A DNA stretch of 41,144 nucleotides from an uncultured Victivallales bacterium. GTDB lineage: Bacteria; Verrucomicrobiota; Kiritimatiellia; UBA8416; SLMC01. Shown here piece after piece: positions 1 through 41,144 of this stretch. The stretch spans positions 1 through 41,144 of the forward strand of contig CAZYAW010000105.1 in the NCBI GenBank assembly GCA_964646045.1, read 5' to 3'. The translations under genes and the position numbers were made by a program. How positions within the stretch are numbered: position 1 is the stretch's first letter; the number at the start of each line of letters is the position of its first letter. The notes under the pieces are model-generated. The model did no database searches. It had not been told where the DNA came from and saw only the letters and a program-made list of their open reading frames with translations.

Positions 1-232
1 TACACAAAAATTTGGTCGGTTGGAAATTCCTTGTTGGATATTGGATATTCAGTCCCTCGAAAAATCTGATGAGCCTGCGAAATCACGAGGCCCGACTGAC
101 ATTGCGCGAACCCTAAGGGCCCGCGCAAAAACAACTTCACATTTTGGACGCAGATGCATCCCGCCCGGCTGCGTTGCGAAAACTCGAAATATCGGGAATA
201 TTCCCGCGTTTTCGCGCCTTATCCCCATCGCT

Positions 233-1315
233 TTATTCGGACTGCTTCAGGGCTGGCCGACTGCCCGCCGCGGCCGCGCGCAGTTGGCCGCAGGCGGCGT
301 CGATGTCGGATCCGCGCGAGCGTCGCAGTGTGGCGTTGATGCCGCTCTGGCGCAGGATTTCGATGAAAAGCGCGGCCGTGCCGGCGGCGGCGGGTCGTTC
401 GGGATATTCGGGAACCGGACTCAGCGGAATCAGATTGACGCGGCAGGGCAGCGTCCGCAAAAGACGGGCCAGGGCGCGCGCCTGGGCGGTCGCGTCGTTG
501 ACGTTCCGGATCAGCGTGTATTCGAAGGTCACGATGCGGCCGGTGCGCTCGGCGTACCGGCGGCAGGCCCGCAGCAGTGTCGCCAGTCCGTATTGGCGGT
601 TGATCGGCATGAGCCGGGAGCGCAGTTCGTCGTCCGGCGCATGCAGCGAGACGGAAAGTTCGATGTGCGGCGTCTCTCCGGCCAGGCGCTCGATGGCCGG
701 GGCCAGTCCGCACGTGCTCAGGGTAATGCGCCGGGCGGCCACGGCCAGTCCGGCGGCGTCGTTCAGCCGCAGGACGGCGCCGCGCACGGCGTCGTAGTTG
801 TCGAGCGGTTCGCCGACGCCCATGAATACGACGTGCGTCGGCTTGCGTGCCGCCGCGCGCCAGGCGAGGCGAAACTGCGAAACAATTTCGCCCGTGCTCA
901 AATGCCGACGCCACCCGTTCTGGCCGCTGGCGCAAAAGGCGCAGTGATAGCGGCAGCCGACTTGCGAGGAGACGCACAGGGTCAGACGCTCGGCGGCGGG
1001 GATCAGGGCCGCCTCGATGCGTTCGCCGTCGGCCAGTTCGATCAGGAATTTGCCGGTAGCCGTTCCGCCGCCCGCCGTTTGCGCCAGGCGCGCGGCGTCC
1101 AGCGGGTAGCGGGCGGCCAGGCTCCGGCGCAAAGCGGACGGCAGATCCGTCATGGCGTGCCAGTCGGAGGCGTTGGCCACATACAGCCAGCGCCAGATCT
1201 GGCGCGCCCGAAACGCGGGCGCGCCGAATTCCGCGCCGAGCGCCTGCAACTCGTCAAAGGTCAGATCGCACAGCGAGATAGAGTCGTTCTTCATCGGCTT
1301 GTAGCTGTAGTCCAT
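233..1315 (-). CDS. rlmN: Radical-SAM 23S rRNA/tRNA adenine-C2 methyltransferase RlmN
   Basis: Radical-SAM cluster CRYHCAFC, plus GVGEPL, SLHAPDDELR and C-terminal DIDAACGQL, colinear with the RlmN/Cfr family. The ORF is open to TTG 1396. ATG 1315 (MDYSYK) or ATG 1294 (MKNDS) fits the usual N-terminus better, so the start is uncertain. Confidence 0.9.
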   Translation of the reverse strand: MDYSYKPMKNDSISLCDLTFDELQALGAEFGAPAFRARQIWRWLYVANASDWHAMTDLPSALRRSLAARYPLDAARLAQTAGGGTATGKFLIELADGERIEAALIPAAERLTLCVSSQVGCRYHCAFCASGQNGWRRHLSTGEIVSQFRLAWRAAARKPTHVVFMGVGEPLDNYDAVRGAVLRLNDAAGLAVAARRITLSTCGLAPAIERLAGETPHIELSVSLHAPDDELRSRLMPINRQYGLATLLRACRRYAERTGRIVTFEYTLIRNVNDATAQARALARLLRTLPCRVNLIPLSPVPEYPERPAAAGTAALFIEILRQSGINATLRRSRGSDIDAACGQLRAAAAGSRPALKQSE

Positions 1316-1416
1316 GCGCCGGCGCTTTTCAACAACAATTCTCGCGTTCGGTTCGCTCCGGGAATGTCGGCCGGTCGCCTTCGCGCCTTGAGCCAAAAGC
1401 TCTTGACATGGTAGCC

Positions 1417-1445
1417 GTTCACGGTTCTCGGTTCACAGTTCACGG
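1417..1445. repeat. Tandem heptamer array (ACGGTTC-like, about 4 units), left arm of an inverted pair
   Basis: GTTCACGGTTCTCGGTTCACAGTTCACGG is read directly. Its reverse complement is GAACCGT-type heptamers, matching the array at 1547-1572. Confidence 0.7.
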
Positions 1446-1448
1446 TTT

Positions 1449-1529
1449 TCAAGACATCTTGAGCGCTTTTCTCGCAAGTTTCCGGCCAAGCCGCCACGCT
1501 TCAATATCTTCAAAACGCTCAATTTTCAT
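1449..1529 (-). pseudogene. 26-codon remnant of a four-helix-bundle protein (23S rRNA intervening-sequence protein family)
   Basis: MKIERFEDIEAWRLGRKLARKALKMS then stop. The opening FEDxxxW...A..L pattern is the typical N-terminus of ~120-aa four-helix-bundle proteins. Here it is cut after 26 codons and sits between inverted heptamer arrays. Confidence 0.5.
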
Positions 1530-1546
1530 TGTCAGATTCCTTTTTT

Positions 1547-1572
1547 CAACCGTCAACCGTGAACCGTGAACG
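1547..1572. repeat. Tandem heptamer array (C/G)AACCGT x3.5, right arm of the inverted pair
   Basis: CAACCGTCAACCGTGAACCGTGAACG is read directly. It is inverted relative to 1417-1445. A further GAACCGTGAACGG copy lies at 36369-36381. Confidence 0.7.
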
Positions 1573-1787
1573 CTTACTTGACATTTTCGTGGCGGCTTGA
1601 CAGTCTCTCTCTCATTACACGCATTTTCCGTCCGATGCCGGCGCGAAGGGCAGCACACGGAAAGCCCCTGGAATCACGGAACGATGGAAGATTGGAATGG
1701 GAACATTCCGGCCTTTCGAAATCCCGCGTCTTTCCGGGGTCATACTGATTTGCTCCGTGCCGGGCCTCCGGAAGAATAGGATAGCCG

Positions 1788-2726
1788 ATGTTCCTTACCG
1801 TTTGCCTGTTCATCGCGGGGATTGCGCTTCTGACGGCCGGCGCTGAATTTTTCGTGCGCGGCAGTTCGCTGCTGGCCCGCCGCATGGGGGCGGCCCCTCT
1901 GGTGGTCGGTCTCACGGTTGTCGCATTCGGCACGAGCGCCCCGGAGCTGTTCGTCAGCGTCAAATCCGCGCTCATATCGGCGCCGGGCATGGCGGTTGGC
2001 AACGTTATCGGCTCCAACATCGCCAACATAGCCCTGATCCTTGCCGGCAGCGCCTTGATCATGCCGTTGACCGTCCACCGTCAGATCGTCAAACGCGATA
2101 TGCCTTTCCTGATTGTGTTTTCCGCGGTTCTGTGTCTCCTGTTGCTGGATCGCAGCCTTTCAAGATGGGACTCGCTTTTGTTGCTTCTGCTTTTTGGCGG
2201 GTACCTTTTTGCAACCGTCTCGTTTGCGAAGCGGGAGGCGGCCGATCGTCGCGGCGCCGCCCAAGCGCCTGAGGAGCGGGGTTCCGGCCTGCCGCCGATT
2301 CTCCTGATGATAGCGTTTGGACTGGGTGGATTGTTGTACGGATCTCAGTTGATGGTCGATGCCGGGGTGATGCTTGCCCGTTATTGCGGAGTAAGCGATA
2401 CGATTATAGGCATTTCGATTGTCGCCGTGGGAACCAGTCTGCCCGAACTGGCGGCCTCGCTCATGGCGGCCTTCAAGAAGGAATCCGACATTGCGGTCGG
2501 CAATGTTGTCGGTTCCTGCATTTTCAATATCGGCATGGTTTTAGGTTGTGCCGGCGGACTGTCGCCCTTTGCGGTTCCCGAATTGAAGTATGTGGATTTG
2601 GGCGTCATGTTTGCGCTCAGCCTGGTTCTGCTGCCCTTTCTAAAGTCGGGTTTCACGTTGAATCGGATCGAAGGGGCCATTCTTCTGCTGGCCTACGCGG
2701 GATATATGTTTTATCTTTGGTCGTAA
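1788..2726 (+). CDS. Ca2+/cation antiporter, CaCA (YrbG-like) family
   Basis: 312 aa and about 10 TM segments. The two alpha-repeat signatures GTSAPEL and GTSLPEL sit in the N- and C-terminal halves, separated by a charged loop. Confidence 0.85.
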   Translation: MFLTVCLFIAGIALLTAGAEFFVRGSSLLARRMGAAPLVVGLTVVAFGTSAPELFVSVKSALISAPGMAVGNVIGSNIANIALILAGSALIMPLTVHRQIVKRDMPFLIVFSAVLCLLLLDRSLSRWDSLLLLLLFGGYLFATVSFAKREAADRRGAAQAPEERGSGLPPILLMIAFGLGGLLYGSQLMVDAGVMLARYCGVSDTIIGISIVAVGTSLPELAASLMAAFKKESDIAVGNVVGSCIFNIGMVLGCAGGLSPFAVPELKYVDLGVMFALSLVLLPFLKSGFTLNRIEGAILLLAYAGYMFYLWS

Positions 2727-2976
2727 GACGATGAGATGCGATAAGCTCGTCGAGGATCGAGACAGGGGAAATTCACCCTTCGGAAGCGCAGGAATAGCTA
2801 GCCAGATGTCTTTTCATTGGACAATCCCGCCCCCGTTTCGTAAGAGGGGGTCGATGGCAATTGAAGAGCGGCGTGAAGGCGAGGGGAGCGCCATTCTCAT
2901 TGAGACCGCATGGTGTGCGGTCGCGACGAAGCACGACCCTCCAAAACGTTGCATCGCCGTTGTTTTCCGACATGGA

Positions 2977-2998
2977 GGGACGCGCTCCGTCGCGTCCC
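2977..2998. repeat. GC-rich REP-like hairpin (8-bp stem GGGACGCG / CGCGTCCC, 6-nt loop)
   Basis: Inverted repeat read directly in the 290-bp intergenic region upstream of the PAP2 gene. Confidence 0.5.
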
Positions 2999-3017
2999 CC
3001 TTGCGGAATCGGTCAAA

Positions 3018-3653
3018 ATGAGAATGGCTGCGAGGAGGGAGGATCTCGGCGTGTGGGGTTGGCTGGAACAATTTGATCATACACTGTTTTTCTGGATTAA
3101 TCGCGGATTGGGGCGCGACTGGCTGGATCCGGTTTTCGGCGATCTTTCGGTGCTGGGCGGGTGGAGCATTGCGCTGGTGACGGTGGCCGCTCTGGCGGCC
3201 GACGGCGGACGCGTTTTGCGGCGTCATCTACTGGTGCTTTTCGTGGCCATCGCCCTTTTTGCGCCTGTCAATCGCGCTCTTAAATCGGCTTTTTCCCGAA
3301 CGCGCCCGCTCGGTGTGTTCGCGGAGCAAGTCGAGCGCGATCCCGACTATGTGCGCCTGGTCAACCGCGAACGTCTCTATCGCAGCTCTTTTCCGTCCGG
3401 TCATTCGGCTTTTGCCTTTTTCATTATGCACTATCTGGCGCTGGCCAAGCCCCGCTCGCGGTACGCGGCCTGGAGTCTGGCCGCCTTGGCGGCCTTTAGC
3501 CGGGTGTATGCGGGAGTCCATTTCCCGCTGGACTGTCTGGCCGGCGCGGCGCTGGGCGTCGCAGGCGGGAAAGCGGCGTGGCTGGCCTATGCGCGGCTGT
3601 GGCCGGCGGCCGCCGGGCCGCCGGCTGAAGAAGGAACGGATATGTCATCATGA
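3018..3653 (+). CDS. PAP2-family lipid phosphatase
   Basis: All three acid-phosphatase motifs are present: KSAFSRTRP, PSGHS, SRVYAGVHFPLD. It is multi-TM. ATG 3018 (MRMAARRED) is chosen over the upstream ORF extension. Confidence 0.8.
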   Translation: MRMAARREDLGVWGWLEQFDHTLFFWINRGLGRDWLDPVFGDLSVLGGWSIALVTVAALAADGGRVLRRHLLVLFVAIALFAPVNRALKSAFSRTRPLGVFAEQVERDPDYVRLVNRERLYRSSFPSGHSAFAFFIMHYLALAKPRSRYAAWSLAALAAFSRVYAGVHFPLDCLAGAALGVAGGKAAWLAYARLWPAAAGPPAEEGTDMSS

Positions 3654-5383
3654 TGCGGGAACCGATTCGTGCAACGCTGTTGCCGCAGCATTCGATTGGC
3701 TCTGGTATTGCGAAAAGGCTGCGCGCCGGTTTTGCCAACACGCAAGCTGTAAGTTCGCGCCCCTTGCGGCCCATCCAACCGAATGCGGCGGCAACCGGTG
3801 CAACGCGCGCACTGCCGTCGCGTCTGGCGGCTCTGCTGGAACGCTACGGCGCGAGGCGCTGCCTGATCGTTGCGCTGCTGGCTTTGGCGGCGGTACGGGC
3901 GCTGCTGGCCAGTCGCTTCGGGCTGAGCACCGACGAATCGCATTACGCCATGTTCGCCCGTTATCCGGCCTGGGGCTATTTCGACCACCCGCCCATGGTC
4001 GGATGGCTAGGCGCGCTGACATCGACCCTGGGCCGCTCTCCTTTTTTCTATCGGCTGGGTCCGATCCTCTGCTCGCTGGCGACGCTGGCGGTTCTGTGGC
4101 GGCTGGCGCTGCGCCTCTACGACGATCGGCGCCTTGCGCCGACCGCCCTGTTCCTGTTCCTGCTGCTGCCGGTCCATCAGTTGCTGGCGCTGGCGCTGTT
4201 GCCCGATGCGACTTTGAATCTCTTCTGGTGCGCCGGTATGCTGGCGGCCTGGCACGCCTTTGAAACCCGCCGCTGGGGCTGGTGGCTGGCGACGGGCCTG
4301 TGTTTTGGAGGCATGCTGCTGAGCAAGTATCACGGCGTGCTCTTCCCGCTCTGTCTGTTCCTCTACGCGGCGTTGTCGCGCGAGACGCGCCCGTTGCTGT
4401 GGAGTCCCAAGCCCTACGCGGCCGGCCTGATCGGGCTGCTGGTTTTTTCACCGAATATCCTGTGGAACGCCCGTAACGAATGGATATCCTATCTTTACCA
4501 GATCCGGCACGGGGGCGGGAGCGGGGTGTTCGAGTTCGAGAATTTGCTGGAAGCCGTTGGCGGTCAGTTGGCGGCCGCTTCGCCCGTGCTGTTCGTGCTG
4601 CTGGTGGTGGCCGCGCTGCGTCGGCCGGCGACCCGTGCGGACCGTTTCGCCTTCTGTCTGGGCGTGCCGGTCTTTCTCTTTTTCGGTACGGTCGGCCTCT
4701 TCGGCAAGATTCTGCCGCACTGGCCCGCGACCGGCTGGTTCGGCGGAGCGCTGCTGCTGGCCTCCGCGCTGGTCCGCGCCGAAACGCAGTCGGCGGAACT
4801 CGCGCAACGCTGGCGTCAATGGACGCGCATCGCGGCGCAGGTGGCCGGGATCTCGCTGGCGCTCATGTTTTCCGTGATTATCTGGCCGCTGATTCCCGCC
4901 GTCTATCGGCCGGCGCAGGCCGCGAGCGAGCGCCTGCATCGGGCCTTCCCGAGCGTACCGCCCCTGCGCGAGTACCGTCCGCGCATGGACATCTCCAACG
5001 ACCTGTACGGATGGTCCAGAGCCGCCCGCGAAATCGAGGCGCTGCGGGCCGCCATGCCGCGACCGGAGCGCACTTTCGTCTTTTGTCACCGCTTCTATTT
5101 GACCAGTCTGCTGGCCGTACATCTCGATCCCGTCACTGCGGCCACCGCCCTGCATCGGCCCGGACAGTACCAACTGTGGTTCGACCCGCAAGCGTACGCG
5201 GGTTGGGACGCGCTGTTCGTGGACTACCGCAACCGCTGGCATCAGGGTCCCCAACGCTACCGCGGCCATTTCGACCGGATGGACGACACCCCCCGCTCGT
5301 TCACGGTGGAGCGGGGCGGAGAGACGGTCCACGCCTTCGACGTCTATCGCTATTACGGTTACCGGGGCACGATCGAGGAATGA
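3650..5383 (+). CDS. GT39/GT83-type (ArnT/PMT-like) lipid-linked-sugar glycosyltransferase
   Basis: 577 aa and polytopic. A DE-containing first-loop motif (TDESHYAMFARYPAWGYFDHPPMVGWL) is typical of ArnT/PMT_2 enzymes. Its start overlaps the PAP2 stop (ATGA). Confidence 0.75.
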   Translation: MMREPIRATLLPQHSIGSGIAKRLRAGFANTQAVSSRPLRPIQPNAAATGATRALPSRLAALLERYGARRCLIVALLALAAVRALLASRFGLSTDESHYAMFARYPAWGYFDHPPMVGWLGALTSTLGRSPFFYRLGPILCSLATLAVLWRLALRLYDDRRLAPTALFLFLLLPVHQLLALALLPDATLNLFWCAGMLAAWHAFETRRWGWWLATGLCFGGMLLSKYHGVLFPLCLFLYAALSRETRPLLWSPKPYAAGLIGLLVFSPNILWNARNEWISYLYQIRHGGGSGVFEFENLLEAVGGQLAAASPVLFVLLVVAALRRPATRADRFAFCLGVPVFLFFGTVGLFGKILPHWPATGWFGGALLLASALVRAETQSAELAQRWRQWTRIAAQVAGISLALMFSVIIWPLIPAVYRPAQAASERLHRAFPSVPPLREYRPRMDISNDLYGWSRAAREIEALRAAMPRPERTFVFCHRFYLTSLLAVHLDPVTAATALHRPGQYQLWFDPQAYAGWDALFVDYRNRWHQGPQRYRGHFDRMDDTPRSFTVERGGETVHAFDVYRYYGYRGTIEE

Positions 5384-5414
5384 GGATGCGGACGGACGGA
5401 GTGGAATTCGATCT

Positions 5415-7172
5415 ATGGCCCTGATCAATGTGCGAGACGTAACCTTGACGGTGGGCGGCGAATGTCTGCTGGACGCCGTCAACCTGCCGATCGCCCGCAA
5501 CGAGCGCGCCTGCCTGGTGGGCCGCAACGGATGCGGCAAGTCGAGCCTGCTCAAGATGCTGGCCGGGGAGCTGACGCCCGACCGGGGCGAGATTCTGCGG
5601 GCGCCCGCGCTGCGCACCGCCTATTTGCCCCAGGAAATTCCCGTGCGCTGGAGCGGCAAGGTGCGGACGCTCGTCACGCCGCCGCCGGAATCCGCCCACG
5701 GGGAATCCTGGGCGCAGGAGCAGCGGGCCGCGCAGACCATGTCGCGTTTGCGACTGGATCCCGAGGCGGCCTTTGAAACGCTTTCGGGCGGGATGCAGCG
5801 TCGCGTCCTGCTGGCGCGGGCGCTGGCGGACGATCCCGACGTTCTGCTGCTCGACGAACCCACCAACCACCTCGATATCGAGGCGATCGAATGGCTGGAA
5901 GGCTATCTGTCGCGGCCGGGCGTAACGCTGATCTTCGTCACTCACGACCGCGCTTTTCTGCGTCGCCTGGCCACCCGCATTCTGGATCTCGACCGCGGCA
6001 TGCTGGCCGGTTGGGATTGCGATTATGACACTTTCCTGCGTCGCAAGCAGCAGTTGATGGAAGACGAGGCCGCGATCTGGGAGAAGAAGGGGCGTCGTCT
6101 GACCCGGGAGGAAATCTGGATTCGCCAGGGGATCAAGGCCCGTCGCACCCGCGACGAAGGCCGGGTGCGCGCCTTGCAGGCCCTGCGCGAGCAGTTTCGC
6201 AAACGTCGCCATGCGGAGGGCGTCAGTCGCTTTCAACTGCAGACGGCGGCCGCGTCCGGCGATCTGGTCGTCAAGGCGGAAAACCTTTCCTTCGCCTATC
6301 CCGGGCAGCCGCCGCTGATCCGGGATCTCGACTTGCGCGTGCAGCGCGGGGAACGCATCGGCATCATCGGACCCAACGGCTCCGGCAAGACCACTTTGCT
6401 CAAGCTGGTGACCGGCGCCCTGACGCCCGGGTCGGGATCGCTCACGCTGGGAACCCGTCTTGAAATCGTCTATTTCGACCAGTTGCGCAGCGCCTTGGAC
6501 GGCGAGAAAACCATTGCGCAGAATGTGGCCGGCGATGGCGACCGGGTCACGGTGGGCGGTCAGTCGCGACATGTGGTCGGCTACTTGCAGGATTTTCTGT
6601 TCACGCCGGACCGCGCCCGGACGCGCGTGAAAGTTCTTTCGGGCGGCGAGCGCAATCGTGTGTTGCTGGCCATGATGTTCTTGCGGCCCTGCAATTTGCT
6701 GATCATGGACGAGCCGACCAACGATTTGGATTTGGAGACGCTGGATTTGCTCGAGGAGCAATTGCAGCGGCATGCGCCGACCCTGCTGCTGGTCAGTCAC
6801 GACCGGGCCTTTCTCAACCACGTGGTGACGAGCGTGCTGGTTTTTACCGGCGACGGCAGGGTTCAGGCCGCCGCCGGCGGCTACGACGACTGGCTGGCCC
6901 GTCGGCCCGCTCCGGTCGCCGTCGCCCCGCCGCCCGCCGCCGCTGCGCCACCGGCGGTCCGGCGTCCGAGCTATCAGGCCAAGCGCGCAATGGACCGGCT
7001 CGGACGACGTATCGAGGCGCTGGAGGCGGAGCAGGCGCAGTTGGCCGCCCGTCAGGCCGATCCCGCTTTCTATCGGCAACCGTCCGACGTGATTGTGGCG
7101 GCGCAAAAGAGGGCGGGGGCTCTGGCGCGGGAAATCGACGAGTGCCTCGAACGCTGGGTCGAACTTGCCTGA
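5415..7172 (+). CDS. uup: ABC-F family ATPase (Uup-like), no membrane domain
   Basis: Two ABC cassettes: GRNGCGKSSLLK / LSGGMQRRVLLARAL / LLLDEPTNHLD, and GPNGSGKTTLLK / LSGGERNRVLLA / LIMDEPTNDLD. The C-terminal tail is coiled-coil-like. Confidence 0.85.
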   Translation: MALINVRDVTLTVGGECLLDAVNLPIARNERACLVGRNGCGKSSLLKMLAGELTPDRGEILRAPALRTAYLPQEIPVRWSGKVRTLVTPPPESAHGESWAQEQRAAQTMSRLRLDPEAAFETLSGGMQRRVLLARALADDPDVLLLDEPTNHLDIEAIEWLEGYLSRPGVTLIFVTHDRAFLRRLATRILDLDRGMLAGWDCDYDTFLRRKQQLMEDEAAIWEKKGRRLTREEIWIRQGIKARRTRDEGRVRALQALREQFRKRRHAEGVSRFQLQTAAASGDLVVKAENLSFAYPGQPPLIRDLDLRVQRGERIGIIGPNGSGKTTLLKLVTGALTPGSGSLTLGTRLEIVYFDQLRSALDGEKTIAQNVAGDGDRVTVGGQSRHVVGYLQDFLFTPDRARTRVKVLSGGERNRVLLAMMFLRPCNLLIMDEPTNDLDLETLDLLEEQLQRHAPTLLLVSHDRAFLNHVVTSVLVFTGDGRVQAAAGGYDDWLARRPAPVAVAPPPAAAAPPAVRRPSYQAKRAMDRLGRRIEALEAEQAQLAARQADPAFYRQPSDVIVAAQKRAGALAREIDECLERWVELA

Positions 7173-7207
7173 AAGAACATGCGGCCGACGGAGTTGACGG
7201 CCAAAAT

Positions 7208-8452
7208 CTAGCCATAGTGTCGTTCGATGACGGATTGGACGGTGGCGGCCCATTGCGTAAGGTTGGCCGGATGGTTGCCGATGGTACTGATGTCCTTGAG
7301 CACGAACTCGAGGGTCGTGCCGTGTTGGCGGCAGACTTCGCAGTACAGTTCTATTTCTCGCTCGACGGGGGCCGGATCGAAACGGGGCATGGCGACGAAG
7401 GCCGGATTGGGTTTGGCGGACATGACGAAATCGCCGCCCATGCCTTCCGCCGCGCGCCGCGCGTCGGCCCAGGGCGTGACGGAAATCTTGCGCAGATTCT
7501 TGAATCGGGCGCGAAGAATATCGATCTTGCGGTCCATCGGCTCGCAGCAGCCGTAATAAAGCAGGCCGCAGTCCCGGAACAGTTCCTGGTTGTAGGCCAG
7601 GTCGAATTCGTCGTGCATCCCGGGCGATACCGATCCGAAAATTTGTGCGGCGCAGCGGCCCCATACGTTGCGGGTTTGATAGTGTCCGGCATGGTCCGGC
7701 GCAGGTAGTTCCCGAGCGCATGCCGGTGTACAGTGCAGGAGATACGGGCGCGCGTCCAGGAGACCTTGCTGCTCATGTTGTTGAAACTGAGATTGGGCAA
7801 TCTCCGCAAAGCGCCGGGCCAGCTTGTGCATAAATTCGGGACGCTCGGCCAGGTCGATGAGAATACTGTCAACACCGCGATATCTTGCCACATTGTCCCA
7901 GATGTTGAAACCCATGTTGCCACCGATGAGAACCACATCCATCAGCCCGTCAAAAAGGTCTCTTGCCACGGCAAGCGCCGCCTCGCTCGCGGCTTGGTCG
8001 TACACGATTTCCGGCGGATGCAGCTTCTCCAGATCGTCTTCCGTGCGTAGTTGGTCGGTGTAGGCATGGGACGATATGTGCGCACCTGTGTTGCCCTGTA
8101 TTCGCCGGTCCTGCACATCGAGGCCGATGCCCCGACGCCATCGGGTCCGCTTGGCGACCTGAAACACTGGCGGCAGCACGAGATCGACCTGGAAATGTTC
8201 CCATTGATAGAGGGCATGGCGCAGAAGCGACTCGATCCATCCCAGTTCGGGCGAGCAGACATTCGTCAGTGCGGCGTCCCCGATTTCCCCCCACGGCACT
8301 TCGTCAATGAGCACTACCGGCCGCACCGGCTGCAAGGCGTTGGTGCGGTAGTATCTTTCGATGCGCTCCTTTTGAACATCCAAATGCGCAATCTCGCTAT
8401 AGCGTTCCGCCAATGGACGTAGTGTCTTTTTGTCTTTTGCGCTCAGTGGCAT
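7208..8452 (-). CDS. Hypothetical protein, possibly URO-D/MtaA-like TIM-barrel family
   Basis: 414-aa ORF with strong coding character. Its start overlaps the rnr stop by 10 nt. The family assignment comes from memory of similar N-terminal (VLIDEVPWGEI) and C-terminal (YYGCCEP) patterns and is not verified. Confidence 0.6.
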   Translation of the reverse strand: MPLSAKDKKTLRPLAERYSEIAHLDVQKERIERYYRTNALQPVRPVVLIDEVPWGEIGDAALTNVCSPELGWIESLLRHALYQWEHFQVDLVLPPVFQVAKRTRWRRGIGLDVQDRRIQGNTGAHISSHAYTDQLRTEDDLEKLHPPEIVYDQAASEAALAVARDLFDGLMDVVLIGGNMGFNIWDNVARYRGVDSILIDLAERPEFMHKLARRFAEIAQSQFQQHEQQGLLDARPYLLHCTPACARELPAPDHAGHYQTRNVWGRCAAQIFGSVSPGMHDEFDLAYNQELFRDCGLLYYGCCEPMDRKIDILRARFKNLRKISVTPWADARRAAEGMGGDFVMSAKPNPAFVAMPRFDPAPVEREIELYCEVCRQHGTTLEFVLKDISTIGNHPANLTQWAATVQSVIERHYG

Positions 8453-10656
8453 GCCGACCTTTCCTTTCGAGTTTTCGACTTCCGATTTCCGACTTTAGAG
8501 TGGCGAGAGATGTCCGGCTTCAGATGCAGCAGCCGGCGTTCCATATCCACGCCGGCCACGGCGACGGACAGGCGCGTACCGGCACGATAGACGATGCCGC
8601 CCGTTTCCAGGGCGCCGGCGCGATAGCGGTGGCGACCGCCGCGCGAGGCGGTCAGCCGTTCGCGCGGGATCAACCCCTGGACGCGCAGCGCGGGCAGCTC
8701 GACGAAGCAGCCGAAGCGCCGGACTTCGGCGACGACCGCTTCGTAGGGGCCCGAGTCGCCGGCGCGTAGCCGACGCAGCAGATGGCGCAGGGTCATGCGT
8801 TCGTACACGTCGCGGGTGGCCTGATCGGCTTCGCGCTCGGTTTGCGAGGCGTGGACCGCGATGCGCTGTTGCGCGGCTCCGGCGCTTTCGCTCCCGGCCG
8901 GGTCGGCGTCGGCCGGCCACAGGGTCGCGACAAGCCGCCGATGAATGGCGAGGTCGGGGTAGCGTCGAATGGGCGATGTGAAATGCGTGTAGTGGCGCTT
9001 GGCCAGTCCGAAGTGGCCCGCTTCGCGAGCCGAATAGCAGGCGCGTTTCATGCTGCGCAGGACCAGCAAGCGCAGGGTGTATTCGAGCGGATCGCCCTGG
9101 CAGCGCCGCAGGAATTCGGCCAGACGACGCGGATGGTCGAGTCGTCCGGCGGCGTAGCCCATGCGCTTCAGGCGTTCGGACAGCTCCTGCAGCTTCTCCG
9201 GGTCCGGGGCCTCGTGATAGCGCGACAAGGCCGGAATCTGCCGCGCATGCAATTCGCGGGCGACCGCTTCGTTGGCGGCCACCATGCACTCTTCGATCAG
9301 TTGATGGGCGGCGTCGCCGGCACGCACGCGGATGGCGCGGATGCGGCCTTGTTCGTCGAGGCTCAGTTCCGGTTCGGGAATGTCGAAATCGAGGGCGTTT
9401 TCTGCCATGCGGCGGGCGCGCAGGGTTTGGGCCAGGCGGTGCAGTTCCAGCAGGGTCGGCGCCAGAGGCGCGGGTACGGCCTGCGGGTCGGCGCCGGCGA
9501 TGAGGGACTGCGCCTGCTCGTAGGTCAGGCGCGCGGCGGAACGGATCAGGCTGCGGGCGAAGCGTCGGCCCAGCGGCCGGCCGGCGGCGTCGAAAAGCAT
9601 GAAAACGGAGATAGCGGCACGGTCCTCGCCCGGTTTCAGGCTGCAGAGGCCGTTGGAGAGTTGTTCGGGAAGCATGGGCAGTACGCGGTCCGGGAAATAG
9701 ACGCTGGTGCCCCGTTGAAAGGCTTCTTGGTCCAGGACGCCGCCGGCGGGTACGAACGCGGCGACATCGGCGATGTGCACGCCCAGTTCGAGGCGGTCGT
9801 CGGGCAGGCGGGTCAGGGAAACGGCGTCGTCGAAATCGCGCGCGTCGCGAGGATCGACGGTCCAGGTCGGCAGGGCGCGCAAGTCGGTGCGGTGTTGCAG
9901 GAAGCGTGCGGGTTCGTCGGCGAATTGGCGAGCCGCGGCGGCGGCCGCGGCCAGGACGGCGGCGGGAAATTCGGCGCGCAGACCGTATTGCAGCACGGCC
10001 GCTTCGGTATCGGCGCCGGGCCGTTCGGGATCGCCGAGCGTTTCGAGGATTTCGCAAAGCGGTTCGGGCAGACCGGCCGGCCAGTCGGCAAAGCGCACCA
10101 CGACCTGTTCGCCTTCGCGCGCGTCCGCGGCGGGTTGCGCGTGCAGGGCGATGCGGTAGCGCGGATCGAGCGGGATCACGCGCCAGCCGTGGCGCGCGCG
10201 CCGCAGCTCGCCCACGATGGGATTCGTGTTGCGGCGCAGAACCTGGAGAACGGTTCCGCGCGCCTCTTCCCCGCCGCCCGCGCGCGGCGGACGGGAACGG
10301 GACGGCGCGCGGCGCGGGCGGATTTCGACCTCGACCCAGTCGCCGTGCAGGGCCTGGCCCATGCGGGTGGCGGATATGGCGGCGACTTGGCCGGTTTCCG
10401 GATGGCGCACGAGGCCCCGGCCGCTGCGCAAGGCTTGCAGGCGACCCTCCATCCGTTCGCCCGTTGACGCGGAGGGGCGGCGCGGCGCGCCGGCTCGCTC
10501 CGTTTGCGCCAGCAGGCGCGGCAGCAGTTTGCGCAGGCGCTTGCGGTCCTTGCCTTTCAAATCGAGCGCGGCGGCCCATTGCGCCGCGGAACGCGCGGGC
10601 GCCGGGGTTCGGTTCGCGTATTCGCGGATGGCGCGTTCCATTTCCCGCTTGTTCAT
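8443..10656 (-). CDS. rnr: Ribonuclease R (RNB family 3'-5' exoribonuclease)
   Basis: RNB motifs DPRDARDFDDAVS, HIADVAAFV, YFPDRVLPMLPE and HFGLA...YTHFTSPIRRYPDLAIHR, plus a C-terminal S1 domain (GCFVELPALRVQGLI). The start is ATG 10656 (MNKREMERAI). The 1028-aa track ORF extends further as a shadow over the next gene. Confidence 0.9.
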   Translation of the reverse strand: MNKREMERAIREYANRTPAPARSAAQWAAALDLKGKDRKRLRKLLPRLLAQTERAGAPRRPSASTGERMEGRLQALRSGRGLVRHPETGQVAAISATRMGQALHGDWVEVEIRPRRAPSRSRPPRAGGGEEARGTVLQVLRRNTNPIVGELRRARHGWRVIPLDPRYRIALHAQPAADAREGEQVVVRFADWPAGLPEPLCEILETLGDPERPGADTEAAVLQYGLRAEFPAAVLAAAAAAARQFADEPARFLQHRTDLRALPTWTVDPRDARDFDDAVSLTRLPDDRLELGVHIADVAAFVPAGGVLDQEAFQRGTSVYFPDRVLPMLPEQLSNGLCSLKPGEDRAAISVFMLFDAAGRPLGRRFARSLIRSAARLTYEQAQSLIAGADPQAVPAPLAPTLLELHRLAQTLRARRMAENALDFDIPEPELSLDEQGRIRAIRVRAGDAAHQLIEECMVAANEAVARELHARQIPALSRYHEAPDPEKLQELSERLKRMGYAAGRLDHPRRLAEFLRRCQGDPLEYTLRLLVLRSMKRACYSAREAGHFGLAKRHYTHFTSPIRRYPDLAIHRRLVATLWPADADPAGSESAGAAQQRIAVHASQTEREADQATRDVYERMTLRHLLRRLRAGDSGPYEAVVAEVRRFGCFVELPALRVQGLIPRERLTASRGGRHRYRAGALETGGIVYRAGTRLSVAVAGVDMERRLLHLKPDISRHSKVGNRKSKTRKERSACH

Positions 10657-11702
10657 AGCGCGCTCCCGCCGAAGATCCAGAGCGCCAGCGGAATGCCGAC
10701 CGCCAGGTAGAAGGCGGACGAGACGACGAACAGCAGGGAGGCTTCCTTGGGTTTGATGAAGAACATGTTGGCGACGGCCACCCCCATGACGCCGACCGAT
10801 ACGGAGGACTGGATCAGGAAAATACGCAGCGCGAGCCCCTCCAGCGGATAGGGGGTCAGGCGGGTCAGTCCGACGAGGAACAGTCCGATGAGCGGTCCGA
10901 CCAGGTGACGAACGCCCAGGGTGACCAGTACGGCCCGGCCCAGTCCGCGCGCACTGCGGAAGTGCAGGCGCAGACCGATCGAGAAGTAGGCGCCGACAAT
11001 GACCGCGTGAATGACGATGTCCAGCAGGCGCCAGCGCGCGACGAACGGCGGGACGGGCACGCGCCAGGCGGTCAGCGCGATGGCCGCCAGGCAGGTGTAG
11101 AGTCCGGCGGCGCGCCAGTGCAGCAGGTTGCCCAGCATCAGTTCGCCGAGTCCGATCTTGCGCGCGGTCGGAGCATGGGTTTGCGCGATGGTATAGGACA
11201 GCAGCACGAAGGCGAAGAAAGTGTACATGGCGTACACGGTGCTCAGGCCCAGACCGCGTTCGCCATAGAGCAGATAGACGACGAAGCCGGCCATGGTGAC
11301 GCCGTGATTGCCGATGCCGCAACTGAAGCCGACCATGCCGCGTTCGGCGCGGTCGGCGAACAGGTGTCGCCCGATGCGCAACGCGAAGAGCGCCATCAGC
11401 GTCGTTTGCACGGCGCCCAGCGCGGGCAGCCAGGCGGCAATCGGCGGCGGGGCGGCCCGCCAGATGGCCAGAAAGCCCACGGCGGGGTAGCCGAACACCG
11501 ACACGGCGGTCATCAGGCGGCGCGCGCAATGCTCGTCAAGCCAGTTTCTTTTTCGGGCCAGATAGCCGAGCGCCGTGCTGGCGGCGATCAGGGTCAGGGA
11601 CGCCAAAAATCTTTGTTCAACGGTCACCGTCGCCTCCGGCCGTTGCCTGCGCGGGGATTCGGATGTGTGCCATGCCGCCCGGCCCCTCCAGCGTCGCGCC
11701 AT
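10653..11702 (-). CDS. AEC-type (auxin-efflux-carrier-like) membrane permease
   Basis: About 10 TM segments with no soluble domains. Its stop overlaps the rnr start by 4 nt. The start is uncertain: ATG 11702, or GTG 11627 which removes an Arg-rich leader. Confidence 0.55.
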   Translation of the reverse strand: MARRWRGRAAWHTSESPRRQRPEATVTVEQRFLASLTLIAASTALGYLARKRNWLDEHCARRLMTAVSVFGYPAVGFLAIWRAAPPPIAAWLPALGAVQTTLMALFALRIGRHLFADRAERGMVGFSCGIGNHGVTMAGFVVYLLYGERGLGLSTVYAMYTFFAFVLLSYTIAQTHAPTARKIGLGELMLGNLLHWRAAGLYTCLAAIALTAWRVPVPPFVARWRLLDIVIHAVIVGAYFSIGLRLHFRSARGLGRAVLVTLGVRHLVGPLIGLFLVGLTRLTPYPLEGLALRIFLIQSSVSVGVMGVAVANMFFIKPKEASLLFVVSSAFYLAVGIPLALWIFGGSAL

Positions 11703-11819
11703 CGCGTTGCGCCCGGAAGGGCAGGCGCAGCGGATCGAACGTGAATGCGACGCGGACGCCGGATTCGAGATGCATTCGGAGCGTGAGGGCGGCGCGCATG
11801 AACTCCTCGGGGTTGGCGA

Positions 11820-12960
11820 TTATACGGACGCGGCGTCCGACGGTTCCACTTTGTTTTGCGCCCGCTGCTTGAGCCAGGCTTCGATGAAGAGGTCGATGTC
11901 GCCGTCCAGGACGGCGCTCACATTGGACGTTTCCGCCTTGGTACGGTGATCCTTGACCATCGTATAGGGTTGCAGTACGTACGAGCGGATTTGGCTGCCC
12001 CAGGCGATTTCCCCCTTTTTGCCGTAGAAACGCTCCATTTCCTTGCGCTTGAGATCCTGATTGTACTCGTATACCTTGGCCTTGAGCATGCTCATGGCCT
12101 TGGCGCGGTTCTTGTGCTGCGAGCGTTCCGCCTGGCAGGCCACGACCATGCCGGTCGGCAGGTGGGTCAGGCGAATGGCGGAATCGGTGGTGTTGACGTG
12201 CTGTCCGCCCTTGCCGCTCGAGCGGTAGGTATCCACGCGCAGATCGTCGTCCAGGATTTCCACCTCGACATCGTCGTTGAGTTCGGCGACCACGTCCATG
12301 GCGGCGAACGAGGTGTGGCGGCGCTTGTTGGCGTCGAAAGGGCTGATGCGCACCAGGCGGTGTACGCCGCGCTCGGCCTTGAGGTAGCCGTAGGCCATGG
12401 GACCGGAGACCAGAAACGAGACGCTGCGCAGACCCGCTTCCTCGCCCGGCTGAATCTCGAGCGGTTCCAACTGGAAGTCGTGTTCTTCGGCATAGCGCCG
12501 GTACATGCGGAAGAGCATGGCCGCCCAGTCGCAGGATTCCGTGCCGCCGGCGCCGGCGTGCAGGGTCAGGTAGGCGTTGTTGGCGTCGAAACGGTCGGCC
12601 AGCAGCGCCTGCACTTCCAGCGAACGCACGGCTTTCTCGCATCTGGCCAGCAGCGTTCGCACCTCCGCCAGCGCCTGGTCGCGCGCGGTCGCGTCGCTTT
12701 CCGTCGCGGCCAGCTCGTAGAGGAGCGTGGCCTCCTCCGCGGCGGCGGCGGCCTTTTCGAAAGGTCCGACCACGGCCCGGTGCCGGGTGGCTTCGGCCAA
12801 TACGGCGCGCGCGGCTTCCGGTTGATCCCAGAAGCCCGGCGCGGCGGTTTGCATGTCCAGTTCGGCCAGGGCGGTTACGCGCGAGGCGACGTCAAAGATA
12901 CCCCCGCATCTCTTCGACCTGTTCGTTAAGCGCGCTCAGCCAGGCGGGAAGGTCTTCCAT
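11820..12960 (-). CDS. prfB: Peptide chain release factor 2, made by a programmed +1 frameshift
   Basis: The downstream frame carries SGKGGQHVNTTDSAIRLTHLPTG (GGQ motif). The upstream frame starts at ATG 12960 and reads [22 protein letters not shown] then TGA. A +1 shift continues as DVASRVTALAELDMQTAAPGFWDQ. Confidence 0.9.
12891..12905 (-). promoter_or_regulatory. RF2 autoregulatory +1 frameshift site (GGGGG TAT CTT TGA C)
   Basis: The reverse complement reads cGGGGGTATCTTTGAC. An SD-like G-run lies 3 nt upstream of the slippery CTT, followed by an in-frame TGA then C, which is the canonical prfB context. Confidence 0.85.
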
Positions 12961-14802
12961 GATATCTCCTTTTGCGTAGGTGAACCGACAGGAGGCCGAT
13001 CAGACTCAGCGCGACCGCCGCGGCGGCCGGCTGCGCGAAAAACCGATCACCGTGCCGGGTGTAAAAAGTCCATGCCATGTCCGGGCCGGGCGCCCGCAGG
13101 CGTTCGGTGCGGATTTCGGCGCGATCCGTATGGCCGTTGCGGACCAGTTCCGCGGTTTTCCTGTCGAGTCGGCCGCAACGGTCGATGAAGCCGCTCACGC
13201 CGGTATTGGCGGCCCGCACCATGGGCACGCGGTTTTCCACGCAGCGGAAGACGGCGTGCGACAGATGCTGATGCGCGGCGCTGGTGCCGTCGAACCAGGC
13301 GTCGTTGGTCTGGTTGGCCAGAAAACGCGCGCCGGCCCGCACGGCGTCGCGGGCCAGGTAGGCGAAAACGTCCTCGAAGCAGATCAGCGCCGCAAAACGG
13401 GTCTCGGTTGCGGCGGCGGGCCCGGCGGCGGGCCCGGCGGCAGGCCGGGCGGCCAGCGGGAGGTTGAACACGGTCGGGTCGCGGCCCGCCGCGCAACTGA
13501 AACCCAGCGGGGCCAGGCGGCGGATGAACTCGCAGTGCTGGTCCAGCGGCAGATATTCGCCGAACGGCACCAGATGTCGTTTGCGATAGACGCCGAGCAC
13601 GGATCCGTCCGCGCCCACCAGGAAGGAGCTGTTGTAGTAGCGCGGAAACCAGGGGGACGAGGCGTTCGGATGTTGCCAGAGCGTCTCGCCGGTGGCGGGG
13701 TCCGCCAGCGGTTCGGACGCTTGCAGCTCGGCCAGCGACGTTTCGGACAGTTCCAGGGCGCCGGCCAGAATCGGCGCGCCGCGCGCGGCCAGACTGCGCG
13801 TGAACGACGACGCGCGGGGATCAACGTTGAACGGATCGGGCAGGGCGGTTTCCGGCCAGACAATGAGGTCGGGTCGGCCCGTGGCGGCCATTTCGGTCTT
13901 GCGGCGCAGGCTGTCGTACACCTGCTCGCCGTATTCTTCCGGCCATTTCTTGACTTGCGGAATATTCGGCTGCACGGCGCGCGCGACGACGGGCGTGTCC
14001 TGCGCGGCGGTCGCGGAATGAAGGCGAATCTGGCCGGCGCCCTGCAGCAGACTGAAGGCCGCCAGCAGCAGGCCGACCATCAGTTCCGGATGAAAGCGCG
14101 AGGGGCGCCGTCGCGCGATGAGGTCGGCAAAGCGGAAGCCGGTGACGGTCAGCGCCACATTGACGACCATGACCAGGGCGGAGACGCTGTACACGCCGCC
14201 CCAGGCGGCGGTCTGGATGATGGCGATTTGGCGGTACTGACTGATCCCCAGCGCGTTCCAGGGGAAACCCGAGAAAAGAACGGAACGGCCGTATTCCAGG
14301 CCCACCCAGCACAGGGGCACGAGCGCGAGCAGCATCGTTTGCCGCAGGGCCGGCGCGCGTCGGACCGGCGGCGACGGCAGACCGGAAACCGCGCAATGGC
14401 GGGCCAGATGCGCGGTCAGATACAGGAAGAGACCGGTATAGACGGCGCAGTAGAGCGCGAGGGCCAGCCAGCCGATCACGGCCAACGGGTAGGGGGCGCC
14501 GGTGCGGCCCAGGGCCGGCAGCCAGGCGAGACTGCACAGCCAGAAGACGCAGCCGGAGAGGAAGCCGTAGCGCCAGCAGGCGGCCGGCGGCGTGAGCCAG
14601 GCCACGACCAGCAGGGGCACGAACGCGACCCAGGCGGATTCGGGCGCCGCCAGCGGCGGGAAGGCGCTGGCCAGCAGCAGACCCGCGCCGCCGGCGGCCA
14701 GCGGGCGCCAGAGCCGGGACGGCCACGAGGATGGCGGAGCGGCGTCGGTTGCGGAACCGTTCGCGCATGGCGCGGCGGAGGCGTGCAGGAGATCGGCTAC
14801 AT

Positions 14803-14806
<4 letters not shown>
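12926..14806 (-). CDS. lnt: Apolipoprotein N-acyltransferase
   Basis: N-terminal polytopic domain plus a CN-hydrolase domain with triad contexts [10 protein letters not shown] (Glu), [14 protein letters not shown] (Lys) and ALICFEDVF (Cys). The start ATG 14806 overlaps the secA stop (ATGA). The last 35 nt overlap the prfB start. Confidence 0.85.
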
Positions 14807-17865
<3,059 letters not shown>

Positions 17866-17890
17866 GGGGGAATCCTCGTTATAAATGACT

Positions 17891-18619
17891 TCACTTGCCC
17901 AGTTCCAGTCGTTTGGCCAGCCGTTCCGGCAGTCCGACCTTTCTGATCTTGGCCTGGGCGGCGGCGATGTCGTAGGGCAGTCGCCGGAACTCAATGGCGC
18001 GTTTTTCCATGTCGTACAGCACGTAGGAGGCCTGGGGGTTGCCGTCGCGCGGCTGACCGACGCTGCCGACGTTGACGTAGTACTTCATGCCCAGTGTCAG
18101 GCGCATGTTCTGGGGATCGAGTCTGCGCGACCGTCCGCTTTTCTCGAAGATGAGCGGTACATGGGTGTGCCCGTGAAAGCAGACGGAGGTGGACTGGTAG
18201 TTGAAGTGCGAATCGGCCTCCAGAGCGTCGAAGACATAGCCCCATTTTTCGGGCATGTCCAGCGTACTGTGCACCAGCGTAAAGCCGTCCACGCGCAGGT
18301 TGTACTTGAGTCCCTGCAAATAGCGAATCTGCTCGTCGGTCAATTGACGGCGGGTCCAGTCGATGACATTGGCCGCCAGCGGGTGAAAGTCGTCGAGACA
18401 TTCGTCGTGCGCGCAGTAGTGGTCGTGATTGCCGCGCGCCACGCTGCAACCGAGCGCGCGCACTTTTTCCAGACATTCCGCCGGGTTGGCGTTGTAGCCC
18501 ACGATGTCGCCCACGCACACGTAGCCCGTGGCGCCCTGTTGCTCGGCGTCGGCGAGCACCACGGTCAGGGCTTCCAGGTTGCTGTGAATGTCGCCCAGTA
18601 CGGCATACTTCTTTTTCAT
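17891..18619 (-). CDS. Metallophosphoesterase (calcineurin-like, YfcE/MJ0936-type)
   Basis: [14 protein letters not shown]...VCVGDIVGY...RGNHDHY...FHGHTH are the canonical metallophosphoesterase motifs. ATG 18619 is chosen inside the longer track ORF. Confidence 0.8.
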
Positions 18620-18636
18620 CGCGCGCGCGGCCTCGT

Positions 18637-19314
18637 TTAAACCTTCAGAATGGCGGCCGCAAGCGCAAGATCTTCCGGCGTAGTGATTTTGACGTTGGAT
18701 GTCGATGCGGACACCAGATGCACGGGAATGTCGTTGAGTTCGAGAGCCTGCGCCTCGTCGCTCAGCGTTTCGCCTTTGCCGGTCAGCGCTTCCAAGGCGT
18801 CCAGCAACGTCTTGCGCTTGAAGGTCTGCGGCGTCTGGGCCGCCCACAACTTGCTGCGATCCAACGTCTTGGCGACTTTCAGGCCCCGTTCGACATACTT
18901 GACCGTGTCGCCGATCGGAATGGCGGCCACCCCGGAACCGTAGCGTTTGGCCGACTTGACGGTTTCGGAGATCAGTTCCGGAGTCACGCAGGGGCGTGCT
19001 CCGTCGTGAACGGCGACGATGACGGCGTCGTTGTCCAGAGCCCGCAGTCCGGCGGCCACCGAACCCTGCCGCGTGGCCGCGCCGACCACGACACTCTTGA
19101 CCTTGGTGAACCCGTACATGCGCGCCATGGCGAAAGCGCCTTCCAACCGGTCCTTGCGCACGACCAGAATGACTCCGTCGATGTCGGGGCAGCGTTCAAA
19201 GGCCCGCAACGAATAGGCCAGCACCGGCATGTTGCCCAGATTGAAAAAAGCCTTGTCGACCAACGGGCCCATTCTTTTGCTTTTGCCCGCCGCCACCACA
19301 ATGCCGTAGTTCAT
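18637..19314 (-). CDS. ispD: 2-C-methyl-D-erythritol 4-phosphate cytidylyltransferase
   Basis: MNYGIVVAAGKSKRMG, VLVVRKD, VHDGARPCV and AQTPQTF are IspD signatures. ATG 19314 is preceded by GGAGGA. Confidence 0.88.
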   Translation of the reverse strand: MNYGIVVAAGKSKRMGPLVDKAFFNLGNMPVLAYSLRAFERCPDIDGVILVVRKDRLEGAFAMARMYGFTKVKSVVVGAATRQGSVAAGLRALDNDAVIVAVHDGARPCVTPELISETVKSAKRYGSGVAAIPIGDTVKYVERGLKVAKTLDRSKLWAAQTPQTFKRKTLLDALEALTGKGETLSDEAQALELNDIPVHLVSASTSNVKITTPEDLALAAAILKV

Positions 19315-19744
19315 GTTTCCTCCATGGCCCGTCCGCAATCCGCCTGCGCGGCGCAATGGCCGTACTTCTCCGCACTGCGGAATAGCCGCTGTCAATGAGG
19401 CGTTTATGAATAAAAAATCAAAATAGACATCCGTCTCGCATCCGCGTTCCGTCCGTCAACTTCGGCATCCGCTCTCGCCCGGTCCGCGACAGCCACTTCT
19501 GCAGCGACAATATACACAAGGAATAGCGCCCCCGCCGCAATACGTCAAGCGACAAATTCCAGGCAAATTGTCACGGTTCGAAAACGCGAGAAATGATTCG
19601 CGCAAAGATCGCCAAGCCGGATGAAAACGGCTAGGCCTGCCGGAAGCACGCGTCTCTCGGACAAGGCTCTTCCGGGCAAGTGGAGCCATAGTCGGAGCCT
19701 GGCCGAAAAAATATTTTTTGTTGCGTATCGAAGGGGAGTAGACT

Positions 19745-19933
19745 ATGTTTCGGACGGATTGGGTTGGCCGGGGACTATTCCCGACCGTCGGCGCCGTTGC
19801 GATGACACGACAACTTGCGTGCGTTGGCTCGACTTCGGGAACCCATTGGCGGAGAGGCTGGAACCGGTCTGAACGGCGGACTGCTTCCGAAAAGACGAGC
19901 GGGCCGCACCCCGGCGCCACCACGAGATTATGA
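19745..19933 (+). CDS. Candidate 62-aa small ORF at the head of the envelope operon (speculative)
   Basis: ATG is preceded by GAAGGGGAG at 6-nt spacing, and the stop TGA overlaps the ATG of the next gene (ATGA). Third-position GC looks lower than in neighbouring genes, so coding status is uncertain. Confidence 0.25.
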   Translation: MFRTDWVGRGLFPTVGAVAMTRQLACVGSTSGTHWRRGWNRSERRTASEKTSGPHPGATTRL

Positions 19934-20805
19934 AGGTCGACGACAGCGAATTATGGATCTGGCGGCATTTCGCCGTCCGATTGCCCCGCGACTGGGAGAT
20001 GCTGCAGTTTTCCTGCAACGCTCGCACCGGCCGCTGCGCCTTTGCCGATCGGTATGCGTTTCGTTTCGAGCTGAGCTGGAACCGTGTGCCGGGTCCGCCC
20101 GACGTGGACCGCATGTTGTCCGATTACGCGGCGGAACTCATGCGGGACGGAGAAAGCCGTCCGCGCCGCGTCCGTCGCGCGGAGTGGTATGGTCTTGAAA
20201 TCAGGAACGGTCCCGAGTCCGCATCCCGCTACGGATGTTATATCGGCGATCATGGCTACCTGTTGGAGGCCGTGTTTCCATGGCCGAGTCGCGTGGACCG
20301 GCCTCTGGCGCACGCCGTTCTCGACAGCATACACGTGGAGACCGCGAATGCGGACGGATTCCGGCGCTGGCGCGCTTTCGGCATGGAAGTGCTGGCGCCG
20401 CCGGGGCTGGATCTGCAGTCCTGTCGCGTGTTGCCGGCGCAGGCCGAGATGGTGTTTGCGGACAAGCGGAGCCGACGCGAGTTGCGGGTGGAGCGTCTGG
20501 GCATGGTTTCCGAATGGCTGCGGGGCTCGCCGACCGACTGGGTCAAGAAGACCGCGCCGCCGCATATGGCGGAGGCGCCGGCGTGCGTTACGCAAAGGAA
20601 CGGACACGATATTGTCCGCCTGATCGGCAAATCGCGTGGCCTGCCGGGACGGCGGCGAGCGGTCGACGAACGGTGCGGCTGGCGCTGTCCGGAAAGCGGT
20701 CGTCTGTTCGGGCTGAGCGTAAAGGGCATGCCGGCGCCGTCGCCATCGCGGACGGCCTGGGCGGACTGCGTGGGTTGTTGCGCGGTCCGGAGCGCGGCGT
20801 TATGA
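19930..20805 (+). CDS. Hypothetical soluble protein with an internal tandem duplication
   Basis: 291 aa with no TM segments. The two halves share a W..F...L.P......S......FAD+....EL...R pattern (aa ~8-50 versus ~146-190). Its stop overlaps the next start (ATGA). Confidence 0.6.
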   Translation: MKVDDSELWIWRHFAVRLPRDWEMLQFSCNARTGRCAFADRYAFRFELSWNRVPGPPDVDRMLSDYAAELMRDGESRPRRVRRAEWYGLEIRNGPESASRYGCYIGDHGYLLEAVFPWPSRVDRPLAHAVLDSIHVETANADGFRRWRAFGMEVLAPPGLDLQSCRVLPAQAEMVFADKRSRRELRVERLGMVSEWLRGSPTDWVKKTAPPHMAEAPACVTQRNGHDIVRLIGKSRGLPGRRRAVDERCGWRCPESGRLFGLSVKGMPAPSPSRTAWADCVGCCAVRSAAL

Positions 20806-21185
20806 CGCGACCGGCGCAGCGCATGCAGGCCGACTGGCGTCGGATGCTGGACGCCGCGCCGCTCCGCAACCGCGCGGCGGCCGTGAAAACCGACGGCAAC
20901 GGCGAGCGGAGCATAACGGTGCCGCGCGAGCGGCCGTGGTGGCTGCGCATACCGCTCGTGGGGTGGGCCGTGGCCGTGGGGGAGAAACGTACGTTGAGAC
21001 TGGATCGGCTCGGTAGCGAAGTGTGGGACCTTTGCGACGGCCAACGGACGGTCGAGGGGATTGTCGATGATTTTGCGCAACGTCACCGCCTGACATTTCA
21101 CGAGGCTCGGGCGGCGGTGACGGTATACTTGAAGACGCTGGTTCAGCGCGGCGCGCTGGCGCTCGAGATGCCGGAGGAAAATTGA
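20802..21185 (+). CDS. PqqD-family (RiPP-recognition-element-like) small protein
   Basis: The C-terminal ~70 aa (LDRLGSEVWDLCDGQRTVEGIVDDFAQRHRLTFHEARAAVTVYLKTLVQRGALAL) match the PqqD winged-helix pattern. It is coupled at both ends by 4-nt overlaps. Confidence 0.7.
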   Translation: MTRPAQRMQADWRRMLDAAPLRNRAAAVKTDGNGERSITVPRERPWWLRIPLVGWAVAVGEKRTLRLDRLGSEVWDLCDGQRTVEGIVDDFAQRHRLTFHEARAAVTVYLKTLVQRGALALEMPEEN

Positions 21186-22669
21186 GCAAAGCTCCAATTC
21201 AGATTGCCGATCAGCCGCGGCTGTCGCTGCGGCGTATCGCCCATATCACGATGGACGGCATTCGCTATCGCGTATTCCGGTGCGCCGTGACGGTGGCGGT
21301 CATCGCCGTTGCCGTCGCCTTTCTGAACAACATCGTGAGCGAGAGCATCGTGAGACGGTCGGTAGGGACCGTTGCCCGACTGCGGCTGCGGCAGGGACGT
21401 CAGGTTCACGAATGGGCGGCACGGCTCACTGCGGCGGGAACGTCGGCCGACCTCCTAAAAGAGGTGGCCGACAGCCGGCCGGGCGATCGCGTCTATCGCG
21501 AGTGCGCCGGCTTTGGACGGTTCGGCGCCGCGGCGATGGCGTCTTTCCACCGCGCGGCCCGCACGGCCGTCGGCTATCTCTCCTTCTTCGAAGACCTGGA
21601 CTACGATCTGCGACGCCGACTGGTGCATACGGATCCCGGTGCGGCCGTTCTCGATCGCCTGGCGACGCCGTCCGGCATGGAGCGCTTCCGCCGCGCCCTG
21701 AACGAGATCAGGGCCGTTCGCTTCGTGTCGTCGCTCGACGCGTTGCAGCAGTTTCTGGACGAACGGTGGCTGCCGTTGAGGCAGGACGCGGAGCGTATTC
21801 TCGCGGGCCGGCGCGCGGCGATTCAGGACGTTGCTCGCGCACGGGCCGGGGTTTCCGTTATCGAGTCTCTCTCGCGCGCGGACGGCGCGTTCGGCGATAC
21901 GATCCGGGGGGCCGGATTCGAGTTCGACTCCGAACGGGTGGCCCCGGCCGTGGCGCGACAGGCCCGCGACCTGCTGGCCATGCGCCGCGTGGAGCAGACG
22001 ATCGAAGCCCAGAGCGTGCGCCGGCTGCTTTCGCGCGACGCCAGAGTCGCCCCGTCGGACGTCACGACCGTGCATCTGTGGCGTTTTCTGCGCAATCGCG
22101 CCCATGCGCGCGCGCTGCTGGCGGAAGAGGCCGAGAGCGTGTCGTCGCTCAAAAAAGTCCTGGAAGAGGACGACCTGGTCGCGCTCTCGGATCGGCGCAG
22201 AGAGGAGCGCGCGCTGACGCGTATCGGACGCGATACCGCCGGTGTCGGAACCGGCTGGCTCGGCATGGGAGAGCGCATCGGGTGGCTGATCGCCGTTTCG
22301 ATGCTGGTGTGCGGAATCGGTATTGCCAATGCCATGCTGGTGAGCGTGACGGAGCGTTTTCGCGAGATCGCCACCCTGAAGTGTCTGGGGGCACTGGACG
22401 GATTCATCCTGCTGCTGTTTGTGATGGAAAGCTGTCTGCTCGGCCTTGCGGGCGGCTTGCTGGGGGCGTTTCTGGGCAGTCTGATCGGCGCAGGCCGGGC
22501 GCTCTGGGAATTCGGTTTCTTTTTGCCGGGCGGCCTGCCGATCGGCGATCTTCTTCTGGGAATGGCTCTGTCGGTCGGCGCGGGAATGGCGCTGGCCGCT
22601 CTGGCCGCGGTATATCCGGCGTTCAAGGCCTCGCGCCTGGCGCCCATGGAGGCCATGCGCATTGACTGA
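21182..22669 (+). CDS. FtsX-family (MacB/LolCE-type) ABC permease with an atypical ~320-aa helical loop domain
   Basis: TM1 is at aa ~34-52. The C-terminal FtsX module reads IANAMLVSVTERFREIATLKCLGA...AAVYPAFKASRLAPMEAMR. The TTG start overlaps the upstream stop, and ATG 21251 is an alternative. Confidence 0.8.
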   Translation: MSKAPIQIADQPRLSLRRIAHITMDGIRYRVFRCAVTVAVIAVAVAFLNNIVSESIVRRSVGTVARLRLRQGRQVHEWAARLTAAGTSADLLKEVADSRPGDRVYRECAGFGRFGAAAMASFHRAARTAVGYLSFFEDLDYDLRRRLVHTDPGAAVLDRLATPSGMERFRRALNEIRAVRFVSSLDALQQFLDERWLPLRQDAERILAGRRAAIQDVARARAGVSVIESLSRADGAFGDTIRGAGFEFDSERVAPAVARQARDLLAMRRVEQTIEAQSVRRLLSRDARVAPSDVTTVHLWRFLRNRAHARALLAEEAESVSSLKKVLEEDDLVALSDRRREERALTRIGRDTAGVGTGWLGMGERIGWLIAVSMLVCGIGIANAMLVSVTERFREIATLKCLGALDGFILLLFVMESCLLGLAGGLLGAFLGSLIGAGRALWEFGFFLPGGLPIGDLLLGMALSVGAGMALAALAAVYPAFKASRLAPMEAMRID

Positions 22670-23414
22670 AACGACGACCATGGAACGCATCATCGTGCGA
22701 ACGATCGATCTCAAGAAGGAGTACGTCATGAAGGGCGTGCTCACGCCCGCTTTGCGCGGGGTGGATCTGGAGATCGCGACGGGCGAGTTCATGGCCGTGA
22801 TGGGACCGTCGGGTTCGGGCAAGAGCACGTTCTTCAACATGATCGGCGCGCTGGATCGGCCGACATCGGGTCGCGTGTTCATCGACGAGGTCGACGTGGC
22901 TCAGCTCACGGCCGAGGAACTGGCCTACGTTCGCTGTCAGAAGATCGGCTACATCTTTCAGACGTACAATCTGATCCCCTACATGACGGCGATCGAGAAC
23001 GTCTCCATCCCCATGGCTTTCGGCGGCGTACCGCCCGACGACGCGCGCGACCGCGGCATGGCGCTGCTGGACCTCGTCGGTCTCAAGGAGCGCTGGTTTC
23101 ATCGTCCGATCGAAATGTCGGGCGGTCAGCAGCAGCGTGTGGCGATCGCCCGTTCCCTGGCCAACGAACCGACCGTTCTGCTGTGCGACGAACCAACGGC
23201 AAACCTGGATCTTGCGACGGGCCGGGAGATTCTGGACATTCTCCAGCGCCTGAACACCGAGCGCGGCGTCACGATTGTCTGCGCCACGCACGATCATCGC
23301 GTCATGAAGATCTGCGACCGTTTGCTGTGGATTCGGGACGGCCGCGTTTCACGACTGGCCAAGCGGAGCGAATTGCGCATTGAGGCCGGATCCATCGGGG
23401 GGGTGGCGGAATGA
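22662..23414 (+). CDS. ABC transporter ATP-binding protein (MacB/LolD/FtsE-type), copy 1
   Basis: [51 protein letters not shown] 22662 is preceded by GGAGG at 9 nt, and ATG 22680 is an alternative. Confidence 0.88.
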   Translation: MTETTTMERIIVRTIDLKKEYVMKGVLTPALRGVDLEIATGEFMAVMGPSGSGKSTFFNMIGALDRPTSGRVFIDEVDVAQLTAEELAYVRCQKIGYIFQTYNLIPYMTAIENVSIPMAFGGVPPDDARDRGMALLDLVGLKERWFHRPIEMSGGQQQRVAIARSLANEPTVLLCDEPTANLDLATGREILDILQRLNTERGVTIVCATHDHRVMKICDRLLWIRDGRVSRLAKRSELRIEAGSIGGVAE

Positions 23415-26400
23415 TGGCAACAGGGAACATCCGGCCGGCGGGGTCGTTCGCCGGCGCGATGCTCGCGGGCCTTCTGTGTCTGGCGGCCGCCGACGCGCGC
23501 GGCGAGCGTTTTCTCGACGACTGCCGCGCTCTGACCGCCGCGCCGCATCGCTTGACGGGCACGGAAGAAGGTCGGGCGGCCGGCGACTACATCCGGGGCC
23601 GCCTGGAGGAGGCGGGGGTGGACCGTGTCCTGGTACAGCCGTTTGCGGTGCCGCAGTGGCGGGTCGAACAATGTTCGCTGACGATGGACGGCGAAGCCGG
23701 AGCGCTGTCGCTGCATCCGTTGCGGGCCAATGGCATTGTGCCCCCCGTGACGCCGCCCGAGGGCCTCGCCGGTCCCGTTGTGCATGCGGGGAACGGATCG
23801 GCGGCCGCCGTGGCGGGCAAGAATTTGCGGGGCTCCATCGTGGTGATGGACTACGACTGCGAAGAGGCGTGGCTGCACGTTTTCCGTCAGGGCGCGGCGG
23901 CCGTCGTATTCGTGCGCGCCGGACCCGCTCGCGCTCAGCAGCGGCTGCATGTGCTGGCCAACGCCAATCTGCCGCGCTTCTTTTACGACGGAGCGGCGTC
24001 GGACCTGACCGAAGGCGGGCGCGCCACCATTCACAGCCGCATTGTTTGGGAGAACAGCGTGGGGCGCAATATTGTCGGCTGGGTGCGCGGCTCCGCGCCG
24101 GAGTTCGGGCAGGACGCGGAAGAAGCGCTCGTGCTGGCCGTTCCGTACGACAGTTTCGGCGAAGTGCCCGGGCGCAGTCCCGGCGCGCGCGGGGCCGCCA
24201 ACTGCGCCGCGCTTCTGCGCCTGGCCGGTCGTCTGTCGGCGCAGCGACCCCGACGGCACGTGCTGCTGCTTTTCCTGGACGGACAGGCCCGCTACCATGC
24301 CGGGGCCCGGGCGTTGGTCCGCGCGTTGGAACCGGTCGACAGCGCCGCCGGTCTGCCGGCGCGTCAGGGCTGGTATCGCAGCGAAGTGGAATTTCTTGAC
24401 GAGATGGAACGGCTGCTCGCGCTCGCGCATCCTTTTCGCGAAAGTTCCGACGCGCGTCGCTCTCTGCTGCAGTCCCTCTCGACTCGGGCCAAGGAACAGG
24501 CCACACTGGTCGCGGACGCCATGTACCGACTGCGTGAAGAAAAGAGAGATTTACGGAACCGGGAGGGAGACGGCGCCGGGGCGGGGGAGGCGGTCCGGGA
24601 TCGCCTGACGCGGATCGACACATTGCTGGCAGAGACATGGCAGCCGCAGCGGGACGCCTGGAGCAACGTTCAGCGCGCGCTGGGTCGGAGCCGACAGGGG
24701 CGCGCCCGCGACGAGACCGGCTCTCTTTCGGCGGCCGAGCAGGCCCTGTTGGACGGGATCGTGCAGGACCAGCGCGCGGAGATCGGCGCTCGTCGGGCCG
24801 AACTCGCGATTACCGGCCGGAACCTGGCGGCCGATGCCGAGATACAGGAACTGCTCGGGAAGCGCGCGATCGTGCTGTATGCCTCTCTTTTGCTGGGAGA
24901 CCGCTCGCCCGCATGGGGCCTGGCCATCGGCGGCGACTCCGGATTGCACTCGGAAAACGATCATCCGGGACTGTACGGACAGATACAGGCCGTCTTCCTG
25001 GAGGCCTTCCAGCGTCTCGCCGCCGCCGACGCTGCGGCGTCGGGATTTGTCCGCCAATCCGCCGACCAGTCTCTCGATCGTACCCGCATGATGTGGGGGG
25101 CGCCCTACATGGTTCATGGCGGCGAGGTGGCGGGTTTGCTGGGCGTCTACAATGTGGCGCTGGTCACGTGCGGAGAGAATATGGAGCGCGAGGGTACCCC
25201 GGACGATGTCCTGGAGGCTCTCGACATCGCGCGGCTGCGGGCGCAGGCGGACGATATCGGGCGCCTGCTCTTCGGCGGCGCGGGGACGCATGCCGTGGCT
25301 AGTCAGGAGCGCCTCTCGCTGCGGCGCGGCGTCAATCCCAGCGCGGGATACAGCCTGGCGCGTTTTGAAAACGGTCGCGTGGTCGGTCCGCGGGTCATGG
25401 GCGCGCTGCCGGGCAGCGCCATGCCCAACCAGCCCGTCCCCGGCGCCATGCTGCAGGTCTTCGCCACGCCGCCGGCCAGTCTGACCTTCCAGACCGCCCA
25501 CCCCTATGCCTTTGAGAATTTCATGGTGTTGCGGACGGATCAGCGCGGGGCGTACAGTCTGGGGCCGCTGGCGGCGCAGCCCTCGCACTTGCGCAACAGA
25601 CTGCGCGCCGTGACCCTCGCCTTCGATGCGCAGGGGGTTCTCGCGTCCGCTTCCGGGCTCAACGAGGAAATCGGGCGCGTCTGGTACCGGATGAACACGT
25701 TCTATTGCCAGTCCGGCGAACAGATTCTGCCGGTCCAGTCGGAAACGCGCCGCCGGTCGAGCGGGGACATCCTCCTGATGTCGGCGCGCAACAACGTCAA
25801 CATCGATCCCGCGCGACATTTCGTCGAAGCCCTGGACGGCGTGGTCGGCTGGTTCTGCGACGACCGGGAGAAGGGGATCAAGCTGTTCGGGTTGTCCCGC
25901 ATGGTCGCGCTGAACAACGGTCCGGCGACCCTGGCTTCCGACCGGCGCGAAACGAACGAAGAAGCCCTGCGGCAAGCCGCCGGAACCGGTTTCCCGCAGG
26001 ACGCGGACTGGCGCGACATTCAGCCGTCCGTCCGCTCCGCAGCGGATTTGTGGCGTTTGAACGACGCGCGGATCGGATTGCTGCGCAGTCGGCAAATCCG
26101 CGACCGCTCCCTGGCCGAACTGCATGCGCGCAGCGAAGACCTCCTGTTGGGCGCGGCGGCGACGACGGATCCGGGGCGTCGCACGGCGCTCGCCGCCGGC
26201 AGCTTTCTGTCGTCCGCGCCGGTGTACAGGGCGACCCGCAAGACGCTGGACGATCTGGTCTTCGCGGTGCTCCTGCTGCTGGGACTCTCCGTGCCCTTCG
26301 CCTTTGCCATGGAACGGGTGCTGGTGGGGGCGCGCACGATCTACCGGCAGATCGTCTGGTTCGGATTGTTTTTCCTGGCCACCTTCACTTTGCTTTATCT

Positions 26401-28312
26401 CGCGCACCCGGCCTTCGCCGTGGCCAATACGCCCATGATCATCTTCCTGGGTTTCACCATTGTCGTGATGTCGGCGCTGGTCATCGGCGTCATCATGCGC
26501 AAGTTCGAGGCGGAACTGCGCGCTCTGCAGGGGTTGTCGTCCAGCGCGCACAGCGCCGACGTGTCCCGGGTGACGACCTTTCTGGCCGCCATGCAGATGG
26601 GGATTTCCACCATGCGGCGGCGTCCTCTGCGTACGGCCCTGACCGCCACCACGGTGACTCTCCTGACGTTTACGATTCTTTGTTTTGCCTCTTTCGCGAC
26701 CCAATTGGGCATTGTCCGTTTTTTCGTCGGGTCGTCTCCGTCGTATGAAGCGGTCTGGATTCGCAGCGCCAGTTGGCAGCCGATCAGCCGGGATTTTGCG
26801 GTCATGCTGCGCGACCGGTGGAACGCCGCAGTCGTTGCGGAACGGTACTGGCTGTCTCCGCGCAACGAGGAACGCGCGGGCGTTCTGCTAACGCGCGAGG
26901 ACGGCACAAGGCCCCTGGCCCTGCGCGGCGTGCTCGGCCTGGATCCGCGCGAAATCGGCCGACGCAAAGATCTGGCCGAGATCTTCGATACGAACCTGGT
27001 CGGACGCGTACTCCTGACCGACACGGTGGCGCACGCGCTGGGCGTACGCGAAGGCGATACGGTGCTGGCGGGCGGTGAACGGCTTGTCGTCGGCCGCCCG
27101 TTCGATCCGGTCAAGGCGTCGGTGGTCGTGGATATGGACGACAGCAGCGTGCTGCCGGTCGATTTTCTTGCCGCCTCGTCCTCGTCCGCACAGGCCGCGC
27201 AAAGCGACGAAAGCGACATGGACGAAACGACGGCCGATTCCAATTGGTCCAATTTGTCTCCGGATTTCGTATTGGTAGTGGACACGGCGACCGCCCGGCG
27301 ACTCGGCGCCGCACTGCAGGCCGTGACGATGTATGCCGAGGGCGAAGCGCAGGCGGCGGAGATGGCCGACGACATCGCGCGCATGGCGACCTTCCCGGTG
27401 GCCGTTACCCTGCGCAACGGCGTCTATCGACAGCGCCTCGGCGTGATGCTGGCGGCCAGCGGCGCCAAGGACCTCTTTTTCCCCATTCTGCTGGGCGGGC
27501 TCGTCGTGTTCGGCACCATGTTGGCGTCCGTCGCCGACCGCGAGCGCGAGATTTACACGTTCAGTTCGCTGGGTCTGGCGCCGCGGCACGTCGCTTCGCT
27601 GTTTTTCTCCGAAGCCACGGTCTACGCCGTGATCGGCGGGATGGGCGGATACCTGATCGCCCAGGCCATGTTGAAAATCCTGACGATTCTGTCCGATCAC
27701 GGCCTGGCCAGGGTGCCGGAAATGAACATGTCTTCGACCAATACCATTGTCACGATTCTGATTGTCATGGCCACGGTTCTGGTTTCCGCCGTCTATCCCG
27801 GGATCAAGGCGTCGCGGTCGGCGAATCCCGGCCTCATGCGTTCCTGGCGTCTGCCCGAGTTGCGGGGCGACGAACTGGAATTCGTCTTTCCCTTCACGGT
27901 CTCGCAGTACGACATTACGGGCGTGGTCAGTTTTCTCCGGGAGCACTTTCAGAACCACGCCGACACGGGCATGGGCCGCTTCATGGCCGAGCATCTCCGC
28001 ATTACGCGCTCGTCCGAGGGCGAATTGGGCTTCGCCGCGGACGTTATGCTGGCGCCGTTCGATCTGGGGGTCGGTCAGTCGTTTGCGCTGACAAGCATTC
28101 CGAGCGGCATTCCCGGCATCGACGAGGTTCGGCTGGTCTTGCGCCGCCGATCCGGACAGCCGCGCGACTGGCATCGCCTCAACAAGGCTTTCATGAACGA
28201 TCTGCGCCGGCAGTTTCTGCTGTGGCGATCCTTGCCGCGCGAAACCATGGATCTGTATCGGCAGCAGACGCTGCAGGAACTGGGAGCAATGAGGACGGCG
28301 TCCGTTTCTTGA
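23411..28312 (+). CDS. 1633-aa fusion: signal/anchor, PA plus degenerate M28 peptidase-like ectodomain, unknown ectodomain, 3 TM, FtsX-type permease module, C-terminal cytosolic domain
   Basis: ATGA-coupled to the upstream ATPase.
- N-terminus: hydrophobic AMLAGLLCLAAADA.
- PA-like segment: GSIVVMDYDCEEAWLHVFRQGAAAVVFV.
- M28-like core: NIVGWVRG...VLAVPYDS...PGARGAANC...LLLFLDGQARYHAG.
- Three TM segments at aa ~948-1030.
- FtsX module: MRRRPLRTALTATTVTLLTFTIL, a ~250-aa loop, then ADREREIYTFSSLGLAP...VSAVYPGIKASRSANPG. Confidence 0.85.
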   Translation: MMATGNIRPAGSFAGAMLAGLLCLAAADARGERFLDDCRALTAAPHRLTGTEEGRAAGDYIRGRLEEAGVDRVLVQPFAVPQWRVEQCSLTMDGEAGALSLHPLRANGIVPPVTPPEGLAGPVVHAGNGSAAAVAGKNLRGSIVVMDYDCEEAWLHVFRQGAAAVVFVRAGPARAQQRLHVLANANLPRFFYDGAASDLTEGGRATIHSRIVWENSVGRNIVGWVRGSAPEFGQDAEEALVLAVPYDSFGEVPGRSPGARGAANCAALLRLAGRLSAQRPRRHVLLLFLDGQARYHAGARALVRALEPVDSAAGLPARQGWYRSEVEFLDEMERLLALAHPFRESSDARRSLLQSLSTRAKEQATLVADAMYRLREEKRDLRNREGDGAGAGEAVRDRLTRIDTLLAETWQPQRDAWSNVQRALGRSRQGRARDETGSLSAAEQALLDGIVQDQRAEIGARRAELAITGRNLAADAEIQELLGKRAIVLYASLLLGDRSPAWGLAIGGDSGLHSENDHPGLYGQIQAVFLEAFQRLAAADAAASGFVRQSADQSLDRTRMMWGAPYMVHGGEVAGLLGVYNVALVTCGENMEREGTPDDVLEALDIARLRAQADDIGRLLFGGAGTHAVASQERLSLRRGVNPSAGYSLARFENGRVVGPRVMGALPGSAMPNQPVPGAMLQVFATPPASLTFQTAHPYAFENFMVLRTDQRGAYSLGPLAAQPSHLRNRLRAVTLAFDAQGVLASASGLNEEIGRVWYRMNTFYCQSGEQILPVQSETRRRSSGDILLMSARNNVNIDPARHFVEALDGVVGWFCDDREKGIKLFGLSRMVALNNGPATLASDRRETNEEALRQAAGTGFPQDADWRDIQPSVRSAADLWRLNDARIGLLRSRQIRDRSLAELHARSEDLLLGAAATTDPGRRTALAAGSFLSSAPVYRATRKTLDDLVFAVLLLLGLSVPFAFAMERVLVGARTIYRQIVWFGLFFLATFTLLYLAHPAFAVANTPMIIFLGFTIVVMSALVIGVIMRKFEAELRALQGLSSSAHSADVSRVTTFLAAMQMGISTMRRRPLRTALTATTVTLLTFTILCFASFATQLGIVRFFVGSSPSYEAVWIRSASWQPISRDFAVMLRDRWNAAVVAERYWLSPRNEERAGVLLTREDGTRPLALRGVLGLDPREIGRRKDLAEIFDTNLVGRVLLTDTVAHALGVREGDTVLAGGERLVVGRPFDPVKASVVVDMDDSSVLPVDFLAASSSSAQAAQSDESDMDETTADSNWSNLSPDFVLVVDTATARRLGAALQAVTMYAEGEAQAAEMADDIARMATFPVAVTLRNGVYRQRLGVMLAASGAKDLFFPILLGGLVVFGTMLASVADREREIYTFSSLGLAPRHVASLFFSEATVYAVIGGMGGYLIAQAMLKILTILSDHGLARVPEMNMSSTNTIVTILIVMATVLVSAVYPGIKASRSANPGLMRSWRLPELRGDELEFVFPFTVSQYDITGVVSFLREHFQNHADTGMGRFMAEHLRITRSSEGELGFAADVMLAPFDLGVGQSFALTSIPSGIPGIDEVRLVLRRRSGQPRDWHRLNKAFMNDLRRQFLLWRSLPRETMDLYRQQTLQELGAMRTASVS

Positions 28313-28358
28313 GAACCCTGTAAGCGGCGGGCGCTACAACGCAGAGGGAACCGACGGT

Positions 28359-30389
28359 ATGTCACGCAACCAACGACACGACATCGACAAGGAACTGCAG
28401 ACGTTTCGGGACGCGATGCAGGTGCCTTCCACCTTCGAGGAGGGTTTCCGCTGGTCCTCGCTGCTGGGAGCGCTGTTCGTGGCGCTGGTCATGGTGCCCG
28501 GAGCGATCTACATGGGATTGCTGGCCGGGGTCGGCATCGGTCCGGCGGCCCAATGGGTCACGGTGATCCTTTTTATCGAAGTCGCGCGCCGCGCGCACCG
28601 ACACCTCTCCAAGTCCGAGATCTTCGTCCTCTACTTCATGGCCGGGGCCATGATGACCGGTCTCGGGATCGGCGTGGACGGCGGACGCATGAACGGCTTG
28701 CTCTGGCGGCAGTATTTTGCCGTCAGCGACGCGGCCCGCTCCTCCGGCATCACCGAGCAATTGCCGGCATGGTACGCGCCGAGTCCCGAATCGGATTCCT
28801 ATGCCCTTCGTTCGTTCCTGCATCCCGCGTGGATGGCGCCGATCGGCCTGCTCGTCTTCGGCACTTTTTTCGGCCAACTGGCCAACCTCGTACTGGGCTA
28901 TGGTCTCTTTCGCGTGACGAGCGACATCGAAAAATTGCCCTTCCCGATGGCGCCGGTGGGGGCTCAGGGCATCCTGGCGGTGGCCGAAGACGTCGAGGAG
29001 AGAACGCGCAAGGACAGCGAACGCTCCTGGCGCTGGCGCGTGTTCGGCATCGGCGGAGCGCTGGGTCTGGTTTTCGGGGCGGTCTACCTGCTTCTGCCGA
29101 CGCTGACGGGCGCCCTGACGACGGCGTCCGTCCAGATCTTCCCCATACCGTTCTCCGATTTCACGCATCAGACCGGGCATTACCTGCCGGCGGTCGCGAC
29201 CGGCATCTCCTGGGATTTCGGGCATCTCGTTTTCGGCATGGTCATGCCTTTCTTCGGCATGCTGGGCAGTTTCATCGGCTTGCTCGTCACGGTGGTGGCC
29301 AACCCCGTCCTGTACGAGGTCGGGTTGCTCAACTCGTGGACCTCGGGGGACGACACCGTCTGGACCATCTTCAAGAACAACGTCGATTTCTACTTCAGCT
29401 TCCAGATCGGCATCGGGCTCGCCATCGCGCTGGTCGGCGTCTATCAGGTCCTGCGGAGCATCCGCCGCGCGAAGGCGAAGAAGAGAGCGGGGAGCATCAT
29501 GGCGCCGCCGCCGGGGCGCGGCGACATCCGGGGAATCTTCGTGGTCCTGTGCTACTTCGTTGTGACCGCCATCTATATCTCGGCGTCTCTGGCTCTGCTC
29601 GTGTGGGACGAGGGGGAGTGGAACGACAACGTCCAGCGGGTTTTCTACGTGCTGCTGGGGCTCGGCCTGGTCTATACGCCGTTGATCAGCTACGTCACGG
29701 CGCGCCTCGAGGGCATGGTCGGCCAGGTGGTGGAAATCCCCATGATCCGCGAGGGGGCCATGATTCTGAGCGGCTACCGCGGCGTGGCCTGCTGGTTCCT
29801 GCCGCTGCCGGTCGCCAACTACGGCCACATGACCGTCTTCTACCGGCAGTGCGAGCTTACCGGCACGAAGTTCACCAGTATCTGGAAGACGAAAGTGATC
29901 CTGTATCCGATCATCCTGATCAGCTCCATCATGTTCATGAACTTCATCTGGAAACTCGACCAGATTCCTTCGTCCGCCTATCCCTATGCCCAGAAGATGT
30001 GGAAACTGCAGGCCGCCAACGAGTGCATTATGCTGTCCTCGACGCTGGGCGACTACTCCATGTTCGAGGAGGCCTTCAACTGGATGTATCTGGGCGCGGG
30101 CACGGTCTTCGGCGGCCTGCTTTTCGGACTGTTGAGCGCGTGCGGGGCGCCGGTCATGCTGGTTTACGGGATTGTGCGCGGTCTGGGACAAAGCATGCCC
30201 CACGCGATCATCCCCCAGTTCATCGGGGCGCTGATCGGACGGTTCTATTTCCAAAAACGGCTCGGTCTGAAATGGCGACAGTATATTCCGGTCGTGGCCG
30301 CGGGATTCTCCTGCGGCATGGGCCTGATTACCACGTTGGGGGTCGGGATCACGTTCCTGAGCAAGGCCGTGATCAAGCTGCCCTTCTGA
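28359..30389 (+). CDS. 676-aa polytopic membrane protein, distantly OPT-superfamily-like
   Basis: At least 14 hydrophobic segments. An EKLPFP motif (aa 191-196) and the C-terminal FIGALIGRFY...YIPVVAAGFSCGMG resemble OPT-type motifs and the two paralogs downstream. GAGGGA lies upstream of the ATG. Confidence 0.7.
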   Translation: MSRNQRHDIDKELQTFRDAMQVPSTFEEGFRWSSLLGALFVALVMVPGAIYMGLLAGVGIGPAAQWVTVILFIEVARRAHRHLSKSEIFVLYFMAGAMMTGLGIGVDGGRMNGLLWRQYFAVSDAARSSGITEQLPAWYAPSPESDSYALRSFLHPAWMAPIGLLVFGTFFGQLANLVLGYGLFRVTSDIEKLPFPMAPVGAQGILAVAEDVEERTRKDSERSWRWRVFGIGGALGLVFGAVYLLLPTLTGALTTASVQIFPIPFSDFTHQTGHYLPAVATGISWDFGHLVFGMVMPFFGMLGSFIGLLVTVVANPVLYEVGLLNSWTSGDDTVWTIFKNNVDFYFSFQIGIGLAIALVGVYQVLRSIRRAKAKKRAGSIMAPPPGRGDIRGIFVVLCYFVVTAIYISASLALLVWDEGEWNDNVQRVFYVLLGLGLVYTPLISYVTARLEGMVGQVVEIPMIREGAMILSGYRGVACWFLPLPVANYGHMTVFYRQCELTGTKFTSIWKTKVILYPIILISSIMFMNFIWKLDQIPSSAYPYAQKMWKLQAANECIMLSSTLGDYSMFEEAFNWMYLGAGTVFGGLLFGLLSACGAPVMLVYGIVRGLGQSMPHAIIPQFIGALIGRFYFQKRLGLKWRQYIPVVAAGFSCGMGLITTLGVGITFLSKAVIKLPF

Positions 30390-30403
30390 AGAGACACGAC
30401 GCT

Positions 30404-31135
30404 ATGCAAGACACTCTGGTACAGGTGCGCGATCTGAGCAAGACCTTTCGGCTGCGCGGCGAGGTTTTGCACGCGCTCAAGAACATCGAACTGGATATTT
30501 ACACGGGCGAGTACCTGTCCATCATGGGGCCGTCCGGCTCGGGCAAGAGCACCCTCTTCAACATGATCGGCGGTCTGGACCATCCGTCGGAGGGTTTCGT
30601 CGAGGTGGCCGGAATCCGGCTGGGCGACTTGAGGCCCCGGCAACTGGCGTACTTGCGCGGCAACGAAATCGGCTACGTTTTTCAGTCCTACAACCTGTTG
30701 CCGGCCTACGGGGCGCTGATGAACGTCTGTATGCCGCTGCTCTTCAGCGGACAGACGCCCCAGGCGGCCGAACGCCGGGCCACGGAAGTCCTGGAGCGGG
30801 TCGGGCTGGGCGATCGCATCGACCACCGGCCCGACGAGCTGTCCGGCGGACAGCAGCAGCGCGTGGCCATCGCGCGCGCGCTGGCCAATTCCCCGTCCAT
30901 TATTCTGGCCGACGAACCGACGGCCAATCTCGACCTGGAAACCGGCCGGCAGATCATCGACCTGCTGGCTTCGCTGTCGAGCGAGTTCGGCGTAACCGTT
31001 ATCAGCGCCACGCACGATCACCAGATGCTGGCCGCATCCGACCGCATCCTGTGGATTAAGGACGGCGCCGTGGACCGTCTGGAACGTCGCGAAGATCTGG
31101 ACATCCAGGTCGGAGTGATCGAGGACGAAGTCTAA
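30404..31135 (+). CDS. ABC transporter ATP-binding protein (MacB/LolD/FtsE-type), copy 2
   Basis: [54 protein letters not shown] 30404 lies 14 nt after the upstream stop. The 860-aa track ORF is a shadow upstream of this point. Confidence 0.88.
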
Positions 31136-33567
31136 CCGAGAAACACTTTGTACCGTACGGGCGTCTGGCCCGTGGCCCAGTAGTAGACCGCGCCGCTGGC
31201 CGCGACCAGGATGCCGGCGATCATTTCTCCGGCGATCAGTCCGAAGATCAACGGCTTCATGTTGCGGCATAGCCGCCAGCCCCCGTAGCGTTCCGCCACC
31301 GTCTTGACCAGCGCGCCCGCCAGAAAGGACGCCGACAAGCTCAAGGCGTCGTTGGTGCCCAACACCAGAAACATGAGCGGGTGCAGCGGCCATCCCGGAA
31401 AGCGCCGTCGGCACCAGGTGAAAACGAAGACGAGCGTCATGGCGACGGCAAAGGCCGCGACATATTCGCGGCGCGGCGCCAGGGCGCGCAGACCGCCCAG
31501 TTTCCCGGCCTGCGCGGCGCCCAGTTGTCCCTGCGACGCCAGCAGACGCCGCACCGCCACGTCGTTTTCGTAGGGGGCGGTTGGAACGCGGTCGACGATC
31601 CATTCGTCGCCCGTGCGCATGGTGCCGTAGTTGTACTGCCAGTACAGGGTGGCCGCCGCCGCGACCACCAGAGCGACGCCCACGGCGACGGTGCCGCTCA
31701 ACGCGATTTTGCCGGGCCGCACGCCTTTGCTCTCGCAGAGCCGCAAGGCGCTGAAGGCCAGGCCCATGACCATTTCCCTGTAGGTGATGAGCAGCATCGA
31801 CGACAAAATGCCCATGATCAGCAGGCGGTCCGGTCCGACGGCCTCGGCGCCCAGCAAGCCCCACAGCAGGGCGCCGGTGTACCAGCTCGATTGGGTTGTG
31901 AATACGCCGCCCTCCGCCAGGAGCCGGCTGACTACCGTGGAGATCACGACGGCGCCGGCCGCGTACAGGATGCCCAGCCACAACGGCAGGCCGACCCCGT
32001 GCAGGATCAGGACAAAGGCGGCCAAGCCGACGATAAACACCCGAGATCCCCATATCTCGTGCGGACGAACCTCGTCCATGGCGCGCGTCAGTCCGAGGGC
32101 GCGCGCGAACACGGCGCGCAAATGGCGGTGCGCCGCGGCAAACAGCGCGATAAACATGGCCACGTAGGCGCCCGCGTGCAGGGAGGGCTGAATGCCGGGA
32201 CTGAACGTTCCGTATCCCGCGCTGATGTCGACCCCGTACCGAGTGACCAGAGTGCCGACGACGGCCCAGTAGAGCCAGGGCGCGACGCCGACCGAAAAAG
32301 AGATGTCGCGCGACAGCAGGTAGGCGAACCCGAAGGCCGCAAAACCGATGCGCGGCACGAACAGCCGCTGACCCGGCCCGGAACTCAGAGCCGGGAACAG
32401 ATCCTTCAGGGCTCGCAGGTCGGCATAGGTGCGGACGGGAATCAGCGTGCCGGGCCACCACTCTGCCAGGTAGTTGTTTAGATGGATCGCGAGCACGACG
32501 CCCATGCCCGCCAGAAACCAGCGGGAACGGAGCGTGGCGGGCAGACCGCCCCCTTCGCCGGGCAGGATTTCGGTCAGGAACTGTACCGTCGGGTAGGGGA
32601 GTCGTTCGTGTTCGACCCACTGCCGGTGCAGCACCAGGGCCAGTCCGATCACGGCGATCGACAAGGTCAGGACGAGGGGCATCCAGAACGACCAGGGCCG
32701 TATCCAGGACGAGAAAGGGACGTTTTGCGGCGCAATATTCTCGTTTCCTTCCCGCATGCCGACCACGAAGGGGTCCAGTACGGTCGAGGCGTTTCGGGAA
32801 TCGACATCCGTCAGCATGCGTCGCGGCGCGCTCTCCACGGGTCCCGGGCGTCGCGCTTCGACGGCGCCGCCGGCCAGCAAGTCCAGGACGCCGCGGTTGA
32901 GTCGCACGCGCTCGTCCGGATCGAGGTCCGACAACCGGCGCGCCATGAGTTGCCGCATGTACGAGGGCAGATACATCTTGTCGTGCCGTACGGCGGACTG
33001 CCAGTCGACGGGCTCCCGCAGGAAGGCATTGACCCCCTGGCAGATCCGTCTGCGGTGGTCCTCGCGGTCGGCCCGCTCTTCCGCGTCTTGTTCGAGCGTG
33101 ACGCGCAGTTCGGCGGGCAGATGCTTCCATAACAGTACGGCGGTCGCGCTCGCATCCGGCCGGCGTCCGCGGCCGAGGGTCGCGGTCAGCGCGGCCCAGT
33201 CGCGCACTTGATTCGGCGACAGTTCCGCGGCCGTCCCTTTCCAGGCCGGTCGCAGGCGGGCGTAGTGCTGCGGCATGATCATGATGTTGTTAAAGAAATG
33301 CATCAGACCGCGTCCCGGCACAAAACAAGAAAAGAGGGTGATTCCGGCGGCGACGGCCAATTCCGGCGCCGAGAACGCCAGTCGCCGTTTCAGTCTGGCC
33401 AGCAGGGGATTGAGGATCAGTACGAAGAGCGCCAGCGTTCCGAAGACGGCGAAGGGCGCAAAATTGCCGGTCATCTCGCTGCTCAGCATCACTTTGTCGT
33501 TGAAAAAAGTGAACAGAGCCAGGAACAATGCGCCCGCAAATCCCAGCGTCAGCGATCGCCATGTCAT
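31132..33567 (-). CDS. 811-aa polytopic membrane protein, paralog of 33608-35644 (OPT-like; possibly the DUF6785/DUF6784 type)
   Basis: N-terminal TFFNDKVM, then LVLHRQWVEHERLPYPTVQF, then C-terminal KPLIFGLIAGEMIAGILVA. AGGAG lies 9 nt upstream of the ATG. The DUF names are recalled from memory, not verified. Confidence 0.75.
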   Translation of the reverse strand: MTWRSLTLGFAGALFLALFTFFNDKVMLSSEMTGNFAPFAVFGTLALFVLILNPLLARLKRRLAFSAPELAVAAGITLFSCFVPGRGLMHFFNNIMIMPQHYARLRPAWKGTAAELSPNQVRDWAALTATLGRGRRPDASATAVLLWKHLPAELRVTLEQDAEERADREDHRRRICQGVNAFLREPVDWQSAVRHDKMYLPSYMRQLMARRLSDLDPDERVRLNRGVLDLLAGGAVEARRPGPVESAPRRMLTDVDSRNASTVLDPFVVGMREGNENIAPQNVPFSSWIRPWSFWMPLVLTLSIAVIGLALVLHRQWVEHERLPYPTVQFLTEILPGEGGGLPATLRSRWFLAGMGVVLAIHLNNYLAEWWPGTLIPVRTYADLRALKDLFPALSSGPGQRLFVPRIGFAAFGFAYLLSRDISFSVGVAPWLYWAVVGTLVTRYGVDISAGYGTFSPGIQPSLHAGAYVAMFIALFAAAHRHLRAVFARALGLTRAMDEVRPHEIWGSRVFIVGLAAFVLILHGVGLPLWLGILYAAGAVVISTVVSRLLAEGGVFTTQSSWYTGALLWGLLGAEAVGPDRLLIMGILSSMLLITYREMVMGLAFSALRLCESKGVRPGKIALSGTVAVGVALVVAAAATLYWQYNYGTMRTGDEWIVDRVPTAPYENDVAVRRLLASQGQLGAAQAGKLGGLRALAPRREYVAAFAVAMTLVFVFTWCRRRFPGWPLHPLMFLVLGTNDALSLSASFLAGALVKTVAERYGGWRLCRNMKPLIFGLIAGEMIAGILVAASGAVYYWATGQTPVRYKVFLG

Positions 33568-33607
33568 AGTTTACGACTCCTACATTGCGGATCGGGCGCC
33601 GTTGACG

Positions 33608-35644
33608 CTACGGCGGCAAAACCCAGAAGTTTGTCAGCGTCTCTCCCGTGACGAAAAAGTGAACGGCGCCGATCATGCTGGGAAGAATCGCGCCGAGCAC
33701 TTCGCCCGCGATGAATCCGAACATCAGAGGCTTCAGGCGGTTGACCAGGGCCGAACCGCCGTAACGGTCGACGGCCAGCTTGACCAGCCATCCCAGCAGA
33801 AAGCTCGGAGCCGTGCGCTGGAGCGGAACGGTCGCGCACGTAACCATCAGGATGGGATGCAGGGGCCACCATGGCAAACGGAGTCGCGCCGCCGCGAGTC
33901 CGGCGGCTCCGATCAGACCGATGAACAAGGCCCAGCCACAGGACGGTTCCATCCGTATGCGGCTCACGTTCGACCCGCTCGGCGGTTGCATGGCTTGTTC
34001 CAGCTCGCCGCGGGCCTCGAGCTGCTGCTTGACCGCCGCGGCATTGTTGAGCGCAAAAGTGGGCACGTGCTGTTGCGTCCAAGTGTCCGCGACGGAGCTG
34101 CCCTGATCGTAGTGCAGGTACAGGGTCACGGGCAGGGCGACGGTTACGCAGACCACCAGGGCCACGGCGCACCAGACCGCAACGCGGCCGGGCGCGACGC
34201 GGTGCAGATCGAGCAATTTCCAGTTGTTGACGAGGAACGGCATCAGCGACTCGCGAGGGTCTATGAAGAGGACCGTGGAAACCATCTGAATCGCGACCAG
34301 CGTCGGCAGGCCGATGGCGCCGACGCCGAACAGGCCCCAGAGGGCGGCGCAGGGCCACACGAAAGGCTGCATATAGAACAAGCCGGCTTCGCTGATCAGC
34401 CGCCCCATGACCGTGTACAGAAGCATGAGCAGAAGGACGTACAATACGGCCATCGGCCAGGACACGCCGGCCAAACGGAGCTGCAGCGCCAGGACGAGGC
34501 TCATGACCAGGAACAGCCGGGCTCCCCAGGTTTCGTAAGGGGGAACGTCCGGATGGCCTCCGGGCCGCAAGGCATGGCCGAAAACCTGCCGGTAGTGGTG
34601 GCGCCCGGAATATACCAGCGCCCCGAACAAGCCCAGATTGCCGCCCAGTAGAAGGAACTGTCTCGGCTGGGGCGACAGGTAGTTGCCGGTCCCGATATTC
34701 GAGGTTTCGACCTGAATGCCGTAGGTCAGCAGCGCCCCGACCGCTACGGCGTACAGAAAGGGCCCGATCCCCAGCGAAAACGACACGTCTTTGGGAATCA
34801 TAAACGCGATCGCGACGACCGTAAAATAGAGAACCGGAGACAGCAGTTGCCGTCCCAGATGCGTATCCAGCGCCGGAATCAGTTCGCGGAAGGCCTGCAA
34901 ATTGAATTGGCGCTTAATCTCAATCACGTATTCGGGGAATGTCCCCGCCGCGAAGCGGCTCATATGCACCAGAAAGACGAGCGTCAGACCGGTCCAGAAC
35001 AGCCGGCTGCGCAGGACCGGGCTCCAGCGGCCGCTTTCGTCCGGGAAAAGGCTGTTGGTGAACGCGACGATCGGGTAGGGCAGATGTTCGTGGCGCGACC
35101 ATTGTCGGTGCAGCACGAGCGAAAGGCCGATCACGGCCAGCCACGTCGCCAGGAAAATCGGCAGCCAGAAGGCGACGGCGCGCGTCCACGCGCGCCACGG
35201 CACGTCGCGGAAGGAAATGGCTTCCGGCCCCGTGCGAAGCCCCTGGCGAAAGCCGTCCAGCACGCGGTTTTCGTCTTCCGACACGTCGGCCAGCATCCGG
35301 TCGGGGACCATCTCCATGACCTCCTGGCTGCGCCAGCTCGCATAGATGCGGTTGTAGTGCTGCGGCTGGATGAGCGACGTGCCGAAAGCGCGCATCATGC
35401 TGGAACCGGGAATACAGCAGGCGGCGAGAACGATGGCAAGCGCGACCGCGATTTCGGGACCGCGCAAGGCATGCCGTCCGAGCAGCGGCGCGGCCAGCAC
35501 GTACAGCAGCAGCATCCCGAACACCACGATCGGCATGTTGTTGCCGATCAGATGGGTCTGGTGCATCACATGGTCGTTAAAGAACGTTACGGCGGCGACG
35601 ATCACAACGCCTATTAAACCGAGAATGACGCTTCGCTTTGTCAT
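33608..35644 (-). CDS. 678-aa polytopic membrane protein, paralog of 31132-33567
   Basis: Colinear motifs TFFNDHVM, LVLHRQWSRHEHLPYPIVAF and KPLMFGFIAGEVLGAILPS. It lies 40 nt upstream of its paralog on the same strand. Confidence 0.75.
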   Translation of the reverse strand: MTKRSVILGLIGVVIVAAVTFFNDHVMHQTHLIGNNMPIVVFGMLLLYVLAAPLLGRHALRGPEIAVALAIVLAACCIPGSSMMRAFGTSLIQPQHYNRIYASWRSQEVMEMVPDRMLADVSEDENRVLDGFRQGLRTGPEAISFRDVPWRAWTRAVAFWLPIFLATWLAVIGLSLVLHRQWSRHEHLPYPIVAFTNSLFPDESGRWSPVLRSRLFWTGLTLVFLVHMSRFAAGTFPEYVIEIKRQFNLQAFRELIPALDTHLGRQLLSPVLYFTVVAIAFMIPKDVSFSLGIGPFLYAVAVGALLTYGIQVETSNIGTGNYLSPQPRQFLLLGGNLGLFGALVYSGRHHYRQVFGHALRPGGHPDVPPYETWGARLFLVMSLVLALQLRLAGVSWPMAVLYVLLLMLLYTVMGRLISEAGLFYMQPFVWPCAALWGLFGVGAIGLPTLVAIQMVSTVLFIDPRESLMPFLVNNWKLLDLHRVAPGRVAVWCAVALVVCVTVALPVTLYLHYDQGSSVADTWTQQHVPTFALNNAAAVKQQLEARGELEQAMQPPSGSNVSRIRMEPSCGWALFIGLIGAAGLAAARLRLPWWPLHPILMVTCATVPLQRTAPSFLLGWLVKLAVDRYGGSALVNRLKPLMFGFIAGEVLGAILPSMIGAVHFFVTGETLTNFWVLPP

Positions 35645-35871
35645 AAGGCATTTCTTTTGCTAGTGAATCCGCATGGCGAACTCGATGTGCGCGGAGATGC
35701 CGGCGCGACAATGCGTCGTTCCCGTGCGTGCCGATCCATGCTTTGCAGCCGTATTCCATTGCATAGCACAAGCCGCAAGGCGGAGGCAAACATAAAAACA
35801 CGGCTTTAATGGAGCCAGTCGGCGGGCGTCTACTCGAAGTTGCGCAATCGCGATAAATAGGCGCAAAAACC

Positions 35872-35900
35872 TTGACAAAGGCCGGCCGATCCAATAGATT
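35872..35900 (+). promoter_or_regulatory. Near-consensus sigma-70-type promoter, TTGACA-N17-TAGATT
   Basis: TTGACA at 35872-35877, an exact 17-nt spacer, and TAGATT at 35895-35900, read directly. It faces the hairpin and coding fragment to the right. Confidence 0.45.
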
Positions 35901-35925
35901 ATCCGCGTAAATAGGTGGTCCGTGG

Positions 35926-35944
35926 CACGGGCGTCCCGCCCGTG
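35926..35944. repeat. GC-rich REP-like hairpin (CACGGGCG tcc CGCCCGTG)
   Basis: Perfect 8-bp inverted repeat with a 3-nt loop, about 25 nt downstream of the promoter-like element. Confidence 0.5.
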
Positions 35945-35949
35945 AATAA

Positions 35950-36453
35950 TGTCATAATTTCACTGTCATCCCATGGAATAATGCCAATGGCGACAATACC
36001 GGCCGTGACGCGGGCTCGGTCTCGATCACGTCTGTCAACGAAAACATCACCGTCACCGGTTCGATCAATCTCAGCAAAGTGGACAACACGGCGCGCAACG
36101 GCAACCTGACGCTGTCCTGCGGCAATCGCATCGCGCTGTCGTCGCTGAACAAGAATCTGGTTCGGAACGTGAACTTGTCCGTGACGCTGGGCGGCACCGT
36201 ATCCAAGAAGGAATACATGTGGATCTGGATCAAGAGCGAGCCGACCAATTTCACGGTGGACGAAGGCCTCAAAAGGGTGACCGGGTTCACCGCCGTGGAC
36301 AGCCACGTGTACGACACCGACAACGCCGGGAGTCTGTCGGGCGACTACACCATCATGCTCGGCACTCTGAACCGTGAACGGCTTCGTTCTCCGACCCCTT
36401 CGTGCTCTTCGCGTCCTTCGTGGTGCAAATCGGGGTGCAAGGTCAGGCGCTGA
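35950..36453 (+). pseudogene. Start-less coding fragment (C-terminal remnant of a larger, probably secreted beta-rich protein)
   Basis: The frame is open from 35950 with clear codon bias (NITVTGSINLSKVDNTARNGNLTLSCGN...WIWIKSEPTNFTVDEGL). The first canonical start is GTG 36079. The 3' end runs into heptamer/nonamer repeats and overlaps the ychF stop. Confidence 0.4.
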
Positions 36454-37513
36454 AGCGCACGTTGATCACATCGCCGTCCTGCACCGGGTACTCCTTGCCC
36501 TCTTCCCGTACGCAGGGGCCGCCCTTGAGTTGCTTCCAGGGTCCGTTCGCCATGTAGTCCTGCAGACTGACGACCTCGGCGCGAATGAAGCCGCGCGAGA
36601 TGTCCTTGTGGATTTTGCCGGCCGCCTCGACGGCCCGTTCGTTGCGGTTGATCAGCCAGGCGCGACTTTCCGTGGGACCGATCGTAAAGAACGTGGCCTT
36701 GTCGGCCGCCTCCAGGGCGGCGCGCAGTACGCGCTCGCCGATCGGCACGCGGATGTCGAGCGCTTCGACGAACTCCCGGCGTTCCTCCTCCGCCAGATCG
36801 CCCAGCGCGCCTTCGGTCTCGACCGCGGCCGTCACGCAGCGGCGGTCGGCCATGAAAGAGGGCGGGGGCTCGTTCAATTGGTCGTCCTCCACGTTCAGGC
36901 AGAAGAGCGGCGCGCGTGCGGTCAGGAACGGAAACTGCGCCAGTCGGCGACGGCCGCCTTCGTCCAGATCGGCGTCGCGGGTGGGGACGCCCTCTTCCAG
37001 GGCCGCGCGCAGGGTTTGCAAAACGGCGATTTCCGCGTCGTACTCCGCCTTCTGTTCGCGCGGCGGCGTCTTGACGGATTCGATTTTCTCGATACGGCGC
37101 TCGATGATGGCCAGATCGCCCAGCAGCAGCTCGCTCTCCACCTCGCCCAGATCGCGGGCCGCATCCACGGAACCGAGCGGATGCGGTACGGCGTCGTTGC
37201 GGAAGGCCCGCAGCGTCACGATCAGCAGATCGAAATTGCGCACCTTGCCCAGCAGTTCGGCGCTGGTGCGGCGCGCGCCTTTTTCGCCAGAAAGCAAGCC
37301 GGTCACGTCGCTGAGGTTCACCTGGGCGAAAGTCGTTTTGCGGCTGTTTTCCAGTGTGGCCGCCGCGACCAGACGCGCGTCCGGCACCGCCGCGCCCAGG
37401 GTTTCCATGCCCTCCGAGCCGCCGAAACGGCCGGGGTTCGCGCGTACGCCGGTCAGCGCGCGAAACAGAGAGGTTTTGCCCGCGGCGGGCAGTCCGATAA
37501 TGCCAATATCCAT
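36443..37513 (-). CDS. ychF: Ribosome-binding ATPase YchF (Obg-like GTPase family)
   Basis: G1 motif IGIIGLPAAGKTSLFRALT and the C-terminal TGS-like FFTIGPTESRAWLI...AAGKIHKDISRGFIRAEV. Confidence 0.88.
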   Translation of the reverse strand: MDIGIIGLPAAGKTSLFRALTGVRANPGRFGGSEGMETLGAAVPDARLVAAATLENSRKTTFAQVNLSDVTGLLSGEKGARRTSAELLGKVRNFDLLIVTLRAFRNDAVPHPLGSVDAARDLGEVESELLLGDLAIIERRIEKIESVKTPPREQKAEYDAEIAVLQTLRAALEEGVPTRDADLDEGGRRRLAQFPFLTARAPLFCLNVEDDQLNEPPPSFMADRRCVTAAVETEGALGDLAEEERREFVEALDIRVPIGERVLRAALEAADKATFFTIGPTESRAWLINRNERAVEAAGKIHKDISRGFIRAEVVSLQDYMANGPWKQLKGGPCVREEGKEYPVQDGDVINVRFSA

Positions 37514-37571
37514 AGTTCGGTTCCTTTAAACGGGCTACGCCCGTATCTCAAATATCAGATTTCAAATCGTA

Positions 37572-37608
37572 ACTACTCAGGCATTCAGAATTCTGACTCC
37601 CTGAGTAG
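37572..37608. repeat. 37-nt hairpin with a 10-bp outer stem and a nested 12-bp palindrome TCAGAATTCTGA
   Basis: ACTACTCAGG ... CCTGAGTAGT encloses cat-TCAGAATTCTGA-ctc, read directly, about 60 nt upstream of the ychF start. Confidence 0.6.
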
Positions 37609-37842
37609 TAACGACGGAACAATATAAAACGTGGCAGTAGCGATCGGCGGTAATAGGTATACGGATTTCGCGGCGGACGCAAGCTCCAAAGTTCAGACTT
37701 CCTGACCTCGCAGGAAAACGCACAACCCGGTGTCTGGCCTTGAAAAGCCGTCCGCGGGTTTTCTATGGCCTGACACCATCCGGATGCAAGGAGTGACGAG
37801 AAGCCACGCATCTGAACCGCCAACAACGCCAAGAATGTTGGG

Positions 37843-37876
37843 GTAGCCACAAAAAGTCACGAGTAGCCACAAAAAG
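37843..37876 (+). promoter_or_regulatory. Two 14-bp direct repeats GTAGCCACAAAAAG, 20 bp apart; candidate operator of the antitoxin gene
   Basis: Exact repeats at 37843-37856 and 37863-37876, lying 47-80 nt upstream of ATG 37923. The function is inferred. Confidence 0.35.
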
Positions 37877-37922
37877 GGGCGACAAGCCCGCTCTCTCGCC
37901 AATCATTAGCGTGGAGGTAGGA

Positions 37923-38192
37923 ATGATTGCAACATACAAAGCGCGCTTGCTCGGCAACATGCTGGATTGGCAGGAAGAATCTCCGCCTGTTTCGTCTTCC
38001 ACTGTTTCGGTTCTGGTAACGGTGCTTCCCCATCCAGACACGCCCTTGCGCGCACATGAGCCTACAGGTAGCAGGCTGGCGGCTATCCTGAAAAGGCTGG
38101 CTCGGGAAAACACGGTTCCATCCATACCGAACCCCGTCGAATGGCAAAAAGAAATGCGCCGAGACAGGGTGTTGCCCGGACGAGAGGATTAA
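37923..38192 (+). CDS. Putative type II antitoxin (partner of a PIN-domain toxin)
   Basis: 89 aa. GGAGG lies 5 nt upstream of the ATG. The C-terminal EWQKEMRRDRVLPGRED resembles antitoxin tails seen upstream of vapC genes. Its stop abuts the ATG of a PIN-like ORF. Confidence 0.5.
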   Translation: MIATYKARLLGNMLDWQEESPPVSSSTVSVLVTVLPHPDTPLRAHEPTGSRLAAILKRLARENTVPSIPNPVEWQKEMRRDRVLPGRED

Positions 38193-38294
38193 ATGCTTCT
38201 GGACAGCAACATCATCATTTATGCGGCCCAACCCGGAGCCGTTGCGCTCCAAAACCATATTGCTTCGCGAGACGTCTTTATCCATTGTCTGTAG
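38193..38294 (+). pseudogene. Truncated PIN-domain (VapC-like) toxin, 33 codons
   Basis: MLLDSNIIIYAAQPGAV... is a typical VapC N-terminus with the first acidic residue. The frame stops after 33 aa, against an expected ~130 aa, about 20 nt before repeat copy A. Confidence 0.55.
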
Positions 38295-38313
38295 CCTGGC
38301 GCGGACATTCGCA

Positions 38314-38452
38314 ACGACAAACAGGCTCATTGAATCCTGGGCTTACAGCCCAAATATCATGCGAAAAATGCTTTGCAAGGCCCTCTGAGAGCCTTGTTTT
38401 GCGGAACAAGCCGTTCCTTATGAGAGAGTTATAGACGCTAAGCGTCGGGGGG
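38314..38452 (+). repeat. Repeat family copy A (~139 bp) ending in the palindrome GACGCTAAGCGTC
   Basis: By hand alignment it matches copy C (40843-40982) at roughly 70-75 percent. The two share ACGACAAACAGG, TTACAGCC, ATCATGCGAAAAATGC, a CAAGGC/GCCTTG hairpin followed by TTTT, and TATGAGA...TTAT.GACGCTAAGCGTCG. Confidence 0.75.
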
Positions 38453-39070
38453 TCTCTTTTGGATGGCCTGCTCTACGGCCTGAACCAGTTTCCGGTCTTC
38501 TGGCTTCGTGCGGCTACCGAACCGAGCCGCGATCTTGCCGTCCGCCCCGATGAGGAACTTATTGAAGTTCCACGAGATAGCGCCTCCGAATTCCGGGTTC
38601 GTTTCCTTCGAGGTCAGATACGCGTAGAGCGGATGCACATCTTTGCCTTTCACCGAGATCTTTGCGAACATCGGGAAGGTCACGCCATAGTTCAGCGTGC
38701 AGAACTGCTGAATCTCGGTATTGCTTCCCGGTTCCTGGCTCAGAAAATCGTTCGCCGGAAATCCGAGCACCAGAAAGCCTTGGTCCTTGTACGTCTTGTA
38801 CAACTTCTGCAGCCCCTCATACTGCCCGGTGAAGCCGCACTTGCTCGCGACATTCACGATCAGCAAAACCTTGCCCTTATAGTCCGCGAGCGCGACATCC
38901 TTGTCGTCGATGCTCTTGACAACGAAATCGTGAATACTCTTCATTTCTTGATTCCCTTCCTCCGCCAAGCCATCCTGATCGTTGGGCACAGCGCCTCGGC
39001 ACCCGCCGAGCATGAGCGCGACAACCATCCCGAGCGTTGAGAACCGCCTCAGCATAACTTCACGTCTCAT
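38438..39070 (-). CDS. Glutathione peroxidase (Cys-type), probable lipoprotein
   Basis: NVASKCGFT, LGFPANDF and WNFNKFL. The N-terminal signal has lipobox LMLGGC. The stop codon lies inside the palindrome of repeat copy A. Confidence 0.88.
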   Translation of the reverse strand: MRREVMLRRFSTLGMVVALMLGGCRGAVPNDQDGLAEEGNQEMKSIHDFVVKSIDDKDVALADYKGKVLLIVNVASKCGFTGQYEGLQKLYKTYKDQGFLVLGFPANDFLSQEPGSNTEIQQFCTLNYGVTFPMFAKISVKGKDVHPLYAYLTSKETNPEFGGAISWNFNKFLIGADGKIAARFGSRTKPEDRKLVQAVEQAIQKRPPDA

Positions 39071-39234
39071 TTCCCCCCAAATCTATCGGAGCGCACAGGT
39101 TGTCCGCGCTCTTGGCCGTGCGACCACAGACTGGATGACATGGATATGGCCCGTACATCAATGTGGGCAAGGTAGCGGAATCGGGCAGGCAATGTCAAGG
39201 CCTGCTGCCAATGTTTTTAGATTGTTCCGTCGTG

Positions 39235-39260
39235 AGATGCGACGCATATGCGTCGCATCT
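39235..39260. repeat. 26-bp perfect palindrome AGATGCGACGCATATGCGTCGCATCT
   Basis: Read directly. Its arms contain the same CGACGC/GCGTCG half-sites as the termini of repeat copies A, B and C. Confidence 0.8.
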
Positions 39261-39262
39261 TT

Positions 39263-39289
39263 ATTCGTGTGAATTCGTGTTCATTCGTG
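39263..39289 (+). repeat. Three ATTCGTG motifs phased at exactly 10 bp
   Basis: ATTCGTG at 39263, 39273 and 39283, read directly, immediately after the 26-bp palindrome. Confidence 0.7.
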
Positions 39290-39295
39290 GTTCAA

Positions 39296-39425
39296 CAGTT
39301 CGGTTGCGGGCGACAGCCCGCCTTAGGGACACACACGCTATCGGGAAAATCGCCTTGTGCCCGGCCGCTCGCGCCGACAGAAGGTCTGTCCCTTATGCCC
39401 TTATTATCGACGCTAAGCGTCGGCA
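39296..39425 (+). repeat. Repeat family copy B (diverged), ending in TCGACGCTAAGCGTCG
   Basis: The 3' module CCCTTATGCCCTTATTATCGACGCTAAGCGTCGG matches copies A and C. The 5' part (GGGCGACAGCCCGCC, ATCGGGAAAATCGCCTTGTGCC) is only loosely similar. Confidence 0.5.
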
Positions 39426-39545
39426 AGACATCTTTGCAATTAGCCGAATATTTTTGTATACAAACAAGAATAAATACCATACATATAGCCGAATGAATGA
39501 CAAACAATTAACCGAACGTTATCCGGCCATGCTTGGAGAGCATCA

Positions 39546-40796
39546 ATGACATATCATCCCCGGTTCGCCGACACGCTGCTTGGAAAGGGACTCGAAAGCG
39601 CAGGAGCGGTTTTGGTTGAGGGCCCAAAAGCCTGTGGAAAAACGGAAACGGCGGCACAAGTTGCCAAGAGTCAAGTCTGGTTCGACACGGATTCCGATGT
39701 TCCGATCAAGATGGACATTGATCCTCGTCTTGTTCTCGAGGGCCCAACACCGCGCCTCATTGATGAATGGCAACTCTTTCCGCACATCTGGGACTTCACG
39801 CGAAGAGAAGTGGATACAAGAAAGAAAAAAGGACAATTCATTCTCACAGGTTCGGCCACGCCGGATGATAAAGCCCGTCGCCATTCCGGCGCAGGTCGTT
39901 TTTCCGTGATACATATGCGAACCATGTCCTGGCTTGAACGGGGCTGGTCCTCCGGCGAGGTTTCGCTTCAGTCGCTTATCGAAACGGCCGCGCCCCATTC
40001 TGCAAACGCCGACTTTTCCATCCCGGGGCTCTGCGAGCAGATTGCCATTGGAGGATGGCCGGGCCTCATCGGGGAAACCCCCGAAGCTGCATTCGAATTC
40101 ACGAAAAACTATGTCAACGTCATTGCCGAGGCGGATGTGGATCGTGTTTCGGATCGGCGACGGAACGCCGCAAAAGTACGGCGCTTCATCCGTTCCCTTG
40201 CGCGCAATGTCTCGACGGAAGCCTCCCTGCATGCGATGGCTTCCGATGCCGCCGGCAGCGATGACACTCTCGATGACGACACTGCCCGAGCCTATTTACA
40301 GGCGCTGGAACGTCTGATGGTCACCGAGAATCTGCCCGCTTGGAATCCGCACATTCGATCCTCTGCCGCGCTGCGCAAATCTCCGAAACGCCACTTCTGC
40401 GACCCTTCGCTGGCGCTGGGGGCGCTCGGTATCACCGCGCGAAAACTGGCTTCCGACTTGCATTACCTGGGAATGCTCTTCGAGTCTGCTGCCATTCGAG
40501 ATCTTCGTGTCTATGCTTGGGCAAACGGAGGATATGTCTCCCACTACCGGGATGCCGCCGGGCATGAGGTCGACGCCATTGTCGAGCGCCCCGATGGGAG
40601 GTGGGGAGCGTTCGAGGTAAAAATGGGCATGGGCGCCGTCGACGAGGCTGCGGCCAGCCTGCTCGCCCTGGCGGCAATAATCGATACAAGCAAAACGCCG
40701 CCGCCGGAAGTCTTGTGTGTCATCACGGGAAACGGCTTTGCCCACCGACGCAAAGATGGCGTCTGCGTTGCGCCCCTCGCAACACTTGGCCCATAG
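39546..40796 (+). CDS. AAA-type ATP-binding protein (AAA_14 plus DUF4143-like architecture)
   Basis: Walker A is VEGPKACGKTE and Walker-B-like is FILTGS. Length and C-terminal pattern (GHEVDAIVERPDGRWGAFEVK) are typical of the DUF4143 ATPase family. The domain names are recalled, not verified. Confidence 0.75.
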   Translation: MTYHPRFADTLLGKGLESAGAVLVEGPKACGKTETAAQVAKSQVWFDTDSDVPIKMDIDPRLVLEGPTPRLIDEWQLFPHIWDFTRREVDTRKKKGQFILTGSATPDDKARRHSGAGRFSVIHMRTMSWLERGWSSGEVSLQSLIETAAPHSANADFSIPGLCEQIAIGGWPGLIGETPEAAFEFTKNYVNVIAEADVDRVSDRRRNAAKVRRFIRSLARNVSTEASLHAMASDAAGSDDTLDDDTARAYLQALERLMVTENLPAWNPHIRSSAALRKSPKRHFCDPSLALGALGITARKLASDLHYLGMLFESAAIRDLRVYAWANGGYVSHYRDAAGHEVDAIVERPDGRWGAFEVKMGMGAVDEAAASLLALAAIIDTSKTPPPEVLCVITGNGFAHRRKDGVCVAPLATLGP

Positions 40797-40842
40797 AAAA
40801 ATATCAGGGACACACCCGCTGTCAGCCCATCGCTTATCGGCC

Positions 40843-40982
40843 ACGACAAACAGGGCCAAGGGATACCGGGTTTACAGCCAAAAAATCATGCGAAAAATGC
40901 CCCGCAAGCCCCTCTACAGGCCTTGTTTTTGTAGCAAAGCATTCAGTATGAGATGTTTATCGACGCTAAGCGTCGATGGGGT
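40843..40982 (+). repeat. Repeat family copy C (~140 bp) ending in TCGACGCTAAGCGTCGA
   Basis: Same orientation as copy A. It starts 47 nt after the stop of the ATPase gene. Confidence 0.75.
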
Positions 40983-41144
40983 GAGGCTCAACCTCGTTAC
41001 AGCTTAAAACACGATTGTTTTTTTGCCTGTAAGGGCCAGAACTGATACTTGAGAGTACCGAGTTCTTAGCGTGACCGGCAAGCTCTTTTGGTGTTTTTTT
41101 TGGTGCGTAGCCGGGACGCTGCGAGACATAGCTCGACCCATCGG

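Follow-up and report, generated by a model that had tools for sequence, protein, structure and literature searches.

The locus in the window (the whole stretch of DNA analysed, 41,144 nt) is a conserved module and not a chance cluster, since about 100 independent contigs from several phyla carry the same genes in the same order. Its conserved core comprises seven genes and one DUF6785 gene. Tentatively, the most likely function is that of a type VII ABC mechanotransmission complex, which would act at the inner membrane and use ATP to handle a peptide or polypeptide cargo, with the outward direction favoured. No characterised counterpart was found using the NCBIfam equivalog models, PADLOC and full-text literature searches, in agreement with the original prediction that no described system has this gene set. 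The leader and the genes were as follows.

19396 to 19929, plus strand: leader upstream of gene A, 534 nt, non-coding, including a 62-aa ORF (19745-19933)
19930 to 20805, plus strand: gene A, 291 aa, cytoplasmic, tandem PsbP/Mog1/DcrB/Eag(SciW)-like fold, no sequence family
20802 to 21185, plus strand: gene B, 127 aa, PqqD family (RRE-type), peptide-binding type, cytoplasmic
21182 to 22669, plus strand: gene C, 495 aa, type VII ABC permease
22680 to 23414, plus strand: gene D, MacB/LolD-type ABC ATPase, 244 aa (250 aa from the TTG start at 22662)
23411 to 28312, plus strand: gene E, 1633 aa, signature protein, M28-type ectodomain and FtsX unit
28359 to 30389, plus strand: gene F, 676 aa, polytopic, divergent OPT-superfamily protein
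30404 to 31135, plus strand: gene G, second MacB/LolD-type ABC ATPase, 243 aa
31132 to 33567, minus strand: gene H, 811 aa, polytopic DUF6785 and DUF6784 protein, long form
33608 to 35644, minus strand: gene I, 678 aa, polytopic DUF6785 and DUF6784 protein, short form

The compact packing was recovered at exactly the predicted positions for the A/B, B/C, C/D, D/E, E-F, F-G and G/H junctions. ATGA at 20802-20805 is common to A and B, TTGA at 21182-21185 to B and C, and ATGA at 23411-23414 to D and E. The stop codon of C occupies 22667-22669; a D start at TTG 22662 gives an 8-nt overlap and one at ATG 22680 an 11-nt gap. Gaps of 46 nt and 14 nt separate E from F and F from G, respectively, and the stop codons of G (TAA) and the convergent H (TAG) overlap in CTAA (31132-31135). 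Seven or eight plus-strand genes had been predicted, chained from an overlap at 19930. Seven of them (A-G) stood, and the ORF at 19745-19933 had no Pfam family and no tblastn or blastn conservation among 34 related loci, so the plus-strand operon consists of seven genes and its first real overlap is that at 20802. The leader had no Rfam match, and its promoter-like site at 19568-19597 was a consensus match only. Every predicted domain was reproduced in the HMM searches, except MacB_PCD and PA, for which no Pfam match was obtained in the locus.

Synteny was counted over 108 unique related loci, with denominators varying by gene pair or set. E was directly upstream of F in 75/75 loci, the order C-D-E-F was kept in 67/69, and F was adjacent to G in 87/88. 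With synteny this strong, the contrary outcome envisaged in the original prediction, genes that are not syntenic, falls away. The ancestral order is DUF6785-A-B-C-D-E-F-G, which was retained even in lineages with an E only about 35% identical; in the window, two DUF6785 paralogues, H and I, have moved to a convergent operon. The F-type gene occurred at 596 or more loci in species-representative genomes, and these loci ranged over Kiritimatiellota, Lentisphaerota, Verrucomicrobiota, Phycisphaerae, Omnitrophota, Fibrobacterota and Polyangiales. Cultured carriers include Oligosphaera ethanolica DSM 24202 and Verrucomicrobia bacterium LW23. A and B were found solely together with the module, and both were absent from the tblastn matches in about one third of the loci long enough for them, which may be because of divergence or true absence. 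Among the ORFs of the related loci, the recurrent families were those of the module only: no membrane-fusion protein or outer-membrane factor was conserved near it, and no precursor peptide, modifying enzyme or cargo gene in or near it. The flanking genes were housekeeping genes, and no plasmid-borne copy was found.

Two FtsX-type permeases and two MacB/LolD-type ATPases had been predicted, and both pairs were confirmed. C matched Pfam FtsX over residues 370-485 (1.9e-14, 54 bits) and the 1633-aa E did so with 44 bits. In C, TM1 is followed by a periplasmic domain of about 315 aa, which had no Pfam match, and then by the FtsX TM2-4; MacB, LolC, LolF and YtrF among the PDB sequences matched over TM2-4 only. 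D and G matched Pfam ABC_tran (1e-31 and 2.2e-34, respectively), are about 50% identical to each other and possess intact ATPase motifs (in the translation of D, Walker A, signature, Walker B and H-loop). Their nearest named relatives in NCBIfam, all scoring below the equivalog cut-offs, were LolD, DarD, FtsE and MacB for D, and LolD, MacB and YbbA for G. The identity of D across phyla was 58-79%, and the ATPases and F were the most conserved components of the module. The proposal that the FtsX/MacB parts act as mechanotransmitters agrees with established knowledge of type VII ABC systems, for which YbbAP-TesA, LolCDE, FtsEX-EnvC and MacAB are precedents (PMC12646458). The Porter/Sabre periplasmic domains typical of such systems were not detected by sequence, an observation against the preferred reading.

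In the mirror-tree analysis, which is weak evidence, the residual co-variation was strongest for C-E (0.66), with 0.53 for C-G and 0.47 for E-D. Two ABC systems are not established; judging from the sequences, a single LolCDE-like heteromeric engine is at least as likely, because E has one detectable FtsX unit and the C-D-E order mirrors lolCDE. Alternatively, the subunits may pair as homodimeric C2D2 and E2G2.

The order lolC-lolD-lolE would also suit lipid or lipoprotein extraction in the style of LolCDE or YbbAP-TesA, with the engine lifting a lipid-anchored or hydrophobic molecule to the E head or a periplasmic partner. LolD and YbbA are the top named relatives of D and G, and LolC, LolE and MacB are those of C and E. 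Moreover, Lnt and SecA are encoded 2-7 kb upstream of the module within the window, and a type VII system supplying a periplasmic enzyme is a precedent (PMC12646458). However, the Lol and YbbA scores were all far below the equivalog cut-offs, the Lnt/SecA neighbourhood was not kept at other loci, and no LolA-like or other periplasmic partner was conserved at the related loci. Known lipid extractors also have no place for PqqD, tandem PsbP-like and OPT-like proteins, and this function is considered unlikely.

E begins with TM1 and an ectodomain of about 920 aa and continues with three further TM helices and the FtsX unit, in which a second ectodomain (about 240 aa) lies between TM5 and TM6-8; its C-terminal part is a conserved domain in the cytoplasm (about 160 aa). 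TM6-8 matched TM2-4 of C with an hhalign probability of 97%, and the first TM cluster gave no hhalign match to TM2-4 of C. In the large ectodomain, a three-helix coiled coil interrupts the M28-type fold, which is followed by a beta-rich domain and then by stalk helices; the AlphaFold2 model of residues 1-1040 had a pLDDT of 90.5. In Foldseek, the head matched PA-containing M28 aminopeptidases, the transferrin receptor and PSMA (E about 1e-13), and the family profile of E matched nicastrin (4.5e-6) and nicalin (0.006). Pfam Peptidase_M28 matched weakly (18 bits against a cut-off of 21.3). The M28 metal-ligand and catalytic motif positions are all replaced, the first three motifs in 32/32 homologues, so a peptidase role of this part was not borne out. 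The domain is a pseudo-peptidase that retained the fold and lost the metal ligands, and sequence and model together indicate a nicastrin/transferrin-receptor-like receptor rather than a peptidase. The polar residues around the lost ligand positions are invariant or nearly so, which argues for a conserved binding pocket putatively kept in the head. That the head is unable to cleave anything is a point against the preferred reading.

EnvC is a coiled coil with a dead LytM domain on FtsEX, and the coiled coil and dead peptidase of E on an FtsX-type engine are parallel to it (PMC12646458, PMC11491553). By this analogy, E could control cell-wall remodelling through allosteric switching of a periplasmic hydrolase encoded elsewhere, and the OPT-like proteins could import the released muropeptides, as a fungal OPT imports peptidoglycan fragments (PMC12284242). 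This control is distinctly unlikely, however: M28 has no relationship to LytM/M23, the neighbourhood contains no conserved hydrolase, the FtsX and FtsE model scores were far below cut-off, and A and B are unaccounted for. Extremely improbable is a role as an anti-phage defence or CRISPR-ancillary membrane effector, which was considered because the membrane core of E (953-1516) matched the PADLOC model 'CARF_m8--CARF_LolE_TM' (1.1e-52). The match spans only the TM and second-ectodomain core, and the C-terminal cytoplasmic domain alone and A, B, F, H and I had no PADLOC matches. In addition, no cas or defence neighbours were seen beside the housekeeping flanks, and the gene order is stable across phyla.

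As for the three predicted OPT-like polytopic proteins, F was borderline, and the OPT likeness of H and I was weak. F, with at least 12 hydrophobic segments, scored 25.3 bits against the Pfam OPT cut-off of 25.8, in its C-terminal part only; PF03169 is present in many of its orthologues, for which NCBI uses the names 'OPT/YSL family transporter' or 'peptide transporter'. H and I matched DUF6785 (4.8e-63 and 5.5e-72, respectively) and DUF6784 (2.3e-17 and 7.7e-17) in Pfam, two families for which the full-text literature search returned zero papers. The two proteins are 36% identical, and in H the third hydrophobic segment is followed by an inserted soluble region of roughly 150-200 aa. The DUF6785 family of I comprised 2412 clusters at 50% identity (E<=1e-3), and the H/I gene is usually the first of the operon in other lineages. 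The hhalign comparison of the I family with the F family gave a probability of 76% (E 2.3e-5, 183 columns), and 1/36 members matched OPT, at 0.0023. Every characterised OPT transporter known to us works as an importer, a point against outward transfer, and to our knowledge none is operonic with ABC ATPases.

The family and the NCBI names of the F orthologues are consistent with nutrient peptide uptake, in which F and the DUF6785 proteins would import oligopeptides in a proton-driven manner, the E head and the ABC parts would capture periplasmic peptides or feed them to these importers, and A and B would receive them in the cytoplasm. Import by characterised OPT members is documented (PMC3061005), and the E head is like uptake or processing receptors such as the transferrin receptor and PSMA. 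However, type VII ABC systems are not known as importers, the inactive M28 domain of E could not generate peptides, and the identity of F across phyla (52-73%) is unusually rigid for a scavenging permease. Uptake also gives no account of the strict co-operonic link to two ATPases, A and B. It is fairly unlikely. Outward hand-over from the cytoplasm to the envelope is favoured over import.

A was indeed a duplicated-domain soluble protein: the AlphaFold2 model (pLDDT 94.5, pTM 0.89) showed two tandem domains, and the protein has no hydrophobic segment. No sequence-family membership was found, and its 167 homologues are all named hypothetical; BT_1490, PsbP, SciW, DcrB and Mog1 were its structural matches in Foldseek. 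B, predicted to be PqqD-like, scored 43.6 bits against the Pfam PqqD cut-off of 23.4 (3.7e-11). In NCBIfam it matched four PqqD-chaperone models weakly, in each case below the cut-off, and its family alignment is conserved along the whole length. Two of the 167 A homologues (P0197 and P0222) are natural A-PqqD fusions. Both A and B are binding modules without a catalytic signature. A peptide theme is supported by PqqD in B, the A-B fusions, the Eag/SciW-like fold of A and OPT in the F orthologues.

The PqqD domain of B would also be expected in a cluster for the maturation and export of a RiPP (ribosomal peptide natural product), where the RRE binds the precursor, M28 cuts off its leader and the product leaves through the ABC exporter. 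D is similar to DarD, the ATPase of the darobactin exporter (5e-60, below cut-off). This candidate was largely refuted and is very improbable. The related loci had neither a conserved precursor gene nor a conserved modifying enzyme, be it radical-SAM, YcaO, lasso-cyclase or another; the ORF at 19745 lacks conservation, and the M28 domain of E is catalytically dead. Furthermore, housekeeping neighbours, no plasmid copy and at least 596 loci in fixed order across phyla are unlike natural-product clusters.

In the preferred mechanotransmission complex, the eight-gene module (DUF6785, A, B, C, D, E, F and G) would encode one multi-subunit inner-membrane machine with a MacB/LolCDE/FtsEX-type engine. 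We infer that C and the single FtsX unit of E would be the permease halves and D and G the two ATPases, the simplest arrangement being a LolC-LolD-LolE-like heteromer in which the two nucleotide-binding subunits differ. By binding and hydrolysing ATP in the cytoplasm, the engine would, like other type VII systems, move the periplasmic parts, namely the domain of C (about 315 aa) and the second ectodomain and receptor head of E, and would not drive a solute through the permease. An OPT-superfamily-like path through or along the membrane may be offered by F and the DUF6785 protein, and A and B may grip the cargo by a peptide segment from the cytoplasm. As no cargo gene is conserved, the word peptide is taken solely from the families of B, F and the E head.

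Compared with known systems, F resembles the OPT/YSL family (PF03169; TC 2.A.67) as a polytopic protein of about 680 aa with a C-terminal third that fits the OPT model, and its orthologues exceed the Pfam threshold and bear the NCBI name; the F of the window is just under the gathering cut-off, and H and I are linked to OPT remotely. B is a bona fide PqqD-family domain like the PqqD/RRE chaperones of RiPP pathways, but the module lacks RiPP enzymes and precursor. SciW, of the PsbP/Mog1/Eag fold, holds hydrophobic helices of secreted effectors. Both domains of A share this fold with the Eag/SciW (DUF1795) effector chaperones, although A has no sequence-level family and no T6SS genes were seen in the locus.

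In eukaryotes, nicastrin and nicalin provide the inactive M28-like ectodomains of two membrane complexes, gamma-secretase and BOS. E shares the membrane-anchored M28-type ectodomain fold with them, the transferrin receptor and PSMA, and the loss of metal ligands with nicastrin, nicalin and the transferrin receptor. It differs from all four in being bacterial, fused to an ABC permease and enlarged by additional beta-rich domains and a coiled coil inserted over about 170 aa, and it has no presenilin-like or TMEM147-like partner.

FtsEX-EnvC likewise combines an FtsX-type engine, a coiled coil and a dead peptidase-fold domain that is a regulator rather than an enzyme. However, EnvC is separate and of the LytM (M23) fold, whereas the dead domain of E is fused and M28-type, no amidase partner is known for the module, and the FtsE/FtsX model scores were below cut-off. 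The module and YbbAP-TesA of E. coli (PMC12646458) have in common a type VII permease that is a large single chain, an ATPase like YbbA (which G matched at 6e-60, under the cut-off) and, on the permease, a hydrolase-fold module in the periplasm. YbbP is truly duplicated, with 10 TM helices and two Porter/Sabre domains, whereas E has one detectable FtsX unit, and TesA is separate and active whereas the module of E is fused and inactive.

With LolCDE, the type VII ABC lipoprotein extractor, the module shares the permease-ATPase-permease order (C-D-E), 4-TM units of the FtsX type in which a large periplasmic domain separates helices 1 and 2, a LolD-like ATPase, and an expected mechanotransmission instead of transmembrane pumping. 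However, it scored far under the equivalog cut-offs of LolC, LolD and LolE, and it has no sequence-detected Porter/Sabre domain and no LolA partner. Unlike LolCDE, it possesses two different ATPases and an extra 4-TM and 920-aa receptor module in E, and the OPT-like, PqqD and PsbP-like partners are obligatory in it.

The genes of the window were called from the ORF listing together with third-position GC. The locus comprised seven plus-strand genes (A-G) and two convergent minus-strand genes (H and I), as follows.

19930-20805, plus strand: A, 291 aa, putative cytoplasmic adaptor
20802-21185, plus strand: B, 127 aa, PqqD protein
21182-22669, plus strand: C, 495 aa, FtsX-type permease
22680 (or 22662)-23414, plus strand: D, 244 (or 250) aa, ABC ATPase
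23411-28312, plus strand: E, 1633 aa, FtsX-type protein with an M28-type ectodomain (the E head)
28359-30389, plus strand: F, 676 aa, OPT-like polytopic protein
30404-31135, plus strand: G, 243 aa, ABC ATPase
31132-33567, minus strand: H, 811 aa, DUF6785/DUF6784 protein
33608-35644, minus strand: I, 678 aa, DUF6785/DUF6784 protein

The junction coordinates of the original prediction were all exact when re-checked against the sequence. The ORF at 19745-19933 (62 aa), which had been included there as an operon gene, belonged to no family and was not conserved in the related loci. It was therefore left out of the gene count, and on the same grounds it was rejected as a precursor peptide or first gene. 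The operon was preceded by an unusually long leader of 534 nt (19396-19929), non-coding as far as can be told and not conserved in the related loci, with one sigma-70-like site at 19568-19597. A riboswitch or other RNA element in this leader was rejected, as Rfam was blank at the gathering threshold and the matches at E<=1 were at chance level.

The flanks consisted of housekeeping genes: Lnt, SecA, a metallophosphoesterase and IspD upstream, and YchF and glutathione peroxidase downstream. The SecA shared 79% identity with its counterpart in a Kiritimatiellae MAG, which places the origin of the window in the Kiritimatiellia. As listed, the Lnt and SecA ORFs (12926-17994, minus strand) overlapped by ~650 nt, and the Pfam match of the Lnt ORF started only at residue 256; the true Lnt start almost certainly lies further downstream. 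In addition, GC fell from ~0.64 to 0.53-0.58 across 38000-41144, and a DUF4143/AAA_14 ATPase gene was located inside this lower-GC region (39546-40796), which is possibly a small acquired island.

The conservation of the locus was investigated in species-representative genomes. The first scan, with E as the query, gave 34 loci, and in essentially all of the sufficiently long contigs tblastn found A-B-C-D-E-F-G colinear on a single strand. The second scan, with an alignment of F as the query, gave at least 596 confirmed loci. By their MAG labels, which are possibly imprecise, the best 80 of these included Lentisphaerota, Kiritimatiellota, Verrucomicrobiota and Planctomycetota (Phycisphaerae), as well as Omnitrophota, Fibrobacterota/Chitinivibrionales and Polyangiales; the isolates among the same 80 were Oligosphaera ethanolica DSM 24202 and Verrucomicrobia bacterium LW23. 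Arrangements were counted over 108 unique loci, with a denominator of 69, 75 or 88 depending on the arrangement. E was immediately upstream of F in 75/75 loci, and F-G was found in 87 of 88. Furthermore, C-D-E-F was present in 67 of 69 loci and the longer A-B-C-D-E-F in 43, while a DUF6785 gene lay inside 40 of the 69. Distant loci (Phycisphaeraceae and others), with E ~35% identical, had the order DUF6785-A-PqqD-FtsX-ABC-E-F-ABC, and a MAG labelled Sumerlaeia had PqqD-DUF6785-FtsX-ABC-E-F. In one assembly, the DUF6785 gene and the module were on separate contigs. The two DUF6785 paralogues of the window form a convergent operon, which is therefore a local rearrangement of the eight-gene module. 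The compact gene set originally proposed thus proved to be a conserved module, with an order fixed across phyla in the 108 unique loci counted.

All-against-all clustering of every ORF in the related loci revealed no recurrent family beyond A-G and DUF6785. Membrane-fusion proteins, outer-membrane factors, precursor peptides, radical-SAM enzymes and hydrolases were all absent from the recurrent families. One MAG, Phycisphaerae bacterium SM23_33, carried two separate E-F-G loci (L069 and L093), indicating that a single genome can contain two copies of the module. The assembly GCA_016235825.1 had a stand-alone DUF6785/DUF6784 gene (L199) away from its A-G module (L080); the neighbours of this gene were a glycoside hydrolase of family 4 and a bacterial microcompartment cluster.

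A type VII ABC (MacB/FtsX-type) core is present in the module. The domain calls made earlier (PqqD, two FtsX, two MacB/LolD-type ATPases and OPT-like) were reproduced by Pfam and NCBIfam; the MacB_PCD and PA domains also named had no Pfam match, and with sequence models only, the Porter/Sabre fold (MacB_PCD) had none in the periplasmic parts of C or E. Pfam FtsX was matched by both C (1.9e-14) and E (3.6e-11) over the cut-off, and the PDB sequence matches of the FtsX-type permease domain (TM2-4) were MacB, LolC and LolF. Hydropathy gave eight transmembrane segments in E, and placed a big extracytoplasmic domain between helices 1 and 2 of the 4-TM unit (C 53-368 and E 1108-1345). D and G were ~50% identical and matched ABC_tran, with LolD, MacB, FtsE and YbbA as their best NCBIfam relatives and with scores under every NCBIfam equivalog cut-off. 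Walker A, signature, Walker B and H-loop were all intact in the two translations.

From its topology, E was first read as a YbbP-like duplicated permease, and this was rejected by hhalign. The probability was 97% for E 1335-1475 against TM2-4 of C, 0.05% for E 925-1045 against TM2-4 of C, and 0.1% for E 925-1045 against E 1335-1475. Therefore, one recognisable FtsX unit comes from E and another from C. We infer a single heteromeric engine of C and E with D and G, as indicated by the two distinct ATPases, the lolCDE-like order C-D-E and the residual co-variation pattern. The residual co-variation in the mirror-tree analysis, which gave weak hints, was 0.66 for C-E, 0.53 for C-G, 0.47 for E-D and 0.14 for F-G. 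Lipid extraction of the Lol or YbbAP kind would explain part of the gene set, and so would hydrolase control resembling that of FtsEX-EnvC; however, both leave the PqqD, PsbP-like and OPT-like parts unaccounted for.

The membrane core of E (953-1516, window 26267-27958) matched PADLOC model PDLC01991 'CARF_m8--CARF_LolE_TM' at 1.1e-52 and 177 bits. It also matched PDLC01990 'CARF_Beta-galactosidase_LolE_TM', whose model is 1791 positions long. The 7-TM core of E is therefore shared with a family of candidate CRISPR-ancillary membrane proteins. A role in anti-phage defence, to which the strong PDLC01991 match would point, is unlikely, because that match did not extend beyond the core, and the C-terminal domain, taken alone, had no PADLOC match. 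A CARF sensor in E was accordingly not supported. The C-terminal domain was also without a PDB sequence match.

Residues 1-1040 of E were modelled with a pLDDT of 90.5 and a pTM of 0.87. The model had an N-terminal transmembrane helix followed by an M28-type fold (~52-310 and 486-625), which was interrupted by a coiled coil of three helices (315-482). Residues 645-835 were beta-rich, and long stalk helices then ran into the next transmembrane segment. The Pfam match of E to M28 was weak. Foldseek of the head returned 2ek8 at 1e-16, together with BSAP and PaAP, and grouped it with PA-containing M28 aminopeptidases, the transferrin receptor and PSMA. Moreover, the E-family profile matched the aminopeptidase 2ek8 (4e-12), nicastrin (4.5e-6) and nicalin (0.006). 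Compared with 2ek8, E had aanlDs for HHDS, gArgAAn for NDDASG and dnqa for AEEN, and the M28 zinc-ligand and catalytic Glu motifs were replaced in 32/32 homologues. An invariant glycine, G595, occupies what we take to be the last M28 His-ligand position. The polar residues near the replaced positions (D247, R260, N264, R282, D290, R593 and D599) were invariant or nearly so in the 32-homologue alignment. On these alignments, the E head is catalytically dead, a conserved binding module and not an enzyme.

Five E homologues (L012, L013, L014, L022 and L048) aligned in two pieces, ~220-430 nt apart, at about residue 340-350. This point is at the start of the coiled-coil insert, indicating that the length of the insert region varies among lineages. 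A chance-level Pfam match to a NOMO1-like beta-sandwich (E 0.19) was seen at E 645-950 (window 25343-26260). NOMO partners nicalin in the BOS complex of eukaryotes, and the occurrence of both matches in E is probably a coincidence. A, the periplasmic domain of C and three parts of E (the C-terminal domain, the second ectodomain and the beta-rich domain) showed no homology to one another.

F was the most conserved membrane subunit, with 52-73% identity across phyla. Its score against OPT (PF03169) was 25.3 bits, compared with a gathering cut-off of 25.8, and covered only profile positions 477-616; PF03169 is on record for many F orthologues, which NCBI names 'peptide transporter' or 'OPT/YSL family transporter'. 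Both minus-strand proteins exceeded the Pfam cut-offs for DUF6785 (H 213.8 bits, I 243.3 bits) and DUF6784 (63.4 and 61.8 bits, respectively). H and I are paralogues with 36% identity, and clustering of their family at 50% identity gave 2412 clusters. Between F and H or I, neither pairwise BLAST nor a comparison of shallow profiles gave a signal. With deeper profiles of the F and I families, hhalign gave a probability of 76% and an E of 2.3e-5 over 183 columns. An E-[KRH]-L-P-[FY]-P motif after a hydrophobic segment was common to the F and DUF6785 families, and was aligned in the shallower comparison. Among 36 DUF6785 members, I included, one matched OPT, at 0.0023. These profile results suggest a link of H and I to OPT that is weak but not nil. 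No PDB sequence match was obtained for F or I.

B matched PqqD at 43.6 bits (cut-off 23.4). A was modelled with a pLDDT of 94.5 as two tandem domains. Its best PDB fold matches in Foldseek were BT_1490, PsbP, SciW/Eag chaperones, DcrB and Mog1, with a probability of 1.0 for both PsbP and BT_1490 and of 0.92-0.97 for SciW, and the target-normalised TM-score reached up to 0.57 per domain. A PsbP/Mog1/DcrB/Eag (DUF1795)-like fold is accordingly predicted by the model. A belonged to no sequence family in Pfam or NCBIfam, and its one PDB sequence match was marginal and unrelated (E 0.027). Two natural A-PqqD fusions of ~430 aa (P0197 and P0222) tied A to B and supported the idea that they work together. 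Since neither has a hydrophobic segment, both are probably cytoplasmic. A RiPP cluster around the RRE is largely excluded, as no conserved precursor gene or modifying enzyme stands beside it and the peptidase is dead. Moreover, the context is chromosomal and housekeeping, with an order fixed across phyla, and a plasmid search with F gave no match.

The module encodes an eight-protein set with a non-catalytic receptor head, OPT-like partners and two cytoplasmic binding-fold proteins, and neither efflux-pump partners nor a cargo gene are conserved with it. In type VII ABC systems, cytoplasmic ATP turnover moves periplasmic domains and not solutes across the membrane (PMC12646458). In our reading, the engine would move the E head along with the periplasmic domain of C; F would form a membrane path together with the DUF6785 protein, and A and B would keep hold of a peptide segment on the cytoplasmic side; the cargo would be a peptide or polypeptide. 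To our knowledge, all known type VII systems do outward work. This and the RRE and Eag-like adaptors favour export or extraction, while the OPT family favours import, and peptide uptake is the strongest rival. With low confidence, we take the transfer to be outward. The boldest reading is of an unrecognised envelope machine, in which a heteromeric type VII engine mechanically coupled to OPT-fold channels, a nicastrin-like periplasmic gatekeeper and PqqD/Eag-like cytoplasmic adaptors might move polypeptides across the inner membrane or extract them from it; we regard this reading as rather unlikely. If true, the polypeptides would be small proteins, hydrophobic segments or tagged substrates encoded elsewhere, and the module would amount to a new pathway for protein or peptide translocation, common to PVC bacteria, Polyangiales, Fibrobacterota and Omnitrophota.

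The type VII ABC set is small and well studied (Lol, MacAB, FtsEX, Bce and YbbAP), and each member does a different envelope job. We consider the module a type VII ABC system for mechanotransmission whose set of partners is without precedent: the dead M28-type receptor head together with OPT-like channels and with adaptors of the PqqD and PsbP-like kinds. It was placed with the known type VII systems, and not as categorically new, because all of its parts belong to or resemble known families. Its gene order is fixed over at least 596 loci of species-representative genomes from several phyla. Many of the carriers are important polysaccharide degraders of gut, rumen and sediment, in which genetics is almost absent. 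Solving the function of the module would give roles to eight families together, DUF6785 and DUF6784 included. Furthermore, it would reveal how a bacterial membrane motor uses a pseudo-peptidase, and would test whether OPT-fold proteins cooperate with an ABC engine.

The proposal that the locus has no characterised counterpart was borne out by NCBIfam equivalogs, PADLOC and the full-text literature. No NCBIfam equivalog model or PADLOC system matched the module; no published description of it was found in the full-text literature searched, where DUF6785/DUF6784 appeared in no paper. Unlike the MacAB-TolC tripartite pump, the module had no conserved HlyD/MacA or outer-membrane-factor gene nearby. 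YbbP/ADOP proteins have two homologous FtsX repeats per chain, whereas E lacked the second repeat by hhalign. Compared with peptidase M28, E kept the fold but lost the zinc ligands and the catalytic Glu. With respect to FtsEX, C scored ~24.5 bits against FtsX cut-offs of 225-255, and D and G scored 195 and 200 bits, respectively, against the FtsE cut-off of 265. For LolCDE, C reached 34.5 bits against the lolCE equivalog cut-off of 362, and D and G reached 213 and 230 bits, respectively, against the LolD cut-off of 308.

Follow-up and report, generated by a model that had tools for sequence, protein, structure and literature searches.

Introduction

In characterised FtsEX, EnvC is a partner recruited in trans: it is a separate protein, built of a coiled coil and a degenerate LytM (M23) domain, and binds to the FtsX periplasmic domain. 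Nicastrin and nicalin are membrane-anchored M28-like pseudo-peptidases of eukaryotes. Type VII ABC systems perform mechanical work in the periplasm together with partners that are provided in trans (PMC5985334, PMC12646458). The stretch of DNA analysed here (the window, 41,144 nucleotides from an uncultured Victivallales bacterium) encodes a 1633-aa protein, referred to below as the giant, in which a large ectodomain and an FtsX-type permease are joined in one chain. Judged from its homologs, the giant is an uncharacterised, widely conserved membrane protein of PVC-group bacteria. A preceding sequence-only reading had called this architecture unusual, which holds in so far as it is absent from the MacB-family arrangements set out in a 2018 review (PMC5985334), but not with respect to its frequency: at E ≤ 1e-30, a profile of the C-terminal half retrieved 1362 clusters formed at 50% identity, and almost all of the best 150 of these are 1500-2100 aa long, so that on sequence comparison the fusion represents a large family of PVC bacteria and is not rare. 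The family is deposited under generic names, with some members named ‘M28 family peptidase’ at NCBI.

An intact, conserved fusion gene

The gene (23411..28312; this and all features below are on the + strand unless stated otherwise) starts with ATG and has no internal stops. The GC content of its three codon positions is 0.69/0.49/0.80, the same pattern as in the other real genes of the window, in agreement with the earlier claim of a single unbroken and strongly coding ORF. Base composition and codon bias are uniform along its length. The N- and C-terminal halves lie on a single ORF in 78 of 82 related loci, which argues against a frameshift or misjoin, and nearly all of the 88 homologs are full-length. 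The ORF is thus a genuine, conserved and non-chimeric fusion.

Domain organisation of the giant

At the N-terminus, where a signal or anchor had been proposed, a hydrophobic segment is found by hydropathy (aa 9-29), with a probable SPase I site, AADA|RG, at which the putative signal peptide (aa 1-29, 23411..23497) would be cleaved. The N-terminus is poorly conserved and variable among the family (alignment A1). It is followed by a PA domain and the first half of an M28-like fold (aa 30-305, 23498..24325). Pfam M28 matches the giant itself with 18 bits only, and is also matched in homologs; the PA plus M28-like assignment of the sequence-only reading is borne out by comparison of the family profile with the PDB, where the PA-aminopeptidase 2ek8 (E 1.6e-12, over aa ~24-308) is followed by YwaD (1e-9), nicastrin (1.6e-5) and nicalin (3.6e-3). 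Pfam Nicastrin matches two members, near or below threshold. In all members tested the Pfam M28 match ends at position ~80-96 of the 193 of the profile, and aa ~306-485 (24326..24865) form an insertion of ~170 aa within the M28 fold. The insertion is charged and poor in Pro and Gly, the family profile finds only weak coiled-coil matches for it in the PDB (SPC25, TRIM5, E 0.03-0.07), and it is probably helical or coiled-coil. From the order of motifs, the second half of the M28-like fold would be located at aa 486-625 (24866..25285), a region in which H490, D497, H569, E572 and RE-G-T-P-D-D (593-599) are conserved (alignment A1).

The metal-ligand motifs of M28 enzymes are exchanged in the giant, with PYDS in place of HxDS, SPGARGAAN in place of DDxSG and DGQARYHAG in place of xEExG. 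In the alignment columns of 72 members the first His ligand is retained in 12, the bridging Asp is Gly in 70, the catalytic Glu of the Glu-Glu pair is Gln in 48 and Glu in 12, and the metal-binding Glu is Ala in 58. The replacement motif SPGARGAAN is nearly invariant across the family (alignment A1), which suggests selection for a function other than catalysis. On this sequence evidence the canonical di-zinc site is lost family-wide, and the ectodomain is a pseudo-peptidase of the nicastrin/nicalin kind. Two of the five ligand positions, D497 and H569, are kept, and together with further conserved His and Asp residues of the ectodomain (H296, H490, D247, D290) they may form a remodelled metal site or support a different catalytic activity.

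The following ~300 aa had been regarded as unassignable, and aa 626-947 indeed show no Pfam and no PDB sequence match. The AF2 model of the region from aa 626 (pLDDT 83.6) predicts a β-rich part of about two β-sandwich domains (aa 626-850, 25286..25960) and a stalk (aa 851-947, 25961..26251), in which three long helices (aa 872-946; model residues 247-268, 274-292 and 296-321) run straight into the first TM helix. A Foldseek search of the β-rich region against the PDB returned no significant structural relative (best E 0.011, TM < 0.2).

Three extra TM helices (aa 948-1030, 26252..26500), already noticed in the sequence-only reading, are seen in the hydropathy profile, in invariant columns and in the match to PADLOC PDLC01991. 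They are among the most conserved parts of the family (invariant P962, F963, E968, R969, P1000 and others), and no similarity to FtsX TM2-4 was found for them. A linker (aa 1031-1077, 26501..26641), which the topology would place in the cytoplasm, carries an invariant STMRRRP just before TM1 of the FtsX/MacB-type module (aa 1078-1469, 26642..27817). By hydropathy, this module consists of TM1 (1078-1100), a periplasmic domain of 250 aa (1101-1350) and TM2-4 (1351-1469); Pfam FtsX matches aa 1357-1469 (E 3.6e-11, 43.6 bits against a cutoff of 25.5), and MacB, LolC, LolF and 5xu1 are matched among PDB sequences. The full FtsX module described earlier, with its ~250-aa loop and acidic linker, is therefore present, the Ser/Asp/Glu stretch being located near aa 1250-1280 in a part of the loop that varies across the family. 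A second FtsX repeat was not found in the giant. The topology derived from hydropathy is self-consistent, such that the N-terminal region and the loop 1101-1350 are outside, while the C-terminus is inside.

The conserved C-terminal domain (aa 1470-1633 and the stop codon, 27818..28312) would accordingly be cytoplasmic. It had been described as ~160 aa with no known motif, and these 164 aa alone indeed have no Pfam, PDB or PADLOC sequence match. Mean column identity is 63%, with many invariant Arg and Trp residues (alignment A2). The AF2 model (pLDDT 86.6) predicts an antiparallel sheet with helices (β-α-β4-α-α), which is not Rossmann-like, and Foldseek yielded weak matches, almost all to START/Bet v 1-type folds (E ≥ 2e-3, TM 0.3-0.43). 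The predicted fold can be described as helix-grip-like, without a firm relative, the START-like assignment being weak.

Gene cluster and co-conserved partners

The giant is part of a syntenic cluster of eight to nine genes in Lentisphaerae, Kiritimatiellia, Verrucomicrobia, Planctomycetota and Sumerlaeia, with the order 291-aa protein, PqqD-like protein, second FtsX, LolD-like ATPase, giant, OPT, second ATPase and DUF6785/DUF6784. The first gene of the operon (19930..20805), recognised by its GC3 frame and by synteny in 52 loci, encodes the 291-aa protein, for which no Pfam, NCBIfam or PDB match was found. Its stop overlaps the start of the gene for a 127-aa PqqD-like protein of the peptide-chaperone/RRE type (20802..21185; Pfam PqqD E 2e-10, frame switch, synteny). 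The second FtsX-type permease, of 495 aa (21182..22669; Pfam FtsX E 1.9e-14, synteny), has an ectodomain of ~310 aa that is charged and helix-prone in composition, and is 27% identical to TM2-4 of the giant. The LolD/MacB-type ABC ATPase 1 (22662..23414) has canonical Walker A/B, signature and H-loop motifs, and its stop overlaps the ATG of the giant. Immediately downstream of the giant, in 72 of the 72 loci with room, lies the gene for an OPT/YSL-family polytopic membrane protein (676 aa, 28359..30389), the most conserved of the cluster (68% mean column identity); Pfam OPT is found in 20 of 25 family members (best E 7.5e-12), and source names of homologs are ‘peptide transporter’ and ‘OPT/YSL family transporter’. 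LolD/MacB-type ABC ATPase 2 (30404..31135, identified by family profiles) follows this gene in 64 of 68 loci with room. Translational coupling links both ATPases and the second FtsX permease within the operon of the giant. The best NCBIfam match of both ATPases is LolD, under the equivalog cutoff, and MacB, FtsE and DevA score similarly. Two paralogous DUF6785+DUF6784 polytopic membrane proteins are encoded on the - strand (31132..33567 and 33608..35644; Pfam E 4.8e-63 and 5.5e-72), convergent with the operon; elsewhere this family lies inside or beside the cluster (45 loci; e.g. L001-L003). None of the conserved genes encodes an amidase, LytM, CHAP or other hydrolase, and the cluster is also devoid of a MacA/TolC, LolA, EnvC or TesA-type partner. 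Nor does it contain an outer-membrane protein or adaptor that might indicate the destination of a substrate, which speaks against a role in transfer. Housekeeping genes adjoin it, and no CRISPR or cyclase genes are found in its surroundings.

Proposed function and alternatives

The reading we prefer, which we rate as about evenly balanced between right and wrong, is that an ABC mechanotransducer of type VII (MacB/FtsX/LolCE-type) has the giant as its large subunit, and that this subunit carries a periplasmic working or substrate-receptor ectodomain of its own. After signal cleavage, ~920 residues would be periplasmic, comprising the PA and M28-like pseudo-peptidase with its insertion, the two β-sandwiches and the three-helix stalk, followed by seven TM helices, three of them extra and four from the FtsX module, which contributes a further periplasmic domain of 250 aa, and by the cytoplasmic domain of 160 residues. 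The giant would pair with the adjacent 495-aa permease and with one or both of the adjacent LolD-like ATPases; alternatively, the two permeases may form two separate homodimeric transporters. Cytoplasmic ATP binding and hydrolysis would be relayed via the TM helices and the stalk to move the ectodomain, whose disabled peptidase domain would serve as a non-enzymatic binding or gating module, similar to nicastrin in gamma-secretase. A substrate would be exchanged, in one direction or the other, between the ectodomain and the co-conserved membrane proteins of the OPT and DUF6785 families. This substrate would most likely be a peptide or a protein N-terminus, a theme at which only the family names OPT, PqqD and PA/M28 hint, and the cytoplasmic C-terminal domain would act as a regulatory or ligand-sensing module. 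The sequence-only reading had seen a partner fused in cis. The fusion itself stands, but the ectodomain is a PA-M28 pseudo-peptidase by sequence and not EnvC/PcsB-like, and it is joined N-terminally through the three extra TM helices, outside the FtsX periplasmic loop; its replacing a trans partner is an analogy.

The giant could instead be an FtsEX-like regulator, in which the dead metallopeptidase and a helical arm take the role of EnvC and switch on a separate cell-wall or envelope hydrolase as the ABC motor cycles. Analogous components can be named (an FtsX-type permease, an FtsE/LolD-like ATPase and a dead metallopeptidase fold whose insertion is probably helical), the ectodomain of the second permease is helix-prone, and FtsEX-EnvC itself is the precedent (PMC7668044). 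This role is nonetheless unlikely, since the conserved cluster lacks a hydrolase gene, M28 is unrelated to M23/LytM, and the OPT-like, DUF6785 and PqqD partners would be left unexplained. Moreover, besides PVC lineages that contain FtsZ, Planctomycetota lineages also carry the family, and many Planctomycetota are without FtsZ.

Extraction of a lipid, lipoprotein or other hydrophobic molecule from the inner membrane, as by LolCDE or YbbAP-TesA and with the helix-grip-like domain binding lipid, would fit the LolD matches of the ATPases, the START/Bet v 1 lipid-binding folds among the C-terminal Foldseek matches and type VII precedents (PMC8333309, PMC12646458). We consider such a function doubtful to the same degree, because the ATPases stay under the LolD equivalog cutoffs with comparable scores for MacB, FtsE and DevA, the START-like likeness is weak (TM ≤ 0.43), a LolA-like or hydrolase partner is missing from the cluster, and the OPT-like and PqqD proteins point elsewhere.

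It is quite improbable that the giant is an active, membrane-tethered M28 aminopeptidase that trims periplasmic peptides, with the transporter moving products or substrates. The detected M28/PA fold, the peptidase names at NCBI, the retention of D497, H569 and several other His/Asp residues and the adjoining OPT-family ‘peptide transporter’ would suit such an enzyme, but the exchange of the bridging Asp in nearly all members, and of the metal-binding Glu, the catalytic Glu and the first His in most, argues against it, as do nicastrin and nicalin as the nearest non-enzyme relatives by profile.

An antiviral-defence membrane effector related to CARF_m8-LolE_TM and switched by a nucleotide second messenger was considered since PADLOC PDLC01991 matches aa 953-1516 (E 1.1e-52) and PDLC01990 matches as well (7.6e-26). 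This is very improbable: the match is limited to the membrane core, the C-terminal domain alone has no PADLOC match and its predicted fold is not Rossmann-like, and synteny and vertical conservation of the cluster extend over whole phyla, with housekeeping genes beside it and without CRISPR or cyclase genes. Finally, an assembly chimera or two genes read through, for which fragmentation in a few related loci (L003, L071, L084/P0067) might speak, is refuted by the comparison of homologs, as the single ORF recurs in independent assemblies, composition, codon bias and topology are consistent throughout, and the fragmented loci have broken neighbours too or tails out of frame, as sequencing errors or gene decay typically produce.

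Comparison with known systems

Like FtsEX-EnvC, the giant would, by analogy, combine a type VII motor with a dead metallopeptidase-fold domain bearing a helical arm, but this domain is of the M28 type and covalently attached at the N-terminus, and a hydrolase target is not encoded nearby. With nicastrin of gamma-secretase and nicalin of the BOS complex it shares an M28-like fold that has lost the zinc site and is placed at a membrane complex. In contrast to these, the giant is bacterial, shares the arrangement of its PA domain with bacterial PA-aminopeptidases, contains an ABC permease in place of a single TM anchor, and is not seen with a presenilin-like or TMEM147-like partner. The likeness is weak and may reflect common descent from M28 only. 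The best sequence relatives of aa ~24-308 are the Aneurinibacillus aminopeptidase 2ek8 and Bacillus YwaD (6hc6), which share the PA-in-M28 arrangement; however, PA-domain M28 aminopeptidases are soluble, ~420-455 aa long and have an active di-zinc site, whereas in the giant the ligands are replaced and ~170 aa are inserted.

The PADLOC profile PDLC01991 (‘CARF_m8--CARF_LolE_TM’) shares with the giant the 3-TM and FtsX core and the first β-α of the C-terminal domain (177 bits), and PDLC01990 (‘CARF_m8--CARF_Beta-galactosidase_LolE_TM’), which is itself of giant size at 1791 positions and has a large N-terminal part, shares them too. Neither the N-terminal ectodomain nor most of the C-terminal domain is matched, and no CARF-like (Rossmann) fold is predicted in the giant, indicating that relatives of the core with other end domains are already catalogued. 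From the model names, the C-terminal portion of these profiles would be a CARF-type sensor, and a common core with different C-termini would fit a regulatory module that can be swapped.

In membrane architecture the giant resembles the type VII permeases MacB, FtsX, LolC/LolE, YbbP and BceB, which likewise place a large periplasmic domain between TM1 and TM2 of a 4-TM FtsX module; LolD/MacB-type ATPases are adjacent, and a second, divergent FtsX permease is present in the operon as for LolC/LolE. The giant differs from these permeases in its 160-aa C-terminal cytoplasmic domain, in the lack of a second FtsX repeat, and in the N-terminal ectodomain of ~920 aa that is attached via three additional TM helices.

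Conservation of the fused ORF

The gene of the giant, a 1633-aa protein with a peptidase-like ectodomain and an FtsX module (23411..28312, + strand), starts with ATG, continues for 1633 codons without a stop and ends with TGA. Its GC content by codon position is 0.69/0.49/0.80 in a window of 65% GC, a pattern that recurs in the demonstrably real genes of the window and is absent from the many long shadow ORFs on other frames, so that the sequence-only reading of one uninterrupted, strongly coding ORF is borne out. The base composition is even throughout the gene. With a word-indexed search, 88 homologs were obtained, nearly all of 1560-1990 aa and with 34-75% identity; they stem from Lentisphaerae, Kiritimatiellae, Planctomycetes/Phycisphaerae and Sumerlaeia MAGs and are deposited as “hypothetical,” “M28 family peptidase” or “FtsX-like permease family protein.” GTDB species genomes, when scanned, contained 277 places encoding a relative, and the 80 that were retrieved include one in a cultured carrier, Oligosphaera ethanolica DSM 24202. 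Members of the family are thus already deposited, with generic names, and PADLOC profiles cover part of the core.

The N- and C-terminal halves lie together in a single uninterrupted ORF at 78 of 82 loci, which, together with the long homologs, rules out an assembly chimera or misjoin. When cluster representatives were searched exhaustively (HMMER) with a profile of the C-terminal half (aa 946-1633), 5745 matched at E<=1e-3 and 1362 at E<=1e-30; the best 150 are almost all 1500-2100 aa long and match at their C-terminal end. The few short proteins among these 150 start within the stalk preceding the membrane helices and have no signal peptide, and are therefore best read as truncated gene calls. 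The loci at which the giant is not a single ORF look like sequencing errors or gene decay. Frameshift-like breaks account for the apparent split proteins P0085/P0086 (locus L003) and for locus L071, and at L003 the downstream OPT-like gene is likewise broken. Protein P0067 (locus L084) keeps the equivalent of aa 32-1187 and then runs on into an out-of-frame tail, and of the ATPase upstream no more than the final 34 codons remain. This decayed copy of the system (9897..13426 of L084, on a 5.97-Mb contig of GCA_041320515.1) sits amid unrelated genes and adjoins a ParE toxin gene; loss or fragmentation of the cluster thus does occur.

Topology and membrane core

The N-terminal signal or anchor, the three transmembrane (TM) helices at aa ~948-1030 and the full FtsX-type module with a ~250-aa loop, all proposed from the sequence alone, were recovered by hydropathy and, for the module, also by Pfam. 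The N-terminus has a hydrophobic stretch (aa 9-29), ending in AADA followed by RG, that looks like a variable, cleavable signal peptide. Three extra TM segments (aa 948-968, 980-1000, and 1008-1030) are followed by FtsX TM1 (aa 1078-1100), a predicted periplasmic loop of 250 aa (1101-1350) and the FtsX TM2-4 block (aa 1352-1465). Pfam FtsX (PF02687) matches aa 1357-1469 with 43.6 bits against a cutoff of 25.5, and also matches all homologs tested; used as a single query against PDB, the giant gives weak matches to MacB, LolC, LolF and the PA-aminopeptidase 2ek8. From the helix count, with the N-terminus taken as cleaved or outside, aa 30-947 and the loop 1101-1350 are placed in the periplasm and the segments 1031-1077 and 1470-1633 on the cytoplasmic side, as an FtsX module requires. 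Three features of a type VII ABC permease are present, namely the FtsX domain, a predicted four-TM unit with both ends cytoplasmic and a large predicted extracytoplasmic domain between TM1 and TM2, and adjacent ATPases of the MacB/LolD/FtsE type.

Conservation within the protein is among the highest in the extra TM helices and in the linker preceding FtsX TM1, with P962, F963, E968, R969, P1000 and an STMRRRP motif invariant. Topologically, the N-terminal anchor and these three helices could be a degenerate first FtsX module, which would make the giant an 8-TM duplicated permease. However, the bundle has no similarity to FtsX TM2-4 in hhalign (probability 0.5%), so that the protein is not assigned to the duplicated permeases of the YbbP, BceB or ADOP type, and the variable, cleavable-looking signal peptide likewise speaks against this reading. 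Pfam finds a single FtsX stretch instead of the two modules of duplicated permeases, and the ADOP model covers only aa 1339-1472, with 36 bits against a cutoff of 622.

Unexpectedly, two PADLOC profiles with CARF names match the core. PDLC01991 (“CARF_m8--CARF_LolE_TM”) aligns to aa 953-1516 with E 1.1e-52 over profile positions 82-598 of 810, and PDLC01990 (“CARF_m8--CARF_Beta-galactosidase_LolE_TM,” 1791 positions) matches the FtsX part; the core match is repeated in three distant homologs. No PADLOC match was obtained with the ectodomain alone or the C-terminal domain alone as query. Since PADLOC matches the core and not the end domains, a wider set of proteins has this 7-TM core with other domains at either end. 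The giant leaves positions ~600-810 of PDLC01991 unmatched, and these C-terminal ~210 positions should hold the CARF-like domain, judging from the model name and the lengths. The giant itself is not filed as a CARF protein, because the predicted fold of its C-terminal domain is not Rossmann-like. Comparison with these relatives suggests that a regulatory module which can be exchanged forms the cytoplasmic end. A role in defence is set aside, as the PADLOC match is confined to the membrane core.

A probable pseudo-peptidase ectodomain

A profile of the 72 full-length family members, compared with PDB sequences, matched the PA-aminopeptidase 2ek8 (E 1.6e-12), YwaD (E 1e-9), nicastrin (E 1.6e-5), keratinase KP1 (E 4e-5) and nicalin (E 3.6e-3). 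Pfam M28 stays below threshold in the giant itself (aa 229-304, 18 bits vs. a cutoff of 21.3) and lies above it in homologs (23-38 bits); these scores and the profile match to 2ek8 confirm the M28 fold of the PA plus M28-like N-terminal region that the sequence-only reading had recognized. In every member tested, the Pfam alignment ends at profile position ~80-96 of 193, owing to an insertion: the ~170 residues that follow the match are charged, poor in Pro and Gly and have only weak coiled-coil matches, and are read as a putative helical insertion.

Each of the three M28 motifs is altered. HxDS has become n-l-D-s in the family consensus and P-Y-D-S in the giant, DDxSG corresponds to s-p-g-A-r-g-A (SPGARGA), and xEExG to n-q-a-r-g-h-a-G (GQARYHAG). 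At the first His ligand, which is Pro in the giant, only 12 of the 72 members have His; the bridging Asp is Gly in 70, the catalytic Glu position has Gln in 48 and Glu in 12, and the metal-binding Glu is Ala in 58. Asp at the fourth ligand (D497, 67/72) and His at the fifth (H569, 60/72) are the only ones among the co-catalytic ligands and the catalytic Glu to be retained across the family, and the canonical co-catalytic zinc site can no longer form. An active M28 metallopeptidase is unlikely on these replacements, among them bridging Asp to Gly and metal-binding Glu to Ala. SPGARGAAN, the motif found in place of the ligands, hardly varies in its turn, which indicates that the site was re-purposed and did not simply decay, and, given the further conserved residues H296, H490, D247 and D290, a remodelled metal site is possible. 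With the canonical site gone, the name “M28 family peptidase” is probably misleading for this family.

The ectodomain thus resembles a pseudo-peptidase of the nicastrin/nicalin type, that is, an M28-like domain anchored in a putative membrane complex and lacking the canonical catalytic site. The likeness to nicastrin would be one of mode of working, and membership in its sequence family is not supported: Pfam Nicastrin (PF05450) has no match in the giant, and the homolog P0060 reaches 24.7 bits against a cutoff of 25.

Two regions had defied assignment from the sequence alone, and both have kept that status. A model of aa 626-947 (26-sequence alignment, pLDDT 83.6) is β-rich at aa ~646-833, with about two sandwiches, and ends in a stalk of three long helices (aa 872-893, 899-917, and 921-946) that continue into the first TM helix. 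Foldseek of this region against PDB returned nothing significant (best E 0.011, TM-scores < 0.2), the fold types among these matches being pilin, Ig and dioxygenase β-sandwiches. The ~160-aa C-terminal cytosolic domain, in which no motif had been recognized, has no match to PDB sequences (aa 1470-1633); it has 63% mean column identity and many invariant Arg and Trp. Its model (27 sequences, pLDDT 86.6) has the order β-α-β4-α-α, an antiparallel β-meander with helices, and the Foldseek matches are nearly all START/Bet v 1/SRPBCC helix-grip proteins and are weak (E >= 2e-3, TM 0.3-0.43).

Gene cluster and partners

Gene calls from codon-position GC and translation place the giant in a translationally coupled operon of seven + strand genes: a 291-aa protein without assignment (19930..20805), a 127-aa PqqD-like protein (20802..21185), a 495-aa FtsX permease, FtsX495 (21182..22669), ABC ATPase 1 (250 aa, 22662..23414), the giant (23411..28312), a polytopic, OPT-like membrane protein of 676 aa (28359..30389) and ABC ATPase 2 (243 aa, 30404..31135). 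Two composite ORFs overlap this set on the + strand, 20235..21185, of which only the last 127 codons are real (the PqqD-like gene, from 20802), and 28553..31135, of which only the last ~243 are (ATPase 2, from 30404); what lies upstream of these codons is in each case a shadow frame of genes nearby. Convergent with the operon on the - strand are two polytopic DUF6785+DUF6784 membrane proteins (31132..33567 and 33608..35644), paralogs with 37% identity.

This gene order is repeated in distant genomes. Counting only loci with room for the respective gene, the OPT-like gene directly follows the giant in 72 of 72 and is itself followed by a MacB/LolD-type ATPase in 64 of 68; upstream, an ATPase directly precedes the giant in at least 58 of 69, and the 495-aa permease is present in at least 58 of 66. 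DUF6785 genes lie within or beside the cluster at 45 loci. The most conserved gene is the OPT-like one, with 68% mean column identity, above the giant, and 65-77% identity between different PVC phyla. By its Pfam matches the 676-aa protein is assigned to the OPT/YSL family (20 of 25 members of its family match Pfam OPT, best E 7.5e-12), and its > 3500 homologs are named “peptide transporter” or “OPT/YSL family transporter.” So close a tie of an OPT-family protein to ABC components is unusual in itself. No fusion of the OPT-like protein with an ATPase was found among its 120 best homologs. Aligned by hhalign, the OPT-like and DUF6785 proteins are colinear over ~500 columns and share an E-x-L-P-F/Y-P motif, at a probability of 11% and E 0.0027; Pfam OPT has no match among the DUF6785 members.

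Both ATPases have canonical motifs, with LolD, MacB and FtsE as best NCBIfam matches, below the equivalog cutoffs. FtsX495 has a charged, helix-prone ectodomain of ~310 aa, low in Pro and Gly, and differs in this from the mixed α/β Porter/Sabre domain that is usual in the periplasm of MacB-type permeases. Pfam domains of the FtsEX-partner type (LytM/M23, CHAP, NlpC/P60) were found neither in the giant nor in the cluster. The 291-aa upstream protein was considered as a relative of the giant's C-terminal domain, and comparison revealed no relationship.

Leader and remaining genes of the window

Between the operon and the divergent ispD lies an intergenic leader of ~530 nt (19396..19929) of lower GC (~0.59), with one σ70-like site at 19568-19597; it contains no riboswitch or known RNA in Rfam and no convincing small precursor-peptide ORF. 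The remaining genes are housekeeping genes (RlmN, an ABC-F protein, RNase R, RF2, Lnt, SecA, IspD, and YchF). The ORF of Lnt (apolipoprotein N-acyltransferase; 12926..15451, -) shares ~650 nt with the 3′ end of secA, and Pfam matches it only from residue 256 onwards; translation probably begins considerably further downstream than the first start codon. In SecA (14803..17994, -, 1063 aa) the DEAD-like match spans residues 54-545 for a profile of 290 positions, and a large insertion is likely, since the preprotein cross-linking domain accounts for no more than part of this length. At the right end (37800..41144) GC falls to 0.53-0.58; a glutathione peroxidase and an AAA_14/DUF4143 ATPase are among the genes of this stretch, and this region may be of different origin.

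Proposed mechanism and comparison with known systems

Systems of the type VII ABC class use cytoplasmic ATP turnover to power movements in the periplasm (PMC5985334; PMC12646458), and the parts of the cluster fit such a mechanotransducer. The working domain would be the dead peptidase fold, together with its PA domain and helical arm, on a stalk of helices that runs on into the membrane. The ectodomain might bind or gate a substrate, as nicastrin does for γ-secretase, and the OPT-family and DUF6785 proteins might supply the path through the membrane. The families PA/M28, OPT and PqqD each handle peptides; judged from these family names only, the most likely substrate is a peptide or a protein N-terminus. 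A single, fully heteromeric transporter may be built from both permeases and both ATPases, or these may be divided between two separate transporters.

A bolder reading, to which we give a low probability, is an undescribed envelope machine that would be a hallmark of the PVC superphylum. Its fully heteromeric type VII motor would combine two different FtsX permeases with two different ATPases, and its built-in nicastrin-like pseudo-protease would gate or capture peptide or protein substrates in the periplasm; the motor would be coupled to OPT-family and DUF6785 membrane channels and, on the cytoplasmic side, to a PqqD-type chaperone, with a cytoplasmic ligand-sensing domain controlling the cycle. 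If true, this would be a new ATP-driven route of peptide or protein trafficking and the bacterial equivalent of the nicastrin principle.

The literature searched contains no description of an M28-FtsX fusion or of the gene cluster, nothing that combines FtsX, M28 and Planctomycetes, and no paper mentioning DUF6785 or DUF6784; for nicastrin, bacterial and FtsX together, the sole match was an unrelated ECOD paper. The fused architecture, called unusual in the sequence-only reading, is indeed absent from those reviewed for the MacB family (PMC5985334), but it belongs to an already widespread deposited family. The finding is real. The giant, the adjacent OPT-family gene and six or seven further genes form one of the most conserved uncharacterised clusters in this analysis, spanning Lentisphaerae, Kiritimatiellia, Verrucomicrobia and Planctomycetota. 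To our knowledge, the type VII systems MacB, LolCDE, FtsEX, YbbAP and BceAB are the known examples of mechanical work in the envelope driven by ATP. Whereas characterised systems of this type work on proteins separate from the permease, for example EnvC, LolA, MacA-TolC and TesA (PMC5985334; PMC12646458), the giant has its putative working domain within the permease chain. The family would thus place this domain in cis and supplement the permease with further TM helices and a cytoplasmic domain, and the working domain so placed would be a dead-peptidase fold, the same fold that eukaryotes use as the gatekeeper in γ-secretase.

Follow-up and report, generated by a model that had tools for sequence, protein, structure and literature searches.

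The window, that is, the whole 41,144-nucleotide stretch of DNA that was analysed, encodes a 1633-residue protein that is an internally duplicated FtsX/MacB-type (type VII ABC) permease with eight transmembrane (TM) segments, and the N-terminal ectodomain of this protein (residues ~42-625; hereafter, the head) has a genuine PA-plus-M28 fold. Judging from the alignments, the head lacks the canonical two-zinc site and the catalytic base of M28 enzymes and is most likely a pseudo-peptidase, and we consider it likely that this PA+M28-fold protein serves as a pocket-bearing, ATP-driven capture or docking module on the type VII permease. The open reading frame and the segments of its product are the following.

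23411..28312, +, 1633-aa open reading frame: PA/M28-like ectodomain plus duplicated FtsX-type (type VII ABC) permease (GC3 0.80; 72 full-length homologue clusters)
23435..23491, +, TM1 or signal-anchor, residues 9-27, from which a stalk helix runs on to residue 41 (hydropathy; AF2 helix 10-41)
23534..23701, +, N-terminal segment of the M28-like domain, residues 42-97, with a PHRLxGT motif (2EK8 and profile alignments; AF2)
23702..24085, +, PA domain inserted in the M28 fold, residues 98-225 (2EK8/YwaD alignment; Pfam PA in 4/20 members; Foldseek)
24086..24325, +, M28-like core, part 1, residues 226-305, with P245, D247, G261, Q292 and A293 (profile alignments, homologue columns)
24326..24862, +, four long helices, residues 306-484, inserted into the M28 core and splitting it (AF2 secondary structure)
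24863..25285, +, M28-like core, part 2, residues 485-625, with Y490, D497 and, in REGTPDD, G595 (alignments, homologue columns)
25328..26020, +, beta-rich ectodomain module of unassigned type, residues 640-870 (AF2 secondary structure)
26171..26494, +, stalk helix and TM2-TM4, residues 921-1028, closing the first four-TM module (AF2; hydropathy)
26639..27835, +, second FtsX module: TM5, periplasmic domain 2 and TM6-TM8, residues 1077-1475 (Pfam FtsX, 3.6e-11; Foldseek)
27848..28309, +, C-terminal cytoplasmic alpha+beta domain, residues 1480-1633, highly conserved (AF2; conservation)

The stretch 24143-24300, singled out by the initial annotation, falls inside part 1 of the M28-like core and translates as PYDSFGEVPGRSPGARGAANCAALLRLAGRLSAQRPRRHVLLLFLDGQARYH (residues 245-296); ENMEREGTPDDVLEALD is encoded at 25175-25225 of the same open reading frame. 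The 179-residue four-helix insertion that splits the core was missed by the initial annotation. The beta-rich module (residues 640-870) had no match in Pfam or PDB sequence searches, and the cytoplasmic domain (residues 1480-1633) gave weak Foldseek matches to Bet v1/PR10-like proteins.

As a single sequence, the protein matches PF04389 with 18 bits (E = 0.0025), under the cut-off of 21.3 bits, and phmmer against the PDB finds 2EK8 at a borderline E = 0.0025. The family profile searched against the PDB matches the aminopeptidase 2EK8 with E = 5.5e-12, YwaD/BSAP with 1.5e-9, nicastrin with 2e-5 and nicalin with 0.011. The M28 matches strengthen once the insertion is spliced out: with its 179 residues removed, 20 of 20 members searched against PF04389 match this family (best, 5.8e-10), and the window protein rises to 22.7 bits, over the cut-off; distant members score 32-46 bits. 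Foldseek searches with the AF2 model of the window protein (pLDDT 92.1, pTM 0.89) returned 2EK8 (1.6e-17), BSAP, the transferrin receptor (TfR1, 4e-14), PaAP and GCPII with E-values from 1e-17 to 1e-11, and all Foldseek matches of the head are PA-bearing M28 or TfR proteins. The PA domain was sought as a PF02225-like, beta-rich insert of ~120 residues between the N-terminal strand(s) and the peptidase core, and residues 98-225 align with the PA region of 2EK8 and YwaD; PF02225 itself is matched in 4 of the 20 members, every time below its cut-off. Because the profile, Foldseek and spliced PF04389 results are all significant, the head is a member of the M28 fold family, and on the same evidence the initial annotation's description of an M28-related domain with a PA insert stands. 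Profile and structure searches were needed for this assignment, the single sequence being borderline only. The sub-threshold Pfam score of the single sequence could be taken to indicate that a GC-rich, Ala/Gly/Arg-rich protein resembles M28 by chance, but the strong colinear profile, spliced and structure matches across ~400 residues, including the PA insert, refute this explanation, to which we give a negligible probability.

Active M28 enzymes have five co-catalytic zinc ligands, namely His (of the HxD motif), a bridging Asp, Glu, Asp and His, and the catalytic general-base Glu directly precedes the ligand Glu (the EE pair). When residue equivalences are read from the HMMER alignments, the HxD His corresponds to P245 whereas the HxD Asp is retained as D247, and the bridging Asp and the next Asn correspond to G261 and A262, with an adjoining one-residue deletion. 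Both replacements, His to Pro in VPYDS and Asp-Asn to Gly-Ala at residues 261-262, had been read in the same way in the initial annotation. It had also recognized the loss of the Glu-Glu pair, but its register (G291-Q292) was one residue early: the true pair is Q292-A293, with Q292 in place of the catalytic Glu and A293 in place of the ligand Glu. The His of the C-terminal YHT motif corresponds to G595, in the late YHTxxD-like context that the initial annotation had read as EREGTPDDV. The window protein has neither the zinc-ligand set nor the general-base Glu of active M28 enzymes. The equivalent of Asp179 (Vibrio enzyme) was not placed by the spliced profile against the PDB or with the distant member P0190, which has no clear insertion; the alignments tried end before the strand of this residue or skip to the C-terminal TPxDT motif. 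D497 is a possible remnant of the Asp179-type ligand. At position 490, the window protein has Tyr, and nearly all homologues have His.

The initial annotation had left it to a comparison of homologues whether this degeneracy is conserved, and it is, in every homologue examined. No more than two of the five canonical residues are present in any of the 245 aligned homologues, and the same pattern of ligand loss is found in 65 genome-derived orthologues. Among 68 homologues, G595 is invariant (68/68), G261 is present in 54/68 and A293 in 57/68, and position 245 is variable; position 292 is Gln in 49/68, Glu in 9/68 and another residue in 10/68. One subclade of homologues has Asp at position 261. 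The replacement motifs SPGARGAAN, FxDxQARGHAG and REGTPDDT are the most conserved portion of the head, and the constrained motifs at the old active-site loops are xDSFGEVPxxSPGARGAAN, FxDxQARGHAG, LHxSLLLGD and REGTPDDT. Positions that are at least 90% conserved are significantly enriched within 5 residues of the ligand-equivalent sites (21/85 vs. 56/611, p = 2.6e-6). The least conserved part of the head is the four-helix insertion (residues 306-484; mean conservation 0.39). Such strong constraint on the replacement motifs points to a retained binding pocket rather than decay, and the remodelled loops most likely still line a predicted pocket for a ligand or a partner protein.

Two other readings of the conserved loops have to be weighed against that of a capture module. 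Conceivably, the head is still a hydrolase that processes peptides at the membrane surface via a non-canonical site, for example, with one metal held by D247, D290, H490, D497 or E594, and with Q292, which is Glu in some members, assisting. Conservation of D247, D290, H490 (Tyr in the window protein), D497, E594 and D599, several of which are near-invariant near the old site, is compatible with such activity, as are Glu at position 292 in ~10% of the members, Asp at position 261 in the subclade and the label 'M28 family peptidase' that some members carry in databases. However, four of the five canonical ligands are now Gly, Ala, Pro or variable, with G595 invariant and A293 nearly so, the limit of two canonical residues per homologue extends across all 245 sequences, and the window protein itself has Tyr at the otherwise invariant His490. 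No M28 protein with a site of this kind is known to us to be active, and we regard a surviving hydrolase as quite improbable.

In the other reading, the head serves passively as a scaffold or spacer, such as an oligomerization or envelope-spanning platform or a steric gate, and binds no specific ligand in a pocket, so that the motifs would only maintain the fold. In favour of this reading, nicastrin is now viewed mainly as a steric gatekeeper, the ligand of the transferrin receptor docks elsewhere than at the former active site, and the four-helix insertion together with the beta-rich domain suggests an extended architecture. Conservation in the head, however, is concentrated in the former ligand loops and not in the hydrophobic core, and the polar residues R260, N264, D290, Q292, R294 and H296 are conserved, a pattern that is hard to account for by maintenance of the fold alone. 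A purely passive role thus appears unlikely, and a pocket-bearing capture or docking module remains the reading that we favour.

The permease assignment is based on domain matches, topology and structure comparison. Pfam FtsX (PF02687) matches residues 1357-1469 with 43.6 bits against a cut-off of 25.5 (3.6e-11), and the first permease half is FtsX-type by topology only, without a Pfam match. Hydropathy and the AF2 model agree on eight TM segments, and in the first half, the head forms the periplasmic segment that links TM1 to TM2, carried on long stalk helices (residues 10-41 and 921-972 in the AF2 model). With the model of the C-terminal part, Foldseek found LolC (2.8e-9), MacB (6e-8) and YbbP (9e-7), as well as LolE and HrtB, within a range of 3e-9 to 1e-6. 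The protein combines an FtsX domain and a four-TM module that bears a large periplasmic domain on stalks with an adjacent LolD-type ATPase, as is characteristic of type VII systems; the similarity to LolD is 3.9e-63 for the first and 1.6e-68 for the second of the two ATPases. Type VII ABC systems perform periplasmic work via mechanotransmission, and the duplicated permease YbbP binds two copies of its ATPase (PMC12646458). The genes around the large gene are the following.

19930..20805, +, conserved 291-aa protein, function unassigned, without a signal peptide
20829..21185, +, PqqD-like (peptide-chaperone-type) small protein
21182..22669, +, separate FtsX-type permease of 495 aa whose TM1 and TM2 are joined by a ~310-aa loop (domain search, hydropathy)
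22662..23414, +, LolD/MacB-type ABC ATPase 1 (Pfam, LolD similarity)
28359..30389, +, 676-aa polytopic membrane protein with a borderline OPT match, always downstream of the large gene
30413..31135, +, LolD/MacB-type ABC ATPase 2
31132..35644, -, two DUF6785+DUF6784 membrane proteins, often cluster-linked in other genomes

The 1633-aa open reading frame begins with an ATG that overlaps with the stop codon of the ATPase gene upstream. In 80 loci with enough flanking sequence, the order FtsX-ABC-large gene-membrane protein-ABC is retained in essentially all. At least 292 species-level genomes, most of them from the PVC group, carry the conserved cluster, and the cultured strain Oligosphaera ethanolica DSM 24202 is among them. 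Three FtsX modules are encoded in the cluster, vs. two ATPase genes. The 291-aa protein had no match in Pfam, NCBIfam or the PDB, and a relationship of the 676-aa membrane protein to the DUF6785 proteins was considered and rejected, there being no BLASTP-detectable similarity between them.

By profile and predicted structure, the nearest relatives of the head are 2EK8 (Aneurinibacillus AM-1 aminopeptidase), YwaD/BSAP (6HC6, from B. subtilis) and PaAP (8AC7, from P. aeruginosa). These bacterial PA-M28 aminopeptidases share with the head the colinear fold, the place of the PA insertion and the motif skeletons xDS, PGA, GxxG(S/A) and TPxDT, but they are active two-zinc enzymes, soluble and secreted, whereas the head has other residues in place of the His, Asp, Glu-Glu and His, is interrupted in its core by the 179-residue helical insertion and belongs to a membrane permease, of which it forms a loop. 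Nicastrin, nicalin and the transferrin receptor likewise have an M28-like ectodomain without catalytic residues that is used for binding or gating (PMC2647162), as the head may be. They are, however, single-pass eukaryotic proteins that act in gamma-secretase, ER or endocytic contexts, whereas the family described here is bacterial, fused to an ABC permease and closer to active bacterial enzymes, and it probably lost the catalytic site independently; the helical domain of the transferrin receptor is C-terminal and not an insertion as in the head. In the profile alignment, Q292 lies opposite nicastrin E333, and R294-A299 (RGHAGA) lies opposite F335-DYIGS340. Orthology of the nicastrin type is contradicted by the better match to active enzymes (5.5e-12 vs. 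2e-5 for nicastrin), the presence of PF05450 matches in only 3 of 20 members and the nature of the protein, a bacterial polytopic permease. A specific link to nicastrin was also rejected for distant members with nicastrin-like 'APGAE/D' motifs, which match PF04389 and not PF05450. The likeness to nicastrin and the transferrin receptor drawn in the initial annotation is sound as an analogy and at the level of fold and profile, although the nearest relatives are active bacterial enzymes.

On the permease side, the closest parallels are E. coli YbbAP-TesA and the ADOP-type systems, which also combine LolD-like ATPases with a duplicated FtsX-type permease, each half of which has a large periplasmic domain following its first TM segment (PMC12646458); the Foldseek alignment of the C-terminal model with YbbP spans 936 columns. 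YbbP, however, is a protein of 10 TM segments whose two periplasmic domains are of the Porter/Sabre type, and its partner TesA, an active hydrolase, is recruited in trans, whereas the window permease has 8 TM segments and, as its first periplasmic region, a PA/M28-like head plus beta domain of ~900 residues, and its gene cluster also encodes the cytoplasmic domain at the C-terminus, a further FtsX module (the third) and another ATPase. FtsEX-EnvC offers a precedent: an FtsX-type ABC complex drives the conformation of a degenerate, catalytically inactive domain of metallopeptidase fold that bears a long coiled coil, and thereby controls periplasmic events (PMC7668044, PMC10336132). EnvC differs from the head in being a separate protein with an M23/LytM fold that activates amidases, whereas the head has an M28 fold and is covalently joined to the permease; the gene cluster shows no evident amidase or other partner with hydrolase activity.

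By analogy with these systems, ATP would be bound and hydrolysed by the LolD-like ATPases that are encoded on either side of the large gene, the TM and stalk helices would scissor as in MacB, LolCDE, FtsEX and YbbAP (mechanotransmission), and the head, together with the four-helix insertion and the PA lid, would move, such that a substrate in the periplasm or at the membrane surface could be captured, held or released, or a partner switched. The location of the head between TM1 and TM2, the stalks and the adjacent LolD-like ATPases are consistent with the capture module driven by an ABC motor that the initial annotation had suggested, although we infer both the coupling to ATP hydrolysis and the binding function. 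Given the aminopeptidase ancestry of the head and the PqqD-like and OPT-like neighbours, our guess is that its ligand is a peptide or a protein terminus. Tentatively, and with more doubt than confidence, we suggest that the eight-gene cluster (DUF6785/6784, 291-aa protein, PqqD-like protein, 495-aa FtsX, ATPase 1, large permease, OPT-like protein and ATPase 2) encodes an envelope machine of a class not described before, occurring chiefly in PVC bacteria, in which the dead, nicastrin-like head, as a covalent part of a type VII ABC motor, recognizes free termini of peptides or proteins, or some other envelope ligand, and uses mechanical force to extract, present or export them. The presence of the cluster in the cultured O. 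ethanolica strain makes this hypothesis testable.

Literature searches on DUF6785, on bacterial nicastrin or M28 pseudo-peptidases and on FtsX fused to M28 returned no description of the family, and its members are named 'M28 family peptidase', 'FtsX-like permease' or 'hypothetical' in databases, the first of which misleads, since none of the members examined has the canonical catalytic site. The outputs known for type VII systems comprise efflux, the extraction of lipoproteins, the control of cell-wall hydrolases and the hydrolysis of lipids, and the head would be a new kind of periplasmic 'working end' for these mechanotransducers. With this family, M28 pseudo-peptidases such as the eukaryotic proteins nicastrin, nicalin and transferrin receptor are extended to bacteria, and, should the proposed role hold, the head would be a bacterial counterpart to the substrate-receptor idea that was proposed for nicastrin.

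The translation of positions 24143-24300, PYDSFGEVPGRSPGARGAANCAALLRLAGRLSAQRPRRHVLLLFLDGQARYH, corresponds to residues 245-296 of a 1633-codon ORF (23411-28312, + strand) whose ATG shares bases with the stop codon of the ABC ATPase gene preceding it and whose third-position GC (0.80) is typical for real genes of the window. The initial annotation had read this sequence accurately, and EREGTPDDV, its 'late' motif, lies at residues 592-600 of the same ORF.

By itself, the window protein shows borderline similarity to M28 peptidases (18 bits vs. a cut-off of 21.3 for Pfam PF04389, and E = 0.0025 for the PA-containing aminopeptidase 2EK8). A database search yielded 72 clusters of full-length homologues (~1600 aa), and a family profile from 58 of these clusters matched 2EK8 (5.5e-12), Bacillus subtilis YwaD/BSAP (1.5e-9), nicastrin (2e-5), Pseudomonas aeruginosa PaAP (2e-4) and nicalin (0.011). 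The AlphaFold2 model of residues 1-1000 was confident (mean pLDDT 92.1, pTM 0.89) and retrieved 2EK8 (1.6e-17), transferrin receptor 1 (4e-14), BSAP, PaAP and GCPII with Foldseek, all with probability 1.0. Single-sequence searches are weak because, in this model, a 179-residue insertion (aa 306-484) splits the M28 core. With the insertion spliced out, PF04389 was matched by 20 of the 20 tested members (best 5.8e-10) and by the window protein at 22.7 bits, over the cut-off; more distant members score 32-46 bits. Residues 98-225 are the counterpart of the PA insert in 2EK8 and YwaD. The profile, Foldseek and spliced-sequence matches bear out the proposed M28-related domain with PA, so that the head of the protein (aa 42-625) is a genuine PA-plus-M28 fold and chance resemblance is refuted.

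The insertion (24326-24862) consists of four long helices of at most 42 residues each, placed where the helix behind the former Glu-Glu site would otherwise lead into the next strand of the core. No segment of the head is less conserved (mean conservation 0.39), yet the insertion is present throughout the family and may be a lever arm or a docking coiled coil.

We mapped the catalytic positions with HMMER alignments to 2EK8, YwaD, 3IIB and nicastrin. In the Vibrio aminopeptidase, whose numbering we use, the ligands are H97, D117, E152, D179 and H256, and the base is E151. Columns were counted in 68 database homologues; 65 orthologues drawn independently from species-representative genomes give the same picture.

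Canonical M28 positions, residues of the window protein and state in homologues
HxD His: P245; unconstrained (N 25, P 11, H 10 of 68)
HxD Asp: D247, kept; 67/68
Bridging Asp of PGAxDN: G261; G in 54/68, with an adjoining one-residue deletion
Asn after the bridging Asp: A262; A in 67/68
Catalytic Glu (first of EE): Q292; Q in 49 and E in 9 of 68
Ligand Glu (second of EE): A293; A in 57/68
YHT His: G595; 68/68 and 65/65 (REGTPDDT vs. yHHTPNDTL)

The annotated replacements of His by Pro at aa 245 and of Asp-Asn by Gly-Ala at aa 261-262 were recovered in these alignments. The Glu-Glu pair is likewise lost, but its annotated register (G291-Q292) is one residue too early, since both glycines of EExGLxGS align with QARGHAGA, placing the pair at Q292-A293. 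No D179 equivalent was alignable in the HMMER alignments to M28 proteins; the nearly invariant D497, just past the strand in question (486-494), could be what is left of it. Among 1.84 billion representatives searched exhaustively, 153 proteins reached E<=1e-30 and 895 reached E<=1e-10. The degeneracy proved to be conserved: of the 5 canonical residues that were scored, none of the 245 alignable homologues has more than 2. One subclade has Asp at position 261, with the other ligands still absent, which could reflect partial retention or reversion; its members (the homologues P0114, P0125, P0135, P0140 and others) are ~1700-1900 aa long and carry the motif LDSLSEVP...SPGARDAAN.

Nowhere is the head better conserved than in the replacement motifs. 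Within 5 residues of the ligand equivalents, positions with >=90% conservation are enriched (21/85 compared to 56/611; hypergeometric p = 2.6e-6), and they include the polar residues D247, R260, N264, D290, H490, D497, R593 and D599; Q292, R294, H296 and E594 are also conserved, but below 90% (72-85%). This concentration of conservation at ligand-equivalent positions indicates, at the sequence level, purifying selection on a remodelled pocket rather than a decaying relic. The window protein itself departs from its family inside the putative pocket, with Y490 (24878-24880) where nearly all homologues have His (65/68, 65/65) and Y295 (24293-24295) where most have Gly.

Hydropathy and two AlphaFold2 models gave the following order of elements.

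Elements of the 1633-aa protein
aa 9-27: TM1, its helix continuing to 41
aa 42-920: ectodomain (PA/M28-like head 42-625, then beta-rich module 640-870)
aa 921-972: long helix running into TM2
aa 981-999 and 1010-1028: TM3 and TM4
between TM4 and TM5: basic cytoplasmic linker
aa 1077-1095: TM5
between TM5 and TM6: second periplasmic domain
TM6-TM8: Pfam FtsX (3.6e-11)
aa 1480-1633 (27848-28309): conserved cytoplasmic alpha+beta domain

Foldseek matched the C-terminal model to LolC/E, the pneumococcal Spr0694/5 transporter, MacB, HrtB, YtrF, BceB and the internally duplicated YbbP (3e-9 to 1e-6). Together with the element order, these matches identify the protein, as modelled, as two FtsX-type modules fused into a pseudo-dimer, in which the pseudo-peptidase head takes the place of the first periplasmic domain. 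The beta-rich module between head and stalk (25328-26020) had no Pfam or PDB sequence match. The highly conserved C-terminal domain (motifs FPFTVSxYD, APFDLGV and WRSLP) weakly resembles Bet v1/PR10-like (SRPBCC) proteins in Foldseek (2FFS, E = 0.054, probability 0.96; also 3LYD), and could bind a hydrophobic ligand or act in regulation at the cytoplasmic face.

The large gene belongs to an operon.

Genes of the cluster
19930-20805: conserved 291-aa protein without signal peptide
20829-21185: small PqqD-like protein (RiPP-recognition-element type), conserved directly upstream of the transporter genes
21182-22669: 495-aa FtsX-type permease
22662-23414: LolD-like ATPase 1
23411-28312, + strand: 1633-aa protein
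28359-30389: 676-aa polytopic membrane protein, borderline OPT match (25.3 bits vs. a cut-off of 25.8)
30413-31135: LolD-like ATPase 2
31132-35644, opposite (-) strand: two DUF6785/DUF6784 membrane proteins

In essentially all of the 80 related loci whose flanks were long enough, the core order runs FtsX, ATPase, large gene, membrane protein, ATPase; the PqqD-like, 291-aa and DUF6785 proteins are usually upstream, and the 291-aa gene is 5' of the PqqD-like gene in most loci. The 676-aa protein gene is always 3' of the large gene, and the DUF6785+DUF6784 proteins, usually linked to the cluster, share no BLASTP similarity with the 676-aa protein. Besides the two ATPase genes, which differ, the cluster encodes three FtsX-type four-TM modules: the large protein contains two and the 495-aa protein the third. 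Judged by sequence, the ~310-residue TM1-TM2 loop of the 495-aa protein looks Arg-rich and helix-prone, unlike the Porter/Sabre domains of MacB and LolC. No match to the 291-aa protein was found in Pfam, NCBIfam or PDB, and no radical-SAM or other peptide-modifying enzyme or obvious precursor peptide was seen in the cluster. Elsewhere in the window (12926-17994, - strand), the SecA (14803-17994) and apolipoprotein N-acyltransferase (Lnt; 12926-15451) ORFs overlap by ~650 nt when taken from their first possible start codons, and the true Lnt start is probably further downstream; release factor, IspD and a metallophosphoesterase are the other neighbours, and all of these are ordinary housekeeping genes. 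Relatives occur in at least 292 species-representative genomes, from Lentisphaerota/Victivallales, Kiritimatiellia, Verrucomicrobiota and Planctomycetota and, in a few cases, from Sumerlaeia and Fibrobacterota; one of them is that of the cultured Oligosphaera ethanolica DSM 24202.

Instead of moving substrates through the membrane, type VII ABC systems pass ATP-driven motion of TM and stalk helices to working periplasmic domains; duplicated YbbP, with two ATPase copies bound, hands membrane-extracted compounds to a hydrolase (PMC12646458). By analogy, we infer that the dead M28/PA head would be the working end of the machine: a module for capture, docking or gating, with the ATPase cycle repositioning its cleft, PA lid and helical insertion. 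With its catalytic residues replaced and the replacements conserved, the head is very unlikely to be a non-canonical hydrolase, and a passive scaffold also seems improbable. To the extent that sequence and predicted structure can tell, the annotated reading, a pseudo-peptidase forming an ABC-driven module, is supported. The ligand might be a peptide or a protein terminus, as weakly suggested by descent from aminopeptidases and by the neighbouring PqqD-like (peptide chaperone type) and OPT-like proteins.

The nearest relatives of the head are active bacterial PA-M28 aminopeptidases, whereas eukaryotic non-peptidase M28 homologues are functional analogues. The profile pairs nicastrin E333 with Q292, and F335-DYIGS340, a proposed peptidase-derived substrate-binding site (PMC2647162), with R294-A299. 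Specific kinship with nicastrin was rejected, given the PF04389 scores of distant members and the stronger profile match to 2EK8. FtsEX-EnvC likewise has a dead metallopeptidase-fold regulator driven by a type VII ABC (FtsX) complex, although that regulator has the M23/LytM fold and acts in trans. Our literature search found no paper on the large-protein family or the cluster. The large protein joins two known kinds, the M28 pseudo-peptidase and the type VII ABC mechanotransducer, in a combination that is new.

What the first reader, a model, noticed from the sequence alone, without database searches (positions are those of the whole stretch)
37514..41144. AT-richer, cassette-like accessory segment punctuated by a same-orientation ~140-bp repeat
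After ychF the composition becomes visibly less GC-rich. The genes are unrelated accessory types: a toxin-antitoxin remnant, a glutathione peroxidase on the opposite strand, and an AAA/DUF4143-like ATPase.

Three copies of one repeat family end at 38452, 39425 and 40982, all in plus orientation. They delimit units of about 1.0 and 1.55 kb, each with one gene. That layout resembles an integron-type cassette array or serial insertion of a small non-autonomous element.

I could not find canonical attC R''/R' boxes (RYYYAAC / GTTRRRY) or an integrase in the window, so the mechanism would be non-canonical or encoded elsewhere.
Basis: partly seen in the sequence, partly recalled or inferred. Interest (0 to 1): 0.65.

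Follow-up and report, generated by a model that had tools for sequence, protein, structure and literature searches.

The report
Hairpin repeats punctuating a defence island
The flagged segment is the first 3.6 kb of a roughly 33-kb low-GC defence and toxin-antitoxin island next to ychF in an uncultured Kiritimatiellae-like bacterium, and its gene modules are separated by same-orientation repeats ending in one conserved hairpin that are not integron sites and look most like REP/transposon-type palindromic elements.

Summary
GC falls from 0.64 to 0.54 after ychF. Three + strand copies of TTAT-N-GACGC-TAA-GCGTCG end near 38452, 39425 and 40982, spaced 975 and 1553 nt, with one gene per unit. Only A and C share the ~140-nt body (77% identity). 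B shares about 36 nt, and its body belongs to another, far more abundant repeat family.

Walking through metagenome contigs of the same population shows that the window is the edge of a ~33-kb defence/TA island. The island holds seven core hairpins, all in one orientation and all at module junctions. There are none in 37.5 kb of adjacent core genome.

It is not an integron. No integrase was found, there are no R''/R' boxes, and the ATPase gene occurs elsewhere at 85% and 97.6% identity without the repeat. A RAYT-like Y1 (HUH) transposase homologue lies at the far end of the island.

Best reading (about 0.4): these are REP/PATE-like hairpin elements handled as single-stranded DNA, which have accumulated at module junctions. 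No mobility was observed. A non-canonical cassette system remains possible (about 0.17).

The parts
36443..37513 (-). ychF, the last core-genome gene before the island (GC 0.67, GC3 0.82)
   Evidence: ORF; PF06071 in the gene table; composition
37514..41144 (.). Proximal 3.6 kb of a ~33-kb low-GC island (GC 0.48-0.58) that continues beyond the contig end
   Evidence: continuation in L001, L040, L045 and L047
37923..38192 (+). 89-aa VapB-like small protein, member of a conserved family with a C-terminal DPVxWQRExRxDRxLPGRE motif
   Evidence: 399 homologues; alignment; no Pfam family
38195..38296 (+). 33-codon N-terminal remnant of a PIN (VapC-type) toxin gene; the rest was deleted up to repeat A
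   Evidence: N-terminus matches the ORF that follows a VapB-like homologue in L049, which has a weak PIN hit
38311..38428 (+). Repeat A, U140-type body, starting at ACGACAAACAGG and lacking the 45-nt 5' extension seen in C and D
38429..38452 (+). Core hairpin A (TTATAGACGC-TAA-GCGTCGGGGGG). The gpx stop codon lies in its loop. RNA contigs from both directions end here
   Evidence: RNA contigs 37927-38453 and 38433-38829
38438..39055 (-). Glutathione peroxidase gene module
   Evidence: PF00255, E 1.2e-40; same context in all 16 contigs that carry it
39217..39399 (+). K-type repeat body: an 11-bp palindrome GATGCGACGCA/TGCGTCGCATC followed by T-run, then a TTCGTG-rich stretch, a second hairpin, and a 77-nt part with inverted ends AGGGACA...TGTCCCT. 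Member of a much more abundant family
   Evidence: depth 125-1900 versus 29; fold z-scores of -3.8 and -5.0; further copies in L040
39404..39425 (+). Core hairpin B (TTATCGACGC-TAA-GCGTCGG), single-copy depth, joined to the K-type body
39434..40796 (+). DUF4143/AAA_14 ATPase module with its own upstream region (gene at 39546-40796). Matches the PADLOC candidate defence family PDC-S01
   Evidence: Homology to L034 spans window 39434-40795 only; Pfam; PADLOC 210 bits
40797..40956 (+). Repeat C body: a 45-nt 5' extension (AAAAATATCAGGGACACACC...) plus the U140 body
40957..40993 (+). Core hairpin C (TTATCGACGC-TAA-GCGTCGATGGGG) and a short tail shared with copy D
41048..41144 (.). Edge of a multi-copy insertion sequence (DUF6788, DDE_5 transposase, SEC-C). 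It interrupts the island in this strain and ends the contig
   Evidence: Depth jumps to 259-690; genes in L002; L001-type strains lack it

Best explanation
Where it sits. The segment is the ychF-proximal edge of a ~33-kb horizontally assembled defence and toxin-antitoxin island. The host is an uncultured, probably Kiritimatiellae, bacterium from meromictic and soda lakes.

What the repeats are. The island's gene modules are separated by a lineage-specific family of composite palindromic repeats. Each repeat has two parts:
- a variable body, either the ~140-nt 'U140' type or a piece of an abundant 'K' element;
- a conserved ~25-45-nt core, ..CCTTATG-N6-13-TTATCGACGC-TAA-GCGTCGATGGGG, which forms a perfect 6-8-bp hairpin.

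Proposed mechanism. I read these as REP/PATE-like non-autonomous elements. The hairpin would be recognised on one DNA strand, when single-stranded, by an HUH/Y1 enzyme of the RAYT / IS200-IS605 kind. One such enzyme is encoded in the island. Strand-specific cleavage and rejoining would explain three features:
- all copies point the same way, whatever the orientation of the neighbouring genes;
- copies are 5'-truncated, internally deleted or fused;
- they sit exactly where independently acquired modules abut.
The hairpin probably also marks or stabilises transcript 3' ends.

Shown: the repeats, their anatomy, co-orientation, junction positions, restriction to the island within the sequence seen, and the presence of a RAYT-like gene.

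Inferred: that this enzyme, or any enzyme, acts on the hairpin, and that the units move.
For: - Seven cores lie on the same strand across about 25 kb of the island, and none in 37.5 kb of adjacent core genome.
- Two unrelated bodies, U140 (A, C, D, E) and K (B, core3), are joined to the same core in nearly the same register.
- C and D are 92-95% identical over about 195 nt, with the same 5' and 3' ends but unrelated flanks on both sides.
- Other copies are damaged in ways typical of decaying elements. A and E begin at the same internal point. E is cut in the hairpin loop by an inverted K fragment. Core3 carries a 16-nt duplication.
- At least one more U140 copy, at the genome's own depth, lies outside the sequence walked.
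- The ATPase module in another organism (85% identity) matches window 39434-40795, that is, from 8 nt after hairpin B to the base before repeat C. A soda-lake copy at 97.6% identity loses homology 11 nt after the stop codon and continues into a different, K-like repeat.
- The K element starts with a palindrome that has the same CGACGC/GCGTCG stem as the core. Its contig depth is about 60 times the flanks, which is REP-like abundance.
- L047:2837-3823 matches the REP-associated tyrosine transposase model NF047646 (E 1.4e-18) and PF01797 above its cut-off. It has the HUH motif (DHFHALV) and the YYERIV tyrosine region.
- RNA contigs from the convergent vapB and gpx genes both end at hairpin A.
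Against: - No mobility was seen. Every contig of the population carries A, B and C in the same places. Strain differences inside the island are not at the cores.
- The RAYT-like gene is not flanked by the core hairpin. It scores below the NCBIfam cut-off (67 versus 80 bits). It carries an extra C-terminal domain and overlaps hsdM, so it may belong to the restriction-modification locus instead.
- Copy number of the core is very low for REPs, about 7-9 seen. There is no GTAG tag, no inverted pairs (REPINs), no target-site duplication and no common target sequence.
- Depth from Logan contigs cannot tell many copies in one genome from sharing among abundant organisms.
- With only four U140 copies, covariation is uninformative.
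Confidence: 0.4

Rival explanations
1. A non-canonical gene-cassette system. The core hairpin, with its body, is the recombination site of an unknown site-specific recombinase. Modules (gene plus downstream repeat) are inserted and excised at the cores, as attC sites work in chromosomal integrons, but without IntI or attC sequence features.
For: - The cores are co-oriented at every module junction, and short single-gene units (975, 1553 and 1461 nt) lie between them.
- The content is typical of chromosomal integron cassettes: TA pairs and defence genes.
- Both DUF4143 ATPase genes are bracketed by two cores.
- Repeat C starts at the base after the ATPase stop codon.
- Units can stand directly head to tail without a gene, as with E followed by a new 5' module. 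This is what a site array would look like before an insertion.
- Both bodies contain a large imperfect stem ahead of the small hairpin.
Against: - No recombinase was found in about 70 kb.
- There are no R''/R' boxes, and the unit ends do not pair.
- The ATPase gene at 97.6% and 85% identity elsewhere lacks the repeat that should travel with it.
- The ATPase module brings its own conserved 112-nt upstream region, which contains a promoter-like TTGCAA-17-TATACA by eye.
- Segments between cores can be 15.6 kb and 4.4 kb long.
- No excision or alternative order was seen among 20 or more contigs.
- Some copies are truncated.
Confidence: 0.17
2. Passive relics. The repeats are duplicated intergenic or 3'-UTR segments, with a terminator or RNA-stabiliser hairpin, spread within the island by ordinary duplication, homologous recombination and gene conversion. 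No dedicated enzyme is involved, and the co-orientation is inherited from tandem duplication.
For: - Five of seven cores lie downstream of a gene's 3' end.
- Convergent RNA contigs end at hairpin A.
- U140 contains a conserved small stem followed by a T-run.
- L004 looks like a homologous recombinant, or an assembly chimera, between C and D across their identical 66 nt.
- The arrangement is fixed in the population.
Against: - The hairpin is not followed by a T-run on either strand.
- B and core3 lie between divergent genes.
- Two unrelated bodies carry the same core.
- C and D share exact ends, yet have unrelated flanks 15.6 kb apart.
- A further copy lies outside the sequence walked.
Confidence: 0.23
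3. Scars of serial site-specific integration. Each incoming element carried a copy of the attachment site, so attL/attR-type direct repeats accumulated at one hotspot next to ychF.
For: - The repeats are direct and of graded similarity (77-95%) at the borders of foreign DNA next to a conserved gene.
- The island is variable between strains at its edges.
Against: - Units of 1-1.5 kb carry no integrase.
- No tRNA, tmRNA or Rfam RNA gene serves as a target.
- The repeat nearest to ychF is a truncated copy, not an intact target gene.
- The bodies are of two unrelated kinds.
Confidence: 0.07

Closest known systems
REP / BIME elements with RAYT (REP-associated tyrosine transposase), including the GTAG- and CGTC-tagged palindrome families (PMC3733652, PMC2817692)
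   Same: - A short perfect hairpin of 8 bp whose two outer pairs are A-T, the stem feature described for CGTC-type REPs in PMC3733652.
- Intergenic position, mostly downstream of genes, and probably transcribed.
- Association with other repeat modules to form mosaic units.
- A RAYT-like Y1 protein is encoded nearby.
   Different: - Only about 7-9 copies seen, rather than hundreds.
- All copies are in one orientation rather than inverted pairs.
- No GTAG or terminal CGTC tag.
- The loop is 3 nt.
- The RAYT-like gene is not flanked by the hairpin and is fused to an extra domain next to hsdM.
Sedentary chromosomal integron / CALIN (cluster of attC sites lacking an integrase)
   Same: - A co-oriented array of imperfect repeats of 100-200 nt separating short, mostly single-gene units that encode TA and defence functions.
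- A repeat begins right at a stop codon.
   Different: - No IntI and no R''/R' or L''/L' boxes.
- The unit ends do not pair.
- The repeats do not travel with the gene.
- Modules have their own upstream regions.
- Some inter-repeat segments are 4-16 kb long.
IS200/IS605-derived palindrome-associated transposable elements (PATEs)
   Same: - No terminal inverted repeats or target duplications.
- A sub-terminal hairpin about 10-17 nt from the 3' end.
- In unit B, the 5' palindrome and the 3' hairpin share the stem CGACGC/GCGTCG on the same strand.
- The strand bias fits a single-strand mechanism.
   Different: - No conserved target tetranucleotide before the 5' ends (CATAG versus CCGCG).
- U140 units have no matching 5' hairpin.
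- No canonical ~150-aa TnpA was seen.
Acinetobacter pdif modules (XerC/D-bounded gene modules)
   Same: Small single-function modules (TA, accessory genes) bounded by short conserved sites.
   Different: - pdif sites are 28-bp XerC-spacer-XerD sites in alternating orientation.
- Here the arms are 6-9 bp around a 3-7-nt centre, all sites are direct, and TTATG/TTAT are direct rather than inverted.

Membership tests
Integron / attC array | IntI-type tyrosine recombinase with attI next to the array (absent in CALINs) | tested here: not met
   No integrase domain among the ORFs scanned in the window. None among called genes in about 33 kb downstream. Not every small ORF was scanned.
Integron / attC array | Inverse core sites R'' RYYYAAC and R' GTTRRRY at the two ends of each repeat | tested here: not met
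   All copies were read on both strands. The nearest candidates are GACAAAC with GTTTTTG in C (GTTTTGC in A), which do not fit the consensus. B and D have no GTT near the core.
Integron / attC array | Single-strand fold in which the 5' and 3' ends of the site pair (R''-R', L''-L') with extrahelical bases | tested here: inconclusive
   Folds show only the terminal small hairpin and an internal long-range stem. The unit ends do not pair, and z-scores are -0.8 to -2.4. Alignment folds have a positive covariation term. The IntegronFinder attC model is not available here.
Integron / attC array | The attC belongs to the cassette and travels with its gene | tested here: not met
   The ATPase at 85% identity (L034) and at 97.6% identity (run X7) lacks repeat C. 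Homology ends at the stop codon or 11 nt after it.
Integron / attC array | Co-oriented repeats delimiting short gene units | tested here: met
   Seven of seven cores are on one strand. Units of 975, 1553 and 1461 nt occur, but so do segments of 15.6 and 4.4 kb.
REP / RAYT | Short (20-40 nt) imperfect palindrome in intergenic DNA | tested here: met
   The hairpin ATCGACGC-TAA-GCGTCGAT is present in every minimum-free-energy fold. All copies are intergenic or overlap the last codons of a gene.
REP / RAYT | High copy number, dispersed around the chromosome | tested here: not met
   The core hairpin reaches only about 3-4 times the genome's depth in run X1, and 7 copies were mapped, all in the island. 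The K palindrome reaches about 60 times, but depth cannot separate copies within one genome from sharing between organisms.
REP / RAYT | Conserved GTAG (or CGTC) tetranucleotide at one end of the palindrome | tested here: not met
   The flanks are TTAT on the 5' side and (A)TGGGG on the 3' side. CGTC occurs only inside the stem (definition from PMC3733652).
REP / RAYT | A RAYT gene in the genome, typically flanked by its REPs | tested here: inconclusive
   L047:2837-3823 matches NF047646 at E 1.4e-18, 67 bits against a cut-off of 80, and PF01797 at 25.6 bits against 23. No core-like hairpin flanks it.
REP / RAYT | REP pairs in inverted orientation (REPIN / BIME) | tested here: not met
   All cores are direct. 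Only K fragments occur in both orientations.
IS200/IS605-type PATE | Similar sub-terminal hairpins at both ends on the same strand, with no TIR or TSD | tested here: inconclusive
   Unit B has a 5' palindrome and a 3' hairpin with the same CGACGC/GCGTCG stem. However, the abundant K family ends at 39399, before the 3' hairpin. U140 units have no matching 5' hairpin. No TIR or TSD was seen at C or D.
IS200/IS605-type PATE | Insertion 3' of a fixed tetra- or pentanucleotide | tested here: not met
   The 5' flanks of the two full-length copies differ..GCCCATAG before C and ..TGTCCGCG before D.
Type I TA / small-RNA repeat loci (SIB, LDR type) | Conserved small toxic-peptide ORF and antisense RNA in each repeat | tested here: not met
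   Reading frames differ between A and C and are broken by indels and stops. The only shared ORF is 5 codons long (by eye). Rfam finds nothing at E up to 1.

The most novel reading that the evidence does not exclude
The conserved hairpin core is the attachment site of a previously undescribed, integrase-independent cassette system. The system would assemble defence islands in PVC-group bacteria, possibly run by the RAYT-like Y1 fusion protein encoded beside hsdM. It would act on one DNA strand, which would explain the strict co-orientation and the exact placement of independently acquired defence modules between sites.
Probability: 0.15. Interest if true: 0.8.

Novelty: new variant of a known kind. 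Interest (0 to 1): 0.45.

Why it matters
How defence islands are assembled and reshuffled is an open question outside the few cases with a known vehicle, such as integrons, phage satellites and transposons.

Here, independently acquired modules abut at one conserved, strictly co-oriented hairpin. The modules include a PDC-S01-type ATPase, gpx, TA pairs and restriction-type genes. The host lineage is little studied, and an HUH/Y1 gene lies in the same island.

If the hairpins are substrates of that enzyme, this would tie REP/RAYT-type single-strand chemistry to the building of defence islands. If they are only decaying repeats, the locus is an ordinary island with a lineage-specific repeat family.

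Either way, the case warns that cassette-like periodic repeats are not sufficient to call an integron.

Tried and rejected
- **Rfam** (all families, E up to 1) on 35000-41144: nothing.
- **tRNA/tmRNA scan:** none.
- **Pattern scans.** I searched TATG-N6-TTAT-N-GACGC-N3-GCGTC in 185,579 species genomes and in the JGI metagenome collection.
  - These gave 8 and 6 hits. By my estimate that is about chance level, and none resembles the repeat body.
  - Two Balneolaceae hits share the hairpin and a GGG-rich tail. They are single-copy, at orthologous sites upstream of a gene, and were judged coincidental.
  - The source contigs themselves are not in those two collections.
- **attC reading on both strands:** rejected (see the membership test).
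- **Xer/dif reading:** TTATG and TTAT are direct, not inverted, and the arms are too short.
- **Coding or type I toxin reading of the repeat:** frames are not conserved.
- **In-frame extension after the ATPase stop.** The frame stays open for 45 codons into repeat C. I judged this chance, because homologues end at the same 416 residues.
- **Covariation:** three or four sequences are too few. Only one compensatory change in the long-range stem was seen, and that by hand.
- **ychF synteny.** The nearest YchF relatives are only 71% and 64% identical and have unrelated neighbours. The island borders could therefore not be set by synteny.
- **DUF4143 homologues in other Kiritimatiellae MAGs (L031-L033, L035):** no repeat nearby.
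- **L004.** It first looked like a strain with different DNA after repeat C. It is a C/D hybrid across 66 identical bases, either a real recombinant or an assembly chimera.
- **A 'B-prime' inverted partial copy to the right of hairpin B.** Dropped, because that stretch is the conserved upstream region of the ATPase gene in L034.

Full report

Composition. GC is 0.544 for 37514-41144 against 0.643 for the 37.5 kb before it. None of 339 equal-sized windows upstream falls below 0.599 (profile). GC3 drops from 0.80-0.83 in ychF, secA and prfB to 0.57-0.75 in the three genes of the segment.

Repeat. The 19-mer TTATCGACGCTAAGCGTCG, allowing up to 1 mismatch, occurs at 38429, 39404 and 40957, always on the + strand. 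About 0.04 matches are expected by chance. The spacings are 975 and 1553 nt.

Correction on copy B. A (38311-38452) and C (40840-40982) share a ~140-nt body at 77% identity. B shares only the last ~36 nt, TATG-N6-TTAT-N-GACGC-TAA-GCGTCG.

Gene calls.
- Glutathione peroxidase: PF00255, E 1e-40.
- AAA_14/DUF4143 ATPase.
- The 'TA remnant' has no profile hit but is supported indirectly. The 89-aa protein belongs to a conserved family with 399 homologues. In locus L049 a homologue is followed directly by an ORF beginning MLADSNLIIYASRP, compared with MLLDSNIIIYAAQP here, and that ORF has a weak PIN match.
- The 33-codon ORF at 38195-38296 is therefore the stump of a VapC-type gene. It is cut off 15 nt before repeat A.

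**2. Where the window comes from and what lies beyond it**

Source. The window is a whole 41,144-nt contig. It ends inside a multi-copy insertion sequence whose edge is at 41047/41048, where depth jumps from about 30 to 260-690. Locus L002 shows DUF6788, a DDE_5 transposase and a SEC-C protein there.

Organism. The closest named homologues of island genes are from Kiritimatiellae MAGs. The nearest YchF relatives are only 71% identical, so this is an isolated lineage. The rest of the window encodes housekeeping genes, among them SecA, PrfB, Lnt, IspD and ABC transporters, with no integrase.

Walking. I walked through JGI metagenome contigs that encode exactly the same proteins and joined L001, L040 and L045 by perfect or near-perfect overlaps. 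The low-GC DNA (0.48-0.58) continues for about 33 kb. The gene order is:
- vapB / vapC stump;
- gpx;
- DUF4143 ATPase 1;
- a PcfJ-like protein, a ClpB-like AAA protein, PP2C, an FHA-kinase, AbiEi/AbiEii, further kinases and a sigma-like protein;
- DUF4143 ATPase 2, on the other strand;
- Phd/PIN;
- MazE-like/Fic, HNH, NERD, PLD and a second NERD;
- Mrr, HsdM and a Y1-transposase-like protein.

GC then returns to 0.68. PADLOC models match many of these genes. Both ATPases match the candidate defence family PDC-S01, at 210 and 542 bits. The flagged segment is therefore the proximal edge of a defence/TA island.

**3. Anatomy of the repeat family**

Number and placement. A profile of the core finds seven copies in the joined island, all on the + strand in window orientation. 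It finds none in the 37.5 kb of core genome.
- A, B and C lie in the window.
- D is at L040 8965-9158.
- E is at L040 7521-7649.
- 'core3' is at L040 6058-6094.
- A degenerate 'core4' is at L040 1669-1702.

Seven of seven on one strand has a two-sided probability of about 0.016.

Extended core. It reads ..CCTTATG, then 6-13 nt, then TTATCGACGC-TAA-GCGTCGATGGGG.

Two unrelated bodies precede the core.
- The U140 body occurs in A, C, D and E and starts at ACGACAAACAGG. C and D carry an extra 45 nt at the 5' end.
- The K body occurs in B and core3. K belongs to a far more abundant family. Logan contig depth over 39217-39259 is 1600-1900 against 29 for the flanks. It falls in steps to 39399, and the hairpin itself is at single-copy depth.
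- K opens with an 11-bp palindrome, GATGCGACGCA/TGCGTCGCATC, followed by T-run. Its stem contains the same CGACGC/GCGTCG as the core.

State of the copies.
- C and D are 92-95% identical over about 195 nt. They start and end at the same bases but have unrelated flanks and lie 15.6 kb apart.
- E is cut in the hairpin loop by an inverted K fragment. Core3 has a 16-nt duplication.
- At least one further U140 copy, at the genome's own depth, lies outside the DNA I could reach.

**4. Relation to the gene modules**

- The gpx stop codon lies in the loop of hairpin A.
- Repeat C begins at the base after the ATPase stop codon.
- The ATPase 2 stop lies in the tail of D, and E abuts its upstream region.
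- In an unrelated assembly (L034), the ATPase gene at 85% nucleotide identity aligns to window 39434-40795 and no further. That is from 8 nt after hairpin B, including a conserved 112-nt upstream region, to the last base before repeat C.
- A soda-lake copy at 97.6% identity loses homology 11 nt after the stop and continues into a K-like sequence.

So the ATPase is a self-contained module that moves between genomes without repeat C. The repeats occupy the seams between modules.

**5. Transcription**

Metatranscriptome contigs cover vapB through repeat A as one piece, ending at 38453. The gpx contig starts at 38433. The convergent transcripts therefore both appear to end at hairpin A. Depth is low (4-7), and contigs carry no strand information. 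The hairpin has no T-run on either side. B and core3 lie between divergent genes, so termination cannot be the whole story.

**6. Tests of the integron reading**

- No integrase was found in about 70 kb.
- There are no RYYYAAC/GTTRRRY boxes on either strand.
- The ends of the unit do not pair. Single-strand folds show only the small terminal hairpin and an internal stem, with weak z-scores.
- Alignment folds give no covariation support.
- The repeat does not travel with its gene.
- Inter-repeat segments can be 15.6 kb long.
- All 20 or more contigs of the population show the same order. Strain differences inside the island are not at the cores.

What is integron-like is the layout only.

**7. 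The Y1 gene**

L047:2837-3823 (328 aa) matches the REP-associated tyrosine transposase model NF047646 at E 1.4e-18 and 67 bits, below the 80-bit equivalog cut-off. It matches PF01797 at 25.6 bits against a cut-off of 23.

The sequence shows the features expected of RAYTs (from my own knowledge of the family): the YFVT strand, the HUH motif in DHFHALV, and the tyrosine region WHRNYYERIV. It also has a His-Ala repeat insertion and an unassigned C-terminal domain.

Its stop overlaps the hsdM start. No core-like hairpin flanks it. The link to the repeats therefore rests on proximity and plausibility only.

**8. Explanation**

The best-supported reading (about 0.4) is that these are REP/PATE-like composite palindromic elements. 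The conserved hairpin would be handled on one DNA strand by an HUH/Y1-type enzyme.

This would account for:
- strict co-orientation regardless of gene direction;
- one core joined to two unrelated bodies;
- exact shared ends of C and D in unrelated contexts;
- truncated, fused and duplicated copies;
- an abundant sister palindrome with the same stem.

The hairpins would then be both passengers in, and recombination-prone seams of, an island built from independently acquired modules.

Rivals:
- Passive duplicated 3'-UTR or terminator relics (0.23).
- A non-canonical cassette system using the core as its site (0.17).
- att-site scars of serial integration (0.07).

No mobility event was observed, and the complete genome was not available, so none of these is excluded.

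**9. Novelty and verdict**

This is a lineage-specific repeat family of a known general kind, palindromic intergenic repeats. Its pattern is unusual: low copy number, island-associated, strictly co-oriented, and placed at module junctions in a defence island.

I rate it a new variant of a known kind and of moderate interest. The integron interpretation is not supported. The alternative of a small non-autonomous element, and the suggestion to look for a Y1/RAYT gene, are the parts that held up.

Noticed in passing
window 37713-37881 (strongest at 37722-37785): A short element with DNA contig depth of 350-1150 against about 35 for its neighbours. Metatranscriptome contigs reach depth 70-112 against about 4 for nearby mRNAs. 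It folds into a long hairpin, GGUGUC.GGCC...GGCC.GACACC. Joints in other contigs ('goes back 169') show it is tandemly repeated elsewhere. It may be an abundant small RNA or REP-like family. Rfam has no match.
   Followed up: partly
window 36391-36429: A 39-nt TTCGTG-rich stretch just beyond the ychF stop has depth of about 1900. In other DNA and RNA contigs it is joined directly to the 37713-37881 element ('36429 to 37722 skips 1292'; '37876 to 36391'). The two pieces that flank ychF here are therefore contiguous elsewhere.
   Followed up: partly
window 39217-39259: The palindrome GATGCGACGCATATGCGTCGCATC followed by T-run looks like an intrinsic terminator. Its depth is 1600-1900 in the meromictic-lake run and about 400 in a soda-lake run where this organism is at about 5. 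It is either a very abundant REP-like unit or is shared among many organisms.
   Followed up: partly
window 41048-41144; L002 10928-13189: An insertion sequence (DUF6788 gene, DDE_5 transposase, SEC-C protein) interrupts the island 66 nt after repeat C in this strain and ends the contig. L001-type strains lack it.
   Followed up: partly
L001 8110-8356 (insertion at window 37902/37903): A 248-bp MITE-like insertion with ~30-nt inverted ends (GGGTCAAGTCTAAATATACGATTCCGCTGAA) is present in L001, L005 and L006 and absent from the window strain.
   Followed up: partly
L047 2837-3823: A RAYT-like Y1/HUH protein with an internal (His-Ala)n repeat and an unassigned ~140-aa C-terminal domain. Its stop overlaps the start of hsdM, in a Y1-like / HsdM / Mrr gene row. 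This is an unusual partner for a restriction-modification locus.
   Followed up: partly
L004 7380-7575 versus window 40797-40993: L004 carries a hybrid repeat. It is identical to C up to 40908 and identical to D afterwards, and it joins ATPase 1 directly to ATPase 2. It is either a 15.6-kb deletion by recombination between C and D or an assembly chimera across 66 identical bases.
   Followed up: partly
window 37567-37614: A 24-nt-arm palindrome (88% complementary, no spacer) lies upstream of the ychF start codon. Its function is unknown.
   Followed up: no
window 40797-40934: After the ATPase TAG stop, the same reading frame stays open for 45 codons through repeat C. Homologues all end at residue 416, so this is probably chance.
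   Followed up: partly
L040 versus L041 (L040 5194-5252; 10677-14878): Strains differ inside the island in two places. One is a 1.7-kb insertion (an AbiEii-like gene plus a 295-aa gene) flanked by a ~59-nt direct repeat of a gene start. The other is a swapped kinase/TPR block. Neither difference is at a core hairpin.
   Followed up: partly
L009 7477-7510 and L012 6681-6714 (Balneolaceae MAGs): TTATCGACGC-TTG-GCGTCG followed by TAGGGTAAGAGGGG resembles the core plus its G-rich tail. It is single-copy, at the same site upstream of a gene in two species, and was judged coincidental.
   Followed up: partly
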